From a virus (lineage: Duplodnaviria; Heunggongvirae; Uroviricota; Caudoviricetes), in the IMG/VR virus record IMGVR_UViG_651053022_000007, positions 28,836 to 92,835 of that record: 64,000 nucleotides of DNA; one strand, given 5' to 3'. How positions within the stretch are numbered: position 1 is the stretch's first letter; each line of letters opens with the position of its first letter. The notes below the pieces were generated by a model. That model was not told the origin of the DNA, ran no database searches, and saw only the letters and a list, made by a program, of their open reading frames with translations. This document shows, in pieces, positions 1 to 64,000 of the stretch. A program made the translations under genes and the position numbers.

Positions 1-33
1 GGATGGCGGTCTACAGAGGGTTGTTGCCAGATA

Positions 34-264
34 TCATGAGTAGAAGAAGTATGCCAGTTCCGCTTTTGAGCGCAGCCATTGTCTTGTTTTACAGGCTTTA
101 AAAAGCCCATTCATCAATACCTTACCTGGCATTTTGCGCTTACCTGTTAAGTGAGTCTGGATATAGTGACTCGTCGTTCCGGCTTCCTGTGCGAAGGCTT
201 CACGCTCATCCGGAGTAAGTGCAAGCCAGTGCTTTTTGAAATCGAAATGTCCGTTATCGCTCAT
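34..264 (-). CDS. Cro/CI-type HTH regulator (Cro-like), divergent from 419..1003
   Basis: 76-aa ORF; small basic protein with HTH-like segment; divergent from a tandem-HTH gene across an operator-bearing intergenic region. Confidence 0.4.
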   Translation of the reverse strand: MSDNGHFDFKKHWLALTPDEREAFAQEAGTTSHYIQTHLTGKRKMPGKVLMNGLFKACKTRQWLRSKAELAYFFYS

Positions 265-418
265 AGCTATTGCCTGATATTTATTTCAGATAATAAATAT
301 TCACCCATAAGGTAACAAAAATCAAGGATAGTTACCTATGAGGTGCATTTACCTGTTGGGTAATATTGCTTTAAATTGAATCATCTACTGATTCATATAT
401 GAGGCGATTTTCCAGAAA
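265..418. promoter_or_regulatory. divergent immunity-region control region with operator-like palindromes
   Basis: TTACC-TGTTG-GGTAA at 349-363 and GGTAA..TTACC pair at 311-336 between divergent regulator genes. Confidence 0.4.
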
Positions 419-1003
419 ATGAAAAGTATCCAGGACGTCCGCAGGCAAAATCTCAACGACTTGATCGACCGTGAATTCAATGGTGTTCAGACGCGGATGG
501 CAGAAAAACTTGGAACTCAGGCAAATCTGGTAAACCGCTGGGCTCTTGGAAAGAAGGTTATCGGCGACCAGGTTGCGCGAAAAATTGAAGCTGCCGCCAA
601 TAAACCCCGTAACTGGCTTGATATCGATCGCTCGCTTTCTCAGGAAGGTTTTCAGCCTGTCGGCCCAAGCGACATTGGTCAGCTGGCGGCTCACAACCTG
701 GAACGCTGGATGAGCGAAAGCCGCGACCTTTCAACGCAGGGAAAACTACACCGCGCATCCGGCGTCGCCCAGGTGACAATCAGCCGCCTGTTAAACAATG
801 AAGTCAGCGTTTCCATTTCCACCCTGGAGAATGTTGCATCCGCATTCGGGCGTCACGGCTATGAATTACTGATTCACCCGCACGACCCTGCGACTATCAA
901 CTATGATCGCTCGCGCTACGCATTGTTACCTGAAACAGAGAAGGCAAAGATCGAAAGTTACATTGAATTTGTCATCAACCAGAACGAAAAAAGAAAACAA
1001 TAA
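419..1003 (+). CDS. tandem-HTH (XRE-like) DNA-binding protein, putative phage repressor/regulator
   Basis: 194-aa ORF with two HTH-like segments (QTRMAEKLGTQANLVNRW and ASGVAQVTISRLL). Confidence 0.5.
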   Translation: MKSIQDVRRQNLNDLIDREFNGVQTRMAEKLGTQANLVNRWALGKKVIGDQVARKIEAAANKPRNWLDIDRSLSQEGFQPVGPSDIGQLAAHNLERWMSESRDLSTQGKLHRASGVAQVTISRLLNNEVSVSISTLENVASAFGRHGYELLIHPHDPATINYDRSRYALLPETEKAKIESYIEFVINQNEKRKQ

Positions 1004-1024
1004 AATCATATTTTTCAGTAAGTA

Positions 1025-1048
1025 AGCCGCCTCATGGCGGCTTTTTTA
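1025..1048 (+). terminator. rho-independent terminator
   Basis: hairpin AGCCGCC-TCAT-GGCGGCT followed by T6 immediately after the 419..1003 stop. Confidence 0.55.
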
Positions 1049-1060
1049 TTGCCTATACGA

Positions 1061-1075
1061 TTACCTTATGGGTAA
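1061..1075. promoter_or_regulatory. operator-like palindrome TTACC-N5-GGTAA
   Basis: TTACCTTATGGGTAA read directly. Confidence 0.45.
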
Positions 1076-1094
1076 TTTTTTTAACTCATATCTA

Positions 1095-1137
1095 TTGACA
1101 TCAAACCAGATACGCATAATTATTACCTCAACGGTAA
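1095..1137 (+). promoter_or_regulatory. putative early promoter overlapped by operator palindrome
   Basis: TTGACA at 1095-1100, -10-like TAATTA/ATAATT near 1116-1122, then TTACC-TCAAC-GGTAA at 1123-1137. Confidence 0.4.
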
Positions 1138-1156
1138 CAGACCGAGGTAACAAGTT

Positions 1157-1309
1157 ATGCAGTGGAAAATCATCAACGGTTGGTACTGCGTTACTGCATG
1201 CGGATTCATGAGCTGGAAGTTCCGCACCTTACAGGAAGGCATTAAGTGGGCTTTCGTCAGCAAAGAAGCTCGCGATGTAGCCAACGATAACGAGATATGG
1301 GAGGGCTGA
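1157..1309 (+). CDS. small hypothetical protein (50 aa)
   Basis: ATG..TGA ORF not in supplied track (MQWKIINGWYCVTACGF...); first ORF downstream of promoter. Confidence 0.25.
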   Translation: MQWKIINGWYCVTACGFMSWKFRTLQEGIKWAFVSKEARDVANDNEIWEG

Positions 1310-1311
1310 TA

Positions 1312-1611
1312 ATGAACGTTAATCAGCAGAAAAATCTTCAAAAAATCATGCTGGCATTCGACAAGGACTACCCCCTGTCAGAACAGCTATATGACCGACA
1401 AGTTGAACTGATTGAGAGCATCCGACTTCATCAACTGTCCTCAACTTTCGACGTTGTAACAGGCAAAGGCGTTCGTCAGGAAGTGCTGGAGGCTGCTAAA
1501 GACAGCCCTGAGTTCGAAGAACTGATGGATGCCTACCGGCGCGAGGCAATGGCAATTATAGCGCGCTGGGATCTGGCGGATCAGCTTGATGGGCAGAGGG
1601 ACGCGGCATGA
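1312..1611 (+). CDS. hypothetical early-operon protein (99 aa)
   Basis: ORF 1297..1611 with likely start at MNVNQQ; immediately upstream of and overlapping the exonuclease gene. Confidence 0.45.
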   Translation: MNVNQQKNLQKIMLAFDKDYPLSEQLYDRQVELIESIRLHQLSSTFDVVTGKGVRQEVLEAAKDSPEFEELMDAYRREAMAIIARWDLADQLDGQRDAA

Positions 1612-2507
1612 TGCGGAACGCTGGAATCATGGATAGAACAAAATACATCGGAGGAAGCGATGTTGCAGGGATTCTTGGAATTAGCCCATGGCGCACCCCG
1701 CTTGAGGTTTATCTGGATAAGGTACAGCCACGTGTCAAACCAGTAGACCCAAGCAAGCAGAAAGTTTTCACGCGTGGCCAGCGTATGGAGCCATACGTAA
1801 TAGACCTGCTTTCTGAGGAAACAGGGATGGAAATCGTTCATCGCGGAAACCGCTATATCCACCGTGATTACGATTTTATTGCAGCTGAGATCGATGCAGA
1901 AGCAGCGTCAGGCGAGAACATTGAGATCAAAACAGTTAGTCCGTTCAAAGCCAAAGAATGGGGAGAAATCCAGACAGATGCAATTCCTGTGCATTACACG
2001 GCCCAGGCCATGCACGGGTTGATGGTTACAAACAAACAGGTATGCGTTTTCGGTGTGCTTATCGGTGGCGACGACTTCCGAATCTATCGGGTTGAGCGTG
2101 ATGAAGAAACTATCCAGGCGATCTTAGAAAAAGAAATCGCTTTCTGGGACCGAGTGAAAAATCTTAACCCGCCGGAAGCTACCAGCGTAAGCGATGTATC
2201 GCTGATGTTTGAGAAAGATGCCGGGACAAGTATCGAGGCTGACGGAAAGGCACTCGCACTATTCAACGATCTACGAGACATGAAATCACGCAGAAAATCA
2301 CTGGAAGAAGAAATAGCTATATCAGAAGAGAAGCTGAAGATGTACATGCAAGAGCACTCAGTCCTGACCCTGGACGGAAAGCCGCTCTGCACATGGAAAT
2401 CTCAGATCAGCAACAGATTCGACCAGAAGCTATTCCAGTCAGTACACCCTGAGTTATTCGAAAAATTCAAAACAACAACGACACAACGCGTCTTCAGAAT
2501 GAAGTAA
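1608..2507 (+). CDS. YqaJ-type PD-(D/E)XK recombination exonuclease
   Basis: 299 aa; N-terminal GGSDVAGILGISPWRTPLEVY motif typical of YqaJ viral recombinase exonuclease; precedes RecT. Confidence 0.7.
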   Translation: MMRNAGIMDRTKYIGGSDVAGILGISPWRTPLEVYLDKVQPRVKPVDPSKQKVFTRGQRMEPYVIDLLSEETGMEIVHRGNRYIHRDYDFIAAEIDAEAASGENIEIKTVSPFKAKEWGEIQTDAIPVHYTAQAMHGLMVTNKQVCVFGVLIGGDDFRIYRVERDEETIQAILEKEIAFWDRVKNLNPPEATSVSDVSLMFEKDAGTSIEADGKALALFNDLRDMKSRRKSLEEEIAISEEKLKMYMQEHSVLTLDGKPLCTWKSQISNRFDQKLFQSVHPELFEKFKTTTTQRVFRMK

Positions 2508-2516
2508 GGAGAAAAA

Positions 2517-3539
2517 ATGTCTATCAATGCACTTAAGGCAGCGGCTACCGGTAACCAAGTTGCACATCATAATGAGAAACCAACAACTCTGGCCGGACTT
2601 CTGGCAGACCCAAAAATTAAAGCTCAGATGGCTTTGGCACTTCCAAAGCACATGACAGCAGACCGTCTGGCGCGCATAGCAACCACAGAGATCAGAAAGG
2701 TTCCAAAACTTGCATCATGCGACCAAGCCAGCTTCCTGGGGGCAATTATGCAATGTGCCCAATTGGGTCTTGAACCAGGCGGAGCTCTTGGACACGCTTA
2801 CCTGATACCGTTCGACAAACGCCAGAAAGTAAATGGAAGATGGGAAACCGTATCTACAGAAGCACAGCTGATTATCGGCTATCGCGGAATGATTGACCTT
2901 GCCCGCCGCTCTGGGCAGATCCTGAGTATCTCGGCTCGTACCGTACATACAAACGACAAATTCAGCTACTCATACGGCCTGGAAGAAACGCTCGAGCATT
3001 TACCTTGCGAAACAGGTGACCGCGGAGAATTAACGCACGTTTACGCCGTTGCACGACTGAAAGATGGCGGAGTCCAATTTGAAGTTATGAGCCGGGCAGA
3101 CGTTGAGAAAGTTCGTGCACTGAGCAAAGCCGGTAGCAGTGGCCCATGGGTTGATCACTTCGATGAGATGGCTAAAAAAACAGTAATTCGCCGACTGTTC
3201 AAATATCTTCCTGTTTCTATTGAAATGCAGAAGGCTGTTGTTATGGATGAGCGCGCTGAAGCTGGACTTAGCCAAGATAACGCAGCTGTTATCACTGGTG
3301 AATATTCCGTAGTTGACGATGAGCGTCAACACCTGTCGCCAATTTCAGATTCAGAACGAGAAGAAGCTCGAGAATATATCATCGCGATACTTAATAGCCT
3401 GGATCCATCTGCTGAAGATGCAAAAACGATGTTCAAGCGCGCTGAAAATGAAATTAACACCATGGCTGAAAAGCTCGGTGATGAATATCACCAAAAATTC
3501 ATGATGACGCTTAACGATATGCGTCCAGAATTCGAGTAA
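2517..3539 (+). CDS. recT: RecT-family single-strand annealing recombinase
   Basis: 340 aa; strong similarity to RecT (RIATTEIRKVP, GLEPG..LGHAYL.PF, LIIGYRGMIDLARRSGQI, GPW, AKKT.IRRLFKYLPVSIE). Confidence 0.85.
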   Translation: MSINALKAAATGNQVAHHNEKPTTLAGLLADPKIKAQMALALPKHMTADRLARIATTEIRKVPKLASCDQASFLGAIMQCAQLGLEPGGALGHAYLIPFDKRQKVNGRWETVSTEAQLIIGYRGMIDLARRSGQILSISARTVHTNDKFSYSYGLEETLEHLPCETGDRGELTHVYAVARLKDGGVQFEVMSRADVEKVRALSKAGSSGPWVDHFDEMAKKTVIRRLFKYLPVSIEMQKAVVMDERAEAGLSQDNAAVITGEYSVVDDERQHLSPISDSEREEAREYIIAILNSLDPSAEDAKTMFKRAENEINTMAEKLGDEYHQKFMMTLNDMRPEFE

Positions 3540-3588
3540 CCACCACCGCGGCGCCACGTGCGCCGCACTGCAACCAAGAGAGGTATTC

Positions 3589-3837
3589 ATGAAAGGTGCA
3601 TTAGGTAAGAAAGAACTCCTGGCGGTGGTGCCACTGTCATGGAGCACTATCGACCGTATGGAGCGCGCAGGGGAATTTCCTAAACGCTGGTATATCACCG
3701 ATAAACGCTGCGCATGGAACCGTGATGAAGTTGAGCGTTGGCTTGATGAACGTCAGGCAGCAAGCCCGGCAGAGTTCCAGGGTAAAAAGCCTCCTGTTCA
3801 GCAACGTGTATATCGTCCTGTGAGCAACGCGGCATGA
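3589..3837 (+). CDS. AlpA-family phage regulatory protein / excisionase-like
   Basis: 82 aa; small HTH protein with AlpA-like motif (LSWSTIDRMERAGEFPKRW). Confidence 0.6.
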   Translation: MKGALGKKELLAVVPLSWSTIDRMERAGEFPKRWYITDKRCAWNRDEVERWLDERQAASPAEFQGKKPPVQQRVYRPVSNAA

Positions 3838-3946
3838 GTGTGCTGCTAAGGCACTGGAGCAAATGGTCAGGATGGTACTTATTCCTGGCCTCTGTTTCAG
3901 CATGGCTTTATCTGCTGGCATTAATTTTCAGAGAGGGTTGGATTAA

Positions 3947-4246
3947 GTGAGAAAGTTAAGCCGACTTGAAAAATATCACATGAACAAGGTTTCAATGCGC
4001 AGCCCTTCAAAGGTTGTTGCCGTTACTCCTGCGGCGATAGAGATCGAAAAACGCGCGATTGAAAGAGAGAAAAAAGGGCAGTTCCGCATTGCCGCCCACC
4101 TTTGGCTTCAGTGTATGGATGTTGCTTCTGGTGATGTTGAACGTGCAAGGATCGCGATTCTCAGGGACCAATGTATCACAAAAGGTAACGGACTTCGCCG
4201 TGGCGACTATAGCGGCATAGGATGTTGTGGGGTGGTTTATGACTAA
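3947..4246 (+). CDS. small regulator, tentatively PerC-family-like
   Basis: 99-aa ORF; pattern EKKGQFRIAAHLW...ERARIAILRDQC resembles PerC/Pch small activators; recalled from memory only. Confidence 0.3.
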   Translation: MRKLSRLEKYHMNKVSMRSPSKVVAVTPAAIEIEKRAIEREKKGQFRIAAHLWLQCMDVASGDVERARIAILRDQCITKGNGLRRGDYSGIGCCGVVYD

Positions 4247-4889
4247 GAAATACACACTAATCTATGCAGATCCACCCTGGGCATACCGGGACAAAGCCAC
4301 AGATGGTAATCGCGGTGCCGGTTTTAAATATCCGGTTATGAGTGTGCTGGATATCTGCCGCCTTCCTGTGTGGGATTTGGCCGGTGAAAACTGTCTGTTG
4401 GCCATGTGGTGGGTGCCAACACAACCACTCGAAGCACTAAAAGTTGTTGAAGCCTGGGGATTTCGTCTGATGACGATGAAGGGCTTCACGTGGATAAAAT
4501 GTGGTAGTCGACAACCAGATAAACTGGTTATGGGTATGGGACACATGACTCGCGCCAATAGTGAAGATTGCCTGTTTGCGGTAAAGGGAAAACTACCTAC
4601 GCGCATTAATGCAGGGATCGTTCAGTCATTTACCGCACCGCGGCTTGAGCATTCAAGAAAGCCAGATATCGTTCGTGAAAAACTTGTGCAATTATTAGGC
4701 GATGTTTCTCGCATTGAACTGTTCGCCCGCCAGACGTCTCATGGCTTTGATGTTTGGGGTAATCAGTGCGAAGACCCGGCAGTGCAACTACACCCTGGAT
4801 ACGCGTTGGATATTGGCGGATTAACAAATGCATTCAGCAATGCTCCGCTGTCACCAATAGACAACCAGGGGCGGGAGCGTGCAGCATGA
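4239..4889 (+). CDS. MT-A70-family DNA N6-adenine methyltransferase
   Basis: ORF 4227..4889; YADPPWAY (DPPW) catalytic motif. Confidence 0.7.
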
Positions 4890-5545
4890 GCCTATATCAA
4901 CGCATCAATGGCGCTGACTGGTGCAATATCTTCGTCGTCGGCGATCTGCATGGGTGCTACACGCTGCTGATGAACGAACTCGACAAAGTTTCATTCGACC
5001 CGGCGCGCGATTTACTTATTTCCGTTGGTGACCTTGTTGACCGCGGCGCTGAAAACCTCGAATGCCTGGATTTGATTACTATGCCGTGGTTCCGAGCTGT
5101 TCGTGGCAACCATGAGCAGATGATGCTGGATGCACTGGTCAACGGCGGAAGTTTCGGACATTGGATGTCAAACGGCGGTGGATGGTGGCACCAACTTGAT
5201 TCTGAGCAGGATGTGCAAATCAAATACCTTCTGCCAAAGATTGCCAACCTCCCGATGATTATCGAACTGGTTACCGGCAATAAGAAGGTCGTCATCTGTC
5301 ACGCAGACTACCCGCACAACGAATACGCATTCGATAAGCAAGTACCAGAAGAAATGGTGATATGGAATCGTGAGCGGGTTAGCGACGCGCAGGACGGTAT
5401 TGTCTCGGAGATAACCGGTGCCGATTTGTTCATCTTCGGTCATACGCCAGCACATCACCCACTGGTGTATGCAAACCAGATGTACATCGACACCGGCGCA
5501 GTGTTCTGCGGAAATCTGACGCTTATCAAAGTCCAGGAAGGATAG
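4886..5545 (+). CDS. lambda-type Ser/Thr protein phosphatase (metallophosphoesterase)
   Basis: Start [12 protein letters not shown] inside ORF 4766..5545; motifs GDLHG, GDLVDRG, GNHE. Confidence 0.75.
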
Positions 5546-5547
5546 AA

Positions 5548-6804
5548 TTATTTATTACTGTCTTCCATCCACTTCTCAAACTTCGACGGGGAGAACGGAA
5601 TCAGATCCGTATGCTCCCCGTCAATCCAGGAATCAATCATATCTGCCCACTGCTGCAACATGTAGGCGCGCTGTCTGGCGTATTCCGCTTTGTTATATAC
5701 GGCGCGCACACCTTTCTGCTCATGTGCCAGAGCCTTTTCAATCCAGTCTGAAGGATAACCAGCCTCATGCAACAACGTACTGGCTGTACGGCGCATATCG
5801 TGTACGGTGAAGTCCTGAATATGCTCACCATCTTCATTTATTATTTTCACCGTTCTGTCGATCAGAGAGTTCAACGCGGCATTAGATAATGGCTTCCGGA
5901 AATTGTAACGACCAGGAACCAGGTATTCACTTCCACCAGCGCACATCTGCAACCCAACCAATATATCCTGTGCTTGTTTAGGCAGGTAAATAACGTGCGC
6001 CCGGCTTCCCTTCATGCGGCCTGAAGGAATTGTCCATGTCCATTTTTTAAAATCTATTTCATCCCACGTTGCATTGGTGAATTCGCCTTTACGAACCATA
6101 GTGATAAGCACCAGCTTTAAAGCCATTTTCATAGTGCCCATAGCACCAATGGCATCCAGCGTGCGGAAGAACAGACCAATTTCTTCTGGTGTCAGTGTTC
6201 GCTCTCGTGGTTTAAATATGGCGATAGACGAAGGTTTAATGTCAGCAGCAGGATTAAACAAACCATGACCACGGTCATTGGCGTGACGGTATACGCTGCT
6301 GATGATCTCCCTGGCCTGTACTGCTGTTGCCCGACCACCGCGTTCGACAATCCGGTCACACAAATCACGAACCATCGATGTGGTAATTTCAGCCATCATT
6401 TTGTTGCCAAGAACCGGAAGTATGTCACGGTCGATCACCGCCTGCTTCATTGCGCGGGTACTTTCAGCCAGGATGACGTGTTTCATATAACTGTCGGTAT
6501 GTACCGCAAACGTCTCGGCACCACGAATCTTTTTGATACCGTCACGTTTAGCCGCAGCCGGCGACTGGCCTGCTTTAAGCAGCTTCTTTGCAGCAATCAG
6601 TTCTTCTCGCGCTTCTGCCAGGCTGATACCGTCACGCCCATACTGCCCGATTACCAGTGTTTCGCGGCGACCGTTGATACGGTAGTCATAGCGAAACGAG
6701 ACCGTACCTGACGTAAGCACAGCTACATACAGCCCGTCACGATCGGAAACTTTGTACAGTTTGTCCTGTGGCTTGAGGTTTTTTAATTTTGTATCGGTAA
6801 GCAC
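5548..6804 (-). CDS. int: tyrosine integrase (P4-type, N-terminal arm-binding domain)
   Basis: 418 aa; MLTDTKLKNLKP...LYVAV N-terminus and C-terminal catalytic region (HDMRRT, Y near C-terminus). Confidence 0.85.
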   Translation of the reverse strand: MLTDTKLKNLKPQDKLYKVSDRDGLYVAVLTSGTVSFRYDYRINGRRETLVIGQYGRDGISLAEAREELIAAKKLLKAGQSPAAAKRDGIKKIRGAETFAVHTDSYMKHVILAESTRAMKQAVIDRDILPVLGNKMMAEITTSMVRDLCDRIVERGGRATAVQAREIISSVYRHANDRGHGLFNPAADIKPSSIAIFKPRERTLTPEEIGLFFRTLDAIGAMGTMKMALKLVLITMVRKGEFTNATWDEIDFKKWTWTIPSGRMKGSRAHVIYLPKQAQDILVGLQMCAGGSEYLVPGRYNFRKPLSNAALNSLIDRTVKIINEDGEHIQDFTVHDMRRTASTLLHEAGYPSDWIEKALAHEQKGVRAVYNKAEYARQRAYMLQQWADMIDSWIDGEHTDLIPFSPSKFEKWMEDSNK

Positions 6805-7121
6805 AATTCACCCGTATAGAAACCATTTTCATGACGGTATGAGAGTATACCTTTAAGGTAATACCGTCACCTGTACCGCCGAAAAATATGGTGTAGAGTG
6901 AATAGAAATGAATACGTAAAAACAAAAACCCTCTGCAAAAACAGAGGGTTGAGTTGGCATCTGAATAGGAATGATTTGCTATGAGTTAGCTGTTAATCAT
7001 TCCCACTCAATTATTTACGGATACCATAACCAATTGAGTGATAACATTTTTCCAAAACTCAATTTTCCTCGTACCGTTTTATATACCGTCACCGGAAATC
7101 AGTACCATGAAAAATGCCATG
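6805..7121. promoter_or_regulatory. integrase upstream region / candidate attP
   Basis: repeated ATACCGTCAC-like motifs, degenerate palindrome ATACC-TTTAA-GGTAA at 6847-6861, hairpin AACCCTCTG..CAGAGGGTT at 6925-6950; lies between int and the lysis cassette. Confidence 0.3.
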
Positions 7122-7604
7122 CTATCTGGTCAGGGTGTCGTACTGTTTTTCACAGACTCTTCCGGCTTCGGCTGCCCGGTCAGCATACTCTGCCAGTTGT
7201 CTGTTTCTCTCGAGAGATTTACTGAGCACGTCGGCAAGCAAAACTCCGGTGTCTGCGGCTGACGTCCCAGCGCCGACAATGGCGTTATACTGCCTGAGCT
7301 GCTCACGGATGGCAACGAGCTGTTGCTGCAACCGGCCAGCGCGAGCGGCAGCATCAAGAGCATCATTGCGCGCCTGGTCGATCCTCTGCTGCGCTTCACG
7401 TTCATTGATCGCTTTCTCCTGTTCGTAGTGCTGACGAATTCTCTCATCTTCGGTTTTGCGGTCTTCTTTCGCCTGCGCATACCCGGCGTCGTACTGACGA
7501 CTGCCGTGTACACTCCAGGCAGCAACTCCTGATATGACCAGAACAGCAAGCACCGCCATGATAATCAACTGTTTCCGGTATGCTTTTACGAATGCCCAGA
7601 TCAT
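7122..7604 (-). CDS. Rz-like i-spanin
   Basis: 160 aa; N-terminal TM segment then charged coiled-coil-like region; last gene of lysis cassette. Confidence 0.6.
7130..7366 (-). CDS. Rz1-like o-spanin lipoprotein embedded in Rz (+1 frame)
   Basis: internal start [14 protein letters not shown] with lipobox LAGC and proline-rich mature part, within ORF 7130..7549. Confidence 0.5.
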   Translation of the reverse strand: MMLLMLPLALAGCSNSSLPSVSSSGSITPLSALGRQPQTPEFCLPTCSVNLSRETDNWQSMLTGQPKPEESVKNSTTP

Positions 7605-8230
7605 ACCGCCAGCACCTTACTGGCAGCGATGTACCGCGCGCGCCGGTCGTCGATGCCGTTCCGGCCACCATTGATAATCAGAGTTACACGTGCAATATCG
7701 CCGGTATACTTCATGCATCCTTTGCTGGCGAAGAACCACGCCGCGCTACGAGCCGCATATTCGTCCTGCGCCAGCAGTTCAGGGCTCTCCAGCAGGTCAA
7801 CCTTCAGACCGTTTCCGCAATCACGATAGTTATTCAAACCGGTAATCTGGATAAGTCCGCGCCCTCGGTAATTCCAGCCATCACCAGGGGCATTGTTCCC
7901 CATGCGTTTGCTGTATACCAGATTTGCGATCGCGCGCTGGCGCTCAAGTGGCAATGGTGGTTCACCAGCACGGCGCCCCAGTGCATTAGCCTGCCCCTGA
8001 GTGAGACGCCCAGCCCGAACGAAGTTAGCCAGTCCGCTGACACTGTAGTTGAAATTCTCCTGCAACCTGGTGAAGCCCCCAGACTCATGCCCGACTTGAG
8101 CAATAAACATTGCCTGATCTTCTGCTTTGCTGATACCAAACTCTTTCATCGCAGAAGTTATATGCGAGAACCAGCGTGCGGCCAGCGCCTCGCTAATACC
8201 AGCAGCTCGCTGGAATTGTTTAATCTCCAT
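7601..8230 (-). CDS. endolysin, glycoside hydrolase family 19 type
   Basis: 209 aa; motifs [10 protein letters not shown] and GRGLIQITG typical of GH19 phage lysozymes. Confidence 0.75.
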
Positions 8231-8528
8231 GTTTAGACCTCGTTATCTTGAAAATCTGAACGACGTTACCGCGAGTTTTAAGAACCGCAGCAAGCATGAC
8301 AGCGTTGATAATGACCTCAGATAAATCCACAGCCATTGGCGTGCGTAACCAGATTGCATAGGCGACTCGAACAGGAATACTGGCCGCAGCAACAATCAGG
8401 AAATAAGCAAGCCATCCTCCCCACCTTCGATGTTGAGAGCCGTTACGCCGGAATGTGACAACGCGAATTGCTATGCCAGTGCAAATAACTGCATTGGTGA
8501 TAAGCAAAAAAAACTCATGCGTTACCAT
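8220..8528 (-). CDS. membrane protein, putative holin/antiholin
   Basis: 102-aa hydrophobic ORF between holin-like gene and endolysin. Confidence 0.4.
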
Positions 8529-8919
8529 CGTCTTTTCTCCCCGGAATTAACTCGCGTGGATTATCGGAACGGTGATAGAGCCATATACCAATACGCACAG
8601 CGACAATTGCTGACACGAATGCGCCTGCAGAGAAAACAATCCCTTTTTCAAAAGAGTCCTGCGTGATGGTAGGGATCAGGCTGGCTATGCCGATAAGAAT
8701 TGATGCTGCTGGTTTGTAAAAGAGAAGGCCGCAAAGAAAGCTGAGCATCGACAGGAGCACCCGGCGACGGATGGGGTACTCTACTGCAGAGGTAACAAAA
8801 ATTACCGCCCCAGCCAAAGCCCCTAAAGCAACCTCCGGAGGGACACCTGCAATAACCGCAGCAAGAGAACTAACACTAAGCCACTGATTTGAAGTTTCAT
8901 TGGTTAGTTGGAATGACAT
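8515..8919 (-). CDS. membrane protein, putative holin
   Basis: 134 aa with several hydrophobic segments, first gene of lysis cassette downstream of tailspike. Confidence 0.45.
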   Translation of the reverse strand: MSFQLTNETSNQWLSVSSLAAVIAGVPPEVALGALAGAVIFVTSAVEYPIRRRVLLSMLSFLCGLLFYKPAASILIGIASLIPTITQDSFEKGIVFSAGAFVSAIVAVRIGIWLYHRSDNPRELIPGRKDDGNA

Positions 8920-8991
8920 AACGAAACCCGTTTATTTGCAAACACCCTGCTTCAGGAAAAGTATACCGCGCAACAACACACCATTTACGGT

Positions 8992-11454
8992 TCAATTCCC
9001 TGTTAATTGCAAAACTTGCTCTTCCAGCTTTTTAACCCTGCGTCTCATCATCGCAGATTCCAGAATCAGAGCCTCTTCATAACGGATACCGTAACATTCA
9101 CCAGCCTCGACGGCTTCGCGTACCAGAACCTTTGTCTGTATAAGTGGGTAAACTCCTGCAGAATGCTCTTCTTCCGTCACATCCCTGTATTCTGCCGGGG
9201 TCTCATTCCACTTGTCATAACAGATAAATGCCAGTCGTGACACATCTATGCCTTCATTCTGAAATACACTGATAACATGCTGCGCAACTGCACCAAAGTG
9301 CCATCTTGCTCCGTCTTTACCTTTCACTTCGATCCTGTCAAGGTACTGGTATGAAACCCATTCCACTCTTTCCCATGCGTCCAGTATTTTCTCATCAATA
9401 ACCTCTGGAGCAGTCTTGAAACGCGCATCGGACAGCACCGTAAACGCTGACTGGGTAAATCCCCCCGACCATGCACGACCAGCCAACCCAAGAGAATAAG
9501 TATTCGTTGTCGATGGTGTCATGGCTGAATCAGAAAACTGTATATATTCTGAATTTCCAGTAGATATTCGAATATTTCCATTTATTAGCGACATAGTGCC
9601 TTTAGTATTATCACTATTGAATAATTTCAATTGCGAACTTATACCGCCTCCCACAGCCAGAGATACATCGCCTTCAGCAAGCATTCTGAATTTATCTGCA
9701 GAAACAAGCGTCTGGTTAGCAAGGTTAAAATATTTAACCCACCATTCAAAACGCCCTGACATAGTCCCAACGTACTGACCAAGCGCAGGGACGTGAACAA
9801 CATTGCTATTTGTAGTGCCGTCTATACTGGAAATACCAGTCACCGCTGATGCAGAACTCAGAATATTATTTCTGTCACCCGGATGTTTAATTTCAACAAA
9901 GTTCCTGATACACCCTTCCTCGAAGGTAACCACGCCGGAAGAACTATACATGGGGAATATTGACGCATAATTACTGCGTGCAGCATCTAAGAAACGAATG
10001 GTTGTAGATGTCTGCAGATCTCCTGATTCATTTTTCCCATCACACCCAGTCATTAGAATATTACTGGCAATATTATTATTTCCCTGAACGGTGACTCCGT
10101 GCGCCTGCTTTGCGTCCGATTCAGAGTAATCAACCAGCACATTCGAAATCAGGTTACCAGTCCCCTTGCCAACAACTACTGCGGCGTATTTTGGGTTGTT
10201 AGCCATTACACTGCTAATGATATTATTCGTTGGGGCAGTTTCCGTCTCAGTTCCATTGTAAACAACGTGCTGACACTCTTCACCAATAACATTGCTGACA
10301 ATGTTATATTTTGCTGCTGTTTTAAGTTCCACTGCACCAAACTGAGGATAATTTCTGGCTATCACACCATCAATTAGCGTATTTTGCGATGAATCAAAAA
10401 GCACACAACCTGCTTTTTTATTATTTGCGAACCCTAAATACTCTCCTCTTATATCTCTAACAATGTAACCTGACGGAATACCATTATTCGGATAAGCGAT
10501 CAAGCTAAATCCTGTTCCTCGCGTATTTGTAAATCTGATATTTTTAACCGATACATCATGGCCACCTGAAAATGACACCTGGTGTCCCTGCACACTATCA
10601 TCTGATTTATTTCCCATAATTGTTAGCGTACTAAGCATGCCACCATCGGGCATGTTAAAAACCAGATGATTACCATCTCTGTCATACTGTTTTATCGTTC
10701 CCCCACCTGTTCCGTACAAGCCACAACGTGAAAGAGAAACTAAAGATGTATTGAATACCCCTTCCGGAACAAAAACACTGCTAAACGAATGTAATGATTT
10801 TGTAAAAGCATCCTTGTTATCATTTAAGATTCCATTTTGAGCTCCAAAATCCTTAATGCTGACACCATCACGCATCTTATCCTGGAACGTTCTGTATACC
10901 GCTCCAGAACCATACTGAATAAACCAACCAAAACCACCAATAACTCCGGCGATTGCAGCATCGACATAATTACGCATTGAGCGATTATTTACAGCGTCCT
11001 GCTCAAGTGATGGATCGGCAAGGTTAGATATTCTGTTTTGCTTTGCATCGTAATATTTTGCAAGCAAAGATGGTTTCATCAATGCACGTCTGAACCACCC
11101 AAAACATCGCTGGATCAGCATCGTCAGGTAGTCAAATGCATCCTCATGAACTTCGGGGAAAAATTTTCCCTGATTGCGAAGATCAGTCTCCTGCACCACA
11201 TCAAGCACACGCTCTATCGTGATTCGCCAGCCAGCAGCAAGCGGCGACGGAAGAACCACTGCACCGCCACTATAAGTTCCCGCCCCTGTTACCGTATAAC
11301 CAGCATCCAGCACTAGTTTTGTAACGTTACCGTTAAGGTCAGACACCTGAACAACCAGGTCGGATTTTTTGAAAATACGGAAGGTATACGGAAATGATGT
11401 CGTAACGCCGTTACCTGTGTATTCGTTGTGGTCAACTTCGGTTGAGACCGTCAT
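8992..11454 (-). CDS. tailspike / tail fibre with C-terminal S74 intramolecular chaperone domain
   Basis: 820 aa; conserved N-terminal head-binding-like segment (NEYTGNGVTTSFPYTF), long beta-rich central part, C-terminal chaperone-of-endosialidase-like domain (DARFKT...GARWHFGAVAQ). Confidence 0.8.
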   Translation of the reverse strand: MTVSTEVDHNEYTGNGVTTSFPYTFRIFKKSDLVVQVSDLNGNVTKLVLDAGYTVTGAGTYSGGAVVLPSPLAAGWRITIERVLDVVQETDLRNQGKFFPEVHEDAFDYLTMLIQRCFGWFRRALMKPSLLAKYYDAKQNRISNLADPSLEQDAVNNRSMRNYVDAAIAGVIGGFGWFIQYGSGAVYRTFQDKMRDGVSIKDFGAQNGILNDNKDAFTKSLHSFSSVFVPEGVFNTSLVSLSRCGLYGTGGGTIKQYDRDGNHLVFNMPDGGMLSTLTIMGNKSDDSVQGHQVSFSGGHDVSVKNIRFTNTRGTGFSLIAYPNNGIPSGYIVRDIRGEYLGFANNKKAGCVLFDSSQNTLIDGVIARNYPQFGAVELKTAAKYNIVSNVIGEECQHVVYNGTETETAPTNNIISSVMANNPKYAAVVVGKGTGNLISNVLVDYSESDAKQAHGVTVQGNNNIASNILMTGCDGKNESGDLQTSTTIRFLDAARSNYASIFPMYSSSGVVTFEEGCIRNFVEIKHPGDRNNILSSASAVTGISSIDGTTNSNVVHVPALGQYVGTMSGRFEWWVKYFNLANQTLVSADKFRMLAEGDVSLAVGGGISSQLKLFNSDNTKGTMSLINGNIRISTGNSEYIQFSDSAMTPSTTNTYSLGLAGRAWSGGFTQSAFTVLSDARFKTAPEVIDEKILDAWERVEWVSYQYLDRIEVKGKDGARWHFGAVAQHVISVFQNEGIDVSRLAFICYDKWNETPAEYRDVTEEEHSAGVYPLIQTKVLVREAVEAGECYGIRYEEALILESAMMRRRVKKLEEQVLQLTGN

Positions 11455-11558
11455 GTTAAATCTCCAGATAGTCGCAGCACCCGTTGCGCCGCATATCTGG
11501 TTATTCTATTACCCAAAAAACCATATATGGATAGAAAGACTGTGAATATGAATAGATA

Positions 11559-11573
11559 TTACCTTTCAGGTAA
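11559..11573. promoter_or_regulatory. operator-like palindrome TTACC-N5-GGTAA
   Basis: TTACCTTTCAGGTAA read directly. Confidence 0.45.
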
Positions 11574-11610
11574 TTTGCAAAACGTGCTGGATAGCAAACA
11601 AATTATTTGC

Positions 11611-11630
11611 TACTGTATAAATATACAGTT
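11611..11630. promoter_or_regulatory. LexA (SOS) box
   Basis: TACTGTATAAATATACAGTT = CTGT-N8-ACAG with AT-rich spacer, about 20 nt upstream of the 11651 start. Confidence 0.6.
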
Positions 11631-11650
11631 ATTGCATGGAGAAGATTAAG

Positions 11651-11908
11651 ATGCAGCAGTATCACTATCCACTGGAAGAGGGATTTACCGAAAGGATTCA
11701 CACGCCGGGAGGCGTCAGGTCACTGGTGGAGGGATCGCACTTGATGAAATTACTCCGGGATCTCGATAAGGATGGATTTAATGTCGATGGCCCACTTGCC
11801 GAACTGACTGCACTGATTAACTACGTCACCAGCTCACAGATGTCTATGCAGGATCTGCAAACACATCTCGACTATTGTGCCGAACAATTACGAAAACAAA
11901 CCAGATAA
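11651..11908 (+). CDS. small protein homologous to the C-terminal domain of Ant; putative SOS-controlled antirepressor-like factor
   Basis: ORF 11636..11908, likely start at MQQYHY (GGAG 8 nt upstream); about 40% identical by eye to the C-terminal 65 aa of 12224..12919. Confidence 0.45.
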   Translation: MQQYHYPLEEGFTERIHTPGGVRSLVEGSHLMKLLRDLDKDGFNVDGPLAELTALINYVTSSQMSMQDLQTHLDYCAEQLRKQTR

Positions 11909-12223
11909 GGTTTGCAATCACCAAATGGAGTGCTTATATTTACCTTTGCGGTAAATTTACAACGCACTCCTCTTGTGCCATAGTAATCGAGCACTGGCAA
12001 AATCCAGTGCCGGGATTGGCGTCCCGGATTACTAAAAGGCGCATTCACCGCGCAAGCGGTTTTTTTATGCGTATAGCACGGCCACATTCGTATTATGGTG
12101 GGCTGTGTGGGGGCACCGAAAGGTGCGCCGGGTCCTTTTAGCCGGTTACGCCAACCCTGCACAGTTCACCACCAACCGATTGGCGTCGGTAGTGGTGATT
12201 AACCAGACTAAAAGGTAACCACT

Positions 12224-12919
12224 ATGACAGCTACAAAAAGCACGTCCATTTTTTCTTTCGAATCCCAAGCCGATATACGGGTAATCGTCATTAATGGTGA
12301 GCCATGGTTTATCGCTTCAGATGTTTGTCGGGCTATAGGCATAGCAAACCATCGAGATGCTGTTCGAAAACTTGATGATGATGAGAAGGGCGTCGCTTCA
12401 ACCGACACCCCTGGCGGTGAGCAAGAATCGATCATCATCTCCGAGTCAGGCCTCTACACACTGATCCTCCGCTGCCGCGACGCAGTGACACCAGGCACTA
12501 TCCCCTACCGCTTTCGCAAATGGGTTACAGGTGATGTTCTTCCTCAGATCCGTCGCACCGGAAGTTACATTAAAAACTCGCTCCCGCAGGAAGAACGCAT
12601 AAAGATGGTTGCCGACCAGGTAGCCAGCGCCACAGCATCAGCAGTGATGCAGGCAATGAAGGTAGAGAACAAAACCTACAGCGCCCCACTGAAGCCCGGC
12701 TACCGCAGCCTGATTCATTCGCCGTCTGGTGTTCTTGGCCTGACGGAGAACTCACTGCTGATGAATCTGCTGAACCAGTTACAGGACGACGGGCATGACG
12801 TATCGGGCGCGGCGGCGGAGCTGACCACCATGTTCTGCTACATCGTCGGTGTGAGCAAATGCCTGCGTGATATCCAGACGCACGCGGAGTACATCAGCGA
12901 CAAAGCAGGGTTCTTCTGA
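12224..12919 (+). CDS. ant: Bro-N domain antirepressor (Ant)
   Basis: 231 aa; N-terminal Bro-N-like region (IRVIVINGEPWFIASDVCRAIGI...SGLYTLIL). Confidence 0.75.
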   Translation: MTATKSTSIFSFESQADIRVIVINGEPWFIASDVCRAIGIANHRDAVRKLDDDEKGVASTDTPGGEQESIIISESGLYTLILRCRDAVTPGTIPYRFRKWVTGDVLPQIRRTGSYIKNSLPQEERIKMVADQVASATASAVMQAMKVENKTYSAPLKPGYRSLIHSPSGVLGLTENSLLMNLLNQLQDDGHDVSGAAAELTTMFCYIVGVSKCLRDIQTHAEYISDKAGFF

Positions 12920-12985
12920 CGGGCGGCGGCACAGGGATGTGCCTTTAAAATAATCATTGGCGATGTGATGTAGATTCGCGTAATA

Positions 12986-13000
12986 TTACCTTAAAGGTAA
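12986..13000. promoter_or_regulatory. operator-like palindrome TTACC-N5-GGTAA
   Basis: TTACCTTAAAGGTAA directly followed by AGGAGG RBS. Confidence 0.45.
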
Positions 13001-13011
13001 AGGAGGCGCGA

Positions 13012-13179
13012 TATGACAGCGTTGAAAAATCGTACTCAGCACAATGAACAAGCCAAGCAATGCTGGGATGTCATTGGAAAAGTTATGCTTGGTCGCGCAA
13101 GCAAAGAGCGCGACAAGGATATGGTTTACCAGACAGGAACATCTTTTAGCGACTTCAAGGCGGCATTTCGCTCCAAATA
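13012..13179 (+). CDS. small hypothetical protein (55 aa)
   Basis: ATG 5 nt after AGGAGG; MTALKNRTQHNEQAKQCWDVIGKV...; not in supplied track. Confidence 0.3.
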
Positions 13180-13200
13180 GAAGCACATCAGGAGTTTTCC

Positions 13201-13644
13201 TTGAAGTTTAACATTAGAATATCTAATAGTTTTCTACATGGGGAAAGCAACACCCCTTTCGCTGTAGACGGACCTTTCCTTACTGATGATGAAATAAAAA
13301 TCATACAAAGGTTTTTAGAGGATGTTGCCAATGGAAGGGCGCTTGTTGGAAAAAACAAGCCATCGTGGGTTGATGATAACCATGATAAAATTCCCGGCTC
13401 AGACAATTATGAGCAAGAGAATTATTGGCATTATCATTGTGGGCCAACATGGTATCCAAACACATTTAAGAATTATACCATTAACTTAAATTTCAACCCT
13501 GGCGGAATGCATTCTAATGAATGCATTCATTATGCAAAAAATGATAATGAAATTGTCATTGTTGGATTTTCAAGAGAACACATACCTTTCCTTTCATCAG
13601 ATGGAAACAACAATCCGCTTTTTAATGATGAAGAAGAAGAATAA
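13201..13644 (+). CDS. hypothetical AT-rich moron protein (147 aa, acidic C-terminal tail)
   Basis: TTG start 8 nt after CAGGAG; low-GC coding region; Cys/His-containing, ends NDEEEE; followed by terminator. Confidence 0.45.
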   Translation: MKFNIRISNSFLHGESNTPFAVDGPFLTDDEIKIIQRFLEDVANGRALVGKNKPSWVDDNHDKIPGSDNYEQENYWHYHCGPTWYPNTFKNYTINLNFNPGGMHSNECIHYAKNDNEIVIVGFSREHIPFLSSDGNNNPLFNDEEEE

Positions 13645-13666
13645 GCCCGCGCTGCGGGCTTTTTTG
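13645..13666 (+). terminator. rho-independent terminator
   Basis: GCCCGC-GCT-GCGGGC hairpin plus T-run directly after stop. Confidence 0.6.
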
Positions 13667-13737
13667 TGGACGAAACAAAAGTCAGTGCTACACTCATTGA
13701 CGCCACATTGAGGTGGCTTATAGATGGAAATTTCACA

Positions 13738-13899
13738 ATGAAAAAAGCATTTGCTGCACTGTTCGTTTTGTTGTCTCTGGTAGCTTCAACTCAGGCCTTT
13801 GCCGGTCGTTGTCAGCACGACAGCGATACTGCCGCTGACGGCTCCCGCTGCGGTGGGCGTTCTGCGGATTCCCGCCCGGGCGGCGGTGGCATTCGTTAA
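13738..13899 (+). CDS. small secreted protein (53 aa) with signal peptide
   Basis: MKKAFAALFVLLSLVASTQAFA then Gly/Ser/Arg-rich mature part with 2 Cys; within ORF 13666..13899. Confidence 0.35.
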   Translation: MKKAFAALFVLLSLVASTQAFAGRCQHDSDTAADGSRCGGRSADSRPGGGGIR

Positions 13900-13935
13900 A
13901 AACAAGGCCGCGAAAGCGGCCTGTGACATGTCACG

Positions 13936-14496
13936 CTACATTGATATATGATTCATAAAGTAGCTTAAAGATTTACTTCCCAGAAAAGAAATTTCTTTTC
14001 CTGGATATGTCGCAATAATTGAGCATGACTTATCCCCGTTAGAGGTAACAAATCCTGAATAACCTACTTGTTCTTTACCATTTTGTTGCTTGGCTAAAAA
14101 GTAGAGGTAGCTTATCTTTTTGCCCTCTGGGTAAAACTCTGCCAAACCAGTATCGGTGATTGAATATTTTATTCTCCCGCCTTGAGTAACGTTTTCCATC
14201 TCAAGTTTAGCTATGTCTTTTCTGTTGTATTCAGCATTGATTTTCCTTTCGAAATCAATGTTGTTTTCAAATGAGTAGGAAGCAACAGTCTGAATAGATG
14301 GGAACACGTTTATCTGGATGCCCCCACAGTCGGCACAGGTATAAAGGTATGAATCAGATGGAATCCCCATAAAAGAAAACTGAGTTACCTTAAATTTATC
14401 GCTATCTCCAAAGTATTGAAGTTCGCATTTAACATTTTGCCCTGCAAAAGAAAATGCAGACATCAATATTGAAACAAAAAATATAATTGCCTTCAT
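13936..14496 (-). CDS. secreted protein with N-terminal signal peptide (186 aa), moron
   Basis: MKAIIFFVSILMSAFSFA signal-like N-terminus; AT-rich; 2 nt downstream of ejection-protein gene on same strand. Confidence 0.55.
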   Translation of the reverse strand: MKAIIFFVSILMSAFSFAGQNVKCELQYFGDSDKFKVTQFSFMGIPSDSYLYTCADCGGIQINVFPSIQTVASYSFENNIDFERKINAEYNRKDIAKLEMENVTQGGRIKYSITDTGLAEFYPEGKKISYLYFLAKQQNGKEQVGYSGFVTSNGDKSCSIIATYPGKEISFLGSKSLSYFMNHISM

Positions 14497-14498
14497 TA

Positions 14499-17051
14499 TT
14501 ATTTACCTAGCATGAACTGCGATGGTGGGATCAGAAAGTCGTTCCCCTGCTCACGCTCAACACGGCGCTGATAACGCTCAAGAGAGCCTGGGTCAAGGGC
14601 ATCTTGTATCCGGTTCAATATTAAACCATTCATCGCCGTACGAAGCCAGAACACGTTGAGGAATGGCGTATTGTCAAGTGCCGTGCGATACCAGTCACCC
14701 AAATCTGCATCCCCTCTCGTGGTCTGCTGGAGCAGCGTGATAATGCTGTCAGCGTTCGATGCTGCTGGCCCCATTAGCGACGTAACCGGCCCGGCCCCCA
14801 TGCGGTTGACCTCACCAAACATGAAGTCACCCAAGATGCCAAGACCGCCCCCCTGAGATGCGGCTGCGAGAAACGTCTTGGCATCTGCCGGGCGTGGTGT
14901 TTGCCCTTTCAGCATGAGTTTTGACTGCATGGAGATATAACCAAACATAGTCGCCCAGACAAAGAGGTTTGCAGCACCAAGGAAAGCCCCCTTCCCGTTA
15001 CGTAGCAGCGCATTCGTCAGCGATCCGGTTTTCGACTCACCAAGCCCAGCAGGAATATAACCACGCCCGAATACTTCGCGTCCTAGTACGTTCTGCATGA
15101 AGCTTGCAGTGAACGATTTGTACTGACCAGCGAATCGTATTGCTTCCCCAGCCACCGTTCCTGGCACCGTGCCCATCTTCATAAACGCCTGCGTGCGATC
15201 GCCAGGCTCTGACATGGCGATATTCAGACGGTCAAGGATGTAGCCGCGCAACTGCCCTTCCAATTGATCGCGTGCGTCAGCGATAGCGCGCTGCGTTGGT
15301 TTGATCCCCTTACTCTCTACATAACCGGCAATCACTTCGTCAGGCACGCCGCGGATGCCGCTGGTCGTCATGAACTTACGACCTTCGCTATCGGCCATGT
15401 CCATGTTGCGAAAAATTTCCCACTCACGTTCGCCAATACCGTGCAGATCCAGCACGCGTCGCAGGTCTTCCGGTAGCCGCGCATGAGACTGGTCAGCATT
15501 CTTTGCAAGCCAGTTGGTTATCATCATGGCGTTGCTGTTGCGACCGCTCTCGGTCCAGAAGTTCATGAGGTTGTACTTAAAGAAAAGCTGCTGCGCGCGA
15601 CCAAGCTTTCCATTCAGCGTGTCATCACCAGATATGCGCCGGATGATTTCCTGCGTCATGGAGTCGGAATAAACTCCGATAGAGGAAAGGATCTCTTTCT
15701 GCTCCGCGCTGTTGTAACGCGTGAAGCGGCCTCTCATAGCACCAAGCAACGCCTGCATAAAATTCTGCCCTTGGTAGCGCATCTCGGTAGCGGCGATAGG
15801 CACGTCGTTAAACGATGAGATTACCGCGCCACCAAGTTGGCTCATACGCAACCAGCCGCGTACAGCCGCCGACGCATTGGCCCAGCCTACGCTGCCAGGA
15901 ATATTTAGCGAGCCGTCAACCTGCGGCATTACGGTACGGTTAATGCGACGCACCTTCGTCATGTAGTCAGCCAACGCTGCCGGTCTTCCGGATTTGCTGA
16001 TATCTTCAGCAATGGCGTCCGTCAGGTACTTAAACATGTTCTGTGGGTTAGTGCCCAGTACGCGCATCATGCCCGTTGTGCGGGCAGCGCTGTTTAAGCC
16101 ACCAAACAGCGCTTCTCGCAGGCTGCCGGTGCCGAATTGCTGGTTGTACTCGTGCCACGAGATACCATCTTTGAAGTGCAAAATTCGCTCTTGGCTGGCG
16201 CGTTTAGCTGCGTTCGCCGATCCCTTAAAGCCATTCATCCAATCGGGCTTTTCAGATGTAAGATGCACGCCGGAAGCCAGCCCGTTATAAATGTTACGCA
16301 TGAACTGCTCGCGGTCAGCCACGCCGTCAAAAGTGCGCTCATCAAGGCGCGGGAGAATAGCATTTCGCCATGCTTCATAACCTGCGGCGCGGATCTTCAT
16401 GATGTCGTGTGACTGGCGCACTATATAGCCCGGCTCTTTGCGTATCCATGCCCCGGCGCGGTTCTCATCAATGCGCGCAGTTTCCTGCCATTTCATGATG
16501 ATTTGTGCAGCGCTTACGGATTGCTTTGTCATACCGTCAGTTGACTGCCCGCGCCCTATGCGCCACATTGCATCGGCAATTTCCCGGTCATTGCTGCCGC
16601 TGGCGATGAATTGCACCAGCCCGGCACGGTCAAAATCGTAGTTGATACCGGAATGATACTTGCCGCGCAGTTGCGCCACCTCCGAAGATACCGACCGGCG
16701 GGCGCCGGTACGCGCATCGTTGCGGCCAACCAGCATTGCTTCAAGCCCGATATCCGGGCGGTCTTTCCAGATAGTACGAAGCTCTCTAAGTCGTTGTGCG
16801 GCAATACGGGCGTCGATTGCCTTATTGCGAGCCTCAATCTGTTTTGCCAGCATATCGGCATTGCTCAGTTCTTCCGCTGCGCGCATCGCGGCCTCTTCCA
16901 GAGACAGCGCCTCATTGGTCGCCAGAATTCGCCTAGTGGTGTCGTTCATGTCACGCACCAGCGACTCCATCTCATCGGAAGAAAGCTCGCGACCAGCGGC
17001 AGCATTTACACTGCGCTCGCACTGCGTCAAAAATTCGTTTGCTGCCATCAC
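14499..17051 (-). CDS. internal virion / DNA-ejection protein
   Basis: 850-aa ORF in series of three large genes between tail and tailspike genes, as for podovirus ejection proteins. Confidence 0.5.
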   Translation of the reverse strand: MMAANEFLTQCERSVNAAAGRELSSDEMESLVRDMNDTTRRILATNEALSLEEAAMRAAEELSNADMLAKQIEARNKAIDARIAAQRLRELRTIWKDRPDIGLEAMLVGRNDARTGARRSVSSEVAQLRGKYHSGINYDFDRAGLVQFIASGSNDREIADAMWRIGRGQSTDGMTKQSVSAAQIIMKWQETARIDENRAGAWIRKEPGYIVRQSHDIMKIRAAGYEAWRNAILPRLDERTFDGVADREQFMRNIYNGLASGVHLTSEKPDWMNGFKGSANAAKRASQERILHFKDGISWHEYNQQFGTGSLREALFGGLNSAARTTGMMRVLGTNPQNMFKYLTDAIAEDISKSGRPAALADYMTKVRRINRTVMPQVDGSLNIPGSVGWANASAAVRGWLRMSQLGGAVISSFNDVPIAATEMRYQGQNFMQALLGAMRGRFTRYNSAEQKEILSSIGVYSDSMTQEIIRRISGDDTLNGKLGRAQQLFFKYNLMNFWTESGRNSNAMMITNWLAKNADQSHARLPEDLRRVLDLHGIGEREWEIFRNMDMADSEGRKFMTTSGIRGVPDEVIAGYVESKGIKPTQRAIADARDQLEGQLRGYILDRLNIAMSEPGDRTQAFMKMGTVPGTVAGEAIRFAGQYKSFTASFMQNVLGREVFGRGYIPAGLGESKTGSLTNALLRNGKGAFLGAANLFVWATMFGYISMQSKLMLKGQTPRPADAKTFLAAASQGGGLGILGDFMFGEVNRMGAGPVTSLMGPAASNADSIITLLQQTTRGDADLGDWYRTALDNTPFLNVFWLRTAMNGLILNRIQDALDPGSLERYQRRVEREQGNDFLIPPSQFMLGK

Positions 17052-18745
17052 ATCCCCCGGTTAATCATACAGGCGGCAAATGCCCGGAAAGCGTTGCTCA
17101 TGCTATTGTCGCTGGCGTCGGCACGAATATCATTGAGTTTCTGGCGCAACGTGGTCGCAAGATCAGGGTTATCGACAGCGATATCGTCAAGCAGGGCGTT
17201 ACTCAGGTTGAGCTCGTTATCAAGGTCTGCAGCGGCAGCGGTAATTTCATGATCTGCCTTTTGCGTTTCTTGATAAACCCGATCGGCTGTTTCGCTTGCT
17301 GGGCGAGCCGTTTCATCAACCTGCCGTGCCGGGTTCTGTATGCGATGGATGGCGCGTTCACGCAGTGCTGGTTTGTGCAGTTCATAGAAGGGCTCAACAT
17401 CTGGGCTACGTCCTTCCATCATGTGTGCCAGCGCAGCGCGATACGCCTGCTGGTTCACGTTCCAGTCAGCATCCCTGATGGCGCTTGCGGCAGTGCGAAC
17501 TGCGCCAGCGACCGGCGACATCTGCATGCCGTCCAGGATCTGCTGCGCACGCTCGGAAATGGTGACTTTCAGGTCGTCGGGGATCTCGCCGCGGGAAATC
17601 TGAGACTGGCGCCAGCGCGCCTGCTCTGCTGTCGCGTTCTGCTCCAGCGATGTGTTGATCTCCTGATTGCGTGCAGCGATGGCGTCTTTCTCGGCCTGAA
17701 TCTCTTTCAGTGCCCTAGAGCGCGCATCCTTAAACTTCATCCGCTGCCCCTGATACTTTTTGGTGCGCTGCTGCAGCGTCGCATCAAGCGAGTCAGCATG
17801 ACGTTGATTAGCCGCAAGCTCGGCACGCAGGTCGGCAACGTTACCGATCTGCCCGCTCTGTAACTCCTGCTGGCGCGCCATATAGTCAGGAACCACGTCG
17901 TCATAAGCTCGGCTGTATGCGTAGCTCTCCGCTTCACTGGAAATGGCCGCCGCCAGATCTGCGTTAGCGCCAACCTCAGGGATATTCACGCCCGCCGGAA
18001 TGTTGTCAGGCGTTATCACTGGGGTTGGCTGCGCATCGCCAGAAAACGCCGGGGACTCTCCCGTTGCAGCATCGGGAACGCGACGCGGTCGCACGATATC
18101 GGCGATAAGGCCGCCGCCGGCATGCATTAGACCGCCAGCCATCGTGTTAAAGAAAGTACTTTCCAACGCGTTGCTATAGGTGAAGTCGTCACCTTCCGCC
18201 GCCGCTGCCAGCCCGGTAAGCGGCACGGTCACCAACGCCTGCGCTGCCCCCATGCGTGCACCAGCAACAAATCGCTCGCCAAATCGGCCAAGCACAGAAG
18301 CCGCCTTTGCTTCTCCAGCGAACGGAACCAGCGCCAGCGCCACGTTACCAGGATCTGCCATTGAACCAGCTAGGCTGGCTGCGAAATTAAGCGGCGTGGC
18401 TACCCACCCGCTCGGTGCCGACATCGCGATCTGCTGGCGTGCCAGAGAATCTTTGCGTTCGGCAATAACATGATCGAGAAAAGCCTGCGTAACGCCAGAA
18501 TCTGGCACGTTTATGCTCTTTACGCCGTACTGCTTCAGGAGCTCATCCGCTTCCTGCTTACTGATAACTGTAGAGTTTGGGTCATTCGCCAGCGAGTCGG
18601 CCTGCGCAAAGCGGTAGCCGGACATGACCGGCCCCTCTTCAAATCCCTGCTTAAGGGAAGAAAGCAGCGATTCGCCAAGCCCTGCTGGCGCGTTGCCAAT
18701 TGGCTGGTTAATTCCCTGTCCCGGATCATCTGTGTAAATTGGCAT
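17048..18745 (-). CDS. internal virion / DNA-ejection protein
   Basis: 565-aa ORF, translationally coupled to flanking large structural genes. Confidence 0.45.
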   Translation of the reverse strand: MPIYTDDPGQGINQPIGNAPAGLGESLLSSLKQGFEEGPVMSGYRFAQADSLANDPNSTVISKQEADELLKQYGVKSINVPDSGVTQAFLDHVIAERKDSLARQQIAMSAPSGWVATPLNFAASLAGSMADPGNVALALVPFAGEAKAASVLGRFGERFVAGARMGAAQALVTVPLTGLAAAAEGDDFTYSNALESTFFNTMAGGLMHAGGGLIADIVRPRRVPDAATGESPAFSGDAQPTPVITPDNIPAGVNIPEVGANADLAAAISSEAESYAYSRAYDDVVPDYMARQQELQSGQIGNVADLRAELAANQRHADSLDATLQQRTKKYQGQRMKFKDARSRALKEIQAEKDAIAARNQEINTSLEQNATAEQARWRQSQISRGEIPDDLKVTISERAQQILDGMQMSPVAGAVRTAASAIRDADWNVNQQAYRAALAHMMEGRSPDVEPFYELHKPALRERAIHRIQNPARQVDETARPASETADRVYQETQKADHEITAAAADLDNELNLSNALLDDIAVDNPDLATTLRQKLNDIRADASDNSMSNAFRAFAACMINRGM

Positions 18746-18746
18746 G

Positions 18747-21443
18747 TTATCGTCCTGATTGCTGGCCGTTCTGGAAAATGTTAATCAGGTTGTCGCGCTG
18801 ACTTTCTGCGCTGTATTCCTTAGACTGTCCGGGAGTATATTTCACCGGAGTATCAATGAACTTGGTAATGCTGTTCCATACTGATCGGTTGGTTGTTCCC
18901 AGTTTCGCCAGATCGTTGAACGGCACCGTAATCGGGTTGCCGTCGGCACCGTTGACGATCAGCCCGTTGAGCATCAGGGTAAGTCCTGTTTCGTCGCTGT
19001 TGGTAACCCACTGCGCATTATCACGAATGCGGGAGATACTCTGCTCACGGTTGACCTCATCAGGTAGCCTTGGGTCACCAATAAGCGGCATAATCTGATC
19101 TGCTGACAGGTTTTTCAGATACGCATTGGCACCATCGTTAACGTCACGAATATCTATCCCTGCACGCTTAGGTAGCCGCCAAGTGCCATTGGTCTGGTAC
19201 TGCTCGCCGAGGATGTCCTGATACGCCTGTTTTGCTGCATCAGACGCCGACATTCCGCGCTGCATGTTGATGTAAGTAAGTCGTTTTCCCTGCTCGTTGA
19301 AGTTATTCCACACGGCAGTGCCACCAGGCTGAACAACCATCGTGCCAGCAAAATCTTTCGATTGGTCATTCCATGACGAGTCGGCGCTATCCGCGTCGGT
19401 TTTCTCAAGACTGCCGCGTAAGTCAGCAGTTTTAACGCTACGGTTTTGCCAGAGCGCATTTGCCGCGCGCGGGTTCTCGGTAGCCATGACAACCTGCAAC
19501 GCAGGATAAGCGCTCTTCTGAACCTGCTGCATCACCTGATCCGAGTATTTGCCGAACGACTGCGCCACCGACTGAATGGCCTTTACGCTAGATTCCTGCG
19601 TGTTGTCAATACGCTGCAGTACGTCGTTGACCATGGACTCCGGTAAAACTTTTTTGCTCATTATCCCCAGGCGGTCTTTTTCAGACTGTATGCGGGAAAC
19701 TAGGTATTCACCAGATGAAGGGTCATTCAGGTACTGCTGGAATGCAGCCTGCACAACCGGAGAGTTTTGTTGCAGCCATGCCCCCGGATCCGCTTCCCGC
19801 GCCTTCAGTACCTGCCCAAGCTTGACCTTTGCCGATGCATAAAGCTCTGCTTTGTATTTAAAGTCAGGGTCGTTTTCCTGCGGTGCCATTGCCTGCACGG
19901 CGGCGGTACCCTGCTGGACGTTGCCCTGCATAATGGTCTGATAAACAGGTTGTAGCGTCATTGCCTGCTGGTATTGCTGGAAGGTTTTTTCCATCTGCAG
20001 GCGCTCGGCAGGCGCTGCCTGAAGCGGCATAACGGCGGCCCATTCGTGCGCTGAAATAGGCGTCACCTGCTTACCGGCCTCAATTTTGGATAGGTCGTCC
20101 TGCATTCGACTCTGTAGCGCAACGCGACCGGCTGAAGCCTGCATGTCGTACATGCCAGCAACCTTGCTCATCATCTGCGACTTTTTGTCCGGACTCATGG
20201 CGTTCCAGAATGGCTGTGCGATGAGGTTTTCCATCGTCGCAGATCCAGGAATAGCTCCAGCACTGCCAGTTACTTTTGCCACATAATTGCGCGTCTCGTC
20301 GTATGGGATAGCTGCGGCAAACTGGGCGTTACTGACTTCGCCTGTGCGCGGATCGCCAATCTGTTTAATCCAGCCGTCAACCTTTCCTGGGCCAGCGTTA
20401 TAGGCAGCTACTGCCAGAACCGGGTTATTGTCGTATTTCTTCATCTGCGCGCCGAAATAAGCTTGCCCCAAGCGGGCATTATAGCGCGGGTCATTCAACC
20501 ATTTATCTCGGTCCCACGGCACGCCAGCAAGGCGGGCAGCTTCGGGGCCAGTATCTTCCGTCACCTGCGCTACGCCAACAGCGCCTTTTGGCGACACCAG
20601 AGGTGTTCCGTCCTTTCCGTACTGATTTCCGCCACTCTCCTGCCAGATTATTGCAGAGAATAACTGCGCCTCACTCGGTGTATCGGTTACCTCAATCTTG
20701 CCGTTCGGACCCATCATCTGTTGATACATCGGCACATACCACGCCTCCGCCGCACCGTTCGCGGCATTCTCGCGCCACGAAACCCAGTTCTGTTCGATCT
20801 CTTCCTGACTCTGGCCGTGGGCTTCGCCGTAAGCGATGATGCTATGATATGCCTTCAATCCTGCCTGGTTTGCCATTGTCGGGTTACGGAACTGCATCGA
20901 TAGGTTTTTTAGTGTCGCATCCTGCATATCCGCCTCATACTGGCGAACCTGTCCTATTTCGTACCTCCCGGCCTGCGTAGTGAACTGAATGCGCTGCTGC
21001 TGCGCCTGCTGCATGAAAGCATTACGAGCCTGTTCATCCGGCAGCGACATAGCCAGTTGTTCGACCTGAGCATCAAACTGCTGCGTATACTCATGGCCTT
21101 TTCCAATAGCATTTTTCCCTTTCAGGTTAAGCAATCCTGTTTCAGGATTATTCAGCAGATCGCTGCTTATCTGACTGAGGTTAAGAGATGCCTCCTGAGC
21201 CAGAGCGATATTGGCACGCTGTTTTGCCTGCCCCAAAACATCAATTGCCTCTGTCCCTGCCCGAACAAAAGCATCACCAATACCTGGCTGAGAAAACGTC
21301 TGCAAGCCTGCTGACTGAACTCCACGACTCTCAACCTGACGTCCGGATACTGTTGGTACGACTGGCATTATAATCCTCCGGGTAATCTGGTTCCTGCTGC
21401 TGCCCCGATTGGCGCAGGAGTGCTTTGAGTAAACGGACTCCAC
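18747..21443 (-). CDS. internal virion protein with lytic transglycosylase (SLT) domain
   Basis: 898 aa; SLT motifs AIIWQESGGNQY...VGVAQV...AYNAGPG. Confidence 0.7.
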   Translation of the reverse strand: MESVYSKHSCANRGSSRNQITRRIIMPVVPTVSGRQVESRGVQSAGLQTFSQPGIGDAFVRAGTEAIDVLGQAKQRANIALAQEASLNLSQISSDLLNNPETGLLNLKGKNAIGKGHEYTQQFDAQVEQLAMSLPDEQARNAFMQQAQQQRIQFTTQAGRYEIGQVRQYEADMQDATLKNLSMQFRNPTMANQAGLKAYHSIIAYGEAHGQSQEEIEQNWVSWRENAANGAAEAWYVPMYQQMMGPNGKIEVTDTPSEAQLFSAIIWQESGGNQYGKDGTPLVSPKGAVGVAQVTEDTGPEAARLAGVPWDRDKWLNDPRYNARLGQAYFGAQMKKYDNNPVLAVAAYNAGPGKVDGWIKQIGDPRTGEVSNAQFAAAIPYDETRNYVAKVTGSAGAIPGSATMENLIAQPFWNAMSPDKKSQMMSKVAGMYDMQASAGRVALQSRMQDDLSKIEAGKQVTPISAHEWAAVMPLQAAPAERLQMEKTFQQYQQAMTLQPVYQTIMQGNVQQGTAAVQAMAPQENDPDFKYKAELYASAKVKLGQVLKAREADPGAWLQQNSPVVQAAFQQYLNDPSSGEYLVSRIQSEKDRLGIMSKKVLPESMVNDVLQRIDNTQESSVKAIQSVAQSFGKYSDQVMQQVQKSAYPALQVVMATENPRAANALWQNRSVKTADLRGSLEKTDADSADSSWNDQSKDFAGTMVVQPGGTAVWNNFNEQGKRLTYINMQRGMSASDAAKQAYQDILGEQYQTNGTWRLPKRAGIDIRDVNDGANAYLKNLSADQIMPLIGDPRLPDEVNREQSISRIRDNAQWVTNSDETGLTLMLNGLIVNGADGNPITVPFNDLAKLGTTNRSVWNSITKFIDTPVKYTPGQSKEYSAESQRDNLINIFQNGQQSGR

Positions 21444-21913
21444 GTCCCACCAAACATCTGGTACGCACCGTATGCCTTCAGAGGCGCAGTGAGCAATGTT
21501 GTTGCTGCTCCCACATTCCCCTGTTTACGGGCTGAACTGGCTTCTGCTTTATAGTTGGCAGCCTGAACCTGATAACCGTAAGCCTCGCGTTGCGCGTTAT
21601 TCACCGTCGTCAGCGAATCAAGAGCGCCGAACTGAGCAGTGTCACCAAATATATCCAGCGCGTTACCTGTAGATAAATCAGCGCCGGTAGCCCCCATTGT
21701 CGCCGCCTGTGTACCAAGCCGCTGTCGGGTCTCTCTGCGCCGTTGCTCAGCTTCAGCGTTACCTCTGTTTATTGCATCATTTGCCTGAGCTGTGGCTATA
21801 TCTGCGTTCGCTTCTGCAACCTTCGAGGCATACTTTCCCTGTTGGTACTGGGTGTATGCCTGAATGCCACTCATGGCGAGCATTGCGCCACCAGCAATAA
21901 CCGGATCGCACAT
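21368..21913 (-). CDS. virion structural protein, unknown role
   Basis: 181-aa ORF in structural operon. Confidence 0.35.
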   Translation of the reverse strand: MCDPVIAGGAMLAMSGIQAYTQYQQGKYASKVAEANADIATAQANDAINRGNAEAEQRRRETRQRLGTQAATMGATGADLSTGNALDIFGDTAQFGALDSLTTVNNAQREAYGYQVQAANYKAEASSARKQGNVGAATTLLTAPLKAYGAYQMFGGTWSPFTQSTPAPIGAAAGTRLPGGL

Positions 21914-22377
21914 TATTTTCTCTCCATGTGAAATCTGTGGAAATTAAGACCAAGAGCACCATAAGGCGCGGCTTCTTCAAGCCTGAATCCAAGCCAGTGC
22001 AGCCATGCTTTGGCAACATGGTTTCGCTCGTCGACGTAGTTTTCCAGGCGCGGATAAACTGCCAGCATCTGCTGCAATACAGGGCGGCAGTGGCGAAGAA
22101 ATGTCTTCTGATATTTTTCAATACGGCTGGTTCCTACCAGCCAGGGCGTACCATTGCCACCGATCATTGACGCCGGAGATACGCCAAACATGGTTACCAG
22201 TTCTCCGTTCGCAAATCCTGACCAGGCCATAGTCGCAGTGCGAAGACCAACACGCAGCGCATCTTCGGTAGTCATCAGTGATACCGCATACAGTTCGTCA
22301 ATATCAGCCTGACGAACATCCGGCAAAATCATCTGAAGATGCTCTTCGGTTGCGGGAATAATTTGAACATCGATCAT
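21913..22377 (-). CDS. virion structural protein, unknown role
   Basis: 154-aa ORF, start overlaps stop of upstream gene. Confidence 0.4.
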   Translation of the reverse strand: MIDVQIIPATEEHLQMILPDVRQADIDELYAVSLMTTEDALRVGLRTATMAWSGFANGELVTMFGVSPASMIGGNGTPWLVGTSRIEKYQKTFLRHCRPVLQQMLAVYPRLENYVDERNHVAKAWLHWLGFRLEEAAPYGALGLNFHRFHMERK

Positions 22378-24848
22378 CAGAACCCACCAACAGTAAGGCG
22401 AGGAATAACGGCAAGAACAGACAGCGGCAACGGATCAAGCTGACGGATTTTTACACGTCCGTTTTTGCCCCAGTTACTGTCCAGTTTCACTTCTACTTTT
22501 CCGGTAGCATCATCAACAGGATCATCGTAGAACTCGAATTCACGCTGTGGATATTCGTACCATTTGCCGCCGGGCGTAGTCGCCCAGATGCCGCGGCTGG
22601 CATTCACAACCAGAGTAACGGAGGGGATCACCTGTTTTTTGTCCAGCAGCGTTTCCTGTCCGTTAATGTTGATATCCAGTGTTTCGAATTCAGCAGTTAT
22701 TGGCAGGCCGATGTGCACAACAGCCCCCGGAGATTCCAGCGTGACGGCACCTCCGGAAACAACTTTCTGTGGTTCCACGTTCGCATCAGAGAGAATGTTT
22801 ACGGTCTGGCCTTCAAGATGAGACAGGCCTCCAAATGTCCGGCGCGCCATCTGCCAGTTCGTGGTGGCCACATTCCTGAGGGATGGCGGGACGTTCCTGT
22901 TAGCACGAACCACTACAGCGGTGTTGCTGGTTACAGAAATAATGTCGCAACGTAATTCTTTTGACACTTCATCGCCAGTATCAGGATCAGTTCCGGTATA
23001 AGGGAACTGTAGTTGCGCACCGACATCACTACTGGTGAAGTACGCACCACCAGAAACACTGATTGTATATTCCTCGCGGTAATCCCATTCGCCAGAACCA
23101 CCAGTGATGATCATCGTTCTGTCAGACGTATTTCTTCCATCATAGCTAAGGCCAGAATCAACAAAGAAAGCATCTTCATCGCTGGTAAATAAACGGCTGG
23201 ACAGTCGCTCGATGTATCTCACTGTTTGCCCGTTAACGGTTCGGTTAACGACGAAATACACCGCATCTTCATTGCCTTCACTGATACTGCATGTGCTTTC
23301 ATATTTTCCGGTACTGGATTGTGGTGCCCATGCAAAAACCTGCTGATCACGCAAATAGGTCATCACCAGTAATTTACCGTCATCACGAATGCAGAAGGCG
23401 CTGGAGTAAGGGACAATAGAGAAGCACCAGTCAACAATGCTGTGCTTCTGAAAAAGATGATTGGCAAGGATGGTCAGGTCGTTCCCCTGATAGCCGTCAA
23501 CATCGAATGAGTAGGCCAGATCACGGACAACACTGCCTTTCTCCTGGACGAACAGAGCAATATTCGCCACGGCAATTGGTGGGACATTGCTCGAGCCATT
23601 TGATCCCTGAGAGCTGAATGCAAATGATGATGGGGTAAGCACTTTGTTCTGGTCGCCAGTGATGACGTACTCACCTCCGGAAGTCAGCGCCACCAGCGAA
23701 CCAACATCAATCAGGTGACGGATCTCATTAACCTGACGCCCGGCATAGGTGTAGATAATTCTGTCGTCATCCTGCGTAGGGTTGCTTTTGCCAAAATCCT
23801 TATAATCCCCGGTACGGCTGGCCCCGATAGTCTGAGGAAACGCAGTCGATGCGGCGAAGTAAAGACGTTGTTGATAATAAACAACAGTGCCAGGATAACC
23901 ATTAACACTGTTCCAGGCATATTTAGCCCATTTATAGCTGGCATTATCCTCGCCAACTACCTGCGAAGGGATATAGGAAATCACCTCGGCAGTTGCAGTA
24001 GTTCCATTTGCAGCAGAGATACGGGCAATGCCAAAACCACTGTGCAGATACTCCCACTCAATGCCGGTATCATCATCACCGGATCCGCCCCAGCCATCCC
24101 ATGATGTGCCTTCTGTATGCGAAGGGCGCAAAGTGCCTGTTTTGCCTACTGTAACGGCGCGATAGTAGTTACTGTCTGCACGGCGAATATCGCCAATTGA
24201 CGTACTCTTACTGGTTTCCCATACCGGCACAGAATCCACTGCAGGCTGTTCCAGATAGAACAATTTGCCTACCTGCTCCGCGCCAAAAATAGAGGCGCTT
24301 GCCGTTAGCGTAATTGTCCCGGTGCTGGCGCTGGCATAAACCGTCACTGACTCGTCAATATTGATATCTTCAAATGGTCCGTTCTTCGTTACCACATCAA
24401 CCAGTTGCCAGTTGTCATGCGCATAGCGACGCAACTCTTTCGGCGGGTATGCCGGATGAACAAGCGTAAGCACGTCGGCGCTTTGCGTGAATTTAATTCG
24501 GAACAGATCGGCTTCAGTATATGGCGTGGCAATTTCATAAATAACATTGCTGCTGTTCAGCACCAACGCACCATCTTTGATAACGCGCATGTACTGGTGT
24601 CCGAACTCCAGAGCATAGGTCTGAACCGTCGAGAACTGGAACGGGATCAGGCGGCATTTCCGATTTGGGTATTTGGCGGCACCGACAAAACGCGTACCTG
24701 GTCGATTCTCAACGCCGCCATACTGCCGCACGATAAAGTTATCGCACTTGCGCAATGCCACCTGGTACTTCGCCATGTCAATACGCCCGTACAACGACGG
24801 TCCAATCTCACCACCGGCAAAGCTGGGCTGGATCCAACTGATAGCCAT
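22377..24848 (-). CDS. large tail (tube/nozzle-like) structural protein
   Basis: 823-aa ORF downstream of capsid module; size and position as podovirus tail tubular protein B; no motif-level proof. Confidence 0.45.
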   Translation of the reverse strand: MAISWIQPSFAGGEIGPSLYGRIDMAKYQVALRKCDNFIVRQYGGVENRPGTRFVGAAKYPNRKCRLIPFQFSTVQTYALEFGHQYMRVIKDGALVLNSSNVIYEIATPYTEADLFRIKFTQSADVLTLVHPAYPPKELRRYAHDNWQLVDVVTKNGPFEDINIDESVTVYASASTGTITLTASASIFGAEQVGKLFYLEQPAVDSVPVWETSKSTSIGDIRRADSNYYRAVTVGKTGTLRPSHTEGTSWDGWGGSGDDDTGIEWEYLHSGFGIARISAANGTTATAEVISYIPSQVVGEDNASYKWAKYAWNSVNGYPGTVVYYQQRLYFAASTAFPQTIGASRTGDYKDFGKSNPTQDDDRIIYTYAGRQVNEIRHLIDVGSLVALTSGGEYVITGDQNKVLTPSSFAFSSQGSNGSSNVPPIAVANIALFVQEKGSVVRDLAYSFDVDGYQGNDLTILANHLFQKHSIVDWCFSIVPYSSAFCIRDDGKLLVMTYLRDQQVFAWAPQSSTGKYESTCSISEGNEDAVYFVVNRTVNGQTVRYIERLSSRLFTSDEDAFFVDSGLSYDGRNTSDRTMIITGGSGEWDYREEYTISVSGGAYFTSSDVGAQLQFPYTGTDPDTGDEVSKELRCDIISVTSNTAVVVRANRNVPPSLRNVATTNWQMARRTFGGLSHLEGQTVNILSDANVEPQKVVSGGAVTLESPGAVVHIGLPITAEFETLDININGQETLLDKKQVIPSVTLVVNASRGIWATTPGGKWYEYPQREFEFYDDPVDDATGKVEVKLDSNWGKNGRVKIRQLDPLPLSVLAVIPRLTVGGF

Positions 24849-25456
24849 CAGGACAACCTCGCAATGGTAAACTCGTCAACCGGTGGCTGTGGTTCCTGTG
24901 ATTCATTCTGGCTATGCGAGCCAGCACTAAGAATCACGCGATTGTACATATTGAGAGCAAATGTACCGAGGTCTGCATTCCCAGTCAGCGCCATGTTAAT
25001 AGCTGCCGCAAGACGCCAGGCCAACGCCTCCATAAAAATGGCATCAAACATGTTCACATCTGTAACGCGAGAGACATACTTGAGCCATGCCTGAGGCTGG
25101 TCTGTGTAGATCAACTTTCCTGTTCCGTTGGTGTCTGCACCAACTTCGTACTGAACGCGCATTGCTGCTGTTGGATTGCGTACACCAGGAAGCATAATTT
25201 CAGTAATGCGCAGACAATCTGACGGGTACTGGTACGCATATTCCCAGTCAGGCGGTGGATTGCTCGTATCTGCAAGCGCCACGCGTTTGGTAGCAAAGTT
25301 CCAGTCAAAATCAGAAAGCACAGTATCACGGCAGGCCTCAAAGTGCAGCGAACATTCCCCCGCTTCCTTGCTGGCTTCCGTCAGGCTGTTAATGCTGCGG
25401 CTGTTGCCAATATTGGACAGCGCACGATTACAGATCTCTACTACAGAGGCCATCAC
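24848..25456 (-). CDS. tail adaptor/tubular-A-like structural protein
   Basis: 202-aa ORF immediately upstream of the large tail protein; call by position only. Confidence 0.35.
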   Translation of the reverse strand: MMASVVEICNRALSNIGNSRSINSLTEASKEAGECSLHFEACRDTVLSDFDWNFATKRVALADTSNPPPDWEYAYQYPSDCLRITEIMLPGVRNPTAAMRVQYEVGADTNGTGKLIYTDQPQAWLKYVSRVTDVNMFDAIFMEALAWRLAAAINMALTGNADLGTFALNMYNRVILSAGSHSQNESQEPQPPVDEFTIARLS

Positions 25457-25782
25457 TCACCTCCGTTACCGTACAGAGTTTCAGCCGCTGATTTTTCTAC
25501 ATCCCCGGAAACAGGAGCGATCGCCATATCAGTGATCTGCAGATCGGCGCTGCGATTAACGCCATCGTCAGTTTCTCTGGCAGACAGGCCTCGGATAACA
25601 GCCTTTGCAGTTATCATCACTTCTGTTCCGACGCCCTGAGGTTGCGCCTTCAGCTTATTCAATGTGTCGTTATTCAGCGTGATGCACAGCCCCCACGGGT
25701 ATTCATCGCGAGTTCTGGTTTCTCCGCTCTCATCCTGGTAGCTGTCAGTGCCGGTTTTGAGGTTTACGAGTTCCATATACAC
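25453..25782 (-). CDS. structural-module hypothetical protein
   Basis: 109-aa ORF with overlapping stop/start. Confidence 0.35.
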   Translation of the reverse strand: MYMELVNLKTGTDSYQDESGETRTRDEYPWGLCITLNNDTLNKLKAQPQGVGTEVMITAKAVIRGLSARETDDGVNRSADLQITDMAIAPVSGDVEKSAAETLYGNGGE

Positions 25783-25826
25783 TCCTGCAATAAAGGGGCC
25801 GAAGCCCCTTGTCTCATCCGCGAGGC

Positions 25827-26171
25827 TTACACGCCCAGTTCTTTACGCTTATCTGCGATCTTCTCGCGGAGCGTTTCTGCTTTGGCGTTATGGTGTGGCT
25901 TCTCGTTAAAGAGCAATTCGTACTCTTCACGGAGCTTATCCAGTTCACCATCATCTGACACATCGTTGATGATTTTGGTGCTGGTTGCTGCCATAGACAC
26001 CTTTCCTGCTACCTTTGCTTTTGCCTGTCTGGCTGCATCGTTAACAGGTTCCAGTGCGCTACCAGGCTCACCTTCGTATTCGATTTCTGCCCCCTCCGGC
26101 CACAGAGTGTTATGGATATGAGAGAGGCGCAGAACGCGGTATCTTGGTTTCTCACCTGACATCAATATCAC
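25827..26171 (-). CDS. structural-module hypothetical protein
   Basis: 114-aa ORF. Confidence 0.35.
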   Translation of the reverse strand: MILMSGEKPRYRVLRLSHIHNTLWPEGAEIEYEGEPGSALEPVNDAARQAKAKVAGKVSMAATSTKIINDVSDDGELDKLREEYELLFNEKPHHNAKAETLREKIADKRKELGV

Positions 26172-26172
26172 C

Positions 26173-26610
26173 TTAACCAGTTACTTTTGAGCGGATCGGA
26201 TACGGCGTATTGGCATCAACATCAAGACTGATACCAGCAGTGAATTCGCCAGCCGTTAGTGGGCCAGTTGCGACGGAGTAGTTAACACGCAGATATCGCT
26301 GAACACCGGCAGGCACCTTTGCAGAAACAACTCGTTTACCTGCTGTCAGGGCGGTCTTTGCCAGTGCGCCACTATCATAAATAGTGGTCCATGAGCTGTT
26401 ATCCTCACTCGTCTGCAACTGGATGTTTACAGTTGCATCACCGCTTGCCGCGGCGGCTGTGTTAACCAGCGCCCAAAACTCAAGCGGGTAACCCACGCCG
26501 ATATCACGACGTTTTCCGTCAATTGGACCGAGATCGATTACGTCAGTAGAAGCCGCGGTATTCGTAACCGCCTGAGCTTCGGAGAACATCAACAGTTTGT
26601 CGGTGATCAT
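26173..26610 (-). CDS. structural-module hypothetical protein (possible capsid accessory)
   Basis: 145-aa ORF directly downstream of capsid gene. Confidence 0.35.
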   Translation of the reverse strand: MITDKLLMFSEAQAVTNTAASTDVIDLGPIDGKRRDIGVGYPLEFWALVNTAAAASGDATVNIQLQTSEDNSSWTTIYDSGALAKTALTAGKRVVSAKVPAGVQRYLRVNYSVATGPLTAGEFTAGISLDVDANTPYPIRSKVTG

Positions 26611-26661
26611 CTTCTTTCTCCATTAGTGGGTCTGTTACGACCCACAGGTTAATAACAGGCG

Positions 26662-27654
26662 TTACACCACGCGGGCTTCTGTTTCCAGAAGCGCATCAGT
26701 CTCACGGATTGGTACACCACGGAATGAAGTCCACCACTCGCCTTCTGTCTCTTTTACGCTGATCGCCAGAGATGTTTTCTCCAGAGATTGCAGATCAAGC
26801 GCCTGGCCTACAGTGCGGTTCATGTAGAACACCGGGCTGCCCATGCCACGGTTTGGAATGCGATGCAGTGCTTTAACCATCAACTTCGCAATATTTGCTG
26901 CAGAGGAAGGTTCTGAAAGATTGCTGACATCGATGTTTGCAATGCGAACAACATAACGCCAGTCACGCAGAGCAAGTCCGTTATCCCATTTGTAATGGGT
27001 GCGATAGCCTTCGTACTTGCCGCCATTAGCATCTTCCAGTGTCACCTGGCCTTTATCTTCCATCTGGATGCCAGCCTTCTGCCCTTTCGGGAAGATGCCA
27101 TGCACGGTGTTTTCGCCCCACACCACTAACCAGATTGAGGTGTTATCTGTACCCGTGCCACCAGCATCAATGATGTTCTGAGCATTACCCGCAGACAGGC
27201 TGGAATAGCGGGAGGACAGTCCCATAAACTGCTGAGGGTTAACGCTGGAATCACCATAAAACAGCGTCTGCGCCATCTGCTGATTCATCGCTTCAATAAA
27301 TGCGCGGTCTTCAGACAGGCGGAATTCGGCGGTATTGCCGTTCAGATCAGCCAGTGACTTATCGACTTCCGCATAGGTTTCCAGCATGCCAACGGAATCG
27401 GTTACCTGTACTGTGTTTGATTTGCTTGGCTGTACGCCATAGTTCAGCAAACGCCAGGTAGCTGAAGGTAAACCAGAACGAATGGTGGTTCGGTGTCCGG
27501 TAGGAAGATTCCCTTCGACAAAAGGCATATCCTGAAGGATCGGGTTAGTTTGACCGAGAAGCTCGATAATCTTATCGACTTTCCCGTTTGGATCGACGCG
27601 CTTACCCCAGTCAGCCAGCGTTAGCGCAGTTAAGCCTTTAACAGCCATTGTCAT
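26662..27654 (-). CDS. major capsid protein
   Basis: 330-aa ORF directly downstream of scaffold-like gene. Confidence 0.6.
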   Translation of the reverse strand: MTMAVKGLTALTLADWGKRVDPNGKVDKIIELLGQTNPILQDMPFVEGNLPTGHRTTIRSGLPSATWRLLNYGVQPSKSNTVQVTDSVGMLETYAEVDKSLADLNGNTAEFRLSEDRAFIEAMNQQMAQTLFYGDSSVNPQQFMGLSSRYSSLSAGNAQNIIDAGGTGTDNTSIWLVVWGENTVHGIFPKGQKAGIQMEDKGQVTLEDANGGKYEGYRTHYKWDNGLALRDWRYVVRIANIDVSNLSEPSSAANIAKLMVKALHRIPNRGMGSPVFYMNRTVGQALDLQSLEKTSLAISVKETEGEWWTSFRGVPIRETDALLETEARVV

Positions 27655-27662
27655 TTCCTCTC

Positions 27663-28364
27663 TTATTTGCCATAGAGCACTTCGGCCGCACTACGCTGGC
27701 CTTCATTACCACCGGTGACCATGCCATCTTCAGACATCGCCTTTCCGATTTTCACGAACGTTTTGACCAGATCAGGGTGATTACCCAGTCCGGTGGTGTT
27801 CAGATATTCTTTGAGTTCAGGTGTCCCGAACTGGTCAAGCGCACGCTGTGCGGCGCTAAGGTTAGAAATCAACTTGTCGCCACCGATTTCTTTGTCAGCT
27901 TTTACATCCGCAGCCCACTGCTCGGTTGTTTTCTGCCAGGCTTCTGCCTGGCGCTGCTGAACACCTGCCAGAATCTTCGGATAAGCATCAACCAGCTTTT
28001 GCGCTTGCTCGTTGGTCAGGTTTAGTTCTCGCGCCACCGGCTCGAATTCCTTCAACGCTTCTGTATCCAGCTCTACGCCTTCGGCAGCCTGAAACTCGTA
28101 CTTCTCCGGCGCACCCTCCGGTTTATCGCCGCCCTTTTTTTCATCCTGCTTATCGTTTTCAGGCTTTTTGTCATCAGCAGGTTTATCGCCATCAGCAACA
28201 GGTTGTGGCTTATCACCTTCCTGTTGTGATGGTTCACCAACTGGAGCAGGGGTATCACCTGCAGGCGCTGACGGTTCTGACGCAGCCGGAGCTGCTCCAC
28301 CATCGACTGGTTGCTCATTGCAAAGACGGCGATACAGCAAACGCTCAAATAAATTCATGATCAC
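27663..28364 (-). CDS. scaffolding protein
   Basis: 233 aa, acidic, Pro/Glu/Lys-rich N-terminus then helical region; between portal and capsid. Confidence 0.55.
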   Translation of the reverse strand: MIMNLFERLLYRRLCNEQPVDGGAAPAASEPSAPAGDTPAPVGEPSQQEGDKPQPVADGDKPADDKKPENDKQDEKKGGDKPEGAPEKYEFQAAEGVELDTEALKEFEPVARELNLTNEQAQKLVDAYPKILAGVQQRQAEAWQKTTEQWAADVKADKEIGGDKLISNLSAAQRALDQFGTPELKEYLNTTGLGNHPDLVKTFVKIGKAMSEDGMVTGGNEGQRSAAEVLYGK

Positions 28365-28657
28365 TCCTGTTCACTGGCCTCTTTGGCCATCTTCAAATAC
28401 TGTTCAGGGCAATGCGCCATAACGCGCTGAAACAGTTCCAGCGCCAGATTGCGTTGCCCCTCATTAAATGCCATTGCCATAGCGTCCATCGGTGAGATAG
28501 CGGAAAACACACGGCCTTTCTCCAGCACCGACCAGACAACGCGACGCCCCTGTTCACTGCTCATGACAAAGCGAATGTCATCAATTTCACGCTGCGCCAT
28601 GTCACGTTGCTTACGGGCGTTTTCTTCTTTCAGTTGATCGTCTTCGTAATCAGTCAT
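28361..28657 (-). CDS. small structural-module protein
   Basis: 98-aa ORF overlapping portal stop. Confidence 0.35.
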   Translation of the reverse strand: MTDYEDDQLKEENARKQRDMAQREIDDIRFVMSSEQGRRVVWSVLEKGRVFSAISPMDAMAMAFNEGQRNLALELFQRVMAHCPEQYLKMAKEASEQE

Positions 28658-30333
28658 TGTGATTGCCCACCCTGACCACTAACTGCATTCGCCATAGCTG
28701 ACAAAACACTCGGATCCGAAGTTTTAGCTTCGCTTAGCGTCTTGGCGCCCTGTGCCGCCGCCATCCCCATCGCCATCATTTGTTGCTGCTGTTGCTGCTG
28801 TGCCCGTTGCTGGCGAGCCTGCTCAACCTGTTCCTGCGGAACAATGACGGTTGGAGACACTCCGGACATATCAGCGAATGCATCGATCGCCTGATCAACG
28901 TTGAGTTTGTCGAGAGCTTCTGGTTTCGCTTGCGCAAGTTGACCAATGAAGTTGACCGTAGACGCCAGACTGGACAGGCCGATAGACTTCTGCGCCTGAG
29001 CCATGACGGAAATGTATTCGACCTTCAGGGGCATACCTTCCATCACGTCTGGCGGTGGCGGCAGCATGTTTTTACGCACCATCATTGAGAAAGCGCGGTC
29101 AATGAGAGGATTAAGACATTCGTCGTTCAGACGCTCCAGAACCGGCCCCAACATCAGAAGTTTTTCTTCTTTCATTTCGATCACTGCTTCAACAGGCATC
29201 GAGCGGGTATTGATGTTCTGCAACATCATGAACAGATCGACAAAGTAGGCGCTGTTAATGATTTGACGAGTGTCCTGAATGTCTGCTACCAGATCTGCTG
29301 TACTGGGGTTAACCAGATAAGCAGGCCTGAAGCCATCCTGACCAGTAATCTGATCGATATACGTGATGTCGCCAGGAAGAAGGGAGGCGCGCTGATTCTT
29401 GAGGGAAGTCGGAGCAACCATCGGCGGATTGGTGGCTTTATCAATCAACTGCGACTTGCGCTTCTGGAGAAGTTGCAATGCCTTAACAGGTCCAAGCGCC
29501 AGCATACCCGGGCATGATGATCCATAAACATCTTCGCCATTAACTTCCCAGCGCGGAGCCATAATTGGAAACTCATCAAATCCGGACTCACGCAACAACT
29601 TGTCGTTATCGCCACCAACCTCGTAATAAACCGATTTGAATGGCTTGTTCTTGCTATCCAGCTTCGATGTATCGCGGTCAATGTTCGGGTAAACCGAATG
29701 CATCACGTCAATCCACTTCTCGTAGGTGCCGCTTTCCCACATGCTTTTTACGGATTCGCTGACGTTATTTAGCCCGAACTCCTGAACAAGCTGACGAACA
29801 GTCATAGAGAACTTGCGAAAACAGGTGTCCACACTGCCACGAGGTGAGTTAGCCAGGTAGTAACTGCCTATCGGGAATGGCATTGTGCGAATGATGTCCT
29901 CGTCATCCTCCAGCACCGCCATTGCACCAGTGCTGTATGTGCCGAGGCTTCCGTATAACTGCGGAAGAGACTGGTAGAGATTCGACTTATTGAACATATC
30001 GTTCATGCGGTTCTGCACCGCCTCGAGCCACAACTTAACAGGACCATAATCCATCATTTCAGGATCTGGCGTAGCCAGGCGAAACCACGGACGCGCGGGG
30101 CTTGTGATGCCTGACATCATGCCGCTGGCGAGAGTGCGCGCCGCCATAGTCCCGGTCGAATCAATAATGCGTGTATTGCGTCGATCGTTACGGTTGACCT
30201 CAGAAGTCAGAAAGCGGGAACCACGCGGGTTGATGTAATCACTCAACTCGCGCCAGTGCGGCTCAAACGACTGACGCTCGCTTTCAAGTTGTGCGAACTG
30301 TTTGTTCAATCGCTCTTTAGTTGTTTCCGCCAT
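28654..30333 (-). CDS. portal protein
   Basis: 559 aa; position upstream of scaffold and capsid; C-terminal Gln/Ala-rich tail. Confidence 0.7.
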   Translation of the reverse strand: MAETTKERLNKQFAQLESERQSFEPHWRELSDYINPRGSRFLTSEVNRNDRRNTRIIDSTGTMAARTLASGMMSGITSPARPWFRLATPDPEMMDYGPVKLWLEAVQNRMNDMFNKSNLYQSLPQLYGSLGTYSTGAMAVLEDDEDIIRTMPFPIGSYYLANSPRGSVDTCFRKFSMTVRQLVQEFGLNNVSESVKSMWESGTYEKWIDVMHSVYPNIDRDTSKLDSKNKPFKSVYYEVGGDNDKLLRESGFDEFPIMAPRWEVNGEDVYGSSCPGMLALGPVKALQLLQKRKSQLIDKATNPPMVAPTSLKNQRASLLPGDITYIDQITGQDGFRPAYLVNPSTADLVADIQDTRQIINSAYFVDLFMMLQNINTRSMPVEAVIEMKEEKLLMLGPVLERLNDECLNPLIDRAFSMMVRKNMLPPPPDVMEGMPLKVEYISVMAQAQKSIGLSSLASTVNFIGQLAQAKPEALDKLNVDQAIDAFADMSGVSPTVIVPQEQVEQARQQRAQQQQQQQMMAMGMAAAQGAKTLSEAKTSDPSVLSAMANAVSGQGGQSQ

Positions 30334-30622
30334 TTCAATGACTCCGGTTACTGACCAAGCAGCGTTTTACCGCTGGTATTAGCGGTTGATGTGTCGCCCT
30401 GAGAACCGGTAAGCAGCGTAGAACTACGACCAGCAGCAGCGCGACGGCGACGTGTTTCTTCGTCGCGGGCATCAACAACGGCGACATCCTGCTCCTGTGG
30501 TGCTGCCTGAACTTCTGGTGTTGCAGGCACTGATGGTGAGCTACCCATGCACATATCAATGACTCCGTACGCAATTAAATTATTACCAATTTAACCACAT
30601 ATGTTTTATTTATCGTAGAAGG

Positions 30623-30659
30623 TTGACATTTAACGCGCTAATTATTACCTTTCAGGTAA
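30623..30659 (+). promoter_or_regulatory. putative promoter with operator-like palindrome
   Basis: TTGACA at 30623-30628 and TTACC-TTTCA-GGTAA at 30645-30659. Confidence 0.4.
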
Positions 30660-30981
30660 CTAAAGAGTTCATTCCGGTTACTAACCTGACTGGCTTGTCG
30701 TTAAATTGAACAGGTGGAGTGAGCTTTTATTTTGAGCAGTACGGCGTATGGCACATGCGCCGATAGCGGTCTGGATACGTTTAAGGGGCACCCTCCCTTG
30801 CTCGGGCAAACGAACCAGGTAGCCGGAATGTGCAAGTCGAGCGGTTTTATTCCGCGCACGGGGATTCACCATCCCGGCGATTCGGTGTGACGCCTCGGAA
30901 GAGACGAGGGTACAACGATGAGAGCATTTATGGAGCCGCGACAAAGTGTGGCGCCTTAACAGGCTAAGTGCTCTCAGCGTT

Positions 30982-31058
30982 GTGGCATTAGCTCAGTTGG
31001 ACAGAGCAACCGCCTTCTAAGCGGTTGGTCGCAGGTTCGAATCCTGCATGCCACGCCA
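30982..31058 (+). tRNA. tRNA-Arg (anticodon TCT)
   Basis: cloverleaf folded by hand: acceptor GTGGCAT/ATGCCAC, D-arm GCTCAGTTGGACAGAGC, anticodon loop CTTCTAA, T-loop TTCGAAT, CCA end. Confidence 0.85.
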
Positions 31059-31256
31059 GAATCACGCCTAAGGACCGTGATGCCAGAAGTTCCAGGGGGT
31101 TGGCGGTGATGGTTTCCCTTGAAGGACTATCACCGCCCTTTTTACAGCAGGACGCCATTGCGATGACTTCATGCTGTAAACCAGTACAGCCACGGAAGGC
31201 ATAACTCATTGCTTCCAGTTCGCCCGGTTCGCCGGGCATTTTTTTAAGGTGAGATT

Positions 31257-31613
31257 ATGAACGACCAGCAAATCGAAAAAGAAATCGTTGAGAAAGGCAA
31301 AACCGCTCCGCGAGTTACGCCTCAATATATCGAAAGCATCATTCTTGAAGAGCATTTCTTTACTGCTTATGACGGCATTCGTGCTGCCAATATGGGCGTT
31401 GGCGATTCATGGACAGCGCATAAATCTACAGACCTCCTGACTTTCTGCGTATTGGTACTGAAGAATGGCTTCACCGTCACCGGAGAGAGTGCCTGTGCAA
31501 GTCCGGAAAATTTTGATGCAGAAATTGGTCGGAAGATTGCCCGGCAGAATGCTGTAAACAAAATCTGGATGCTCGAAGGTTACTTGCTGAAGCAGAAGTT
31601 AAGCGAGCAATAA
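31257..31613 (+). CDS. conserved phage protein of unknown function
   Basis: 118-aa ORF opposite in orientation to the flanking terminase and portal genes. Confidence 0.45.
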   Translation: MNDQQIEKEIVEKGKTAPRVTPQYIESIILEEHFFTAYDGIRAANMGVGDSWTAHKSTDLLTFCVLVLKNGFTVTGESACASPENFDAEIGRKIARQNAVNKIWMLEGYLLKQKLSEQ

Positions 31614-31703
31614 CACCGTGGCATGTCACAAACAGCAAGCCTATGAACTGGCTTTGTTTTATCCTCACCAGAAGATATCAACGACATTATCCCCACCAGC
31701 GAA

Positions 31704-33179
31704 TTAAGCATAAGGGTCATAATCCGTTATGGCCCTTCCCTGCTGGCTTTGCTGTCCTGGTATATTTATGCGTTTCGAGACCGGGAAAGCAAACGTCAGC
31801 AGTAGCGCATCGCCTTTACCAGGAGAACGCCCAAGACGCTCTTTGATATCTTCCTTCGGTTCGATAACGATTTTACCGTCCACACGAACTTTGTACTCTG
31901 CCGCAGACAGGTCGTCCGCTGTTTCCTGGTCATCCAGCATGCCGCCCAGCCTCAGCCATGTCTTGCATGAGTTGAACATCTCCCCACGCTTGTTGAGCAT
32001 CTGCGGGTCAGTAGACGCGCCACCGAACGGAACAAGTTGCCATGTGCGCCCCCAACCATCACCGATTGACTTCAGACCGGTACCGTAACCGAAGTCGATG
32101 AACACCGCGTCAGCCTGATACTGGTCTTCAAAGTCAGCGATACGCTTCGCCATAATCAGATCGTCGGTAGTCTTGTTGCCAGTCCACAGCACCTTACTGT
32201 GTAGCCCCTGCCGCAGGTATATCACCGCGTCATCAACGCCTGAATATGCCGGGTCAACACCGATTATCACCGGAGCATGCGCCACCTGCGCAGCGGTTAC
32301 CACCCGTTTCATTGCCTCATCAGTAAGACCGGTAGGGATAAACTGCAATTCAGATGCATCAGGGAATATGCCGCGCACACGGATTTTAACGAAGTCGCTG
32401 TCTTCCCCGTAGTCATCGACCCATTTCTGCAACTGCTGTTTGTTAGTGCCTTCCACCGTCCGGCTGTCAATCTGCGCAGTTTTCCAGCGGTGTTTATATT
32501 TGCGGAAACATTCGCGGAAACGCCCGGTGTTACGTGTAGGGTTTCCGAACGCCACCCAGATAATCTCAGTGTCTTCGTCCGTAAGCGCACCCTCAGCAAC
32601 TTCCCACACCAGATCCGCAATGTTCGACGCTTCATCGAATACCACGATGATGCGTTTGCGCTCGTTGTGTAGTCCGGCGAATGCCTCAGTGTTGTGCTCA
32701 GACCAGGGGATTGCGTCAGCTCGCCACCGCTTGTCGTGCCCAGGATCATTGCTGTACATCGCGGTAGCGGTACAGGTAAACCAGTCTTTCGTGATAGCAA
32801 GGTTCGACCACTTGATAATTTCCGGCCAGGTCTTCGTTCGTAGCTGGTTGTCGGTGTTGGCGGTCACCACGACCTTACAATCCTCGCAAGTGGACATGCC
32901 CCAGTTGATCAGCATTGAGATGAATGCGGATTTACCAATACCGTGACCAGAAGCACGTGCCAGCATAAGCGGCTGATAGCGCGTCTCTGGATTCTGCAGG
33001 TGATCACGTATCTCTCGGAACGCATCAGCCTGCCACTGACGTGGACCGGTGGCATGTGCCAGTTCAGTCCCCTCTTCCCCCCACGGGAACGCATAGATGG
33101 CATAGCCAAGCGGATCGTGAGTGAACCCTGCAATATCCTCGATCAACTGCTCTTCAGGAGATAACGCTGTATCTGTCAC
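31704..33179 (-). CDS. terminase large subunit
   Basis: 491 aa; ATPase Walker A-like GHGIGKS, nuclease-domain acidic residues. Confidence 0.85.
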   Translation of the reverse strand: MTDTALSPEEQLIEDIAGFTHDPLGYAIYAFPWGEEGTELAHATGPRQWQADAFREIRDHLQNPETRYQPLMLARASGHGIGKSAFISMLINWGMSTCEDCKVVVTANTDNQLRTKTWPEIIKWSNLAITKDWFTCTATAMYSNDPGHDKRWRADAIPWSEHNTEAFAGLHNERKRIIVVFDEASNIADLVWEVAEGALTDEDTEIIWVAFGNPTRNTGRFRECFRKYKHRWKTAQIDSRTVEGTNKQQLQKWVDDYGEDSDFVKIRVRGIFPDASELQFIPTGLTDEAMKRVVTAAQVAHAPVIIGVDPAYSGVDDAVIYLRQGLHSKVLWTGNKTTDDLIMAKRIADFEDQYQADAVFIDFGYGTGLKSIGDGWGRTWQLVPFGGASTDPQMLNKRGEMFNSCKTWLRLGGMLDDQETADDLSAAEYKVRVDGKIVIEPKEDIKERLGRSPGKGDALLLTFAFPVSKRINIPGQQSQQGRAITDYDPYA

Positions 33180-33772
33180 TGATTACCATCCTGACGTTCT
33201 TTGAGTCGCTTCCTGGCTGCTGCTATGCGATCAGCAATTGTCACATTCACATTAACATCCAGGCGTTCTTTGAATGCGTTGACGTCGACGTGCTTACCAA
33301 TCAGTTCGAGGTTCTTCACCTTGTCAGGCCATTTAATTTTTTTGAGGATTGTCTCTATCGAATCCTCGTTCATGTTCATGATGGTCGATGACAGATCAAA
33401 GCCACTAAGCGTAGTGCGCCAGATTTTCGGCCACTCACGGATTGGTTTAAGGCTCCCATCGTCGTTGAGGATGTCGATCACGTCCATCTGGTCGATCTCC
33501 ACCAGGCGCATGAGAACGTAATCAGCACTGACGCGCATTCGTTTGTTGCGCTCCTCCATCAACTCGGCAATCCGTTTTTGAATGCGTTCATCGCGCATCA
33601 TGACACTGGCTTTAACTGCCGCTGTATTTGGAGAGAATCCTGCGTTAATCGCTGCCTGAGTCTGGTTTTCAGGCGTTTTGATGTATGACTGGCAATAAGC
33701 CTCCTGCATTGCTGTTAGTGGCTTAAATTGCGTTGATTTGCGTTTATAGGTTTTAGGTTCAGCAGGCATCAT
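33176..33772 (-). CDS. terminase small subunit
   Basis: ORF 33176..33850 with probable internal start MMPAEPK; overlaps terminase large start. Confidence 0.55.
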   Translation of the reverse strand: MMPAEPKTYKRKSTQFKPLTAMQEAYCQSYIKTPENQTQAAINAGFSPNTAAVKASVMMRDERIQKRIAELMEERNKRMRVSADYVLMRLVEIDQMDVIDILNDDGSLKPIREWPKIWRTTLSGFDLSSTIMNMNEDSIETILKKIKWPDKVKNLELIGKHVDVNAFKERLDVNVNVTIADRIAAARKRLKERQDGNQ

Positions 33773-33890
33773 AACCACCGTGGTAATAGTTACCGTTGTG
33801 GTAATAGTACCATGCAAAATAAAGCCGCCATAGTTGGCGGCAGTATTCAAAACCCATCAAATTCATCATGCATAATCTACTCGTGACATG

Positions 33891-34232
33891 TCACACTATT
33901 AATTTCGTTTCATGCCAGCCTTTAGTCACCCAGCATTGCGAGTCACCATTACACGGGCATGAATTAACTGGAACTCTCTCGCCGCACTTACCGCAACATT
34001 TTCTGCTGATCGATTTTATACGCCCGCGCACGCGTGCATCATCCTGGCGGATCAGTAACGCTATATACTCACCAAATTCGTAAGGCGCACGCCCGGGGCG
34101 ACGCGTGGCACAGTTACGCTCCAGCATTTCAATTTCCTGAGCATCAAGCACAATTTCCAGCTTACGCACACCAGATGCAGCTTGTCTGGCTCTCTGAGCG
34201 GCTTTGCGCTCTGCTGCTGATTTAGCCATCAA
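33891..34232 (-). CDS. hypothetical Cys-rich phage protein
   Basis: 113 aa with CCGKCGE..C.C motif. Confidence 0.35.
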   Translation of the reverse strand: MMAKSAAERKAAQRARQAASGVRKLEIVLDAQEIEMLERNCATRRPGRAPYEFGEYIALLIRQDDARVRGRIKSISRKCCGKCGERVPVNSCPCNGDSQCWVTKGWHETKLIV

Positions 34233-34503
34233 TATTTACCTTTATCGCGAACACATTTACCGGTTTATCGCCGATGTGCGGATGTGTGATTGTCTTGATT
34301 TCATATCCGTCATACGGAACATCAATTCTACGGCTGGGATCGTCGCGCTTCGGATATCCCTTTGTGATAATCAGGCGGTCATATTCCCGGAACATAATTC
34401 GCTTATTCCAGTAGTCATTACACAGGCGATACTCTTCCGTTTTATCTCCGCGAATCATGGCATCGAAGTATTCACCTTTGACGGCAAGTTGCAGGTTAGC
34501 CAT
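34222..34503 (-). CDS. ASCH/PUA-like domain protein
   Basis: start MANLQLAVKGEYFDAMIRGDKTEEYR within ORF 34222..34524. Confidence 0.4.
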   Translation of the reverse strand: MANLQLAVKGEYFDAMIRGDKTEEYRLCNDYWNKRIMFREYDRLIITKGYPKRDDPSRRIDVPYDGYEIKTITHPHIGDKPVNVFAIKVNIDG

Positions 34504-34763
34504 TACCGCACCTCCAGTCTCCATACCGCCTGACCAATCCGGCTGGCATGGTTATCTTTAGATACTGTTCCGTCTTTAGCAATCTCCATAAGAATTTTGC
34601 GCAAATCTTCCGAACGCCATTCTTCATCAGGAAATTCCTTCTCCATTGCCAACCGCAAATTCCAGGTTGCCATCCTGAATGGATATTCCCCGCCGAGAGC
34701 TTTATCTTGCAGGGCAGCCCGGGAACGCATCACCTGCAAAACCTTCTCTTTTACATCCATCAT
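34503..34763 (-). CDS. hypothetical phage protein
   Basis: 86-aa ORF. Confidence 0.35.
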   Translation of the reverse strand: MMDVKEKVLQVMRSRAALQDKALGGEYPFRMATWNLRLAMEKEFPDEEWRSEDLRKILMEIAKDGTVSKDNHASRIGQAVWRLEVR

Positions 34764-35719
34764 TTCGCCTCCTGCGGCGGTTCCGGTAGCGGAATCCAGT
34801 GAGTTGCTTGCTCAATACCATTACCCGGCTTAATCGTTGCATCTCCGCGCCGAAAGGTGCTTCCGGTATAGCGTGCGGAGCATATTAGCGGCTCAACCAG
34901 ATCACTATCGAAATTCACCGAAATAAGTACGTTCTGATTCTTTTTCGGCATTCGCTCACTACAGCTTATCCAACCATCCGGAGTTACCGGAGTTGGTCCA
35001 TCGAATTCGGGCATGTCAGGACCTTTTCTGATAGCTTTAGCCAGCTCCAGCGGGTCATCGTAAAGCCAGTCGCCAGTTTGTGGGTGATTTGCTTCTGCAA
35101 GCTGCGCAGCCCATTCAAGACCATCTTTTTGACCTTGGAGATAATCAAGCGGCAACTCTTCATGATTACTTACAGGTTCGGCACCATGAAGCATGGCGCC
35201 GCTCCGCTCTATGCCATCCAGCGCGATTCGCAGTGCCTGAATTGTGGTAGAGCTATCGTTTGGGGCTATTCCATATCGCTCGAATACAGCTAAATGGTTG
35301 CGCATAATCTCAGGCGTAAGCTCTTTGTAAGCATAAGCAAGAGGCTCTGATGCATTATCCAGCACAACCGACGCAGGCGCGGCAGCATAAACAGGAATAA
35401 CGTCCGCTTGCTCTTTATTGCTTTCATCCGTTAAAGCCCAGAATAATTTCCCGGCCGGATGTTTGAAAATATAAGCAACTGGATCTGCTTCCAGCGATGC
35501 CAGCGCAATCCGTGCCAGTTCCATTTGTTCACCACGGGTAAGCCCGTTTTCAAGCGGGTTTTTAATGAACAATTCAATACGTTCTTTGGTAATAGTGGTC
35601 ATGACCCACTGCTTCCCCTGAAAGTCTGTAACGCCTTTTTTCACGTAGCGATATCGCCATGCCACTGGTTTTGCCTGCCCTGCCTTTTCATGCCCTTCCT
35701 GATAATTAATCTCGCTCAT
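34760..35719 (-). CDS. DUF551-like domain phage protein
   Basis: 319 aa; C-terminal DGWISCSERMPKK...VLIS segment resembles the DUF551 family. Confidence 0.5.
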   Translation of the reverse strand: MSEINYQEGHEKAGQAKPVAWRYRYVKKGVTDFQGKQWVMTTITKERIELFIKNPLENGLTRGEQMELARIALASLEADPVAYIFKHPAGKLFWALTDESNKEQADVIPVYAAAPASVVLDNASEPLAYAYKELTPEIMRNHLAVFERYGIAPNDSSTTIQALRIALDGIERSGAMLHGAEPVSNHEELPLDYLQGQKDGLEWAAQLAEANHPQTGDWLYDDPLELAKAIRKGPDMPEFDGPTPVTPDGWISCSERMPKKNQNVLISVNFDSDLVEPLICSARYTGSTFRRGDATIKPGNGIEQATHWIPLPEPPQEAK

Positions 35720-35751
35720 TCATCGCCCCACTCATCACAATATGCTTCGAC

Positions 35752-35884
35752 CGGTAGGCATGATAAGACGCGTCAGCGTCGCATCAGGCATCTGCGCACG
35801 GTGTCGGATGCGGCGCGAGCGCCTTATCCGACCTACGGTTCAGGCCTGTAGGCATGATAAGACGCGTCAGCGTCGCATCAGGCA
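35752..35884. repeat. two REP-like palindromic units
   Basis: GGCATGATAAGACGCGTCAGCGTCGCATCAGGCA occurs twice; resembles E. coli chromosomal REP elements. Confidence 0.55.
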
Positions 35885-37080
35885 ATTGATGTCTTAGGGC
35901 CGGAGAAACGCAGACGGCGTACCACACAGGAAAAGATCGCAATTGTTCAGCAGAGCTTTGAACCGGGGATGACGGTCTCCCTCGTTGCCCGGCAACATGG
36001 TGTAGCAGCCAGCCAGTTATTTCTCTGGCGTAAGCAATACCAGGAAGGAAGTCTTACTGCTGTCGCCGCCGGAGAACAGGTTGTTCCTGCCTCTGAACTT
36101 GCTGCCGCCATGAAGCAGATTAAAGAACTCCAGCGTCTGCTCGGCAAAAAAACGATGGAAAATGAACTCCTTAAAGAAGCCGTTGAATATGGGCGAGCAA
36201 AAAAGTGGATAGCGCACGCGCCCTTATTGCCCGGCCTGCTCGGCAAGAAAACGATGGAAAATGAACTCCTCAAAGAAGCCGTTGAATATGGACGGGCAAA
36301 AAAGTGGATAGCGCACGCGCCCTTATTGCCCGGGGATGGGGAGTAAGCTTAGTCAGCCGTTGTCTCCGGGTGTCGCGTGCGCAGTTGCACGTCATTCTCA
36401 GACGAACCGATGACTGGATGGATGGCCGCCGCAGTCGTCACACTGATGATACGGATGTGCTTCTCCGTATACACCATGTTATCGGAGAGCTGCCCACGTA
36501 TGGTTATCGTCGGGTATGGGCGCTGCTTCGCAGACAGGCAGAACTTGATGGTATGCCTGCGATCAATGCCAAACGTGCCGATGACTGGAAGGACGGCCGC
36601 CGCAGCCGTCACACGGATGATACGGATGTGCTTCGCCGTATACACCATGTTATCGGAGAGCTACCCACATATGGTTATCGTCGGGTATGGGCGCTGCTTC
36701 GCAGACAAACAGAACTTGATGGTATGCCTGCGATCAATGCCAAACGTGTTTACCGGATCATGCGCCAGAATGCGCTGTTGCTTGAGCGAAAACCTGCTGT
36801 ACCGCCATCGAAACGGGCACATACCGGCAGAGTGGCTGTGAAAGAAAGTAATCAGCGATGGTGCTCTGACGGGTTTGAGTTCCGCTGTGATAACGGAGAA
36901 AAACTGCGGGTCACGTTCGCGCTGGACTGCTGTGACCGTGAGGCACTGCACTGGGCGGTCACAACGGGTGGCTTCGACAGTGAAACAGTACAGGACGTCA
37001 TGCTGGGAGCAGTGGAACGCCGCTTTGGCAGCGAGCTTCCGGCGTCTCCAGTGGAGTGGCTGACGGATAATGGTTCATGC
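35885..37080 (+). mobile_element. IS2 remnant (5'-truncated orfA, 3'-truncated orfB, internal tandem duplications)
   Basis: orfA from codon 2 ([55 protein letters not shown]) and orfB to ..WLTDNGSC; 98-bp duplication at 36137-36333 and 170-bp duplication at 36407-36747. Confidence 0.8.
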
Positions 37081-37102
37081 CTCACCACTGAGCTAAAGGG
37101 CC
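37081..37102 (-). other. 22-nt fragment identical to the 5' end of the tRNA(CAT) at 58856..58931
   Basis: CTCACCACTGAGCTAAAGGGCC plus about 30 nt of shared flank. Confidence 0.5.
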
Positions 37103-37263
37103 GGGAGCAGAATAATAACGGTCCGTAATTAATTCCGCAATAAAAAACCCGCTCGGCGGCGGGTTGTAGAAACTCTTCTAACGTCAGGCATAAAAAGCCC
37201 ATTGTTATGACGAATTTACCACAGATTCCGGAAAAATCAACCTTGTTACCTAGTTACCTTTTT

Positions 37264-37452
37264 TAACTGCCGCTCAGCCCATGCTTCTTCAATATCAAAC
37301 CGGGTCACCAGCGCATCATAGAATTTCTTAACTGTTTTTTCCCATGACGCGCGTGTTATCTGGTTTGTCACCTCGCATATAGCATTAAATGCCTCCGTTG
37401 ATGGTAGTCTTTCATAGCCACGACCACCACAACGCTGGCAGTCTCTGATAAC
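37264..37452 (-). pseudogene. Q antiterminator 3' fragment
   Basis: about 80% identical by eye to the 3' end of the Q gene at 60606..61427 including its downstream flank. Confidence 0.5.
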
Positions 37453-37697
37453 ACGAAGCTAAGGTTGGTAATTAAGGAGTTCTCCACGGGTCAGGTGGAG
37501 TGCGTGCGCCGGACACGGGTGAACATCCGGCACTGACAGTTTACTGAAAGGATATGTCCCTGAAAAGTCAGGGCATAAAGCGAAAGCGCACGGCGAAATT
37601 GGTCTCTCTGTACGGTGTCGTTAAATTTAGTTCGACCGTGCGCTTCCGGTTGTGGCACTCCGCGAAATGGCGCGGCGGTAAGTATGGCGGGGTTATT

Positions 37698-37716
37698 CGG
37701 TTGGATCACCTCCTTA
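37698..37716 (+). rRNA. 16S rRNA 3'-terminal 19-nt fragment (start of an rrn spacer fragment)
   Basis: CGGTTGGATCACCTCCTTA, followed by spacer with tRNA-Ile and tRNA-Ala. Confidence 0.6.
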
Positions 37717-37784
37717 CCTTAAAGAAGCGTACTTTGAAGTGCTCACACAGATTGTCTGATGAAAATGAGCAGTAAAACCTCTAC

Positions 37785-37861
<77 letters not shown>

Positions 37862-37903
37862 AATTTGCACCGCAAATTTGAAGAGGTTTTAACTACATGT
37901 TAT

Positions 37904-37979
37904 GGGGCTATAGCTCAGCTGGGAGAGCGCCTGCTTTGCACGCAGGAGGTCTGCGGTTCGATCCCGCATAGCTCCACCA
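37904..37979 (+). tRNA. tRNA-Ala (anticodon TGC)
   Basis: GGGGCTATAGCTCAGCTGGGAGAGCGCCTGCTTTGCACGCAGGAGGTCTGCGGTTCGATCCCGCATAGCTCCACCA. Confidence 0.85.
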
Positions 37980-37994
37980 TCTCTGTAGTGATTA

Positions 37995-39193
37995 AATAAA
38001 AAAACGATATTGATTTCATCAAACTGCTCATCGTCCATTAACACTCCCGCATGCGTCAGCGCATCCAGCGGTGCTTTCAGGATATTGTCCAGGTCGCGAC
38101 GACGCTTATCCGGTGGCTCTGCAATCACCTTTATCGCCAGCCTTCCGGACAGGTTTAATTTCAGCCGCTGCTGGCGAACAATTAGCGCCACATCACGGCG
38201 ATAACGCTTTCCGGCCTCCGAGATGAAATACGTATTGCCATGACGTCGCCAGTAGGTATTCACCGTCGGCGGGTAAGGCAAAACAAATTCTATGCGTTCA
38301 GTCATACCTCCCAGGCCATGACCAATGATGTGATGCGGATCATCTGCCTGATTACCGCACGTCATGCATTTCTGCGTTTTTACCCAGCGCGTGTATACAG
38401 GCATCTCTTCCCGTTGTGGTTTCTGGCGCTGGAGATACTGAGCCGGAGACTCCGGATCAACGGCGATGCTTACTAACGTCTTTTCCTGGAGTGGGGGCTG
38501 TTGCTGGTGGACGTGAAGTGGCAGCGCAATATTTTTTGTGCGCTGCTTCAGTATGCTGGTGGCAGTCTGTTCTCCCGGTACGATGTCACTCTCACGGTAT
38601 ACGGAGCGGATTTTTTCCACCGGTAATCCCAGTGAACGACACAATACAGACTCCGGAAGCACATCAGCCACCTGATTGCAGACCGCCCACCAGGATAATT
38701 CGGCCAGCGATAACTCCCTCTCCTGCGTACCGCTGATTGCGTGACGGATGACGTCAATCATCCATGCTGACAAGTTTTGGTGAGCAAGTTGCTCAAGTGA
38801 TTCTGAGGTCTGGTCACACAACTGGTTGTCGCAGTGCCAGCACAACACCATTGCGCCGGTACCATAACGGTGAATGACGGTTTCACTGTGGTGATAATCA
38901 CCGTGTGGCCACTGGCAGGATTTAATATGGCGCAACAGCCAGTCAGACAGTGCACCAGCGCCGCCAGCAGCACGAATCACACGCTCATTGCTGAAAAATG
39001 GCAGTAATGATTTATCCTCCGCCAGCGGCTGGCGAACGGCAGGGACGACTCCGGATGGCAGGCCGCACATGCTTTTCGGTTCCGGCTCCACCAGCACTCG
39101 AGGATTATGAAATATCTGTATGGATTCACGGCCCGGCTTAAGGACCACCAGCCCAAGCTCAGGCACCAGAACAGGTCTAAGTAATACCCGCAC
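37995..39193 (-). pseudogene. YdfU-like (DUF968) :: RusA in-frame fusion remnant
   Basis: relative to intact copy at 61442..62860, about 62 codons at the YdfU/RusA boundary are missing (HGLGGM|TERIEFV) and rusA ends at EINIV; ORF 37889..39193 then reads through antisense tRNA-Ala. Confidence 0.6.
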
Positions 39194-39194
39194 G

Positions 39195-39467
39195 TTACCT
39201 CCAGATCCGTTGCTGGAAAGTGCGGGACGGACGTGGTGGGCGTTCGGAATAAGGCAGCCTGACAGAGATTATCCAGTGCCGATAGTCGAGACTGAGAGCT
39301 TTCTTAACCTCGAACCCGCGCCTGCGGTAAGAATGAATCAGCCATTCGGCCTGTTCTTCAGTACATGGTGGGTGTTGGTACCAGTCGGTTTTAAATGCGT
39401 GTGAACGCCGCTCATGCCGGATGGCAAGGTCGGTATCAGAATTGTGAAATTTGGTTTTGTGCGCCAT
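39195..39467 (-). CDS. nin-region hypothetical protein
   Basis: 90-aa ORF; C-terminal 60 aa conserved upstream of the second ydfU-like copy. Confidence 0.35.
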   Translation of the reverse strand: MAHKTKFHNSDTDLAIRHERRSHAFKTDWYQHPPCTEEQAEWLIHSYRRRGFEVKKALSLDYRHWIISVRLPYSERPPRPSRTFQQRIWR

Positions 39468-39634
39468 CTGTTTTCTCTGCTGGCGCAGCAGGTGTCAGGT
39501 GTTCAGGCTGACGTGCGAATTGTAAACCAGAATGCCAGGAAAAAACAAAACCCGCCGAAGCGGGTTAAGTGCGGGTGCGTTGAGGATGCCTGACACATCA
39601 GAGGTGGCGAGGGATTTCTCCCCCGCCGGGTCTC

Positions 39635-39790
39635 TTACTCCTCAGGTTCGTAAGCTGTGAAGACAGCGACCTCCGTCTGGCCGGTTCGGATTCGTACCTC
39701 GCAGAGGTCTTTCCTCGTTACCAGTGCCGTCACTATGACGGTTAAACAGATGACGATCAGGGCGATTAACATCGCCTTTTGCTGCTTCAT
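39635..39790 (-). CDS. hokD: Hok/Gef-family type I toxin
   Basis: 51 aa MKQQKAMLIALIVICLTVIVTALVTRKDLCEVRIRTGQTEVAVFTAYEPEE; not in supplied track. Confidence 0.75.
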   Translation of the reverse strand: MKQQKAMLIALIVICLTVIVTALVTRKDLCEVRIRTGQTEVAVFTAYEPEE

Positions 39791-39807
39791 AGCCTGCTTC
39801 TCCTTGA

Positions 39808-40127
39808 CCTTTCGGTCCGTAAGAGGCTAATCTCTATGTGTCGCATAGATATGGCCTCAGATTAATGTTAAGCGTCTTGCAGGACGCGTAATGTTAACTG
39901 GGGCTTTTCTCTATCTGCCTTTTGGTGTTCATGCCTGAGACAGATAGCCTCAAGCACCCGCACCCTTGCCTTTCGGCACGTAAGAGGCTAACCTACATTT
40001 GTGAGACATAGATTGGGCCTCAGATTAATGTTAAGCGTCTTGCAGGACGCGAAATGTTAACTGGGGCTTTTCTCTATCTGCCTTTCAGTGTTCATGCCTG
40101 AGACAGATAGCCTCAAGCACCCGCAGC
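39808..40127. repeat. tandem direct repeat, 2 x about 160 bp, immediately upstream of hok
   Basis: units 39808-39968 and 39969-40127, a few percent diverged, each with internal palindromes. Confidence 0.6.
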
Positions 40128-40189
40128 CATTCTACTTAACTCACGTCACCTCGCCAATATGAAATCAATCAGAAAGGTGATCCATAAAA

Positions 40190-40876
40190 TTACTCCTTCT
40201 CTTCTTTTCCGTAGTGGAGTTGGCCAATTTTGATAAGAGGGCGTCCCTGAGATTTGCGGTGTAGATTGGTATCGCGCAGAGAATACACACAGCCACAATA
40301 TTCCTGCTGATAGAATTTTTCGCGCTTGCTGATTTCAATCATACGGGACGAGCCGCCCTGCTTGCGCCAGTTATAATCCCAGTACACCATACCCGGATAA
40401 TGCGCAACAGCTCGCCGCCCACACTCGTTAACCTGCTGCATATTTTTCCAGCGTGAAATGCCCAGTGAACTGCTGATCACACTGAAACCATTTTCAGCAG
40501 CGTACAACGCTGTCCGCTCAAAACGCATGTCAAAACACATGGTACAACGGATCCCCCTCTCAGGCTCCCATTCCATTCCTTTGGCACGTTCAAACCAGTT
40601 GTCGGTGTCGTAATCAGCATCGATAAACGGCACGCCGTGTTGTTCAGCAAAGCGAATATTTTCATCCTTACGAATTAAATACTCTTTCTGAGGATGAATG
40701 TTCGGGTTGTAGAAAAAGATGGTGTAGTCGATTCCCGAGGCCTGAAGCGCCTCCATCACTTCACCGGAACATGGAGCACAGCAAGAGTGCAGTAGTAGTT
40801 TGTTTGCCCCGTTTGGGAGCTCCAATTTAGGCCGTTTGAAATCAGCAATAGTCATAAATATTTTTATTGGGGTCAT
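40190..40876 (-). CDS. queH: epoxyqueuosine reductase QueH-like (DUF208)
   Basis: 228 aa; [11 protein letters not shown] motif and conserved Cys pattern. Confidence 0.65.
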
Positions 40877-41029
40877 GAAAATAGCACAGAGTGTAGCATC
40901 AGAGCAGGGCTATCGGGAATATATGTCTAAATCTGGTAATATCTGGTTTTGACGCAAAGCGGACAACCACGCTGGCTCTACCCTGCGCCATGAAAATGTC
41001 AATTCACATCTGAACTAATGCTCTTTAAT

Positions 41030-41428
41030 CTAGTAACGTCTAAAATACCTAACATTTCCTTGATAAAATGCCAGTACACGCTGCATAGCTTCGCTCTTCC
41101 GGCACTCGCCGTCTGGTAACGACCAGATAAGGTCCGGATCAACCACTGCAGGTTTCTTCACCTTTGCCCTTGAGAGTTTTTTGCGAGCATTTTGCCAGTC
41201 CTTACGCGCCTGTTCAGACGGGAATAACCCGTAACCAGAGTTGTATACATCGCCACTGGCAACCAGCTCTCTGGCGAGAACACTCATCAGATATCTTGTC
41301 GCACCTGTCTTGGCTTCCAGTTGCCGCAACGTCTCGCGACCGCTCAGACGTACAAGTTCAACAACCTGCCCTTTAATTTTTTCCCGCTCTTCTTGTGTAA
41401 ATACTTTTGCCATAAGCGCCTCCGGCAA
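41030..41428 (-). CDS. hypothetical phage protein
   Basis: 132-aa ORF. Confidence 0.4.
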   Translation of the reverse strand: MPEALMAKVFTQEEREKIKGQVVELVRLSGRETLRQLEAKTGATRYLMSVLARELVASGDVYNSGYGLFPSEQARKDWQNARKKLSRAKVKKPAVVDPDLIWSLPDGECRKSEAMQRVLAFYQGNVRYFRRY

Positions 41429-42199
41429 TCACTTTTCCGATACAACACGGCGGGAAGAATCAGTAATCTGTCGAACAATATCCCGGTGCTTGTTCAGCTC
41501 CCGCAGCGCGGCGCAGACTCGCTCCCACTTCTGAACATCACTTTTCGCCCTGCGCAGCGCCAGGTTTGCCCTGCGAAGGGACGGAAAAATCAGCTCATCT
41601 GCTTGCGTTTCGGTAAACGATGGCAACGGCTGCACAATGTCCGCCACAGTTTCTGTTTTAATTTCTTCCTGTGTTGCGGCTTCCCGGACTGGTAACGCAG
41701 CACCTGCTGGCTGAGGAAAGGCCTTACCATCACTTTCCGTTACCAGCGCGGCTTTCGGCTCTGCTGGTAAATTATCGCCCGGCATGCAGTAACGAAATTT
41801 ACCGTTCTGATTAACGCGTGCCAGCCGCCCCGTTGCGGTTACCACCGCCAGCGTGGAAGCAACCTTGCGAGTACTGACACCGAACTTACCCGCCAGTTCC
41901 TCACACGTTTTAGCCCCATCCTGACCGATAAACTCAATCATCATGTCTGCGGTAACTTTTTGTTCGACCTCCCCGGTCAGCATATCCTGTGCTTCAGATT
42001 TTACTGGCCGCTCTTCGGTTACCCGGGATTCACCTTCGCCAGCCAGAAACCAGGTGTGACCAGTTTTATCAACGACGCCTTTTCTTTTGAGTTCCCACAG
42101 CTCGTTGACAGCCTCTTCACGACTGATTCCAAGGCGAGCTGCCACCACATGTGAAGAGGCTTTTTTCAGTGCTTTCAGTGCGTCAGATACGGTTTCCAT
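41429..42199 (-). CDS. DUF1627-like phage protein
   Basis: 256 aa; N-terminal HTH-like segment; downstream of DnaC-like gene. Confidence 0.45.
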   Translation of the reverse strand: METVSDALKALKKASSHVVAARLGISREEAVNELWELKRKGVVDKTGHTWFLAGEGESRVTEERPVKSEAQDMLTGEVEQKVTADMMIEFIGQDGAKTCEELAGKFGVSTRKVASTLAVVTATGRLARVNQNGKFRYCMPGDNLPAEPKAALVTESDGKAFPQPAGAALPVREAATQEEIKTETVADIVQPLPSFTETQADELIFPSLRRANLALRRAKSDVQKWERVCAALRELNKHRDIVRQITDSSRRVVSEK

Positions 42200-42220
42200 T
42201 AAAATTTCCTCCGGACAAAA

Positions 42221-42967
42221 TTACTTCACAACCCTCATATTGCTGACATTTGGACGCCAGCTATCCCAGTTAAACGTCACCCATCGACCACCGTTCATGG
42301 TCATGCGGTCCATAATCCTCTCACCAAGAAGCGTACTCATTGCGGCATGATTCAGGTTTGTTAACATCCCGACACTGCACAGTGATGCTGTCCGGCGATC
42401 AATTATCTGGTGCAATACCACCTGCTCGTTTTTCGTCTCCCGCTGAACGCCTATTTCATCCAGGACCAGCAAATCAACCCCGCAAAGCTCCTGTAAAAAT
42501 TTTTCCCCGGATTTGCCGTTGTCGTAGCTGTCATGCAACACGCTCATGACGTCAGACACGGTGACGATAATCACGCTGCGCCCCTTCACCATCAGCCGGT
42601 TGCCCATCGCCGCTGCAAGGTGATTTTTCCCGGTGCCGGTTTTACCGCTGAACACAAAATTCGTGCACCCGGTCATCAGTTCGTCAGCTATGGATTTGGC
42701 CTGGCTCAGCGCGTATTTTTGCCCGTCGTTCTGCACCTGATAATTTGCAAACGAGCATTTGCTGTGCAGAGGCTGGATGCCCGAACGATTCAGGATTTTT
42801 TCCACCCGCAACTGGCGATTCTGGCGGTTAATCTCCTCGCTGCGTTTTCGTCCTTCAGCAAGTTGCCATTCCCGCCACTCCTCCACCGTCCGGTACGGTG
42901 GAACCGACCCCTGTGGTGCAAGTCTGCGAATACGTTCAAGAACCCCAACTGCCGCAATGTTTTTCAT
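42221..42967 (-). CDS. DnaC-like replication ATPase (helicase loader)
   Basis: 248 aa; Walker A GKTGTGKNHLAAA and Walker B LLVLDEIG. Confidence 0.7.
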   Translation of the reverse strand: MKNIAAVGVLERIRRLAPQGSVPPYRTVEEWREWQLAEGRKRSEEINRQNRQLRVEKILNRSGIQPLHSKCSFANYQVQNDGQKYALSQAKSIADELMTGCTNFVFSGKTGTGKNHLAAAMGNRLMVKGRSVIIVTVSDVMSVLHDSYDNGKSGEKFLQELCGVDLLVLDEIGVQRETKNEQVVLHQIIDRRTASLCSVGMLTNLNHAAMSTLLGERIMDRMTMNGGRWVTFNWDSWRPNVSNMRVVK

Positions 42968-43023
42968 GACACGTCACCCCCTGAATCCCGGCGGTATTTC
43001 AGTGTCCGGTTCAGAAATGTGAT

Positions 43024-45093
43024 TCACGCAACGCGGGGTTCCAGGGTCACCCACTGTGGAATGAGGCCAAAATGCTGCGGCCAGAAGCTGATGCGCTGTT
43101 CATCAGGGACTATGGTGGCAACCAGTTGTTGCAGGCCAGTCTCCGGTGCACAGGCCGAAGAGGTGGTGTTCTGAGCATCATCTAACGGGATTTCATCGGT
43201 CATAATGGCAGATTGCGCTTCGCGTGATTGCTTAAGCCACCATTTAATGGTGTCCCGATCAATGACTCCGCCAGCAGTTTCCAGATCGATAGTCTTACTA
43301 AATTCCGGTCCCATATCTCCGGTTTGCGGATCGAAAAATATTGCATCTATTGAGATAATCGGGGCATCAGGATTTTTTCCCATGGTTTCAAGGTCAATCA
43401 TCAGATGGTGCCACAACCTGCTGGTGGATGTGCTTTTACGATGACTGTTCACCTTAATTAAGGGATTTGCTGTCTCGCCTATTTCATTATTGTCATTGGC
43501 ATGTTGATCGCCTTCGGTGCACTCCTTGTTCGGGAGTCCGGCATTTTCTATTTCCTCTGGATCTTTTTCCCGGGCTTCATCCTGGCTTTCTTCGTTGAAT
43601 GTCTCCTGGTAGGTTGCGTCACCCATCACTGCGCCACAATCAGGGCAGTTACCACCACCAGTCTGATTGCATGCGGTACAAACTTTTTCCTCTTCCTGTT
43701 GCACGACTGGTTCAGGTTGTTTCGTTTCTGGCTCGTTTTGTAACGCATTTTGGCTGTTTTGTTCCGCTTTTTGGTCGTACTGTTCCGTTTCTGACTGGTT
43801 CTGGTGCACAGAATCGCGGGTTTCAATCCCCTTCACCCATTTCGGATCATTCGGGTCGCTAATCCCTTCAACAAATTCACCACGTGATGCAGCGAGCAAC
43901 TTATTAGCGTCAGGCTGGCTGATACTGGCTGCCTGCATAATTTTGTTTACTTCGTCAGCGGTAACTTTTACCAGGTCTGGTTGTGCGGTCGTGTCAGATG
44001 CATCAGTATTTTGTTGTGAACCTGTGTATGTGCCGTTTTTGCGGGCAAAATATTCTTCTTTCGTGATTTCAGTTGCCCCGGCAGCCAGCGCCTTATCCAG
44101 ACCAGAAAGTTTGTTTGCGCGACCGTATTTTTCGCCATCCTTGTCGGTGAAGAGGAAGTAGAACGGCCCCTCACGCTCTACAGATGGTTCGACTTCCACT
44201 TTGCATTCGGTTTTTTCGTTGTCCGGAATTGCCGTTTCCACTGCATCAGTTTCTGGTACTGGCGACGAGAGAGTATCAGTTGCGCTCTGATTTCTTCCTT
44301 CATCTTCAAACACGCCCTTTGTAGTCAGGTATTCAGTAATGTATTTGTTCAGTGCCACAGGGTCTTTGTGAATGTCGATCGGACGTTCACGGACAAGGCC
44401 AAAAATAGTCTGGCGGTCGTAGCGAAGGGCATCAGGCTGTTTGCGCATTGATGCCGAGATACGCTTCCAGTCTTCGCGGTCGTTGTCGATAACTTCTTTT
44501 TTTGCCCAGCGATGGATGCTGCCGTCAATGTTTCCGGCATCCACATCACCAGGCCAGAGAGCGTAGGCCAGTTCGTCATCCAGTGTTTTCCATGTCTGCT
44601 TGTATTCGCGATGAATGGCAGCAATGACCGGGCTGATTTTTCCTGTTGAATTTTCAGTGTACTGTTGATTGGCTCTGGCGCGGGCGAGATCAACAACAGA
44701 CGTGTATTTTCCGGTTTCCTTGCGTTCACCTTCACGACGTTTTTTCCAGATGCGCATCTCTGCCTGAATTTCGGGCCATTTGGCACCAGGCTTACATTTA
44801 TGCTTAACCCACCCGATGGCATGCAGCTTAAGCTCCGGATACATGGCGTTAACTTCTGGCATTTTCATCAACGCTTCAACGATATGTCCGTCGAATGTTG
44901 CCATGTCTTCCTGCAACAATTCCTGTGCGCTAATAACCATATCAACGGTGATGTTTTCACATGTGTCGAACTTAACCATGACAGCGTTCTGTACTTCAGG
45001 GGCCAGCTTGTCAAAAGTGACGTTCATCGGATCGGATTCAGTCTCAACCGGGACAAAAGAAGCAGACTCCTCATCCCAGCGGTTTTCCTGCAT
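43024..45093 (-). CDS. chimeric exonuclease ORF: RecE-like central region plus DEDD 3'-5' exonuclease domain
   Basis: 689 aa; KLLAASRGEFVEGISDPNDPKWVKGI and CTACNQTGGGNCPDCGAVMGDATYQETF match RecE middle region; C-terminal IDLETMG exo-I-like motif. Confidence 0.45.
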   Translation of the reverse strand: MQENRWDEESASFVPVETESDPMNVTFDKLAPEVQNAVMVKFDTCENITVDMVISAQELLQEDMATFDGHIVEALMKMPEVNAMYPELKLHAIGWVKHKCKPGAKWPEIQAEMRIWKKRREGERKETGKYTSVVDLARARANQQYTENSTGKISPVIAAIHREYKQTWKTLDDELAYALWPGDVDAGNIDGSIHRWAKKEVIDNDREDWKRISASMRKQPDALRYDRQTIFGLVRERPIDIHKDPVALNKYITEYLTTKGVFEDEGRNQSATDTLSSPVPETDAVETAIPDNEKTECKVEVEPSVEREGPFYFLFTDKDGEKYGRANKLSGLDKALAAGATEITKEEYFARKNGTYTGSQQNTDASDTTAQPDLVKVTADEVNKIMQAASISQPDANKLLAASRGEFVEGISDPNDPKWVKGIETRDSVHQNQSETEQYDQKAEQNSQNALQNEPETKQPEPVVQQEEEKVCTACNQTGGGNCPDCGAVMGDATYQETFNEESQDEAREKDPEEIENAGLPNKECTEGDQHANDNNEIGETANPLIKVNSHRKSTSTSRLWHHLMIDLETMGKNPDAPIISIDAIFFDPQTGDMGPEFSKTIDLETAGGVIDRDTIKWWLKQSREAQSAIMTDEIPLDDAQNTTSSACAPETGLQQLVATIVPDEQRISFWPQHFGLIPQWVTLEPRVA

Positions 45094-45109
45094 ATATTCA
45101 GCATCCCAG

Positions 45110-45281
45110 GAATCGAGGGCAGGGCGGGGTATACCGGGTTTATCCTCGCAGACAAGAAATTTATAAGCGCAGTCCTGAGCAGCCGGATAATGTTTGAATC
45201 GAGGGCAGGGCGGGGTATGCCAGGTTTATCCTCGCAGACAATAAATTTATAAGCGCAGTCCTGAGCAGCCGGATAATGTTT
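45110..45281. repeat. tandem direct repeat, 2 x 86 bp
   Basis: units 45110-45195 and 45196-45281 with 3-4 mismatches, just upstream of the 43024..45093 start. Confidence 0.5.
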
Positions 45282-45573
45282 TTTCGGTTTTAAACGTTTT
45301 GCTTTTGGTATACGTCATCGCGGTGAATGTGCCGTCCTGGTTGGGAAACACGCCGTACACCAGAGATTCGTTGTTGCCAAGATCGATAGTATCCATGTTG
45401 ACCTCATTTCCCCTTAACGCCGGGGTAGCGGAACAAAAACCTGCTGCATAGTTATTAAAGTTGATTCAATTTTCAGCTTGATCCAGATTTTTAAAGAGCA
45501 AATATCTCAAACATCACCCGAAGATGAGTTTTGAGATATTAAGGCAGGTGACTTTCACTCACAAACCAGCAAG

Positions 45574-45649
45574 TGGCGTCCCCTAGGGGATTCGAACCCC
45601 TGTTACCGCCGTGAAAGGGCGGTGTCCTGGGCCTCTAGACGAAGGGGAC
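45574..45649 (-). tRNA. tRNA-Glu (anticodon TTC)
   Basis: reverse complement reads GTCCCCTTCGTCTAGAGGCCCAGGACACCGCCCTTTCACGGCGGTAACAGGGGTTCGAATCCCCTAGGGGACGCCA. Confidence 0.85.
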
Positions 45650-45734
45650 GTATCAGTCTGCTTCGCAAGACGCCTTGCTTTTCACTTTCTATCAGACAAT
45701 CTGTGTGAGCACTGCAAAGTACGCTTCTTTAAGG

Positions 45735-46781
<1,047 letters not shown>

Positions 46782-46982
46782 TAAAATAGTGGTAAGCGTA
46801 CAGCCTGAACCGTCTGGTCAGAATCTGACTGAACAAATCCCTGCCATTGCTGGCATATAAGAATGAAACCGGATATTTATTACGGAACTGTTTTAAAGAC
46901 CTGCCGGGATTTCGTTATTATCCTGGTGAATAACTTTATCGACCGGGTAACAGTTACCGGGAATTTTCTGTTCGGTTGCTGC

Positions 46983-47103
46983 GCACCAGAAAATCATTGA
47001 TATGGCCATGAATGGCGTCGGATGTTGCGCCAGTGCACGCATTATGGGCGTTGGCCTCAACACTGTTTTACGTCACTTAAAAAACTCAGGCCGCAGTCGG
47101 TAA
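46983..47103 (+). mobile_element. IS1 internal fragment (diverged)
   Basis: GCACCAGAAAATCATTGATATGGCCATGAATGGCG...CTCAGGCCGCAGTCGGTAA. Confidence 0.55.
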
Positions 47104-47355
47104 TCGCTTACGAACCGAAGAAGTAGCCGTTGTGCGGGGAGCAATCCCCGCATATCCGGTTGTCAGGTCAGGGTGGTAAGGCACCTGCTTTACACTTTCG
47201 CCCGCGGTCAGTGATGGCTGCGGGCGACCGTCTCCCGTTATCCGGAAGCTGACAACAATAAAAAAGCCACCAGTTAACTACTGATGGCTCTGATAACTCA
47301 TGCAAGCGTCTCAGACGATCCACTGACACTACCGGTGAGTTTAACGATACCTTCC

Positions 47356-47422
47356 ATTCTGTATTCTGGTCATTTGTTGATACCCTTACATAGCCAATCA
47401 GCACACTGAATCTCCCGTCCAA
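47356..47422 (-). pseudogene. DNA invertase (Pin/Gin/Hin family) N-terminal fragment
   Basis: MDGRFSVLIGYVRVSTNDQNT then unrelated sequence. Confidence 0.55.
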
Positions 47423-47438
47423 AAGCGCAAATCATGCC

Positions 47439-47888
47439 ATGCAGGCCAGAAACGGCCATTATTTAAAACCTCGGTTTACGAGAACTCGGCACAAGCGGGG
47501 AGAAAATGTTATGGCTGCGATCGCTGCCCTCGTGGACTCGTCGCCTGACGCACTGAATACGCTGAACGAGCTGGCTGCGGCGTTGGGCAACGACCCGAAT
47601 TTTGCGACCACCATGACTAGCGCGCTTGCGGGTAAGCAACCGAAAGATGCCACCCTGACGGCGCTGGCCGGGCTTGCTACTGCGGCAGACAGGTTTCCGT
47701 ATTTTACGGGGAATGATGTTGCCAGTCTGGCAACCCTGACAAAAGTTGGGCGGGATATTCTTGCGAAATCGACCGTTGCCGCCGTATACCGTTACTCAGT
47801 ACAGCGAATACCTGGACCAATCGACAAACATTCAGCGGTGGCCTTTCTGGTGAACTATCCGGCAATGCTTCTACAGCTGCAAAATTAA
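47439..47888 (+). pseudogene. side tail fibre (Stf) conserved middle segment, frameshifted relative to the C-terminal part
   Basis: SPDALNTLNELAAALGNDPNFATTMTSALAGKQPK...TKVGRDILAK matches lambda Stf middle region. Confidence 0.5.
47459..47484. promoter_or_regulatory. gix-like invertase crossover site
   Basis: TTATTTAAAACCTCGGTTTACGAGAA matches recalled gix consensus at about 22 of 26 positions. Confidence 0.4.
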
Positions 47889-47911
47889 AAACTGCCAGGA
47901 AAATAAGCAAT

Positions 47912-49105
47912 GTGGCTTTTGATGGTTCCTCCGATATCACATTAAAAGCAAGTCATGTTGGTGCGTTTGCCTTAGGGAAAACAGGAAGCACCGTTGCGAA
48001 TGATAAAGCAGTTGGATGGAACTGGAGTAGCGGAGCCTATAACGCAAATATTGGTGGTGCATCAACGTTAATTATTCATTTTTATATGGGAGAAGGAAGT
48101 TGTCCTGCAGCTCAGTTTCGGATTAATTATAAAAATGGCGGTATTTTTTATCGTTCAGCCCGTGATGGTTATGGTTTTGAAGCCGACTGGTCCGAATTTT
48201 ACACCACCACCAGAAAGCCTTCAGCAGGAGATGTTGGTGCACTGCCGTTATCTGGTGGTCAACTGAATGGTGCACTGGGTATCGGAACATCCAGTGCTCT
48301 TGGCGGTAATTCGATTGTATTGGGTGATAATGACACGGGCTTTAAACAAAATGGCGATGGTAATCTGGATGTTTATGCTAATTACGTCCATGTTATGCGC
48401 TTTGTTCCCGGAAGCATTCAAAGTAATAAGACCATAAATATTACGGGGCGTGTTAATCCCTCGGATTACGGTAACTTTGATTCCCGTTATGTGAAGGAAC
48501 TGTCCGGCAATGCCGCTACTGCAACAAAGCTGAAAACAGCACGAAAAATTGCTGGAGTTGGTTTTGATGGTTCTAGCGATATTTCAATTAGTGCCAAAAA
48601 TGTCAATGCATTTGCACTCCGACAAACAGGTAATACTGTTAATGGTGATACATCCGTTGGATGGAATTGGGATAGTGGTGCATATAACGCCATGATTGGT
48701 GGTGCATCTGCATTAATTCTTCACTTTAATATAAATGCTGGTAGCTGTCCTGCCGTACAATTCCGTGTGAATTATAAAAATGGTGGCATTTCCTACAGGT
48801 CGGCTCGTGATGGTTATGGGTTTGAATTAGGTTGGTCAGATTTCTATACCACGACACGAAAACCTTCAGCGGGAGATGTTGGTGCATATACGCGGACAGA
48901 ATGTAACTCAAGGTTTATTACAGGTATTCGCCTTGGCGGTCTGTCATCTGTTCAGACATGGAATGGTCCCGGCTGGTCTGACAGGTCAGGTTATGTCGTT
49001 ACGGGTTCAGTTAACGGAAACCGTGATGAATTAATTGATACAACACAGGCAAGGCCAATTCAGTATTGCATTAATGGGACGTGGTATAACGCGGGGAGTA
49101 TTTAA
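47912..49105 (+). CDS. side tail fibre C-terminal (variable, receptor-binding) region
   Basis: 397 aa with internal duplicated domain; directly followed by tfa. Confidence 0.55.
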   Translation: MAFDGSSDITLKASHVGAFALGKTGSTVANDKAVGWNWSSGAYNANIGGASTLIIHFYMGEGSCPAAQFRINYKNGGIFYRSARDGYGFEADWSEFYTTTRKPSAGDVGALPLSGGQLNGALGIGTSSALGGNSIVLGDNDTGFKQNGDGNLDVYANYVHVMRFVPGSIQSNKTINITGRVNPSDYGNFDSRYVKELSGNAATATKLKTARKIAGVGFDGSSDISISAKNVNAFALRQTGNTVNGDTSVGWNWDSGAYNAMIGGASALILHFNINAGSCPAVQFRVNYKNGGISYRSARDGYGFELGWSDFYTTTRKPSAGDVGAYTRTECNSRFITGIRLGGLSSVQTWNGPGWSDRSGYVVTGSVNGNRDELIDTTQARPIQYCINGTWYNAGSI

Positions 49106-49107
49106 CG

Positions 49108-49641
49108 ATGATGCACTTAAAAAACATTACTGCTGGCAACCCTAAAACAAAAGAGCAATACCAGCTAACAAAGCAATTTAACATCAAATGGCTTTATTCA
49201 GCTGATGGAAAAAACTGGTATGAGGAACAAAAGAATTTCCAGCCAGACACTTTGAAAATGGTCTATGACCATAACGGCGTTATTATTTGTATTGAAAAGG
49301 ATGTTTCAGCAATTAATCCGGAAGGCGCAAGCGTCGTTGAATTACCTGATATTACAGCAAATCGCCGGGCTGATATTTCGGGGAAATGGATGTTCAAAGA
49401 TGGCGTAGTGGTAAAGCGAACTTATACCGAGGAAGAGCAGAGGCAACAAGCGGAAAATGAAAAGCAGAGCCTGTTGCAACTTGTCAGGGATAAAACTCAG
49501 CTATGGGACTCACAGCTACGGCTGGGCATCATTTCCGACGAGAATAAACAAAAATTAACCGAGTGGATGCTCTATGCGCAGAAAGTCGAATCCACAGACA
49601 CCTCCAGCCTGCCAGTAACATTTCCCGAACAACCTGAATGA
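49108..49641 (+). CDS. tfa: tail fibre assembly protein Tfa
   Basis: 177 aa; [21 protein letters not shown]...[15 protein letters not shown]. Confidence 0.8.
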   Translation: MMHLKNITAGNPKTKEQYQLTKQFNIKWLYSADGKNWYEEQKNFQPDTLKMVYDHNGVIICIEKDVSAINPEGASVVELPDITANRRADISGKWMFKDGVVVKRTYTEEEQRQQAENEKQSLLQLVRDKTQLWDSQLRLGIISDENKQKLTEWMLYAQKVESTDTSSLPVTFPEQPE

Positions 49642-49669
49642 GACAAGGCCCGATAACGGGCCTTAATTT

Positions 49670-50040
49670 TTATTCAGGCTTTTGTGGCCATTCAGGATTT
49701 GCCGTATCCACACGGTTGACCAGAACACTGTAGCGTTCCCATGCTTCCAGTCGTGTGCGTTCCTCGTCTGTTGCCATATTCAGCCTGACAGCGCGTTCCA
49801 GCGGCTGGATGACTGATTCAGCTTCGGAAAGCAATGCGGCCTTTTGTGATTCGGCCTGTTGTTGCTGTTCGTCAGCCGTATAAATCCGTTTAACCACAGC
49901 TCCGTCCTTAAACATCCACTTACCGGAATCATCGGTCCGACGATTGGCCGTTATATCGGGAACCTCGACGACGCTAAAACCTTCGGGATTAAGCGTGGAG
50001 GCATCTCTGGTGATGGCGACAATAATATTATTTTCATCGT
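49670..50040 (-). pseudogene. tail fibre assembly protein fragment (N-terminally truncated), inverted
   Basis: ...[25 protein letters not shown]...EWPQKPE on minus strand. Confidence 0.55.
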
Positions 50041-50051
50041 AAACAATCTTT

Positions 50052-50354
50052 ATGGTTTATTACTTTGTGACCTATGATAAAAATATAGAAGAACTAGCGA
50101 GAATTGCTGATGGTGGAGCATATCCTGCTATAAAACCTGATGATATTTGTACATTACCTCTAATTATTCCATCAATAAATATAATTGAGAAATTTGATGA
50201 ATTAACAAGCAATTTCAGAGAGATGATGAATAACTCATTAATTCAAAACGAATATCTCACCAACCTCCGAGGCACCTTGCTCCCGAAACTCATCTCCGGC
50301 GAGCTATCCCTGGAAGATCTTCCGGATCTCACCACCGATACAGAAGCCGCATAA
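50052..50354 (+). pseudogene. type I R-M specificity subunit (HsdS) C-terminal fragment
   Basis: ends LRGTLLPKLISGEL, the conserved HsdS repeat-end motif; no N-terminal target-recognition domain. Confidence 0.55.
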
Positions 50355-50436
50355 CGCATTTTGCCCCTGTAAAATCAGGGGCTTTCTGGTAAGGTTTTCT
50401 ACTGATACGGGAATGCTTACCAGAAATTAGCCAGGG

Positions 50437-53400
50437 TTGGAGCGCGATATGAGTCTCTCTTTCAGTGAAGCAAAATTAGAACAAGCGATCATTGAACTGT
50501 TACAGGATCAGGGATATCAACACCTGATCGGCGATAATGTCCCACGTTCGAGCCTCGATCAGGTCATTATCGAAGACGATCTCCGTCATTATTTAGCGGC
50601 ACGCTACCAGCCTGATGGCATTACTGAAGAAGAGATTCAGCGACTGATCAAACAGTTCACCACGCTTCCGGCCTCCGATCTTTATGAAAGCAACAAAACA
50701 TTTTGTCGCTGGCTGGCAAATGGTTTTCTGTTCAAACGCGACGATCGGCAACAAAAAGATCTCTATATTGAATTGCTCGACACCCGGCATCTACCTGCCG
50801 CACTGCGCCAGATATTTGACGCCGAAGATGTCCCGTTGCAACAGGCGGCGGAACTCCCGCCTTCCTATATGAATCCGCCGCTTAACCGGATTAAGATTGT
50901 TAACCAGCTTAAAATCTCCGGCAAAGATAATCAGACTCGTATTCCTGACGGCATTCTCTATATCAATGGTCTGCCATTGGTCGTCTTTGAATTTAAAAGT
51001 GCGGTGCGCGAGCAGGAAGCCAGTATTGGCGATGCCTGGAAGCAGCTCTGTAAACGCTATCGCCGGGATATTCCGCAACTGTTTATCTACAACGCGCTCT
51101 GCATTATTAGCGATGGCGTAAATAACCGGATGGGCAACCTGTTTGCGCCCTATGAATACTTTTACTCATGGCGCAAAGTCACCGGTAATGAAAACCGTGA
51201 ACAGGACGGAATTCCATCATTGCACTCAATGATTCAGGGGCTGTTTCATCCGGTACGTCTGCTGGATGTGATTAAAAACTTTATCTGCTTCCCGGATAAA
51301 GCCAAGCACGAAGTAAAAATTTGCTGCCGATATCCGCAGTACTATGCCGCCCGCAAACTCTATTACAGCATCAAGCAAGCGCGTAAACCTTTCGGTAGCG
51401 GTAAAGGCGGCACTTACTTTGGCGCAACGGGCTGTGGTAAAAGTTACACCATGCAATTTTTAACGCGTCTTTTGATGAAGAGCGTGGAGTTTGCCAGCCC
51501 GACCATTGTTTTGATCACCGACCGCACCGATCTGGACGATCAGCTTTCTGCGCAAATGTGCAACGCCAAAAATTACATTGGCGACGACACCATCGTTCCC
51601 GTTACCAGCCGTGAAGATTTGCGTAATCAACTGGCAGGACGCAATAGTGGCGGAGTCTTTCTGACAACGATCCATAAATTCACCGAAGACACCGAACTCC
51701 TTTCTGAACGCAACAATATCATTTGCATCTCGGACGAAGCACATCGTAGCCAGGTTAACCTCGACCAGAAAGTCATCGTTGATAAAGAAAGCGGAAAAGT
51801 GCGCAAAACGTATGGCTTTGCGAAATACCTGCACGATTCACTGCCAAACGCCACCTATGTTGGCTTTACCGGCACACCGATTGACGCGACGCTCGATGTC
51901 TTCGGTGAGGTGATCGACAGTTACACCATGACCGAATCCGTTCAGGATGAAATCACTGTACGCATCGTGTACGAAGGCCGTGCGGCTAAAGTGATCCTGG
52001 ACTCCAGCAAACTGGAAGAAGTCGAAAAGTATTACGAAGAGTGCGCAAACGCAGGCACCAATGAGTGGCAAATCGACGAAAGCAAAAAAGCCACCGCCAC
52101 CATGAATGCGGTTCTGGGTGATGAAGATCGGTTAAAAGCCCTCGCAGAAGATTTTGCCAAACATTATGAAAAACGCGTAGCCGAAGGTTCCACCGTAAAA
52201 GGCAAAGCCATGTTTGTTTGTGCCAGCCGTGAAATTGCCTGGGATTTCTACCGTCAGCTTAAAGCTATTCGCCCTGCCTGGTTTGAAGTGAAGCAAGCAC
52301 CCGATGGCGTCGTCCTGACGGAACAGGAGCAGAAAGAGTTACCGCCTTCAGAAATGGTGAAGATGGTCATGACGCGCGGTAAAGATGACGACGAGGCGCT
52401 TTATGATTTACTGGGCACAAAAGAATATCGCAAAGAGCTGGATAAGCAGTTCAAAAACGCTAAATCGAATTTCAAAATTGCCATTGTTGTTGATATGTGG
52501 CTGACCGGTTTCGACGTCCCGGAACTGGATACCATCTATATTGATAAACCCTTACAAAAACATAATCTTATCCAGACTATTTCTCGCGTTAACCGTAAAC
52601 TGGAAGGCAAAAGTAAAGGGTTAGTGGTGGACTACATCGGCATTAAAAGTCAGATGAACCAGGCACTGGCAATGTATTCCCGCATTGATGCCACCAACTT
52701 TGAAGATATTCAGCAATCGGTAATAGAAGTTAAAAACCATCTCGATTTGTTGGGGCAAGTCTTTTACGAATTTGACAGTCGGGATTATTTTAGTGGTGAG
52801 CCACAAGCGCAATTATCCTGCCTCAACCGCGCGGCGGAATTTGTTCTGCGTACCCAGAAAGTTGAACGTCGTTTTATGGGACTGGTTAAACGCATGAAAG
52901 CCGCCTACGACGTCTGCTGCGGCAGCGAAGCATTATCACAGACAGAACGTGACTATATTCACTATTATCTTGCTGTTCGTTCAATTGTTTTCAAACTGAC
53001 GAAAGGTGACGCACCGGATGTTACCCAGATGAATGCACGCGTTCGTGAAATGATTGCAGAAGCGTTAAAAGCTGATGGCGTAGAAGAAATTTATTTTCTT
53101 GGCGATAAAAAAGCGGAATCCATCGATATTTTTGACGAAGATTATCTGGCGCGAATTAACAAGATCAAACTTCCGGCAACGAAGATCCAGTTATTACAAA
53201 AATTACTGGAAAAAGCGATCAGCGACTTCAAGAAAGTGAACCAGTTGCAAGGGATTAACTTCACCCGCCGCTTCCAGGCGATTATAGATCGTTATAATGA
53301 GCGGCGAGAAGATGATGTACTCAACGGTGAAGAATTCGATACATTCAGTCAGGAAATGACCGATATTATCTATGATATTAAAACCGAAATGGGCACCTGG

Positions 53401-53598
53401 GCCGATTTAGGCATTGATATTGAAGAAAAAGCCTTTTTCGACATTCTTGCTCATATGCGCGATAAATATCAGTTCACCTATGACGATGAAAAAATGCTGT
53501 CACTGGCAAAAGAGATGAAAAGCGTGGTTGACAACACATCTAAATATCCTGACTGGAGTAAACGCGATGATATTAAAGCGAAACTGAAATTTCCCGAT
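50437..53598 (+). CDS. hsdR: type I restriction enzyme R subunit (HsdR), 3' end replaced by tRNA gene
   Basis: nuclease motif [10 protein letters not shown], helicase motif I GATGCGKS, motif II DEAHRSQ; ORF 50437..53715 reads through tRNA-Arg. Confidence 0.7.
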
Positions 53599-53675
53599 GC
53601 ATCCGTAGCTCAGCTGGATAGAGTACTCGGCTACGAACCGAGCGGTCGGAGGTTCGAATCCTCCCGGATGCACCA
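53599..53675 (+). tRNA. tRNA-Arg (anticodon ACG)
   Basis: GCATCCGTAGCTCAGCTGGATAGAGTACTCGGCTACGAACCGAGCGGTCGGAGGTTCGAATCCTCCCGGATGCACCA. Confidence 0.85.
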
Positions 53676-53711
53676 TCTCTTACTTGATATGGCTTTAGTG
53701 GCGGTATCAAG

Positions 53712-53951
53712 GTGAGTCAGTATCCGGAGTTGATAGCGCAGTTTTCAAGCGGTAATCAAACACGTATAAAACAAGGATTAATCGCAAAAGCACCACTTGA
53801 AGGTTGGCATTATGGCACTAAAGAAATCGTTAAAAAATTCCACATGTATCATCGTGTTGCGATTGAATATAGTGGCGGAATTTACGATATTGATAATTTA
53901 AGGAGGGCACACCTCATTTGCATGATGAAATTTATTACAGGAGATAGTTAA
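53712..53951 (+). pseudogene. HNH-type DNase bacteriocin/toxin, C-terminal domain fragment
   Basis: 79 aa; FHMYHRVAIEYSGGIYDIDNLRRAH resembles colicin/pyocin DNase core; no N-terminal delivery domain. Confidence 0.45.
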
Positions 53952-54200
53952 ATGTATAATTTTAAAGATAAAATAGAAGATTACACAGAGCGGGAATTCA
54001 TTGAGTTGCTTGGCGAGTTTACAAATCCAACCGGGGATAACGCTCAATTAAAAGGGGAAGAGCTTGACAAATATTGGGATGATCTAGAAGAACATCTTAC
54101 CAGAATTACACAACATCCGTTGATGAGCGATCTTATCTACTATCCTGCAAAGAAGGGAGATGATGAACCTGAAAACATCCTGAAAATTCAGGGAATTTAG
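53952..54200 (+). CDS. colicin/pyocin DNase-type immunity protein (Im family)
   Basis: 82 aa; DYTEREFIELL...HPLMSDLIYYP..GDDEPENI matches Im9-like pattern. Confidence 0.7.
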   Translation: MYNFKDKIEDYTEREFIELLGEFTNPTGDNAQLKGEELDKYWDDLEEHLTRITQHPLMSDLIYYPAKKGDDEPENILKIQGI

Positions 54201-54319
54201 TCTCCAGGATTCCCGGGGCGGTTCACAGTAATCATGCCGGGTCTGGCTGGCTAACACCCCATTATAAGGGGTACGAATAAAGTAACGGGGATGTTACTCA
54301 CCGATCTCCTTCACGGTAA

Positions 54320-54550
54320 TACGCAACTTTCTCCGGGGATTATCTCCGCGTAACTGACAACAAGGGGAAAACGCACGATGTGCTGACCGGAAGTGATGAC
54401 GGTCGCCACAGCAACACGTCTCTGGCGTGGGGGGCTGGCGTGCAGTTTAACCCGACCGAATCCGTGACCATTGACCTTGCTTATGAAGGTTCCGGTAGTG
54501 GCGACTGGCGAACGGATGCATTTATTGTTGGTATCGGATACCGTTTCTGA
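54320..54550 (+). pseudogene. Ail/Lom-family outer-membrane protein, 3' fragment
   Basis: ...SLAWGAGVQFNPTESVTIDLAYEGS...FIVGIGYRF stop; only about 76 codons. Confidence 0.6.
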
Positions 54551-54701
54551 CAACAGACGCCGATTTATCTTCTGTAAATATTGTTATGATACGCAGGTTC
54601 ATCCACCTTATGGGGTGAACTGCGTTTGAGGAAACGTAAAGTTACACTGTCCTGAAGCCCGTGGCGTCACTGCTGCGGGCTTTTTTTATTGGTGGAAAAG
54701 T

Positions 54702-54861
54702 ATGACAGTGAAAATTTCTGGCGTGCTTAAAGATGGCACAGGAAAACCAGTACAGAACTGCACCATTGTGCTGAAGGCCAGACGAACCAGCAGCACGGTG
54801 GTGGTGAACACGGTGGCCTCTGAAAATCCGGATGAAGCCGGACGTTACAGCATGGATGTAC
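54702..54861 (+). pseudogene. side tail fibre (Stf) N-terminal fragment
   Basis: [53 protein letters not shown] matches lambda Stf N-terminus; cut by IS1 fragment. Confidence 0.65.
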
Positions 54862-54982
54862 GCACCAGAAAATCATTGATATGGCCATGAATGGCGTTGG
54901 ATGCCGGGCAACAGCCCGCATTATGGGCGTTGGCCTCAACACGATTTTACGTCACTTAAAAAACTCAGGCCGCAGTCGGTAA
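54862..54982 (+). mobile_element. IS1 internal fragment
   Basis: GCACCAGAAAATCATTGATATGGCCATGAATGGCGTTGGATGCCGGGCAACAGCCCGCATTATGGGCG...GCAGTCGGTAA. Confidence 0.6.
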
Positions 54983-55276
54983 CGAAAACCTGCTGTACCG
55001 CCATCGAAACGGGCACATACAGGCAGAGTGGCCGTGAAAGAAAGCAATCAGCGATGGTGCTCTGACGGGTTCGAGTTCTGCTGTGATAACGGAGAGAGAC
55101 TGCGTGTCACGTTCGCGCTGGACTGCTGTGATCGTGAGGCACTGCACTGGGCGGTGACTACCGGCGGCTTCAACAGTGAAACAGTACAGGACGTCATGCT
55201 GGGAGCGGTGGAACGCCGCTTCGGCAACGATCTTCCATCGTCTCCAGTGGAGTGGCTGACGGATAATGGTTCATGC
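54983..55276 (+). mobile_element. IS2 orfB internal fragment
   Basis: ...[45 protein letters not shown]...WLTDNGSC, ending at the same codon as the copy at 37080. Confidence 0.7.
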
Positions 55277-55669
55277 ACCATAAAGATTGTTTACGATGAA
55301 AATAATATTATTGTTGCCATAACCAAAGATGCCTCCACACTTAACCCTGAAGGTTATAGCGTCGTTGAGATTCCTGATATTACCGCCAACCGGCGTGCTG
55401 ACGACTCAGGTAAATGGATGTTTAAAGATGGCGCAGTCATTAAACGTGTATATACCGAAGAAGAGTTGCGCCTACAGACGGAAAACCAGAAAAAAATATT
55501 ATTACAGCAGGCCAGAGAAAAAACGCAGTTCTGGCAAACACAGCTTACTTTGGGGATTATCACTGATTCAGACAGACAGCAACTGATGAACTGGATGCGA
55601 TACGTGCAACAGGTTGAGACAACTGATACCTCGGTTCTTCCTGTAACATTCCCGGAACCACCAGAATAA
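55277..55669 (+). pseudogene. tail fibre assembly protein fragment fused behind IS2 fragment
   Basis: ...[28 protein letters not shown]...[11 protein letters not shown]. Confidence 0.55.
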
Positions 55670-55699
55670 GAAAAGGCCCGTACGGGCCTTAATTTGTTG

Positions 55700-56227
55700 T
55701 TATTCTGGTTTCTGTGGCCATTCAGGCTTTGCAGTATCCACACGGCTGACCATAACGCTGTAGCGTTCCCATGATTCCAGTCGTGTGCGTTCCTCATCAG
55801 TTGCCATATTCAGTCTGACAGCACGTTCCAGCGGTTGAATCACAGACTCCGCTTCGGAAAGCAAAGCGGCTTTTTGTAACTCTGCCTGCTGTTGCAGTTC
55901 CTGTTTTGTATATTCCCGCTTTACTACTTTACCATCCAGAAACTTCCAGTTTCCCGAGATATCGGCGCGACGGTTGGCTGTTATATTCGGTAACTCAACA
56001 ACACTTAACCCGTCAGGGTTAAGTGTTGATACGTCTTTCTCAATACAACGAATAATCCCCTTCTGGTCATAAGCTATTTTTAAAGTATCATCCTGAAAGT
56101 TTTTTAATTCGTCATACCAGTTTTTACCGTCTTCTGTATATAGCCAGATAACGCCAGCTTTTTTCGTAAGCTGATACTGCTCAATGGTTTTGGGGTTTCC
56201 GGCGGTAATATTTTTCAGATGTTGCAT
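55700..56227 (-). CDS. tfa: tail fibre assembly protein Tfa (alternative copy)
   Basis: 175 aa; [21 protein letters not shown]... Confidence 0.8.
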
Positions 56228-56242
56228 ATATTCTCCTGATGG

Positions 56243-57313
56243 CTATGCCTGTTCAACGTTATACCAGTTACCAGAAATGTATTTTTGTAGTGGTCGTGAC
56301 ACCATCCAGTCATCTCCATCAACCTCACCAATAATTTGCAATCCTGTTGTCACATGACCATTACCTGGTTCGCAAAGTCCTCCGCGATATAATGTGTCAG
56401 AACGTCTGCCTCCCAGACGCACATTTCTGATAAAAGAACTATTCAGGTAATCATTTAAGTTTGACCCCCAGCACCCACCAAATATATTTCCATCGGTGTT
56501 ATAACGGACGCCACCCGCAATAAGAGCACCCGGTGAAATAAAGGATTTATCGTTCGGGTTAAACTGCCATAAAGCATCATTACCGCCATCGCCACGCATA
56601 TGAATACATGGAACCGGAAATCCATACTGTTCTGTCAGTAAATACCCAAAGCTGACCGCGCCGGGATAGCCCTGTCCATTGCGAATGGACAAGCCCTTAA
56701 CTATCGGCACGTAAAGACCACCAGGAGTGGGATTCCAGGCAAACTGCGTCTGAACAAAAGGCGCGGTGGCATTATTCAACTGGTCTGCAAATGCGCCACT
56801 TCCATCAGGAATTATTCCCTGATGAATATATGCAACCCGCTTATAAAAATCAGCAGATGCGGGTTGAAGCCCAAATGCCAGTTGTCCATTTGAATAGAAT
56901 AAAAGGACACCGTCGCCGCCCTGTTTAATACCAGTGTCGTTATCTCCGAGAGTAATGGAATTACCGCCCAGTGCGTTATCTGTACCAAGCGCCAGCCCAC
57001 CATCAATTTTGGCCCCGTGGCTGACAGATATAGCACCTGTTCTCAGATTTATAGCGAATGGCCTTAATGGGCCGATATCACCGTTTTCGCCTTGTCCTTC
57101 AGCCGTCGGAATGAAATGAAGAAAATCTTCTGAACGACGGAAAATAAGACCGAAGGCATCATTGAAAATTCGCAGCGCATTCACCGTGCCAATTTTCAGT
57201 TCTCCGGTCATTTTATCGCCGGAACGCTGAACGGCGTTACCAGCCTTGTTTACCGTTTCCTGTAAACCGAGGTTCTGCAACGAAACGCTCTTGTTTGTGC
57301 AGGATATGAACAA
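56243..57313 (-). CDS. alternative tail fibre C-terminal (variable) segment
   Basis: 356 aa; start overlaps gix-like site (..NLGLQETVNKAGNAVQRSGDKMTGELK); followed by tfa. Confidence 0.55.
   Translation of the reverse strand: MFISCTNKSVSLQNLGLQETVNKAGNAVQRSGDKMTGELKIGTVNALRIFNDAFGLIFRRSEDFLHFIPTAEGQGENGDIGPLRPFAINLRTGAISVSHGAKIDGGLALGTDNALGGNSITLGDNDTGIKQGGDGVLLFYSNGQLAFGLQPASADFYKRVAYIHQGIIPDGSGAFADQLNNATAPFVQTQFAWNPTPGGLYVPIVKGLSIRNGQGYPGAVSFGYLLTEQYGFPVPCIHMRGDGGNDALWQFNPNDKSFISPGALIAGGVRYNTDGNIFGGCWGSNLNDYLNSSFIRNVRLGGRRSDTLYRGGLCEPGNGHVTTGLQIIGEVDGDDWMVSRPLQKYISGNWYNVEQA
57257..57274. promoter_or_regulatory. partial gix-like site (about 18 of 26 positions) abutting invertase-derived sequence
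   Basis: TTCCTGTAAACCGAGGTT then sequence continues as invertase codons. Confidence 0.35.
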
Positions 57314-57393
57314 ATATTTGAAGATAAATTAAGCGGAACAAGGACAGGCCGACCTGGATTAAAACGTGCTTTAAAGCGCCTTCAAAAAGGTGA
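57268..57393 (+). pseudogene. DNA invertase internal fragment (codons about 16-48)
   Basis: EVLQRNALVCAGYEQIFEDKLSGTRTGRPGLKRALKRLQKGDALVV then stop. Confidence 0.55.
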
Positions 57394-57668
57394 CGCACTG
57401 GTTGTCTGAAAACTGGACTGACTGGTTCACTGTATGCGGCATCTTGTCGTGCTGGTGGTGGAAGCCTAGAAAAAGTATCGGGTGTTACTGAACCGTGTTG
57501 ATACATCAACTGCACCTGATATTGAGTGGCCTACGAACCCTGTCAGGGAGTAATCATTGGGATTATGCCGCAGCACGTCTTAAGCAAGAACGTGCTGCGG
57601 TTGGATGCTATTTTTTCCCTGAAGCGGAAAACATTACTAGTATATTTACACTGACTCACACAGGCATC

Positions 57669-57854
57669 ATGCTCAATAACAAAGTGCTACCTGTAACCAT
57701 TTACAACGTAGTACCATTCAATAAAACATTCTGGAATTTAATCAAAAACAGCCAGGAATGCCCTACAAATACAGATAACGTATTGAATGAATGCTTTAAT
57801 AACCGTTGCACTCTGCAAATATGTCCTTATGGACTAAAACAACAAAGTCCATAA
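57669..57854 (+). CDS. small Cys-rich hypothetical protein (61 aa), AT-rich
   Basis: [15 protein letters not shown]...[26 protein letters not shown]; stop lies in a hairpin. Confidence 0.3.
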
Positions 57855-58134
57855 GGAGTTTACTCACATCTGACAAAATCAATATAAACAGCCCCTCCGG
57901 AGAGGGGCTGGAGAGTGGCGCTATGTGCCATTGCATGGTGCCGGGTGCCTCCCGGTGAATTCAGTACCAGCACCTGAATCCGCGATTATCCCATATACCT
58001 ACTCGCTGATTGCCCCTCCGCACAGGGGGATTCACCATGCCAGTTTCTTTTAACAAACTCCCCGCAAACCAGACAACAATCAACCGCCTGAATTGTGAAG
58101 TATTTAAAAATTTCTCCCGCTAACTGATACCCGG

Positions 58135-58221
58135 CTAACAGTCTGGCGTTTTCTTTTTCAGCAACGGGAAAGCAACAACCACCACACCCGCCACCAGCAC
58201 ACCGTCAGCCAGCACTGACAT
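58135..58221 (-). CDS. 28-aa hydrophobic peptide, start overlapping upstream stop (TAATG)
   Basis: MSVLADGVLVAGVVVVAFPLLKKKTPDC. Confidence 0.2.
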   Translation of the reverse strand: MSVLADGVLVAGVVVVAFPLLKKKTPDC

Positions 58222-58568
58222 TATCCGGCTGCCCGAAGTTCATCCATACCACAGGTCCTGGCTATTCTGTTGTACTCCTGAACAAGAGTAAATAATTCTG
58301 AATTAGCCACCATGAACTCATCGCAAACCCTCTGTATAGCATCACTATTCAGAATAATAACGTCTCTTCCCGAAAGACGATCAGGAGTACAGAACAAAAC
58401 TGTCAAACGGCTGAAGGCCTTTGCTCGTGCTGCATTGACTATATCAATACGCTGCCTAAGGATGAAACACCCCGACGCCTCATCAATATTCACTCTACCC
58501 ACACCATATGAATGATAAATATTTAATGCTGAAAAAACCATTAGACCGTATAACAAACACTCAATCAA
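58221..58568 (-). CDS. hypothetical protein, AT-rich cargo downstream of tRNA pair
   Basis: 115-aa ORF in low-GC DNA. Confidence 0.35.
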   Translation of the reverse strand: MIECLLYGLMVFSALNIYHSYGVGRVNIDEASGCFILRQRIDIVNAARAKAFSRLTVLFCTPDRLSGRDVIILNSDAIQRVCDEFMVANSELFTLVQEYNRIARTCGMDELRAAG

Positions 58569-58681
58569 TACTTAACAGAACTTTTATTTTTGACAAACAT
58601 AAAATATTTTCAACAATATCCTGAGCCAGGTATATTTCAGTATAAGGCTCTGCCGGAAGGAATCTGGAAGAATGAATATAG

Positions 58682-58755
58682 CGCGCTGTACTGGATTCGA
58701 ACCAGTGACCGATTGCTTAGAAGGCAATTGCTCTGTCCGGCTGAGCTAACAACGC
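58682..58755 (-). tRNA. tRNA-Arg (anticodon TCT), no encoded CCA
   Basis: reverse complement GCGTTGTTAGCTCAGCCGGACAGAGCAATTGCCTTCTAAGCAATCGGTCACTGGTTCGAATCCAGTACAGCGCG folds as cloverleaf. Confidence 0.7.
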
Positions 58756-58855
58756 TGAATACCGATAATGGACCGCCATCGGGGACCCGCCCCCGCACCA
58801 ACAACCCTGTTATCGTGTCGTCTGCTCTTCCTGATAAGCTAATGGCGGTTTGTGA

Positions 58856-58931
58856 TGGTGGCCCTTGCTGGATTTGAACCAGCGACCTGGCGATTATGAG
58901 TCGCTCGCTCTCACCACTGAGCTAAAGGGCC
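58856..58931 (-). tRNA. tRNA with CAT anticodon (Ile2/lysidine-type or Met)
   Basis: reverse complement GGCCCTTTAGCTCAGTGGTGAGAGCGAGCGACTCATAATCGCCAGGTCGCTGGTTCAAATCCAGCAAGGGCCACCA. Confidence 0.8.
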
Positions 58932-58980
58932 GGGAGCAGAATAATAATGGTGCGTAATTAATTCTGCAATCTCATCCGTT

Positions 58981-60030
58981 TCAAACGATTAAACCCTGAA
59001 CTTCCCTGACTGTCTGCTCAAAACGTCCGGTCTCCAGCTCAACGCCAATCGCACGACGCCCGAGCGCCAGTGCCGCTTTTACCGTTGAACCTGAGCCCAT
59101 AAAAAAATCTGCAACCAGGTCACCCGGACGACTGCTTGCGCTGATTATCTGCTGCAGCATTTCTGCCGGTTTTTCGCACGGATGTTTCCCGGGATAGAAC
59201 TGCACCGGTTTATGTGTCCACACATCCGTGTACGGCACCTGCGCCGTCACACCAAAATACCGCCGCAGATGCTTATATTCACTCTGCAGCTCCACATACT
59301 GCCGGTTCAGTGACGTATACGTATCCACCAGCTGGTGGTGGGGCTTTTCCAGTTCACCGCGCTGATGTTTCTCTTCTGCCACCCGGGCAAACAGCGACTG
59401 TAATTTCAGATAATCGCTTTCGTTCGGTAGCTGCCACTGACTGGCACTGAACCAGTGCGACACCATGTTTTTCTTTCCTGTGGCATCTGCAATCTGTTTT
59501 GCCGTTATCCCCAGGGCCGCGCGCGCATCACGAAAGTAAGAAATCAGCGGGGCCATCACATGCTGTTTCAGTGCACTGCCCTTCGCCGCATACCCGGCAT
59601 CTTTCGGACGATACGGCCCCTGATAATGTTCCGCGAACAGAATGCGCTCTGTGGCGGGGAAATACGCCCGCAGGCTTTCCTTGTTGCATCCGTTCCAGCG
59701 TCCGGACGGCTTCGCCCAGATAATATGGTTCAGCACACTGAAGCGTTCACGCATCATGATTTCGATATCAGATGCCAGGCGATGACCACAGAACAGGTAA
59801 AGACTTCCGGCAGGTTTCAGCACCCGCCAGAACTGCGCCAGACACTGGTCCAGCCACTTCAGGTAATCATCGTCGCCCTTCCACTGGTTATCCCAGCCCT
59901 CAGGCTTCACTTTAAAGTACGGCGGGTCCGTGACTATCAGGTCAACAGAATTTTCGGGTAACGACCGGATAAATTCCAGGCAGTCGGCGTTGATTAACTC
60001 ACAACTGGATATTTTTACAGTATTAGCCAT
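58981..60030 (-). CDS. DNA methyltransferase (N6-adenine/N4-cytosine class, DPPY motif)
   Basis: 349 aa; DLIVTDPPYF and FFMGSGST motifs. Confidence 0.75.
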   Translation of the reverse strand: MANTVKISSCELINADCLEFIRSLPENSVDLIVTDPPYFKVKPEGWDNQWKGDDDYLKWLDQCLAQFWRVLKPAGSLYLFCGHRLASDIEIMMRERFSVLNHIIWAKPSGRWNGCNKESLRAYFPATERILFAEHYQGPYRPKDAGYAAKGSALKQHVMAPLISYFRDARAALGITAKQIADATGKKNMVSHWFSASQWQLPNESDYLKLQSLFARVAEEKHQRGELEKPHHQLVDTYTSLNRQYVELQSEYKHLRRYFGVTAQVPYTDVWTHKPVQFYPGKHPCEKPAEMLQQIISASSRPGDLVADFFMGSGSTVKAALALGRRAIGVELETGRFEQTVREVQGLIV

Positions 60031-60181
60031 AGATCAATAAGCACTTCTCTGATAGGCTCATACCGCTTTTGCGCAAAGCAGATGGGCCTGAGGTTTGCTT
60101 GTGACCCCAACGCATGAGCAGATGGCTGGTGGGTGCCCCTAACACCCACCAGCCGCCCATTTACCACAAATAAAAAAGCCT

Positions 60182-60379
60182 TCACTGCGGAAGGCGTCTG
60201 TAACAACCGAACTGATAGTCTGCCAGACCCGCCATAACCAGCTGGGTCAGTATTAACTGGCAGCGTTCGCGTGAAAGGTAAGTATTCTGCGCAATCTCCC
60301 CGGCTGTCGCCGGTTCGGTGACGCTTAATTCATTAAACACCACTCTGGCGGTTTCTGTCATATCCTGCTGTTTCAGCAT
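60182..60379 (-). CDS. small hypothetical protein
   Basis: likely start MLKQQDMTE within ORF 60182..60466. Confidence 0.3.
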   Translation of the reverse strand: MLKQQDMTETARVVFNELSVTEPATAGEIAQNTYLSRERCQLILTQLVMAGLADYQFGCYRRLPQ

Positions 60380-60605
60380 GTCTTTTTCCCTTTTCCGGTT
60401 AACGTGACACACCAATAACTCTTGTCGAAAAAGCCAGCAAGCTGAAAGACAGGTATTCACCGCCACCAGCGCGTTTACTGTACTGACGCGATTTCAGTCA
60501 TAAAAAACCCGCCAGGCGGCGGGGTGTAAAAAATCTTCTAACGTCAGGCATAAAACGCCCATCGTTAGAGCAAATTTACCACAGATTCGGGAAAAATCAA
60601 CAACA

Positions 60606-61427
60606 CTATCGCGTTACCCTCTTTAACTGCCGCTCCGCCCATGCCTCTTCAATGTCAAACCGAACCACCAACGTATCGTAAAAGCGTTTCACTGATTTTT
60701 TCCACGTATCAAGCGTGATAGCACTCGTCACTTTGCATATGGCATTAAATGCCTCCGTTGATGGTAGTCTTTCACAGCCACGACCACCACAACGCTGGCA
60801 GTCTCTGATAACAGGCATACCACGTTTTACCGACTCTTCACGATGAATGGCGACACCACGCCCACGGCAATCCTTACAGGCGGTGGAAACCTCACCCTTT
60901 CCGCCACACTCCGGACAGGCAACTTTTACCACTTCCTTGACTTTTTTCCATTCTTCCCAGTAAGACGAATACACACCTTTCGTACACTTTGCCCATACCG
61001 GCGGCTTACCATCCGGATACTGGACCTTGTTTGTAAAAACTACGCTTTCAATAAATTTTTCCCCATAGCAACAAGGGCACTGCTTTTTACTCGCTACGCT
61101 GCGGGCATAATCCTCAAAAGCGTACGAAGCCATAATGCGCATCACTACCGGTTTTATTTCTGCCGGAAGTTTTCTCAACGCCGCCACACGATCGCACCGA
61201 CTGAGTGCATAATCTGCCAGTAATTCTGTTGCCCGCGCCCTGTCATTCATACTGATGCCCATTTTCCCCAGGAACGCAGAAAACCCCATCTCAGCCCGAT
61301 TCTGTGTCATGCCCTGCGCGGCCATCACATCAGTGATACTCAGCGCATCTTTCGACGTTGAGGCCGATGCATCAGTCAGGCCGGGGGATTTTGGGGAGTA
61401 GTATTTCGGTAAATCTTCCAGTTTCAT
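60606..61427 (-). CDS. lambda-type late antiterminator Q
   Basis: 273 aa; similar to lambda Q (FHSPKSP-like YYSPKSP, DVMAA.GM, ASYAFEDYARS, Cys clusters, C-terminal TWKKSVKRFYDTLVV). Confidence 0.75.
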   Translation of the reverse strand: MKLEDLPKYYSPKSPGLTDASASTSKDALSITDVMAAQGMTQNRAEMGFSAFLGKMGISMNDRARATELLADYALSRCDRVAALRKLPAEIKPVVMRIMASYAFEDYARSVASKKQCPCCYGEKFIESVVFTNKVQYPDGKPPVWAKCTKGVYSSYWEEWKKVKEVVKVACPECGGKGEVSTACKDCRGRGVAIHREESVKRGMPVIRDCQRCGGRGCERLPSTEAFNAICKVTSAITLDTWKKSVKRFYDTLVVRFDIEEAWAERQLKRVTR

Positions 61428-61441
61428 TTTTTGACCTGCTC

Positions 61442-61804
61442 TTAATGCATTATGGGGTAAATCTTCACCCCCAGACGTCCACCAGATACTGGCTGACCAC
61501 GAACGATATTGATTTCATCAAACTGCTCATCGTCCATTAGCAACCCCGCATGCGTCAGCGCATCCAGCGGCGCTTTCAGAATATTGTCCAGATCACGGCG
61601 GCGCTTATCCGGTGGTTCTGCAATAATTTTTATTGCCAACCTTCCGGACAGGCTTAATTTCAGCCGCTGCTGGCGAACAATAAGCGCCACTGCCCGGCGA
61701 TAACGCTCCCCGGCTTTTGATACAAAATATGTGCTGCCACGACGACGCCAGTAAGTGTTCACCGTTGGCGGGTAAGGCAAAACAAATTCTATGCGTTCAG
61801 TCAT
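61442..61804 (-). CDS. rusA: RusA Holliday junction resolvase
   Basis: 120 aa; LPYPPTVNTYW...PDKRRRDLDNILKAPLDALTHAG. Confidence 0.8.
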   Translation of the reverse strand: MTERIEFVLPYPPTVNTYWRRRGSTYFVSKAGERYRRAVALIVRQQRLKLSLSGRLAIKIIAEPPDKRRRDLDNILKAPLDALTHAGLLMDDEQFDEINIVRGQPVSGGRLGVKIYPIMH

Positions 61805-62860
61805 TCATGCTTTCCACTTCAGGACACCCGAATTTCTCGCGTGCATTAAAAAACGAATCAGCAACAACAGCTGGCTGCCGTGTTTTTCTTCAAAATCTTT
61901 TACCCCGGCGTGCAGTTCGTTATGACATTTACGGCACAGCGGAATAACAAACAAATCATCAGCCTTTGTTCCCATCCCTCCCAGTCCATGACCAATGATG
62001 TGATGCGGATCATCTGCCTGATTGCCACACGTCATGCATTTCTGCGTTTTTACCCAACGCGTGTATACAGGCATCTCTTCCCGTTGTGATTTCTGGCGCT
62101 GGAGATACTGAGCCGGTGACTCCGGATCAACGGCAATGCTGACCACCGTCTTTTCCTGTGGCGGGTTTTGCTGGTGGGCGTGAGGCAGCGGCGCAAGATT
62201 TTTTGTGCGCTGCTTCAGTATGCTGGTGGCGGTCTGCTCTCCCGGTACGATGTCGCTTTCACGGTACATTGAGCGGATTTTTTCCGCACGCAACCCCAGC
62301 GAACGACGTAATACCGCTTCCGGTAGCGCGTCCGCCACCTGATTGCGGACCGCCCACCAGGATAATTCAGCCAGCGATAATTCCCGTTCCTGCGAGCCAT
62401 TCATTGCATGGCGTATGACGTCAATCATCCATGCAAACAGGTTTTGGTGAGCAAGTTGCCCGAGTGATTCGGAGGTCTGGTCGCGCAGCTGGTTGTCGCA
62501 GTGCCAGCACAACACCATTGCGCCGGTACCATAACGGTGAATGACGGTTTCACTGTGGTGATAATCGCCGTGTGGCCACTGGCAGGATTTAACATGGCGC
62601 AGTAACCAGTCAGACAATGCGCCAGCGCCACCAGCAGCACGAATCACTCGTTCGTCGCTGAAAAATGGCAGTAATGATTTATCCTCCGCCAGCGGCTGGC
62701 GAACGGCAGGAACGACCCCGGACGGCAGATTACGCATGCTTTTCGGTTCCGGCTCCACCAGTACCCGGGTATTGTGGAATACCGGCATGGATTCACGGCC
62801 CGGCTTAACGATCACCAGCCCGAGTTCCGGTACCAGAACAGGTCGAAGTAATACCCGCAC
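61805..62860 (-). CDS. YdfU-like (DUF968) protein with HNH-like C-terminal Cys/His motif
   Basis: 351 aa; CMTCGNQADDPHHIIGHGLGG...IPLCRKCHNELHAG. Confidence 0.6.
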   Translation of the reverse strand: MRVLLRPVLVPELGLVIVKPGRESMPVFHNTRVLVEPEPKSMRNLPSGVVPAVRQPLAEDKSLLPFFSDERVIRAAGGAGALSDWLLRHVKSCQWPHGDYHHSETVIHRYGTGAMVLCWHCDNQLRDQTSESLGQLAHQNLFAWMIDVIRHAMNGSQERELSLAELSWWAVRNQVADALPEAVLRRSLGLRAEKIRSMYRESDIVPGEQTATSILKQRTKNLAPLPHAHQQNPPQEKTVVSIAVDPESPAQYLQRQKSQREEMPVYTRWVKTQKCMTCGNQADDPHHIIGHGLGGMGTKADDLFVIPLCRKCHNELHAGVKDFEEKHGSQLLLLIRFLMHARNSGVLKWKA

Positions 62861-63174
62861 GTTACCTCCAGATGCGTTGCTGGAATGTGCGGGACGGACG
62901 CGGTGGGCGTTCAGAGTAAGGAAGCCTGACGGAGATTATCCAGTGACGATAATCGAGGCTGAGGGCTTTCTTAATCTCGTATCCGCGTCTGCGGTAGTTA
63001 TGAATTAGCCATTCGGCCTGTTCTTCAGTACATGGTGGGTGTTGCGTGCCGGTGATTACCGCGCTCCGGGATCACTGGCCGGAATGATTGAACAGGCCTG
63101 GTGCAGTGCCCTGGGGGTGGATGCCGGATGCCATGCCACGCTGGTGCATTTTCCGGCCTGGCCGGCACACCGGG

Positions 63175-63270
63175 TTCATGAAGATGGCGGTCCAGGGTTT
63201 TCAGAGCCCGCAGAATGAGACTGCGCTCGCCGGGCGTCATTTCTCCGGGCAGAAAGGAAAGCTGCTGCAT
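63175..63270 (-). pseudogene. RadC-like (YeeS/YfjY-type) N-terminal fragment
   Basis: MQQLSFLPGEMTPGERSLILRALKTLDRHLHEPGV then unrelated sequence; identity recalled from memory. Confidence 0.35.
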
Positions 63271-63320
63271 TGTCCCTGCCTCCATTCAGTCGATGATGCG
63301 CATAATGGCGCTGCATTGAG

Positions 63321-63427
63321 CTGCTGGAAACGCAGACCGTGGACTTCAGCGTGGGTGCTGAAGGGCTTCGCCATGTACCGGGGGATGTCATTGAAATCTG
63401 CGATGATGACTATGCCGGTATCAGCAC
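63321..63427 (+). pseudogene. J-like internal fragment, second copy
   Basis: same ~110 bp as 46614-46732 ([35 protein letters not shown]). Confidence 0.5.
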
Positions 63428-63675
63428 ATTGATGTCTTAGGGCCGGAGAAACGCAGACGGCGTACTACACAGGAAAAGATCGCTATCGTTCAGCAGAGCT
63501 TTGAACCGGGAATGACGGTCTCCCTTGTTGCCCGGCAACATGGTGTGGCAGCCAGCCAGCTATTTCTCTGGCGTAAGCAATACCAGGAGGGAAGTCTTAC
63601 TGCTGTGGCTGCCGGAGAACAGGTCATTCCTGCCTCTGAACTTGCTGCCGCCATGAAGCAGATTAAAGAACTCCA
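63428..63675 (+). mobile_element. IS2 orfA fragment, 5'-truncated at codon 2
   Basis: [84 protein letters not shown]; same start point as 35885. Confidence 0.7.
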
Positions 63676-63790
63676 GCGCCAGAAGTTAACGCCATGTATC
63701 CGGAGCTTAAGCTGCACGCCATTGGGTGGGTTAAGCATAAATGTATTCCTGGTGCTAAATGGCCCGAAATTCAGGCAGAGATGCGCATCT

Positions 63791-64000
63791 GGAATTGAAG
63801 GCTGGCAAGAAGGTAAATTAGAAGGTTTGCAGCAAGGTAAATTGGAGGGTTTGCAGAAAGGTAAATTAGAAGGTTTGCAGGAAGGCATGCATGAGCAAGC
63901 CATTAAAATTGCCTTGCGCATGCTGGAGCAGGGCTTTGAACGTGAGATTGTGCTGGCGGCAACCCAACTCACTGATGCTGATATTCCGAACTGTCATTAA
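63791..64000 (+). pseudogene. Rpn (YhgA-like) nuclease family C-terminal fragment
   Basis: GKLEGLQ repeats then [33 protein letters not shown] stop. Confidence 0.4.

What the first reader, a model, noticed from the sequence alone, without database searches (positions are those of the whole stretch)
349..30659. Recurrent TTACC-N5-GGTAA palindrome at six intergenic sites
The same 15-bp palindrome with a fixed 5-bp spacer occurs at 349-363, 1061-1075, 1123-1137, 11559-11573, 12986-13000 and 30645-30659, with a one-mismatch copy at 6847-6861. Chance expectation for ten fixed positions in 64 kb is about 0.06 occurrences. Every copy is intergenic and promoter-proximal, which suggests one repressor co-regulates the immunity region, the antirepressor module, the moron island and the tRNA-Arg locus.
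Basis: seen in the sequence. Interest (0 to 1): 0.7.

Follow-up and report, generated by a model that had tools for sequence, protein, structure and literature searches.

The report
Repressor operator sites of an epsilon15-like phage
The repeated TTACC-N5-GGTAA palindrome is real. It is the binding site (operator) of the lysogeny repressor of an epsilon15/phiV10-type phage, a motif already annotated in phage epsilon15, so this is a correct but largely ordinary finding.

Summary
TTACC-N5-GGTAA occurs 8 times exactly in the window, against 0.02 expected. All 8 lie in the 7.7% of the phage part that is non-coding, and none lies in the 28 kb of non-phage DNA. It is the only over-represented palindrome.

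Window 1 to about 35.5 kb is a phiV10-like Uetakevirus genome. The GenBank record of epsilon15 annotates 7 'repressor / lysogeny' protein-binding sites, and each one is this motif. The same motif sits at syntenic positions in eight relatives:
- epsilon15, SPC32H, phiV10, Enterobacter phage Tyrion and Klebsiella phage BUCT711;
- three prophages from E. coli, Serratia and a metagenome.

Gene 419-1003 is a full-length homologue of the SPC32H repressor Rep (PDB 5D50). The small antirepressor Ant, preceded by a LexA box, is also present.

Operators sit on or next to sigma-70-like promoters. These include a conserved cassette in which two operators 62 bp apart flank a promoter. One operator-promoter drives an isrK/C4-RNA/Bro-N antirepressor module.

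Three points need correcting:
- the copy at 6847 is ambiguous;
- the terS and Bro-N sites were missed;
- the binder is most likely Rep.

The kind is known. The 62-bp geometry and the extent of the regulon are modest additions. Binding itself is inferred.

The parts
349..363 (.). Operator (exact), between the repressor gene and the divergent Cro-like gene (O_R-like cluster)
   Evidence: Orthologous to epsilon15 33341/33358 and phiV10 32727. Conserved in 78 of 80 IMG/VR relatives.
332..346 (.). Degenerate operator (2 mismatches, TTACCTATGAGGTGC), middle site of the O_R-like cluster, 17 bp from 349
   Evidence: Sequence read. The 17-bp spacing matches epsilon15 33341/33358 and BUCT711 6402/6419.
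301..315 (.). Operator (1 mismatch, TCACC), in the spacer/-35 region of a leftward promoter-like site (TTGTTA-17-TATTAT, 318 to 290) for the Cro-like gene
   Evidence: A 1-mismatch TCACC site at the same relative place, 47-48 bp from the exact O_R site, occurs in epsilon15, SPC32H, phiV10, Tyrion and L089; L087 has a different single mismatch there (GGTAG).
419..1003 (+). Repressor gene (Rep; epsilon15 gp38 / SPC32H Rep family), the proposed binder
   Evidence: phmmer against PDB 5D50_A gives E 3.5e-42 over the full length. 99.5% identical to the phiV10 and ZX5 repressors. The N-terminal helix-turn-helix segment NLVNRW is invariant across clades.
34..264 (-). Cro-like 76-aa helix-turn-helix protein (epsilon15 gp39 family), a possible second binder at the O_R-like sites
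   Evidence: PHROG phrog_35 'transcriptional repressor', E 5.6e-13. 58-84% identical across clades. No Pfam or PDB hit.
1061..1075 (.). Upstream operator of the early-left promoter cassette, centred about -62
1095..1123 (+). Early-left promoter-like site TTGACA-17-AATTAT (recombination operon)
   Evidence: 10 of 12 matches. The -35 TTGA is invariant in 11 aligned cassettes.
1123..1137 (.). Downstream operator of the early-left cassette, starting on the last T of the -10 and centred about +1; 62 bp from 1061
6847..6861 (.). One-mismatch copy upstream of int; status ambiguous
   Evidence: Same mismatch in all relatives. The whole block is 88% conserved, and the copy lies inside a larger inverted repeat. 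epsilon15 annotates Int and RNase III sites here, not a repressor site.
11559..11573 (.). Operator between the tailspike gene (-) and the Ant gene (+)
   Evidence: Orthologous to the annotated epsilon15 repressor site 19895-19911.
11613..11628 (.). LexA box CTGT-N8-ACAG (TACTGTATAAATATACAGT) in front of Ant
   Evidence: Conserved in six genomes.
11636..11908 (+). Small antirepressor Ant (SPC32H type)
   Evidence: phmmer against PDB 5D50_E 'Anti-repressor protein' gives E 1.7e-47, 74 of 83 residues identical.
11912..11940 (+). Promoter-like site TTGCAA-17-TATATT
   Evidence: The design is conserved in phiV10, Tyrion and BUCT711.
11940..11954 (.).
11991..12176 (+). isrK-like RNA (11991-12066) and C4 antisense RNA (12091-12176), downstream of the operator-promoter
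   Evidence: Rfam gathering hits of 77.9 and 77.7 bits. Same arrangement in phiV10 and Tyrion.
12224..12919 (+). Bro-N antirepressor-like gene, last gene of the operator-controlled module
   Evidence: Pfam Bro-N E 6e-21. PHROG 'anti-repressor Ant' E 5e-61.
12986..13000 (.). Operator on the +1 of promoter-like TTGGCG-18-TAATAT, directly followed by a Shine-Dalgarno sequence and ORF 13013-13180, then ORF 13201-13644
   Evidence: The module is shared with phages HEMP4 and phiv142-3. The ORFs have unknown function.
30623..30659 (+). Promoter-like TTGACA (30623-30628), 17-nt spacer, TACCTT, overlapped by the operator 30645-30659; it reads toward tRNA-Arg (30982-31058) and gene 31257-31613
   Evidence: Conserved in six genomes. 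Orthologous to the annotated epsilon15 repressor site 2931-2947.
33772..33804 (.). Two operators (33772-33786 with 1 mismatch, 33790-33804 exact) immediately upstream of the terS start codon (33768, - strand)
   Evidence: Orthologous to the annotated epsilon15 repressor site 12-27. The 18-bp pair recurs in six relatives.
11507..11529 (-). Second conserved motif (TATTACC-N5-AACCAnATATG), a candidate late promoter facing the tailspike gene; its centre is 50 bp from the centre of operator 11559
30581..30603 (-). Second copy of the candidate late-promoter motif, facing the gp3/portal operon; its centre is 62 bp from the centre of operator 30645

Best explanation
The palindrome (consensus A-TTACC-W5-GGTAA-T) is the operator of the prophage maintenance repressor Rep, encoded at 419-1003, in a phiV10/epsilon15-type (Uetakevirus) phage.

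Proposed mechanism:
- Rep is a homologue of the tetrameric SPC32H Rep. It would bind each palindrome with a pair of N-terminal helix-turn-helix domains.
- The operators lie on the -10/+1 of sigma-70-type promoters (1123, 11940, 12986, 30645), just upstream of terS (33772/33790), and in a three-site cluster between rep and the divergent Cro-like gene (301/332/349).
- Bound Rep would therefore shut off the early-left recombination operon, the early-right operon, the isrK/C4/Bro-N antirepressor module, an accessory two-gene cassette, the tRNA-Arg/gp66-family unit and terS.
- At the early-left promoter a second operator sits 62 bp upstream (about six helical turns). One tetramer could clamp both sites.
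- Release follows the SPC32H route: DNA damage removes LexA from the box at 11613-11628, the small Ant (11636-11908) is made, and it takes Rep off the DNA.

What is shown here: the motif statistics, its positions, its synteny, and the homologies.

What is inferred: that Rep binds these sites, promoter activity and transcription start sites, and tetramer bridging.
For: 1. Motif statistics and exclusively non-coding location.
2. All 7 'protein_bind: repressor, lysogeny' features in the epsilon15 GenBank record are this motif.
3. The motif is the single over-represented palindrome, at syntenic positions, in epsilon15, SPC32H, phiV10, Tyrion, BUCT711 and three further prophages. Their Rep proteins are 41-99% identical to the window's. 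That gives 57 exact sites with invariant half-sites.
4. Rep is a full-length homologue of 5D50_A and Ant of 5D50_E. The LexA box is conserved.
5. Two papers describe SPC32H Rep as a tetrameric repressor with an N-terminal DNA-binding domain that binds palindromic DNA sites and is dismantled by Ant (PMC9638917; PMC9986798).
6. In phage ZX5, whose repressor is 99.5% identical, overexpressing the repressor removed free phage and cut holin and endolysin mRNA by 99.97-99.99% (PMC9782041).
7. The promoter-operator design is invariant in 11 aligned cassettes and in the single-operator promoters.
Against: - No binding data exist for this phage. The primary epsilon15 and SPC32H papers could not be read here, so the experimentally used operator sequence is not confirmed from text.
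- The epsilon15 sites are annotations, that is, predictions.
- The Cro-like protein is as conserved as Rep and always adjacent, so comparative data cannot say which protein binds.
- There is no covariation: the half-site stays the same even where the putative recognition helix varies (NLVSRW, NLISRW).
- The promoters are consensus matches only, and promoter-like hits overall are not enriched.
- No convincing promoter was found at 11559 or 33790.
Confidence: 0.87

Rival explanations
1. The sites are bound mainly or only by the 76-aa Cro-like protein (34-264), a lytic-phase regulator, and not by Rep.
For: It is a conserved helix-turn-helix protein in PHROG family 'transcriptional repressor'. It is always adjacent to the O_R-like cluster. 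In lambdoid switches (established knowledge) Cro and CI share operators.
Against: epsilon15 annotates the sites as lysogeny-repressor sites. Sites in front of terS, accessory and antirepressor modules make sense for a maintenance repressor. Overexpressing the Rep homologue silences lytic genes. SPC32H Rep is reported to bind palindromic sites. Shared binding at 301-363 remains quite possible.
Confidence: 0.08
2. The palindromes act as RNA hairpins (processing, attenuation or termination signals) rather than as DNA-binding sites.
For: Each forms a small hairpin of -3.5 to -5.8 kcal/mol. Several lie at or just after predicted transcription starts. epsilon15 annotates RNase III sites in some of the same intergenic regions.
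Against: The stems are short and weak, and no U-tract follows. Across 57 sites the stem bases are invariant in sequence and do not covary, while the loop varies. That is the signature of protein recognition of DNA. The upstream operators of the 62-bp pairs lie upstream of the -35 and would not be transcribed from that promoter.
Confidence: 0.02
3. The motif is a target of another system, such as the phage DNA methylase, a restriction enzyme, packaging, replication or a host factor like IHF, or it is a chance or compositional effect.
For: The phage encodes an adenine methylase. epsilon15 annotates IHF sites next to two of the operators.
Against: Methylase, restriction or packaging targets would not be confined to the 7.7% of non-coding DNA, nor locked in register with -10 hexamers. 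Chance is excluded. The motif does not resemble the IHF consensus (own knowledge).
Confidence: 0.02

Closest known systems
Repressor-binding sites annotated in Salmonella phage epsilon15 (GenBank AY150271.2; Kropinski et al. 2007, not readable here)
   Same: Identical half-sites and spacing. The orthologous positions are terS upstream, gp3 upstream, the ant/tailspike gap and the early-left promoter. Both phages belong to the genus Uetakevirus.
   Different: The window's Rep is only about 42% identical to epsilon15 gp38. The window adds sites in front of an isrK/C4/Bro-N module and an accessory cassette that epsilon15 lacks. It lacks the lysis-cassette site, and the replication/RuvC pair lies outside the window. 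The epsilon15 record marks only 7 of its 11 exact copies.
SPC32H Rep-Ant-LexA switch (PDB 5D50/5D4Z; Kim & Ryu 2013 and Kim et al. 2016, known here through PMC9638917 and PMC9986798)
   Same: Full-length Rep homologue, Ant 89% identical, LexA box before ant, and the same palindrome at the same places in the SPC32H genome.
   Different: Rep is about 41% identical. Binding of this Rep to these sites is untested. SPC32H has no C4/Bro-N module.
Phage P1 C1 repressor with dispersed operators and the immI operon (c4-icd-ant under C1 control) (own knowledge)
   Same: One repressor with many operators scattered through the genome. An operator-controlled promoter drives a C4 antisense RNA followed by an antirepressor gene.
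   Different: P1 operators are asymmetric 17-mers of unrelated sequence, and C1 is an unrelated protein. Here the site is a palindrome and the repressor is an HTH_3-type tetramer.
Lambda CI/Cro with OL/OR
   Same: Divergent repressor and Cro-like genes separated by three adjacent sites. Operators overlap the early promoters.
   Different: No S24 autocleavage domain, and induction is by an antirepressor. Operators are not confined to two clusters: they also precede terS and accessory units.

Membership tests
epsilon15/SPC32H-type (Uetakevirus) Rep operator set | Site sequence equals the sites annotated as repressor-binding in epsilon15 | tested here: met
   All 7 annotated features are TTACC-N5-GGTAA. 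The window has 8 exact copies.
epsilon15/SPC32H-type (Uetakevirus) Rep operator set | Cognate repressor of the SPC32H Rep family encoded beside the main site cluster | tested here: met
   419-1003 against 5D50_A: E 3.5e-42, residues 1-191 aligned.
epsilon15/SPC32H-type (Uetakevirus) Rep operator set | Sites at syntenic positions in related genomes | tested here: met
   Site classes shared with epsilon15, SPC32H, phiV10, Tyrion, BUCT711 and L087-L089.
epsilon15/SPC32H-type (Uetakevirus) Rep operator set | Small Ant antirepressor under a LexA box | tested here: met
   Ant against 5D50_E: E 1.7e-47. CTGT-N8-ACAG at 11613-11628 is conserved.
epsilon15/SPC32H-type (Uetakevirus) Rep operator set | Physical, sequence-specific binding of Rep to the palindrome and repression of the adjacent promoters | not testable with these tools
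   Only indirect evidence: the ZX5 overexpression data and secondary descriptions of SPC32H Rep.
Lambda-type CI/Cro OL-OR switch | Repressor with a RecA-stimulated S24 autocleavage domain | tested here: not met
   Pfam finds only helix-turn-helix families and no Peptidase_S24.
Lambda-type CI/Cro OL-OR switch | Operators confined to two tripartite clusters flanking the repressor gene | tested here: not met
   Exact copies also occur at 11559, 11940, 12986, 30645 and 33790.
P1 C1 multi-operator immunity with immI | Asymmetric 17-bp C1 operator and a C1-family repressor | tested here: not met
   The site is a perfect palindrome. The repressor is HTH_3/5D50-like. The P1 operator sequence is cited from own knowledge.
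P1 C1 multi-operator immunity with immI | C4 antisense RNA upstream of an antirepressor gene, behind a repressor-controlled promoter | tested here: met
   Rfam C4 at 12091-12176, Bro-N gene at 12224-12919, operator-promoter at 11912-11954.

The most novel reading that the evidence does not exclude
The operators are not independent sites. They are paired at a fixed 62-bp (six-turn) distance around promoters: 11 of 11 cassettes in six genomes, and again between operator 30645 and a half-operator inside a candidate head-operon promoter. On this reading a single Rep tetramer uses its two pairs of DNA-binding domains to clamp both sites and wrap the promoter in a micro-loop. With operators before early, accessory, tRNA and packaging units, one protein would then silence almost the whole genome directly, with no late-gene cascade to hold back. 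This would give a physical meaning to the 'trans' binding mode reported for SPC32H Rep. As far as I could see, it is not described in the papers I could read.
Probability: 0.3. Interest if true: 0.45.

Novelty: new member of a known kind. Interest (0 to 1): 0.25.

Why it matters
For annotation, the result gives the operator map of the common E. coli phiV10/ZX5-type prophages. Neither the phiV10 RefSeq record nor the ZX5 paper has such a map. It also ties the map to a repressor family with a solved structure.

It shows that phages of Escherichia, Salmonella, Enterobacter, Klebsiella and Serratia keep the same operator while their Rep proteins have drifted to about 41% identity. Ant, by contrast, stays at 89%. 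This predicts cross-immunity and cross-induction between prophages of different genera, which matters where phiV10-type phages are used for O157 detection or typing.

The conserved 62-bp two-operator promoter cassette is a compact, testable design for tetramer-mediated repression.

None of this changes current understanding of phage immunity.

Tried and rejected
1. I tried to read the primary papers: Kropinski 2007 (PMC2698709, DOI, PMID), Kim & Ryu 2013 (PMC3807360) and Kim 2016 (PMC4983836). None is held. The literature link therefore rests on the GenBank annotation and on secondary descriptions.

2. I looked for covariation between the Rep recognition helix and the operator in divergent homologues. 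The half-site is invariant even where the helix varies, so this gives no discrimination. It also cannot separate Rep from the Cro-like protein.

3. The IMG/VR scan with the Rep alignment returned only relatives at or above 99% identity. It was useful only to show that 349/1061/1123 and an upstream 62-bp pair are conserved in the lineage.

4. RNA-hairpin reading: rejected, because the stems are weak and invariant rather than covarying.

5. The 6847 copy as a bona fide operator: not accepted, because the surrounding block is conserved throughout and other functions are annotated there.

6. A standard sigma-70 promoter over operators 11559 and 33790: I found none by eye or by scan.


Full report
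**1. Observation**

- A scan for TTACC-N5-GGTAA finds 8 exact copies, at 349, 1061, 1123, 11559, 11940, 12986, 30645 and 33790. The mean over 100 dinucleotide shuffles is 0.02.
It missed 11940 and 33790.
- With one mismatch allowed there are 15 hits against about 1 expected. The remaining four (11327, 14120, 41681, 46936) lie in coding or non-phage DNA and match the chance expectation.
- Only the 5-bp spacer is enriched.
- Among all 5-Nn-5 palindromes with n=0-12, TTACC-N5 is the single outlier.
- All exact copies fall in the 7.7% of the phage part that is non-coding, so the chance of 8 out of 8 is about 1e-9. None falls in window 35.7-64 kb.

**2. What the window is**

- Positions 1 to about 35.5 kb match phiV10-type Uetakevirus phages (phiV10, ZX5, O157 typing phages 9 and 10) at 95-98% identity, and epsilon15 at about 81%.
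- The order of genes is: Cro-like gene (34-264, - strand), repressor (419-1003), recombination operon, integrase, lysis genes, tailspike, Ant, Bro-N module, virion genes, tRNA-Arg and terminase.
- Beyond about 35.9 kb come an IS2-type element and parts of a lambdoid prophage.

**3. Identity of the motif**

- The epsilon15 GenBank record (AY150271.2) carries seven 'protein_bind: repressor, lysogeny' features. Each one is a TTACC-N5-GGTAA site.
- The motif is the only over-represented palindrome in epsilon15, SPC32H, phiV10, Tyrion (Enterobacter) and BUCT711 (Klebsiella).
- The same holds in three further prophages, from an SRA metagenome, a Serratia genome and an E. coli genome. I retrieved these through Rep homologues 54-59% identical to the window's.
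- The sites fall into syntenic classes:

| Class | Window site(s) |
|---|---|
| terS upstream | 33772/33790 |
| gp3/tRNA gap | 30645 |
| tailspike/ant gap | 11559 |
| downstream of ant | 11940 |
| early-left promoter | 1061/1123 |
| gap between rep and the Cro-like gene | 301/332/349 |
| lysis cassette | absent from this phage |
| pair between the replication genes and RuvC/DUF1064 | left of the window start |

- The last class is present in 76 of the 80 close IMG/VR relatives tallied.
- Across 57 exact sites the half-sites are invariant and the spacer is A/T-rich, with A or T at its centre in 96% of cases. The flanks favour A...T, which gives the 17-bp form annotated in epsilon15.

**4. The binder**

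- Gene 419-1003 encodes a full-length homologue of SPC32H Rep (5D50_A, E 3.5e-42).
- Papers I could read describe SPC32H Rep as follows. It has an N-terminal DNA-binding domain, a middle dimerisation domain and a C-terminal tetramerisation domain. It binds palindromic sites as a tetramer. It is dismantled by the tetrameric antirepressor Ant (PMC9638917; PMC9986798).
- The window has the Ant orthologue (11636-11908; 5D50_E, E 1.7e-47; 74 of 83 residues identical). It lies behind a near-consensus LexA box at 11613-11628, which is conserved in six genomes.
- The N-terminal segment of Rep, including NLVNRW, is the best-conserved part of a protein that is otherwise only 41-44% identical between clades. 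This fits an unchanged operator.
- In phage ZX5, whose repressor is 99.5% identical, overexpressing the repressor abolished free phage and lowered holin and endolysin transcripts by 99.97-99.99%. Its operators were not mapped (PMC9782041).
- The 76-aa Cro-like protein is equally conserved and may share the 301-363 sites. The data cannot exclude this.

**5. Anatomy and likely mechanism**

- I aligned eleven promoter cassettes from two site classes in five or six genomes. They share one design: operator, 19 nt, a -35 beginning with the invariant TTGA, 17 nt, then a -10 whose last T is the first T of a second operator.
- The operator centres are 62 bp apart (63 bp in one case). The downstream site is centred near +1 and the upstream one near -62.
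- The window's early-left promoter (TTGACA 1095-1100, AATTAT 1118-1123) is one of these cassettes.
- Single-operator promoters use the same '-10 runs into TTACC' design. These are 11912-11940 (TTGCAA-17-TATATT) and 12957-12986 (TTGGCG-18-TAATAT). Both the site after ant and this design are conserved in phiV10, Tyrion and BUCT711.
- At 30645 a perfect TTGACA (30623) lies 17 nt before TACCTT, inside the operator. This is conserved in six genomes. It reads toward tRNA-Arg and a gp49/66-family gene.
- The 11940 promoter is followed by an isrK-like RNA and a C4 antisense RNA, and then by a Bro-N antirepressor-like gene. The same holds in phiV10 and Tyrion. This layout is analogous to P1 immI.
- The two sites at 33772/33790 abut the terS start codon.
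- I found no clear sigma-70 promoter over 11559 or 33790.
- A second conserved motif (TATTACC-N5-AACCAnATATG) faces the tailspike and head operons, 50 and 62 bp from operators 11559 and 30645. It may be a late promoter with a half-operator.

*Inference:* Rep bound to these sites occludes the -10/+1 of most transcription units. The 62-bp pairs would allow one tetramer to hold two sites. Derepression follows LexA cleavage and Ant synthesis.

**6. Rivals**

- Exclusive binding by the Cro-like protein is possible but less likely (confidence 0.08).
- The RNA-hairpin reading fails. The stems are weak (-3.5 to -5.8 kcal/mol). They are invariant rather than covarying, and the upstream operators lie outside the transcripts.
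- Methylase, packaging or chance explanations do not fit the strict non-coding placement in register with promoters.
- The 6847 copy keeps the same mismatch in all relatives. But it lies in a block that is 88% conserved overall and inside a larger inverted repeat. epsilon15 annotates Int and RNase III sites there, so it stays ambiguous.

**7. Comparison and novelty**

- This is a member of the epsilon15/SPC32H Rep-operator system. Four of the five defining features I could test are met. Physical binding is untestable here.
- It works partly like the lambda switch, with divergent genes and a three-site cluster. It is not a member of that family: there is no S24 domain and the operators are dispersed.
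- It resembles P1 in logic, with many operators and a C4-ant module under repressor control. The operator and the repressor are unrelated to those of P1.
- The motif and its meaning are already on record for epsilon15. For the phiV10 group it is unannotated and unmapped.
- These details may be new, but I could not read the primary papers to check:
  - the fixed 62-bp cassette;
  - Rep control of the C4/Bro-N module and of the tRNA-Arg promoter;
  - operator invariance across five host genera;
  - the four extra motif copies that the epsilon15 record leaves unannotated.

**Verdict:** the finding is real, correctly interpreted in outline, and largely ordinary. Interest 0.25.

Noticed in passing
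window 11991-12176: An isrK-like RNA (11991-12066) and a C4 antisense RNA (12091-12176) lie between an operator-controlled promoter and a Bro-N antirepressor-like gene. This is a P1 immI-like second immunity module, sitting next to the LexA-controlled small Ant. phiV10 and Tyrion have the same arrangement.
   Followed up: partly
window 11507-11529 and 30581-30603: A second conserved motif, TATTACC-N5-AACCAnATATG, has 2 copies against 0.16 expected. It also occurs at epsilon15 2988 and 19940, and weakly at 24751. It faces the tailspike, head and lysis operons, 50-62 bp from an operator, and may be a late promoter containing an operator half-site.
   Followed up: partly
window 11636-11908 versus 419-1003: Ant is 89% identical to SPC32H Ant, while its target Rep is only about 41% identical to SPC32H Rep. 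The Ant-Rep interface and the operator seem to be held fixed while the rest of Rep drifts. This suggests cross-induction and cross-immunity between genera.
   Followed up: no
window 6805-7121 and about 35500-40500: The int/attP/Rz region is uninterrupted, so the phage is not integrated through its own attP here. phiV10-like homology stops near 35.5-35.9 kb at an IS2-type element, followed by lambdoid prophage genes (DUF968, Q, RusA). The window is a rearranged or chimeric join.
   Followed up: partly
window 37785-37979 and 39788-40122: tRNA-Ile(GAT) and tRNA-Ala(TGC) lie side by side, as in an rRNA spacer, but there is no Rfam rRNA hit in the window. Two tandem sok antitoxin RNAs lie at 39788-40122.
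   Followed up: no
L002 (epsilon15) 24704, 33341, 33358, 35969: The epsilon15 GenBank record marks only 7 of its 11 exact motif copies as repressor sites. The two copies between the repressor gene and gp39 are among those left unmarked.
   Followed up: yes
window 6847-6861: The one-mismatch copy upstream of int (GGTAT in place of GGTAA, read in the int direction) keeps the same mismatch in every relative examined. It is nested in a larger inverted repeat, GACGGTAT...ATACCGTC.
   Followed up: partly
window 12986-13644: An accessory two-gene cassette (55 aa and 147 aa, PHROGs of unknown function) has its own operator-covered promoter and a terminator at 13643-13661. In phage TL-2011b, part of whose sequence here matches the window's, a YafO-family toxin gene is annotated under the match. 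This appears to be a variable cargo slot that would be repressed in lysogens, not expressed.
   Followed up: partly

Follow-up and report, generated by a model that had tools for sequence, protein, structure and literature searches.

The window, the whole stretch of 64,000 nucleotides analysed here, carries a temperate podophage at positions 1 to 35755, with genes running from left to right in the order early genes, int, attP, lysis, tailspike, structural genes and terminase, as expected across a circular junction. The window lacks the replication module, about 3.5 kb of the phage, and does not reach the left end of the phage piece. Between int and the Rz-like gene is a 317-bp intergenic region in which a 17-bp core separates the P arm (190 bp) from the P' arm (110 bp). 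The open reading frame calls confirmed the coordinates given by a first-pass annotation for this gap (int start at 6804, end of the Rz gene at 7122, 317 bp of non-coding DNA between the two). The main genes and regions are as follows.

1-35755, no strand: phage assembly piece; temperate podophage, phiV10/epsilon15-like, in circular-junction order
3589-3837, plus strand: AlpA-family helix-turn-helix open reading frame, 82 amino acids (Pfam Phage_AlpA, 24.2 bits against a cut-off of 21)
5548-6804, minus strand: int open reading frame, GTG start, 418 amino acids
6805-7121, no strand: intergenic attP region, 317 bp
7122-7604, minus strand: Rz-like i-spanin (DUF2514) open reading frame, TAG stop at 7124-7122
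about 7130-7405, within Rz: embedded Rz1-like o-spanin frame, by homology to the phiV10 annotation
7601-8230, minus strand: GH19 endolysin (lysis cassette 7601-8919)
8220-8528 and 8515-8919, minus strand: two holin-family open reading frames (lysis cassette 7601-8919)

The int start is the one used in RefSeq and by other gene callers, which give an identical protein. Pfam recognizes three domains in it, Arm-DNA-bind_3 (PF13356, residues 2-87), Phage_int_M and Phage_integrase (PF00589), and the protein is 98% identical to the Int of phiV10 and 86-88% identical to those of epsilon15 and Tyrion. At the level of sequence, the catalytic domain has the R-K-H-x-x-R-H-Y signature of lambda-type tyrosine integrases: the candidate residues R238, K265, H335-x-x-R338, H361 and Y370, which were assigned by eye rather than by mapping onto a structure, are invariant in four phages. 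A separate arm-binding domain is present at the N-terminus (PF13356). By its predicted domains, the int product is a P4-like tyrosine integrase with an N-terminal arm-binding domain, and it would be expected to act as a heterobivalent tyrosine recombinase. Being full length, with three domains and invariant candidate residues, the protein is not a relic, and an inactive integrase, which the first-pass annotation had named as an outcome that would overturn its reading, was rejected. No sigma-70-like int promoter in the gap passed the promoter scan; a weak promoter-like candidate (GTGACG-15 nt-TATACT), noticed by eye only and not claimed as the int promoter, overlaps the arm sites described below.

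The order int, gap, Rz, endolysin and holins is common to phages vB_EcoP_ZX5, phiV10, epsilon15, SPN1S and Tyrion, and the DNA from int to the holins is 97% identical to ZX5, 94% to phiV10 and about 81-82% to epsilon15, SPN1S and Tyrion. Across the gap itself, the mean column identity of an alignment of the window with phiV10, epsilon15 and Tyrion (phages of Escherichia, Salmonella and Enterobacter) is 89%, with an invariant block that spans the core and its right flank. The phage can be assigned by sequence to the phiV10/epsilon15 group (Uetakevirus-like) of temperate podophages: the position of the core, the attB and junctions at guaA, and both the synteny and the similarity of the int-attP-Rz/Rz1-endolysin-holins-tailspike module are those of this group. 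The label Uetakevirus-like refers to module similarity, the early region left of 5565 being unshared with phiV10. The core, the 190-bp spacing, four exact arm sites, the terminator and the gene order are as in phiV10, epsilon15, ZX5 and Tyrion. Unlike in the phiV10 group, however, the Int of the window is two amino acids longer at its C-terminus and the tailspike and antirepressor modules are different; the gene beyond int encodes a Ser/Thr phosphatase rather than the DUF1382 protein of phiV10, to which homology begins only at 5565.

Elsewhere in the phage, Rfam detected isrK (77.9 bits) and C4 antisense RNA (77.7 bits) at 11991-12176 (plus strand), directly upstream of a BRO-N antirepressor-like open reading frame (12224-12919), which is the known layout of the antisense-controlled antirepressors of the P1/P7 type. 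A phage-borne tRNA-Arg (TCT) lies at 30982-31058 (plus strand), between the terminase and portal genes, and is annotated too in the ST131 prophage discussed below and in O157 typing phages 9 and 10.

The attachment site and its target gene

The features of the attachment site itself are listed here.

6283-6292, minus strand: sixth copy of the 10-mer ATACCGTCAC, inside int; present in phiV10 and Tyrion, absent and unannotated in epsilon15
6536-6545, plus strand: arm-type site inside the int coding sequence, encoding R-D-G-I (residues 87-90); exact in four of four phages, annotated in epsilon15
6626-6635, plus strand: arm-type site inside the int coding sequence, encoding R-D-G-I (residues 57-60); exact in four of four phages, annotated in epsilon15
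6831-6840, minus strand: inverted arm-type site ATACCGTCAT in the P arm, 9 of 10 bases matching
6861-6870, plus strand: arm-type site ATACCGTCAC in the P arm; exact in four of four phages, recorded in epsilon15 (NC_004775.2) as an integrase binding site
6917-6950, minus strand: Rho-independent terminator, stem AACCCTCTG/CAGAGGGTT followed by a T-run
6995-7011, no strand: core (identity segment) AATCATTCCCACTCAAT, 17 bp, single occurrence in the window
7083-7092, plus strand: arm-type site ATACCGTCAC in the P' arm; exact in four of four phages, annotated in epsilon15

The core is the reverse complement of ATT GAG TGG GAA TGA TT, which corresponds to the last five codons of guaA (I-E-W-E-stop) and two further bases, TT; in other words, it consists of the last 15 nt of the host gene plus 2 nt. 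Because of this identity, the integration target is guaA and not a tRNA gene. The earlier advice to look for the core at a host tRNA gene was therefore misdirected, as a search at tRNA genes would fail. ARAGORN and Rfam found no tRNA in or near the gap, and the core does not match the 3' part of a tRNA or tmRNA, as it would in a tRNA-targeting element with a P4-like integrase; with the core matching guaA, a tRNA or tmRNA was rejected as the integration target. The description of the gap as containing neither tRNA nor host sequence thus holds for its first half only, since the bases at 6995-7011 are those of the 3' end of guaA in E. coli. In E. coli K-12, which has no prophage at this place, the core occurs once, at the guaA stop codon (attB), and sequence comparison found it identical in attP, in the K-12 attB and in the attL and attR of an ST131 lysogen, the latter two being exact recombinants of attP and attB. 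Strand exchange must accordingly take place inside the 17-bp core at 6995-7011, where the core-binding and catalytic domains of Int would carry it out. The core takes in the guaA stop codon, and integration therefore leaves the gene intact. Inverted repeats near the core (6962-6976/6995-7009 and 7004-7020/7024-7040) were considered as core-type Int sites and could not be assigned with confidence.

In the window, the core (attgagtgggaatgatt) stands beside the P4-like integrase at a distance of exactly 190 bp from the int start (6804). The same 17-mer, also 190 bp from the 5' end of int, has been reported as the attP/attB core of ZX5, for which integration at the 3' end of guaA was shown by PCR and Sanger sequencing (PMC9782041), and the attP of phiV10 and that of epsilon15 are stated to have the same core (PMC9782041). 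The proposal that the gap is a candidate attP, and an intact one, is borne out by the presence of this published core, by virion genomes that are contiguous across it and by lysogens that are split at 6995-7011.

The repeated motifs noticed earlier in the gap proved to be clustered copies of ATACCGTCAC. Five exact copies and one with a single mismatch all fall within 6283-7092, with no further exact copy elsewhere in the 64 kb; when one mismatch is allowed, there are 13 matches against 2.8 expected, a number reached in none of 100 shuffles. Three of the copies lie in the gap (6831, the one with a mismatch and on the minus strand, 6861 and 7083) and three inside the 5' part of int (6283, 6536 and 6626), so that arm-type sites flank the core on the P side (6536, 6626, 6831 and 6861) and on the P' side (7083). 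The plus-strand 10-mers at 6536, 6626, 6861 and 7083 are exactly conserved across phages of three host genera, and the one at 6626 is retained in epsilon15 although a neighbouring residue has changed from R to C. The 9-mer TGACGGTAT of the site at 6831 is retained in phiV10 and epsilon15 and absent from Tyrion. The copy at 6283 is probably not a functional site. In the RefSeq record of epsilon15, the homologous positions are marked as sites of integrase binding; the record also lists IHF sites and a terminator. The R-D-G-I-coding 10-mers (6536 and 6626) fall in and just past the part of int that encodes the arm-binding domain.

We infer from annotation and prediction that Int binds these 10-mers and that IHF is involved. 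The N-terminal domain of Int would bind the ATACCGTCAC sites on both arms, including the two within its own coding sequence, and by analogy with lambda the protein may bridge arm and core sites with the help of host bending proteins.

In lambda, a heterobivalent Int is accompanied by arm sites, bending by IHF and the directionality factor Xis. The window resembles that system in having a tyrosine recombinase with a separate arm-binding domain and arm sites on either side of a short core shared with attB. It differs in the Arm-DNA-bind_3 N-terminus of its Int (the phiV10 Int is annotated as belonging to the P4 integrase family), in its target, which is the 3' end of a protein-coding gene, in the two conserved arm sites inside the int open reading frame, and in a P arm that holds a terminator replacing that of the host gene. 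The AlpA-family open reading frame at 3589-3837 is a candidate excisionase, or directionality factor. It lies in an early operon that converges on int, and RefSeq describes it as a helix-turn-helix regulator only.

The near-palindrome reported in the gap is a perfect 9-bp stem (6927-6935/6942-6950), which both the terminator scan and the fold lengthen to 10 pairs, and is followed on the minus strand by TTTTTGTTTTT. The hairpin has a free energy of -16.5 kcal/mol (z = -5.1), and a terminator is annotated at the homologous place in phiV10 and epsilon15. The hairpin at 6917-6950 is a terminator on the strand that guaA and the lysis genes have in common, and its stem and flanks (AAAACCCTCTG...ACAGAGGGTT) recur in the native guaA terminator downstream of the K-12 attB; the spacing between terminator and core is 44 nt in the P arm of the phage as against 22 nt in the host. 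In the phage form, this terminator would end the late (lysis) transcript. In a lysogen, guaA would keep its stop codon, which is in the core, and would be followed 44 nt further on by the phage terminator, whose stem is that of its own terminator; the native guaA terminator would in turn come to lie behind the phage lysis operon, which would run into it. These features suggest that the P-arm terminator is a host-derived or convergently kept sequence that preserves termination of guaBA after integration.

The site, its core, the target gene and the arm repeats are already published or annotated for the phiV10/epsilon15 group, and nothing in them is new. The biological weight of the locus is small, as it is the published site, in its usual form, of a common phage; the practical value lies in pinning the element down as the ST131 guaA prophage in phage form and in correcting the expectation of a tRNA target.

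Assembly structure to the right of 35755

Homology to the phage stops at 35755, a position that falls partway through a small gene in the identical ST131 reference. The phage piece ends (35754/35755) exactly where a 44-bp exact repeat that also occurs in an ST131 lambdoid prophage comes to an end, which is a branch in the assembly graph. The phage stretch is one piece, as no exact repeat of at least 24 bp reaches into 1-35753. The length spectrum of exact repeats has a spike at 38 bp, with 17 repeats compared with 1 to 3 each at 36, 37 and 39 bp, and these 38-mers are located at the ends of pieces, several of them back to back. Pairs of pieces with a common first and last 38-mer differ by 4-7% inside, and arms of such bubbles are 93-96% alike (e.g., 36787-37080 and 54983-55276, or 46613-46722 and 63318-63427). 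The stretch from 35756 to 64000 contains REP sequences, IS2-like fragments, hok/sok, lambdoid Q-RusA-DUF968 pieces, tail-fibre pieces and an hsdR-like open reading frame, and pieces of it are 100% identical to scattered and reordered bits of an ST131 lambdoid prophage. No complete genome holds 35756-64000 contiguously; the best coverage is 38%, in 12 pieces. We conclude that 35756-64000 is a concatenation of de Bruijn unitigs, bubble arms included, from a graph with k=39 (k-1 = 38 overlap), and that the chimeric-looking open reading frames DUF968-RusA (37889-39193) and rve-Caudo_TAP (55028-55669) are effects of this concatenation.

Two other readings of the right half were set aside. A natural chromosome or another prophage was rejected for want of a contiguous holder among the complete genomes. 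Machine-generated or biologically scrambled sequence had been considered because of the diverged back-to-back duplications, the chimeric open reading frames and an rrn spacer without rRNA, and was dropped in view of the spike of 38-bp end overlaps and the 100% identity of pieces to ST131. The pieces at 37697-37990 and 45574-45754 comprise the last ~20 nt of 16S rRNA with spacer tRNA-Ile/tRNA-Ala and, on the other strand, a tRNA-Glu spacer piece; no rRNA genes accompany these spacer tRNAs in the window, and the pieces are collapsed rrn spacer unitigs rather than prophage tRNA loci. An exact look-up of the 689-amino acid open reading frame at 43024-45093 returned no record, which is uninformative given the concatenation.

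The warning that 35756-64000 consists of concatenated assembly fragments is the most useful by-product of this analysis: findings that treat this stretch as contiguous chromosome are unsafe, comparisons of depth or context with the phage included. The flanking chromosome that the first-pass annotation had wished to use for a comparison of depth does not exist in the window, 35756-64000 being unlinked assembly fragments.

Integrated and unintegrated forms of the phage

In ST131 strain 1446 (NZ_CP184058.1), a 39.3-kb prophage (L001) is inserted between guaA and yfgI. Window positions 1-7011 are 100% identical to L001 9958-2948, and positions 6995-35755 are 99.7-99.98% identical to L001 42266-13448. 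The two stretches are the ends of the prophage and have 17 bp in common, so that the window represents exactly what recombination between attL and attR yields, namely attP. It is the same phage, with arms of attP that are 100% identical for 7 kb to the left and 5.5 kb to the right, and overall it is 99.7-100% identical except for one 0.7-kb module. In the ST131 prophage, however, the site is split into attL (guaA/int) and attR (Rz/yfgI), whereas in the window it is unsplit and the 3.5-kb replication module is missing. Mismatches to the right of the core are confined to 12517-12950, beside the swapped module. This module (12955-13642), next to the antirepressor, has a frameshifted gene in strain 1446 and is 100% identical to E. 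coli ECSC054; it is an ordinary mosaic exchange.

A census of states, made with the 317-bp gap as query against 5,426 complete E. coli genomes, returned 562 carriers. In 555 of them the sequence is divided at the core, the half with int having an annotated guaA beside it and guaA and yfgI being the flanks of the lysogen. It is intact in the other 7, each of which has exactly three places. In the one of these that was checked, Z1323CEC0007 (NZ_CP148463.1, 3557-3639 kb), the order is yfgI / Rz...int / attP / Rz...int / guaA, a head-to-tail double lysogen with identical proteins in both copies of the prophage. The exact Int protein is found in 459 collection blocks and has guaA directly upstream in all eight of the contexts displayed; the exact Rz protein mostly has yfgI as its neighbour, and int in one chromosomal case. 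The intact site is also held by phage-length contigs (37-41 kb) from metagenomes and IMG/VR, and by pHL15EC-2 of strain HL15 (NZ_CP079771.1), a 41,027-bp circular 'plasmid' record that is a phage of the phiV10/epsilon15 group. Both Z1323CEC0007 and pHL15EC-2 resemble the window in having an intact int-attP-Rz junction in a bacterial assembly, but in the tandem dilysogens attL and attR lie about 40 kb to either side and neither is present in the window, and pHL15EC-2 is a closed 41-kb circle, a closure that is not visible in the window. Two duck isolates have a 41,027-bp record matching the phage, and the one that was fetched, that of HL15, was deposited as a circular plasmid. An exact search with a 51-mer of attP specific to the window had no match in IMG/VR, the GTDB representative genomes or the JGI metagenomes, nor did a degenerate attP pattern among the genome representatives.

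Most probably, 6805-7121 is the intact attP of a phage of the phiV10/epsilon15 group, identical to the ST131 guaA prophage and present in its unintegrated form, with joined fragments making up the right part of the window. Phage sequence lies on both sides of the core, without the abutting host sequence of an integrated prophage. A host-phage junction within the gap, the other finding that would have counted against the first reading, was thereby rejected. The gene order is that of the virion genomes of phiV10, epsilon15, ZX5 and Tyrion, in which int, attP and Rz are contiguous with near-identical sequence, in agreement with the original view of a circular or virion arrangement as opposed to a split prophage. 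The assembly bears on the same question. Because k = 39 exceeds 17 bp, the graph can lead through the core only if there are reads extending from the P arm into the P' arm; k-mers of attL or attR in any appreciable amount would make the graph branch and the piece break at the core. An unbranched path through the 17-bp core, which implies reads spanning attP and none of attL/attR, makes free, episomal or virion DNA more likely than a tandem. Judged by the structure of the assembly rather than by reads, the sample appears to have held the phage mainly or only in the attP form, as virion, replicating or episomal DNA, and the site would be unsplit in the window because the DNA that was sequenced held unintegrated phage. 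If low-coverage branches had been pruned in the assembly, an integrated copy could have coexisted with abundant excised phage. The three states initially offered (episomal, tandemly integrated or recently circularised) therefore fare unequally: an unintegrated form of the phage stands, and a simple tandem is the least likely of the three, given the unbranched k=39 path.

Such a tandem, in which the window would cover the internal junction of a double lysogen at guaA with an intact attP between two head-to-tail copies, nonetheless accounts for intact attP in finished chromosomes of E. coli: the three places are seen in all 7 intact genomes, Z1323CEC0007 is confirmed, and one more chromosomal case has Rz beside int. 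We regard it as unlikely here, as attL, attP and attR at equal depth would branch the k=39 graph at both edges of the core and the piece is unbroken, and as the 64 kb hold no guaA or yfgI sequence, no second core and no second int. A right-hand copy would place int and guaA near 46 kb, where they are absent, though the piece ends at 35755; adjacency beyond this point is not physical and can be used neither for nor against a tandem. A mis-join, in which the 17-bp repeat served to merge attL (int side) with attR (lysis side) and no attP molecule lay behind the product, might be entertained for a window that is demonstrably concatenated right of 35755 and whose two arms are both 100% identical to a single integrated ST131 prophage. 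It is very improbable: the 38-bp overlap signature sets k at 39, at which a 17-bp repeat cannot merge paths, and the other concatenated neighbours are unrelated or have 38-bp terminal repeats, whereas the attP junction is seamless and matches the published attP base for base.

The abrupt end of phage homology within a small gene at 35755, with REP and IS2-like sequence coming next, would also fit an excised phage that had entered the chromosome again, by re-insertion or capture through a non-att route, with attP left intact. The junction at 35755 is indeed absent from all the collections searched (IMG/VR, GTDB representatives, JGI metagenomes and complete genomes). The stop nevertheless coincides with the end of the 44-bp exact inter-prophage repeat, a graph branch; beyond it come unitigs that overlap by 38 bp at their ends, arms of bubbles and a piece of rrn spacer that lacks rRNA; and there is no IS end at the junction, all of which leaves such a capture with hardly any probability. 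That a real ST131-type strain keeps the guaA phage stably off its attachment site, as a plasmid-like episome or in a carrier state like that of pHL15EC-2 and not as transient excision or virion DNA, is a distinctly doubtful extension of the unintegrated reading. If it were true, the look-alike of the guaA terminator would be a selected device that keeps both the termination of guaBA and the insulation of int in either state. In strains BL12, GS04 and BHD6, int and the lysis genes are found in a single place interrupted by IS1, which may be a third way of keeping int beside the lysis genes.

Follow-up and report, generated by a model that had tools for sequence, protein, structure and literature searches.

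The Rep/Ant switch of SPC32H, reportedly worked out by Kim & Ryu (2013, J Virol) and Kim et al. (2016, PNAS) and represented by PDB entries 5D50 and 5D4Z, is among the closest described relatives of the locus studied here. The immI operon of P1/P7 is said, as attributed to Citron & Schuster (1990), to run from the c4 antisense RNA through icd to ant under the control of C1 at Op51, and the Gifsy phages reportedly carry the LexA-controlled antirepressors GfoA and GfhA (attributed to Lemire et al. 2011). PDB 5D50 holds SPC32H Ant solved in complex with its repressor; according to reviews, this Ant is a tetramer that breaks up Rep tetramers (PMC9638917), and Ant of the SPC32H type stands under LexA control (PMC7380047). 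Tum of coliphage 186 and GfoA/GfhA follow the same logic, with a non-cleavable repressor that responds to the SOS signal through a LexA-repressed small antirepressor (PMC7380047). In the isrK-orf45-anrP unit of Gifsy-1 (Hershko-Shalev et al. 2016, PMC4825925), the short IsrK RNA is able to act upon the long transcript.

We analyzed a stretch of 64,000 nucleotides of viral DNA, termed the window, and read it as part of an epsilon15/phiV10-type phage (Uetakevirus) of E. coli whose lysis-lysogeny switch would be the SPC32H system. This explanation appears probable as a whole, and the identity of its parts very likely. The elements that the window shares with SPC32H are as follows.

419-1003, plus strand: rep, SPC32H-type prophage repressor (phmmer against PDB 5D50_A 'Repressor', E 3.5e-42, full length)
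11559-11573, no strand: probable Rep operator 5' of ant, TTACCTTTCAGGTAA, 92 nt before the ant ATG
11588-11616, plus strand: candidate ant promoter, -35 TGGATA (11588-11593), 17-nt spacer and -10 TACTGT (11611-11616) within the LexA box
11611-11630, no strand: LexA box, TACTGTATAAATATACAGTT, near-consensus
11651-11908 (stop codon included), plus strand: ant, 85-aa SPC32H-type antirepressor, assigned from its match to 5D50_E

The 85-aa ORF matches chain E of PDB 5D50, 'Anti-repressor protein', from end to end (residues 2–84 against 3–85, E 1.6e-47), is about 89% identical to SPC32H ant (tblastn) and falls into phrog_450 (E 1e-47). Ant forms a small family of its own, with 44 clusters at 50% identity. 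The ant locus lies at the same position in the window and in SPC32H, divergent from the tailspike. No second antirepressor gene is present at the SPC32H ant locus, where the small Ant stands alone, likewise in epsilon15. By these alignments, the 85-aa ORF is a full-length orthologue of the characterized SPC32H Ant and not a truncated copy. The earlier note had taken it for a truncated paralogue of the downstream protein and left its role undefined, a view that neither the match to 5D50_E nor the solitary Ant of SPC32H supports. No sequence relationship was detected between the window Ant and Tum or GfoA/GfhA, PADLOC found no defence-system match for Ant, the downstream protein or the neighboring small ORFs, and NCBIfam holds no model for either Ant or the downstream protein.

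The LexA box shares 18 of its 20 positions with the consensus TACTGTATATATATACAGTA and is the single match in the 64 kb when up to three mismatches are allowed (none in 100 shuffles). The core pattern CTGT-N8-ACAG occurs three times in the window, with an A/T spacer only at 11611-11630. From the end of the core it is 22 nt to the ant ATG at 11651, with the Shine-Dalgarno sequence GGAGAAG (11638-11644) in between. The distance from the box to the start codon is the same as in SPC32H and amounts to 37–38 nt in 11 of the 12 loci scanned; the exception, L014, has an ATGT variant of the box, read directly off its sequence. The sole difference between SPC32H and SPC32N near ant is a change from ACAG to AAAG inside the LexA box, and the published LexA control of Ant (PMC7380047) agrees with both this change and the SPC32H-like box. 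TGCTGGATAG and the TACTGT hexamer are unchanged across the window, SPC32H, phiV10 and Tyrion (alignment A1). The consensus promoter scan did not call the candidate promoter at 11588-11616, which was assigned by eye; from its -10 hexamer, we infer that the LexA box overlaps the ant promoter. The box and its spacing of about 20 nt, both proposed in the earlier note, are borne out, and the idea of LexA-controlled antirepression gains support from the SPC32H-type Ant behind the box.

The Rep of the window has diverged substantially from that of SPC32H (E 3.5e-42) and is the presumed target of both antirepressors encoded at the locus; the earlier note had pointed to this regulator as the target, which its match to 5D50_A makes likely. 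The palindrome TTACC-N5-GGTAA is found at eight exact sites in the window and at 15 sites with at most one mismatch, against about one expected. Such sites flank rep on both sides (301, 349, 1061 and 1123), as in SPC32H, where six of ten exact sites flank rep and the motif also precedes ant. This distribution makes TTACC-N5-GGTAA the probable operator of Rep. The copy 5' of ant, TTACCTTTCAGGTAA, is found 91 or 92 nt before the start codon in all but one of the 12 scanned loci, the exception being L014 with -108. It lies 38 nt 5' of the LexA box and bears out the operator-like palindrome that had been placed 40 bp above the box. The LexA box, the pair of homologous ORFs and this palindrome all reappear with fixed spacing in the related loci examined.

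SPC32H ends after ant, whereas the window adds an IsrK/C4 RNA cassette, another antirepressor, whose tail is Ant-like, and two further operators. The 315-nt spacer between ant and the Bro-N gene, which the earlier note passes over, carries an IsrK-like RNA with a terminator and a C4 antisense RNA.

11940-11954, no strand: probable Rep operator before IsrK, TTACCTTTGCGGTAA, abutting the -35 hexamer of the IsrK promoter
11956-11984, plus strand: candidate IsrK promoter, -35 TTTACA, 17-nt spacer and TG-extended -10 CATAGT, ending 7 nt before the IsrK 5' end (promoter scan)
11991-12066, plus strand: IsrK-like RNA (Rfam isrK 77.9 bits, gathering score 50, E 2.4e-16)
12016-12022 and 12032-12039, plus strand: C4 targets b1 (TTGGCGT) and a1 (CTAAAAGG) in the IsrK-like RNA, from loop complementarity
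12047-12060 plus T7, plus strand: intrinsic terminator of the IsrK-like RNA (terminator scan)
12091-12176, plus strand: C4 antisense RNA (Rfam C4 77.7 bits, gathering score 45, E 7.5e-15)
12134-12141 and 12148-12154, plus strand: C4 loops a' (CCTTTTAG) and b' (ACGCCAA), complementary to the targets
12180-12186 and 12208-12215, plus strand: downstream C4 targets b2 (TTGGCGT) and a2 (CTAAAAGG), from complementarity and covariation
12224-12919, plus strand: second antirepressor, 231 aa, with a Bro-N head (residues 17-107, 12272-12544), a helical linker and an Ant-like tail (residues 150-227, 12671-12904)
12986-13000, no strand: third probable Rep operator, TTACCTTAAAGGTAA, directly 5' of the Shine-Dalgarno sequence and ATG of a 55-aa ORF (13013-13180)

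Both covariance models, isrK and C4, score above their gathering thresholds in the window and in six other loci, and the c4-a1b1 model reaches 43.1 bits over the IsrK-like segment, slightly under its gathering score of 46.7. The predicted RNA fold of 11991-12240 has a z-score of -5.1. The two C4 loops are exactly complementary, as an 8-mer and a 7-mer, to two target pairs, one upstream and one downstream. Among nine loci, four a' and two b' alleles are found, each compensated in both targets, and the alleles are reassorted among close relatives. Target a2 holds the Bro-N gene's Shine-Dalgarno sequence, and its end lies 8 nt ahead of the ATG; across the nine loci, it always ends 7–11 nt before the start codon. 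An icd- or orf45-type leader peptide was considered and rejected as a conserved feature: the conserved AUG within C4 opens frames of 3–35 codons with variable ends in eight Uetakevirus-type loci, 35 codons in the window, and in the Stx1 copy the frame overruns the end of the segment. Separately, weak matches to the Trp and Phe leaders were seen at 13557-13667, under their gathering scores.

A probable Rep operator accompanies the cassette: in each of the six loci with IsrK mapped, it begins exactly 51 nt upstream of the IsrK 5' end. These include L007, in which a 1.1-kb insert lies between ant and this operator. GCCATAGT of the IsrK promoter is near-invariant in nine loci (alignment A2). An operator at -51 to -37, abutting the -35 hexamer, could mediate repression, or stimulation of the kind exerted by lambda CI at OR2. 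An alternative promoter candidate (TTGCAA at 11912, TATATT at 11935-11940) would put the 11940-11954 operator at +1. No terminator was found in the interval from ant to IsrK; the 1.1-kb insert parts ant from IsrK in L007 and L008, and read-through coupling of the two is therefore not universal. The third operator has parallels elsewhere: of the 11 loci with a second antirepressor gene, 9 show an operator downstream of it.

The cassette has a close counterpart in the P1/P7 immI operon. Common to both are the match to the C4 covariance model, the two loops, the targets duplicated up- and downstream with one downstream target over the ribosome-binding site, the antirepressor gene behind C4 and the allelic loop specificities (PMC8201110). 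The probable Rep operator TTACC-N5-GGTAA at the promoter of the operon would be the equivalent of Op51. In contrast to P1/P7, the window has no conserved icd-like leader, its C4 takes the antirepressor gene's own Shine-Dalgarno sequence as target, that gene encodes a protein unrelated to P1 Ant, Rep takes the place of C1, and the whole cassette lies 3' of a separate LexA-gated antirepressor. The designation as an immI-type region, made in the earlier note, is thus apt for the immI of P1, with its c4 antisense RNA. It does not hold for that of P22: the four ORFs scanned between 11651 and 13644 gave no Pfam match to Arc, Mnt or P22 Ant, and the regulatory RNA is of the C4/IsrK type, so this second reading was rejected. 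Gifsy-1 resembles the window in having a terminated IsrK RNA with read-through to a stable C4-like RNA (STnc1160) and then an antirepressor-like gene. It differs by the translational coupling of the orf45 type, which is not conserved at the window locus, and, together with the Stx phages, by the location of the cassette in the nin/Q region, before unrelated antirepressors and without a TTACC operator. In Stx phages, the Ant encoded 3' of this RNA cassette shows no relationship to either of the two window proteins, so that cassette and Ant fold are modules independent of each other.

The head of the 231-aa protein is a Bro-N domain (PF02498, residues 17–107, E 6e-21, 75.3 bits against a gathering score of 25.6), and its tail matches 5D50_E (E 1e-13) and phrog_450 (E 1e-35). 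BLASTP aligns residues 2–79 of the 85-aa ORF with residues 150–227 at 40% identity over 78 residues (E 5e-16), which upholds the homology claimed before for 65 residues and extends it. Since a complete Ant stands alone in SPC32H, the relationship has to be read the other way round, with the Bro-N protein as a fusion bearing an Ant module. In the AlphaFold2 model of the fusion (mean pLDDT 68.7), the Bro-N head is confident, the linker and tail poor, and a Foldseek search of this model against the PDB gave no match at E ≤0.001 and did not recover 5D50; this makes the fold evidence uninformative, and the homology of the tail rests on sequence. The fusion is 98% identical to ZX5 ORF4, whose overexpression made lysogens about 1000-fold fewer (PMC9782041), a phenotype that supports, by analogy, an antirepressor activity of the window protein. 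In phiV10, the Bro-N gene carries a 16-bp frameshifting deletion inside the Ant-like tail and the small ant is retained. Because SPC32H has no second gene and that of phiV10 is frameshifted, the small Ant is probably the primary antirepressor and SOS trigger.

Sister prophages carry a second gene with a Bro-N, AntA or Rha head and, in every case, an Ant-like tail. Behind each of the three heads, the Ant domain is complete, aligns without gaps and retains every residue invariant in the family (alignment A3), and the tail of P0257 is identical to that of the window at 79 of 82 positions. Among the loci examined, the Ant-tail fusions are confined to those of the Uetakevirus type; the heads are widespread with other tails. 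Because it is found alone, as Ant, and on three unrelated heads, the tail is likely the repressor-binding unit, a constant effector. At 40% identity to Ant, it may prefer another Rep allele or act solely as an oligomerization module.

From these elements, we propose a switch in two stages in which Rep would be inactivated by an antirepressor and not by cleavage. In the first stage, homologous to the characterized system, LexA would sit on 11611-11630 over the ant promoter; DNA damage would remove LexA, the 85-aa Ant would be made, and its binding would take Rep off the TTACC-N5-GGTAA operators. The second stage would depend on another transcription unit, started at the IsrK-type promoter with its Rep operator at -51, that would yield a short terminated IsrK-like RNA and, by read-through, the C4 antisense RNA and the mRNA of the Bro-N::Ant-like fusion. 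Pairing of the C4 loops with TTGGCGT and CTAAAAGG ahead of the fusion gene would hide its Shine-Dalgarno sequence and keep it silent, as in P1 immI. The IsrK-like RNA, bearing the same two target sequences, would be able to act as a decoy for C4, and we read the trans-activation reported for Gifsy-1 IsrK in the same way. Removal of Rep by Ant, or ant transcripts running into the IsrK segment, would raise the level of IsrK-type RNA and titrate C4; the second antirepressor would then be translated and its Ant-like tail would strike Rep again, so that induction would no longer depend on a continued SOS signal. The relay from the first stage to the second is tentative, somewhat below even chances in our estimation. 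Still more tentatively, it might extend to Uetakevirus-type prophages in general: the LexA-released Ant would start induction, and an Ant-fold second antirepressor on interchangeable heads, held by the Rep operator and the C4/IsrK switch, would lock it in, with the tail rather than the head binding the repressor and the reassorting C4 alleles adding an RNA immunity specificity like that of P1/P7.

The second antirepressor might instead be a trans-acting weapon in superinfection, directed against the Reps of heteroimmune relatives or biasing infection against lysogeny, with the C4 alleles conferring the P1/P7-like immunity specificity. The tail shares only 40% identity with the Ant of its own phage, which is itself about 89% identical between phages with substantially diverged Reps, and the reassortment of a' and b' alleles among close relatives, the several cassettes accumulated in L018, the altered lysogen numbers upon ZX5 ORF4 overexpression during infection and the cross-talk by antirepressors documented between Gifsy prophages (PMC7380047) would all fit such a role. 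However, the Rep operator moves with the cassette, which ties it to the resident Rep circuit, and the limitation of the fusions to Uetakevirus-type loci, among those examined, also speaks against this role, which we consider unlikely. It is more doubtful still that the tail is a tetramerization module only and that the Bro-N, AntA or Rha head is the effector, by DNA binding or through another target. SPC32H Ant is a tetramer (PMC9638917), the residues conserved in the family are mostly hydrophobic or glycine, and the heads are common with other tails, but three unrelated heads are swapped on a near-identical tail at one and the same locus, as would be expected of a tail that has the locus-specific function, and free Ant antirepresses without any head, as in the 5D50 complex. 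Finally, although the homology of the two proteins, the naming of the Bro-N gene alone as 'anti-repressor' in databases and the ZX5 ORF4 phenotype (PMC9782041) would suit a Bro-N protein that is the real antirepressor and an 85-aa ORF reduced to a decoy, partner or accessory, this is very improbable and largely refuted by the end-to-end alignment with SPC32H Ant, gap-free against the family (A3), by the small Ant being the sole antirepressor at the locus in SPC32H and epsilon15, by the SPC32H/SPC32N change in the LexA box directly 5' of the small ORF and by its retention in phiV10, where the Bro-N gene is frameshifted.

Returning to the two-stage switch, its parts are known and their combination is apparently undescribed, as is a gene after ant that reuses the Ant fold as a tail and stands under an antisense-RNA switch of the P1 type. 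Of 5426 complete E. coli genomes, 239 (about 4%) carry most of the module, with at least 80% of 11460-12925. The characterized SPC32H Ant is labeled 'hypothetical' or 'unknown function' in RefSeq and PHROGs (phrog_450). The locus offers a natural dissection of multi-domain phage antirepressors and turns the role of the Bro-N, AntA and Rha heads into a question that can be put cleanly to experiment; if the relay is true, the job of these very common heads would be directly testable. It would also join two induction inputs, SOS through LexA and RNA control through C4/IsrK, on one repressor, and this dual input may account for commitment, for spontaneous induction and for cross-talk within this prophage family, which is common among pathogenic E. 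coli and Salmonella.

The 11.3–13.2 kb segment is flanked by the leftward tailspike gene (8992–11454) and by leftward virion genes, and is 94–98% identical by megablast to the Escherichia phages phiV10, TL-2011b, and vB_EcoP_ZX5 (genus Uetakevirus, epsilon15 group). Of 5426 complete E. coli genomes, 239 carry at least 80% of 11460–12925; the RefSeq E. coli label is "hypothetical protein" for the small ORF and "BRO-N domain-containing protein" for the larger. In searches of PDB sequences, the 85-aa product of the small ORF (11651–11908) matches over its full length chain E of 5D50, "Anti-repressor protein" (E 1.6e-47), and the 419..1003 regulator (Rep) matches chain A, "Repressor" (E 3.5e-42). 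Entry 5D50 represents the Rep–Ant complex of Salmonella phage SPC32H. Judged by this homology, the ORF is a known SPC32H-type antirepressor, Ant, whose experimentally characterized family carries the label "unknown function" in PHROGs (phrog_450) and has no model in Pfam or NCBIfam. In SPC32H, self-cleavage of LexA allows the antirepressor to be made, and the repressor is inactivated (PMC7380047).

The homology that the earlier note had claimed between this ORF and the C terminus of the downstream Bro-N protein (231 aa, 12224–12919) was recovered by pairwise alignment (40% identity to residues 150–227, E 5e-16). Its description of the ORF as a truncated paralog does not stand: free-standing Ants and fused tails align gap-free, and the 85-aa protein spans the whole domain and is no fragment. 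The Ant fold occurs once each in SPC32H, epsilon15, and SPN1S, and in SPC32H the next leftward gene directly follows ant with nothing between. The viable temperate phage phiV10 has an intact ant and a Bro-N gene frameshifted in the Ant-like tail by a 16-bp deletion (ATCTGCTGAACCAGTT; phiV10 locus 5297–5462 aligned to window 12760–12925), a natural knock-out of the Bro-N antirepressor, for which reason GenBank lists the gene as two pieces, p23 (194 aa) and p22 (29 aa). The single Ant of the three phages, the phiV10 frameshift, and the completeness of the domain place the 85-aa protein at the core and make the Bro-N protein a derived fusion. The regulatory features are as follows.

349, 1061, and 1123: TTACC-N5-GGTAA sites flanking rep
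11559–11573: palindrome upstream of ant, TTACCTTTCAGGTAA
11588–11593: −35 TGGATA of the candidate ant promoter, then a 17-nt spacer and −10 TACTGT inside the LexA box (our sequence reading, no tool prediction)
11611–11630: LexA box, TACTGTATAAATATACAGTT, matching 18 of 20 positions of the 20-nt consensus
11638–11644: Shine-Dalgarno sequence of ant, ATG at 11651
11940: palindrome before the IsrK promoter
11956 and 11979: candidate IsrK promoter, −35 TTTACA and −10 CATAGT
11991–12066: IsrK RNA (Rfam 77.9 bits, gathering score 50)
12016–12022 and 12180–12186: upstream and downstream targets TTGGCGT, exact complement of loop b'
12032–12039 and 12208–12215: upstream and downstream targets CTAAAAGG, exact complement of loop a'
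12047–12060: intrinsic terminator at the IsrK end, plus T7
12091–12176: C4 antisense RNA (Rfam 77.7 bits, gathering score 45)
12134–12141: C4 loop a', CCTTTTAG
12148–12154: C4 loop b', ACGCCAA
12986: palindrome before the next ORF

The LexA box and the operator-like palindrome proposed earlier are thus both present, and the box is the sole such site within 64 kb, with 0 obtained from shuffles. The region upstream of ant aligns column for column among the window, SPC32H, phiV10, and Tyrion from the palindrome through an invariant TGCTGGATAG and the box to the Shine-Dalgarno sequence; TGGATA/TACTGT is a plausible ant promoter. According to the abstract of the primary SPC32H paper, SPC32N reportedly differs by two nucleotides, one of them in the LexA site and making Ant constitutive. 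Comparison of the GenBank records gives two differing positions within 849 bp around ant, one of which turns ACAG of the LexA box into AAAG at a base 24 nt upstream of the ant start codon, homologous to C11626 of the window.

TTACC-N5-GGTAA occurs at eight exact sites in the window, and at 15 with at most one mismatch against about one expected; six of the ten exact sites in SPC32H flank rep. The palindrome lies 91–92 nt before the ant ATG in 11 of 12 related loci scanned (108 nt in L014). Wherever IsrK was mapped, a copy also stands exactly 51 nt upstream of the 5' end of this RNA, even when a 1.1-kb insert separates ant and IsrK. The palindrome is probably the Rep operator. The putative operator abutting the IsrK −35 is compatible with either repression or stimulation by Rep, and that at 12986, between a candidate −10 and a Shine-Dalgarno sequence, would occupy a repressing position. 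It directly precedes a 55-aa ORF (phrog_8607) followed by a 147-aa ORF (phrog_5954; 12986–13644), neither with a match in Pfam, NCBIfam, or PADLOC; sister loci carry 59-aa and 181-aa ORFs (faint YafO_toxin match) at the corresponding place, and the two ORFs may form a moron or toxin-like pair under Rep control. Distant exact sites are found at 30645–30659 and 33790–33804, with a single-mismatch site at 6847–6861 near int/attP, and in SPC32H too copies stand ahead of several transcription units; such dispersed palindromes suggest that Rep is active at many promoters. The phiV10/ZX5 att core ATTGAGTGGGAATGATT is present only once (6995–7011, between int at 5548–6804 and the lysis genes), so attP looks intact rather than split. 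Positions 36500–42500 match other prophage and IS sequences (DUF968, an antitermination protein, IS3).

The spacer between ant and the Bro-N gene, passed over in the earlier note, holds an RNA switch with the same design as immI of P1/P7, where C4 controls ant (PMC8201110). The Rfam a1/b1 target model scores slightly below threshold here; the Shine-Dalgarno sequence of the Bro-N gene lies inside the downstream CTAAAAGG, which ends 8 nt before the ATG. Among nine loci, loop a' has four alleles and b' two, with compensating changes in the upstream and downstream targets in every case, and the a2 target (the downstream partner of a') always ends 7–11 nt upstream of the start codon. This covariation is direct comparative evidence for selection on loop/target pairing. 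The a' alleles are CCTTTTAG, CCTTTGTAG, CCACTTAG, and CCTTTTTC, and those of b' ACGCCAA and AGACCAA (cassette alignment A2: L003, L007, L010, L013, L014, and L015). Their reassortment between close relatives, reminiscent of the P1/P7 c4 specificities, suggests RNA-level immunity types. The IsrK segment shares its target sequences with the downstream region and is therefore able to bind the C4 loops as a decoy; we infer that the two published models can be reconciled in this way. Unlike P1 with icd and Gifsy-1 with orf45, the eight Uetakevirus-type loci have no conserved leader ORF, and the ORF from a conserved AUG in C4 runs for 3 to 35 codons with variable ends. An "ash family protein" CDS of the ZX5 record, wholly within the C4 RNA (L016 2145–2258; window 12105–12218), is probably a mis-annotated RNA gene, because ORFs there are not conserved in relatives.

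An exhaustive HMMER search found the Ant fold in only 44 clusters at 50% identity, as free-standing proteins of 82–95 aa and as C-terminal domains behind Bro-N, AntA, or Rha heads. In further prophages of the Uetakevirus type, AntA and Rha fusions occupy the same position, in the order tailspike, small Ant, IsrK, C4, fusion, and the AntA fusion tail is identical to the window tail at 79 of 82 residues, the heads being unrelated. The same IsrK/C4 cassette, at about 80% nucleotide identity, is found in the nin region of the Stx1 phage AU5Stx1 (L013 3482–3740) and many Stx phages. There it precedes an unrelated 224-aa Ant, with a consensus-like promoter (TTGACG/TATATT) and no TTACC-N5-GGTAA operator. 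Head swapping and the Stx arrangement thus define RNA switch, head, and tail as three independent modules, the tail being the constant one at this locus. Besides a small Ant, one Uetakevirus-type prophage, in the E. coli UPEC-774U chromosome (L018 8500–12400), carries a 218-aa "antirepressor Ant," a further Bro-N cassette in inverted orientation, and a pseudogene of an antirepressor; the locus looks to be a hotspot where such cassettes gather.

The LexA–Ant–Rep core, common to SPC32H and the window, is already known and structurally solved, as is C4/IsrK control of antirepressors known; our literature search found no description of the tandem two-antirepressor arrangement, of the homology of SPC32H Ant to Bro-N/AntA/Rha antirepressor tails, or of a Rep operator attached to an IsrK/C4 cassette. 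ZX5 ORF4 is 98% identical to the window fusion, and its overexpression brought lysogen counts down from ~1e9 to 1e6, with a drop in repressor transcripts as well, in a study that mentions neither LexA, the small ORF, nor the RNAs (PMC9782041). The fusion could alternatively be aimed at other Rep alleles or be active mainly at infection, or its tail could serve oligomerization only.

In the relay that we propose, by homology to the characterized system, LexA would repress ant until SOS releases Ant, which would disable Rep. As sequence and covariation show, the C4-type RNA can occlude the ribosome-binding site of the second antirepressor gene, and the IsrK-like RNA offers matching decoy sites. 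Rep would control the IsrK promoter. With no terminator in between, ant transcripts would continue through IsrK. Loss of Rep and a rise of IsrK-type RNA would then allow the fusion to be translated, and its tail would act on Rep a second time, a positive feedback that would commit the prophage to induction.

Follow-up and report, generated by a model that had tools for sequence, protein, structure and literature searches.

Organization of the accessory region

The DNA analyzed belongs to a Uetakevirus (epsilon15/phiV10-like) infecting E. coli, and not to a P22-like phage. Region 11978–17051 of the window (the whole stretch of 64,000 nucleotides that was analyzed) contains an antirepressor module, a variable accessory slot and the end of the late operon of ejection genes. 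The following features were identified:

11978–12919, plus strand: immI-like module with c4 a1/b1 targets, an isrK-like sRNA, C4 antisense RNA and the BRO-N antirepressor gene
12224–12919: BRO-N antirepressor gene (Bro-N match, E-value 6e-21)
12986–13000: perfect palindrome TTACCTT-A-AAGGTAA (TTACCTTAAAGGTAA), 13 nt upstream of the ATG of the 55-aa gene
13013–13180, plus strand: gene of a 55-aa basic protein (pI 9.8), partner of the RelE-fold protein; matches phrog_8607
13201–13644, plus strand: gene of a 147-aa acidic protein (pI 4.8) with a predicted RelE/YafQ/YoeB-type fold and two long insertions
13643–13661, plus strand: intrinsic terminator closing cassette A; 8-bp stem with 6 G-C pairs, followed by the T run TTTTTTGTGG
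13738–13899, plus strand: gene of a 53-aa predicted precursor of a small secreted peptide; matches phrog_14503 and phrog_3117
13905–13922, minus strand: intrinsic terminator closing the late (ejection-gene) operon; 7-bp stem, followed by TGTTTTTAAC
13936–14496, minus strand: gene of a 186-aa protein with a predicted export signal (periplasmic), the last gene of the late operon; matches phrog_11983
14499–17051, minus strand: gene of an 850-aa internal virion (ejection) protein, the homologs of which carry annotations such as internal virion protein or structural protein

All sequence features listed in the original prediction were thus found where it had placed them, namely, the 55-aa ORF with its strong ribosome-binding site, the 147-aa ORF with a TTG start and an acidic tail, the terminator downstream of it, the gene of the 53-aa signal-peptide protein and the 186-aa ORF adjoining the last ejection gene. 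The order of the elements, ejection genes, variable accessory slot and antirepressor (immI-like) module, is analogous to the order 16-sieA-immI-9 in P22.

The Rfam models of isrK (77.9 bits) and C4 (77.7 bits), both above the gathering threshold, were matched within 11978–12919, and a1/b1 target sites were found near the antirepressor gene (43.1 bits). Similar to immI of P1/P7 (c4 antisense RNA-icd-ant), the antirepressor gene is preceded by C4 RNA, a1/b1 sites and an isrK-like sRNA, and the predicted promoter is overlapped by a repressor-type operator; unlike in P1/P7, the antirepressor is a BRO-N protein. We know of no P1 counterpart of the cargo slot located downstream of the antirepressor gene.

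The G+C content is 0.36–0.42 across 12950–13700 and 0.37 across 14000–14450, while the ejection genes have values of 0.52–0.61. The low-GC block reported originally is therefore present as two AT-rich sub-blocks but is not continuous, being broken up by the 53-aa gene with a G+C content of 0.45–0.49. The region showed two marks of a moron, namely, atypical composition and presence/absence polymorphism among related phages. Its description as an accessory slot of variable content, flanked by the ejection genes and the antirepressor module, holds, but its description as one island does not.

No model of Pfam, NCBIfam or PADLOC matched any of the four ORFs, and for these databases the claim that recognizable homologs are absent is correct. 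However, all four ORFs match PHROG families without assigned function, with E-values from 1e-39 to 1e-130, and homologs of all four occur in many genomes. No mention of the four RefSeq protein accessions was found in the literature. The segment 12986–14496 is composed of three independent units of different history, which lie in the part of this temperate epsilon15/phiV10-like phage that carries accessory genes.

Structure and distribution of cassette A

Cassette A (12986–13661) comprises the genes of the 55-aa and 147-aa proteins. The 55-aa gene starts with ATG, 7 nt downstream of the strong Shine-Dalgarno sequence AAGGAGG. The 147-aa gene starts with TTG, is preceded by the Shine-Dalgarno sequence AGGAG and encodes a DEEEE tail; the same gene was called by RefSeq PGAP in identical prophages. 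The terminator hairpin of the cassette can be read on either strand, and the matches to Trp and Phe leaders found over it, weak and below threshold, were taken as terminator look-alikes. The cassette has its own terminator and lies behind an operator site; the only promoter match, read by eye, is weak (8/12).

In the predicted structure, the 147-aa protein has a RelE-type alpha/beta fold consisting of an N-terminal strand, two helices and an antiparallel sheet. No curated RelE, ParE, YafQ, HigB or YoeB family of Pfam, NCBIfam or PADLOC was matched by the protein or by any of 31 members of its family; a sequence profile search of PDB with the family revealed nothing relevant, comparison with YafQ gave an hhalign probability of 0.07%, and the model had no significant match among the viral folds of BFVD. 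Residues K51, K53, H77, H79 and H127 are invariant in the family, and H110 is nearly so. In the model, the invariant residues are located on strands corresponding to RelE-type catalytic positions, the reference residues being H50, H63 and H87 of YafQ and K52, K54, R61, R81 and Y87 of RelE; in this residue-to-residue mapping, made by eye, K51/K53, H77/H79 and H127 would take the positions of H50, H63 and H87 of YafQ. The protein ends in a conserved NPLF motif and the acidic tail. Together, the fold and the conserved residues suggest a divergent member of the RelE superfamily, putatively acting as an mRNA endoribonuclease toxin.

The two genes stay together across 24–85% identity of the partner. 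The pair was found in epsilon15-like prophages of three genera, in other prophages, in an Erwinia chromosomal island between accA and an mtnA-like gene, and on 3-kb plasmids, where rep is the only other gene. Homologous partners of 55–62 aa are encoded 13–31 nt upstream of the RelE-fold gene in seven independent contexts, and small basic partners precede this gene in Pectobacterium, Serratia, Erwinia, Proteus and the 3-kb plasmids. The RelE-fold gene retains a TTG or GTG start, while the gene before it begins with ATG behind a strong Shine-Dalgarno sequence. A different upstream partner was found in two contexts, namely, lambdoid prophages of Klebsiella and a phage of Pasteurellaceae. The pair is a RelE-fold two-gene module, present even on tiny plasmids, and no unclassifiable novelty.

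Regulatory context of cassette A

The palindrome 12986–13000, which overlaps the Shine-Dalgarno region of the 55-aa gene, contains the motif TTACC-N5-GGTAA. The window harbors eight perfect sites of this motif and 15 sites with at most one mismatch against 1.07 expected, which corresponds to an approximately 15-fold enrichment. Copies of the motif flank the HTH repressor gene at 419–1003, and the motif is located upstream of every cassette-A variant in sister phages; it was also found in phages without the 55+147 pair. The palindrome is therefore of operator type, as predicted, but it is one of eight perfect phage-wide copies and not a private operator of the module. Autoregulation by the 55-aa protein as an antitoxin bound to the palindrome was considered and rejected, since the motif occurs at many sites and in phages lacking the 55-aa gene; classic antitoxin autoregulation is, accordingly, unsupported.

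The phage-wide site upstream suggests that cassette A is under phage control and not constitutively expressed. Since the pair occupies a fixed cargo slot behind this operator and before a terminator, it is probably transcribed in dependence on the repressor circuit of the phage.

Such a location is also compatible with a regulatory or host-takeover endoribonuclease of the phage, similar to RegB of T4 and switched on when repression is lifted, in which case the 55-aa basic protein would be an RNA-binding cofactor or specificity factor. RegB has a RelE-like fold and consists of about 150 aa, as does the 147-aa protein; the phage-wide operator lies directly upstream of the cassette, and the adjoining module of the antirepressor and C4 RNA becomes derepressed upon induction. 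We regard this explanation as rather unlikely.

Relation of cassette A to known toxin–antitoxin systems

Cassette A is most readily interpreted as a mobile two-gene operon resembling toxin–antitoxin systems. The mRNA interferase toxins RelE, YafQ, YoeB and HigB share the RelE-type fold with the 147-aa protein, although profile-level sequence similarity was not found; the 147-aa protein exceeds them in length by about 55 residues and has an N-terminal extension as well as long insertions in two loops. Like type II systems of the RelE/ParE group, the cassette contains a small partner gene adjoining in one operon and moving as a unit with it, but the upstream palindrome is a phage-wide site instead of a private operator bound by the antitoxin. 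The charges are reversed relative to canonical type II systems: an acidic RelE-fold protein is combined with a basic partner, with pI values across the family of 4.5–7.0 and 8.9–9.9, respectively.

The charge pattern opposite to that of RelE/RelB, as well as the absence of a sequence-level match to active RelE families, would agree with reversed roles, where the basic protein is toxic or an effector and the acidic 147-aa protein neutralizes it, in the manner of HicA/HicB, or with a non-toxic nucleic-acid-binding complex or a catalytically dead RelE fold. HicAB resembles the 55+147 pair in size and gene order. However, no HicA match was found in Pfam, the weak TTG or GTG start of the 147-aa gene would under-produce an antitoxin, and the association of the 147-aa family with unrelated upstream partners is that of a toxin with swapped antitoxins. 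The invariant K51, K53, H77, H79 and H127 look like an active site and not like a degenerate fold. Such a scheme is improbable, slightly more so than a RegB-like function.

In the toxin–antitoxin-like interpretation, the 55-aa basic protein, well translated and encoded just upstream, would be the antitoxin, and the conserved weak TTG start would hold the output of the toxin under that of the antitoxin. The pair would most likely serve for addiction to the carrier element, for abortive-infection defense, or for both.

Another pair is present in the same slot of the sister phage TL-2011b, where gp45/gp44 are located after the BRO-N antirepressor gene, behind TTACC-N5-GGTAA and before the 53-aa gene. 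Similar to cassette A, this pair combines a first, small ORF (about 59 aa) with a second one encoding a larger protein of a toxin family: gp44 matches YafO_toxin (PF13957) with 26.3 bits at a cut-off of 25. Sequence kinship with cassette A was not found (BLASTP E-value 1.3; hhalign probability 0.2% for gp44), and the 147-aa protein did not match PF13957.

Gene of the small secreted peptide

The 53-aa protein carries the predicted signal peptide MKKAFAALFVLLSLVASTQAFA, cleaved before G, which leaves a predicted mature peptide of about 31 aa with two cysteines. The gene was found in Uetakeviruses of E. coli and Klebsiella. Its copies from the two hosts differ in 21 synonymous and 10 non-synonymous codons, with the core DTAADGSRCGGRSADSRPGG remaining invariant; the excess of synonymous changes indicates purifying selection. 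Judging from sequence comparisons, the 53-aa gene is a conserved backbone gene between two variable slots. Its product is probably a small secreted, disulfide-looped peptide conserved within this group of phages.

Gene of the 186-aa exported protein

The gene of the 186-aa protein (cassette B) starts with ATG 2 nt after the stop codon of the 850-aa ejection gene. Directly after it lies the conserved late-operon terminator; in phiV10, the homologous 61 bp carry the annotation ‘terminator’. On the minus strand upstream of the gene, no sigma-70-like promoter was found, and its location inside the late operon without a detectable promoter of its own does not imply expression from a repressed prophage.

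At its N-terminus, the protein carries a Sec signal with n-, h- and c-regions and an AxA-type cleavage site, which is retained in homologs down to 29% identity. The signal peptide is the sole hydrophobic segment; these data agree with the export predicted originally. Cysteines C24, C54, C57 and C158, including a CxxC motif, are invariant in the family. An exhaustive HMMER profile search among 1.84 billion proteins revealed just eight clusters of the family at 50% identity and no link to annotated families. Comparison of 19 members with Pfam at E-values up to 10 gave scattered noise, and a tblastn search of 50,697 phage records, among which sieA-bearing P22-like genomes are to be expected, gave no match at E ≤ 0.01. 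The AF2 model of the 186-aa protein, based on 14 aligned sequences, was unusable (pLDDT 44).

The 186-aa gene is always located directly downstream of the gene of the approximately 850-aa ejection protein, even in the case of homologs with 35–39% identity. The identity of ejection proteins is 62% and 51% in the loci with a 186-aa homolog and 23% in a sister phage without it; the allele type of the 850-aa protein goes along with the presence of the 186-aa gene. The distant homologs are also AT-rich in their own loci. Consequently, the suggestion that the gene is a recently acquired moron was not borne out: homologs occupy the same position beside co-diverged ejection proteins and are AT-rich there too. 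At the same time, the 186-aa protein evolves faster than its neighbors (35–39% identity against 51–62% for the ejection proteins). Pseudomonas phage Ab31 encodes ejection proteins of the same type but contains nothing in the slot of the 186-aa gene, and in other lineages the slot is filled by genes of a 98-aa polytopic membrane protein, a 137-aa lipoprotein or a 95-aa two-TM protein.

Translational coupling to the last ejection gene within the late operon, as well as strict co-inheritance with one type of ejection proteins, would be expected of a component of infection or egress, namely, a late periplasmic helper modulating peptidoglycan or the envelope, or a fourth ejection/virion protein with a hydrophobic N-terminus acting after ejection. 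However, with a canonical, cleavable Sec signal and its conserved AxA site, the protein would leave the cytoplasm, the site of virion assembly. The same ejection type exists in Ab31 without the gene, the faster evolution is that of accessory or arms-race genes, and the slot is occupied by unrelated envelope proteins in other lineages. We consider a role in infection or egress to be of low probability.

Cassette A was found in prophages of 77 out of 5,426 complete E. coli genomes and cassette B in 57, while both side by side were found in none of the 5,426; hence, cassette A, the 53-aa gene and cassette B recombine independently. This bears on the initial interpretation of the region as one recently acquired, AT-rich moron island that is expressed from the repressed prophage and encodes four proteins cooperating in a new function of superinfection exclusion, defense or lysogenic conversion. 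It would account for the low G+C content of the two sub-blocks, for the absence of Pfam, NCBIfam or PADLOC families and for the differences in content among sister phages. Nevertheless, besides assorting independently, the sub-blocks are located on opposite strands in separate transcription units; the 186-aa gene is old at this site, having co-diverged with the ejection genes, the 53-aa gene belongs to the backbone and not to the cargo, and cassette A lies behind a phage operator site. The single island is, accordingly, not borne out, and its joint function is quite improbable.

Possible role of the 186-aa protein in superinfection exclusion

To our knowledge, SieA of P22 is the only characterized exclusion protein acting on DNA delivery. 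In both phages the gene is located directly after the last ejection-protein gene, and the envelope-located product is carried by only some members of the phage group. In P22, sieA lies between the last ejection-protein gene and the immI/tailspike region, and SieA targets the ejection proteins gp16 and gp20 (PMC10461980). There are also differences: SieA, expressed from the prophage, is polytopic and located in the inner membrane, whereas the 186-aa protein is predicted to be soluble and periplasmic with a cleavable signal, has no sequence similarity to SieA of type A, B or C, lacks its own promoter and belongs to another phage group (Uetakevirus).

Weak similarity was found between the N-terminus of the 186-aa protein and Llp of T5, a lipoprotein blocking FhuA from the periplasmic side: the E-value was 0.037 in the PDB profile search, partly driven by the signal peptide, and 1e-4 in BLASTP. 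The local score of 50 between the mature proteins was reached in 3/5,000 and 5/5,000 shuffles (about 1e-3), and the hhalign probability was 63% over 42 columns. Statistically, the similarity is marginal: once database size is corrected for, it loses significance, and the exhaustive profile search of the family among 1.84 billion proteins did not bring up Llp. Both are small exported phage proteins made in lytic growth, and they share the N-terminal pattern K-C-E-x-x-Y-x-x-D-x-x-K-[FY]-K, including the cysteine of the Cys11-Cys58 disulfide of Llp. In contrast to Llp, the 186-aa protein is 2.5 times longer, the position of the disulfide partner is not conserved, and a lipobox is absent: the signal ends with SFA before GQ, with no +1 cysteine in 19/19 homologs. 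The llp gene lies beside the gene of the receptor-binding protein, while the 186-aa gene lies beside the ejection genes.

The slot parallel to that of sieA in P22 makes an exclusion role of the 186-aa protein plausible by analogy. Of the original proposal, the 186-aa protein thus stays a reasonable candidate, being exported and encoded in an analogous slot, but the four-gene island as a unit of exclusion does not. The protein would be synthesized from the late operon, exported to the periplasm and inherited with its cognate set of ejection proteins. Most likely, it would act as a periplasmic exclusion factor that hinders incoming phages of the same ejection type as they penetrate the envelope or deliver their DNA, and would be a functional analog of SieA of P22 or of the ‘lytic conversion’ factor Llp of T5.

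Biological significance

As a whole, the account comprising a toxin–antitoxin-like pair in cassette A, a small secreted peptide encoded by the 53-aa gene and an exclusion factor in the 186-aa protein is on balance probable, though far from certain. A bolder version is tentative and rather doubtful. According to it, the 186-aa protein would found a new class of soluble periplasmic exclusion proteins, sensing the cognate ejection conduit of incoming epsilon15-like phages or its SLT-domain component and co-evolving with it; more generally, short-tailed phages would use the post-ejection slot for exclusion and fill it with unrelated envelope proteins (SieA and the 98-aa, 137-aa and 186-aa proteins). 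Separately, a new toxin–antitoxin family with inverted charge logic, wired into the repressor regulon, would be formed by the acidic protein with the RelE-type fold and its basic partner.

The 55+147 module represents a widespread unannotated RelE-fold family, present in prophages, many 3-kb plasmids and several other genera, and current annotation resources for toxin–antitoxin and defense systems miss this two-gene family. Its inverted charge pattern and long insertions may indicate a different target or mode of neutralization. Silencing of the slot by the phage repressor would leave the pair inactive in lysogens. The TTACC-N5-GGTAA sites, together with the C4 and isrK RNAs, outline the regulatory circuit of a common but little-studied group of E. 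coli prophages, and the pattern that emerges from comparing the ends of ejection operons provides a concrete, testable spot for exclusion proteins acting on DNA delivery.

Phage identity and gene order

By sequence similarity, the region is assigned to an epsilon15/phiV10-like temperate podophage of the genus Uetakevirus, and not to a P22-like phage. Megablast of the interval 12900–14560 matched the phages HEMP4, phiv142-3, TL-2011b and phiV10; prophages matching this interval were found in 533 of 5,426 complete E. coli genomes. Every predicted sequence element was found where it had been placed. The local gene order is as follows:

8992–11454, minus strand, tail fibre
90-aa ORF, between the tail fibre gene and the C4/isrK-type RNAs
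11978–12176, plus strand, C4/isrK-type RNAs (Rfam)
11978–12030, plus strand, c4 a1/b1 target sites (Rfam)
11991–12066, plus strand, isrK-like sRNA (Rfam, 77.9 bits)
12091–12176, plus strand, C4 antisense RNA (Rfam, 77.7 bits)
12224–12919, plus strand, BRO-N antirepressor, just before the interval in question
12986–13000, palindrome
13013–13180 and 13201–13644, plus strand, 55-aa and 147-aa genes (cassette A)
13738–13899, plus strand, 53-aa gene
13905–13922, minus strand, late terminator
13936–14496, minus strand, 186-aa gene (unit B)
14499–17051, minus strand, one of three large internal-virion (ejection) genes
17048–18745, minus strand, large ejection gene
18747–21443, minus strand, large ejection gene, with SLT domain

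The BRO-N antirepressor gene directly follows the isrK-like sRNA, C4 RNA and a1/b1 sites, an arrangement suggestive of P1/P7-type immI antisense control in a Uetakevirus. The layout is analogous to 16-sieA-immI-9 of P22; the proposed 'sieA-equivalent position' holds as this analogy, but not beyond it.

Two independently variable slots

Comparison with sister phages revealed two independently variable slots with a conserved gene between them, rather than the single moron island proposed. The low GC content of the region is real, but it is confined to two blocks, 12950–13700 and 14000–14450, split by the 53-aa gene, which has a higher GC content. Slot A, on the plus strand after the antirepressor gene, carries one of four cargoes and is followed by the 53-aa gene and the minus-strand terminator, both conserved. 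Slot B, on the minus strand after the last ejection gene, is occupied by the 186-aa gene, by a 98-aa gene or by different cargo.

Table. Alternative contents of the slots
Slot A: 55-aa and 147-aa genes; window, phiv142-3, ECSC054
Slot A: 59-aa ORF and YafO-family toxin; TL-2011b
Slot A: 210-aa protein; strain 4/0
Slot A: DUF2335 protein; Klebsiella phage BUCT711
Slot B: 98-aa polytopic membrane protein; E. coli and Klebsiella phages
Slot B: additional 137-aa lipoprotein; metagenomic relative
Slot B: 95-aa protein with two TM segments; Stenotrophomonas phage BUCT708
Slot B: nothing; Pseudomonas phage Ab31

Cassette A is present in 77 and the 186-aa gene in 57 of the 5,426 complete E. coli genomes, and in none of these are the two adjacent as in the window; therefore, the units recombine freely and are to be interpreted separately. 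Their combination in the window implies recombination within the conserved linker of the 53-aa gene and terminator. The original interpretation has to be divided between the units and corrected in part.

Cassette A

The family of the 147-aa protein comprises about 36 clusters from Enterobacterales and Pasteurellaceae (40–100% identity), none of them with a Pfam domain, and sequence-level membership in any curated family fails. GKNKPSW, WHYHCG, Y111, S124 and H127 are invariant in the alignment, and the C-terminus contains a nearly invariant NP-F and an acidic tail. The AF2 model is confident (pLDDT 90.3, pTM 0.85), and its top Foldseek match is E. coli YafQ (TM 0.61 on target; E-values not significant). 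Because of the confident model and the top rank of YafQ, the RelE-superfamily fold is considered solid, and the protein very probably adopts it. By order of secondary structure, K51/K53, H77/H79 and H127 occupy the places of YafQ H50, H63 and H87; the only hhalign alignment, itself insignificant, pairs YWHYHCGPTW with YRDAHVEPDW, consistent with this mapping, which is an inference, not proof. Canonical toxins are shorter, at about 90 aa; relative to them, the 147-aa protein is extended at its N-terminus and carries long insertions in two loops.

The RelE-fold gene is preceded, at a distance of 13–31 nt, by a gene for a homologous small basic protein in Pectobacterium and Serratia prophages of the epsilon15-like type, in a two-gene island that stands alone between accA and an mtnA-like gene of Erwinia persicina, and in a small Proteus replicon. 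RelE-fold homologues were found by tblastn in 37 plasmid records, tiny and non-mobilizable, many of 2.6–4.6 kb, from E. coli, Edwardsiella, Citrobacter, Salmonella, Klebsiella, Providencia, Aeromonas and Vibrio. Two of them, NZ_CP032420.1 (2,959 bp) and NZ_MG212498.1 (3,043 bp), were inspected whole and carry the pair with the TTG start kept, one with only a rep(-like) gene besides and the other with two small unnamed genes. Toxin–antitoxin or defence modules are typically spread in this way, over plasmids, chromosomal islands and prophages.

The RelE-fold protein is acidic throughout the family, and its partner is basic. The 55-aa gene has AAGGAGG and an ATG start, while the RelE-fold gene starts with TTG in E. 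coli, Pectobacterium, Serratia and both plasmids, and with GTG in Erwinia; a strong upstream start combined with a weak downstream one fits an antitoxin made in excess of the toxin. The reverse assignment, with the RelE-fold protein as antitoxin, is argued against by this weak start codon. Unrelated proteins take the place of the upstream partner in the nin region of Klebsiella lambdoid prophages and in a Pasteurellaceae phage, so the 55-aa protein is not obligatory; such partners are compatible with antitoxin swapping. The kind of system, a RelE-fold two-gene module, is known, and cassette A adds a new sequence family to it; a toxin–antitoxin type of function is the favoured reading, some way short of assured.

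The TTACC-N5-GGTAA motif

The operator-like palindrome TTACCTTAAAGGTAA is present, but is not a private operator, as the motif TTACC-N5-GGTAA recurs throughout the window: 8 sites are perfect and 15 have at most one mismatch, with 1.07 expected and none of 100 shuffles reaching 15. Sites are located at:

301–363
1061–1137
6847–6861
11559–11573
11940–11954
12986–13000
30645–30659
33772–33804

Pairs of sites flank the gene of a 194-aa HTH repressor (419–1003), single sites precede the 90-aa ORF and cassette A (12986), the site at 11940 overlaps the predicted antirepressor promoter, and three (30645, 33772 and 33790) lie in the late region. In the late region, a tRNA-Arg gene (anticodon TCT; 30982–31058, plus strand) is also flanked by the terminase and portal genes; one of the sites is about 320 nt away from it.

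In sister phages, a site precedes whichever slot-A cargo is present, and sites were also found upstream of the pair in the Pectobacterium and Serratia phages; neither the Erwinia island nor the Proteus replicon has the motif. It also precedes a three-gene cassette of a Klebsiella lambdoid prophage (L005, 3391–4486, nin region), consisting of a 161-aa homologue of the 147-aa protein preceded by two unrelated small genes (95 and 102 aa), with a perfect TTACCATTAAGGTAA site 55 nt upstream despite the lambdoid backbone; the motif may have travelled with the cassette. In the simplest reading, the motif would be bound by a regulator of the phage, probably its repressor, and slot A would then be a phage-controlled cargo slot. 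The pattern resembles a multi-site repressor operator ('stoperator') system for this phage group.

The 53-aa gene

The 53-aa product has a typical signal peptide and a mature peptide of about 31 aa with two cysteines. Copies from E. coli and Klebsiella phages differ at 21 synonymous and 10 non-synonymous codons, with an invariant 20-residue core, which indicates that the gene is real and constrained. It is labelled 'membrane associated protein' in PHROGs; we propose nothing beyond a predicted secreted or periplasmic peptide.

The 186-aa gene

The 186-aa protein belongs to a very small family. At 90% identity it forms 17 clusters; at 50% identity, just 8 representatives were found among 1.84 billion proteins. 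All are from Enterobacterales, and none is annotated. The sequence of the signal peptide drifts, but the n-h-c organisation and the AxA-type site are retained, and no second hydrophobic segment was found in the protein; the product is therefore predicted to be soluble and periplasmic. C24, C54-x-x-C57 and C158 are invariant, and the protein is probably disulfide-bonded. AF2 gave no usable model (pLDDT 44). Marginal similarity to T5 Llp over the first ~25 mature residues includes a cysteine of the Llp disulfide, but its partner is not aligned, the 186-aa protein has no lipobox, and an exhaustive search among the 1.84 billion proteins did not connect the family to Llp; the similarity is a lead only.

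The conserved terminator of the late operon lies downstream of the gene, and a search ahead of the gene found no sigma-70-like promoter. With 10 of 12 positions matched, the best sigma-70-like sequence in the region (13923–13952, plus strand; GTGACA, 18 nt spacer, TATGAT) is directed antisense into the 3' end of the gene; it may mark the start of an antisense transcript or be due to chance.

The informative evidence on this gene is comparative. Homologues with 39% and 35% identity occupy the same place, 16–24 nt after an ejection gene of ~850 aa whose product is 62% and 51% identical to that of the window, while the ejection allele of an E. coli sister phage lacking the 186-aa gene is 23% identical. 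High AT content also marks the homologue within its own genome. The protein encoded at 14499–17051 (minus strand) is 45–49% identical to ejection proteins of Stenotrophomonas and Pseudomonas podophages, versus 23% for the alternative E. coli Uetakevirus allele; the whole ejection module thus appears to have been exchanged across host genera.

Unrelated slot-B envelope proteins are encoded in related phages (L004, 5032–5328; L021, 3696–3992; L020, 5636–6049; L023, 5450–5737). The position behind the last ejection gene thus seems to recur as an 'envelope-protein slot' and recalls sieA of P22. By this analogy, the 186-aa protein, an orphan, would be a periplasmic exclusion factor matched to its own type of ejection protein, a tentative role with good circumstantial support. 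It would be made in lytic growth, and perhaps weakly at other times.

No curated family or paper covering the proteins of the interval was found; these proteins are not 'already known', but the concepts involved are established.
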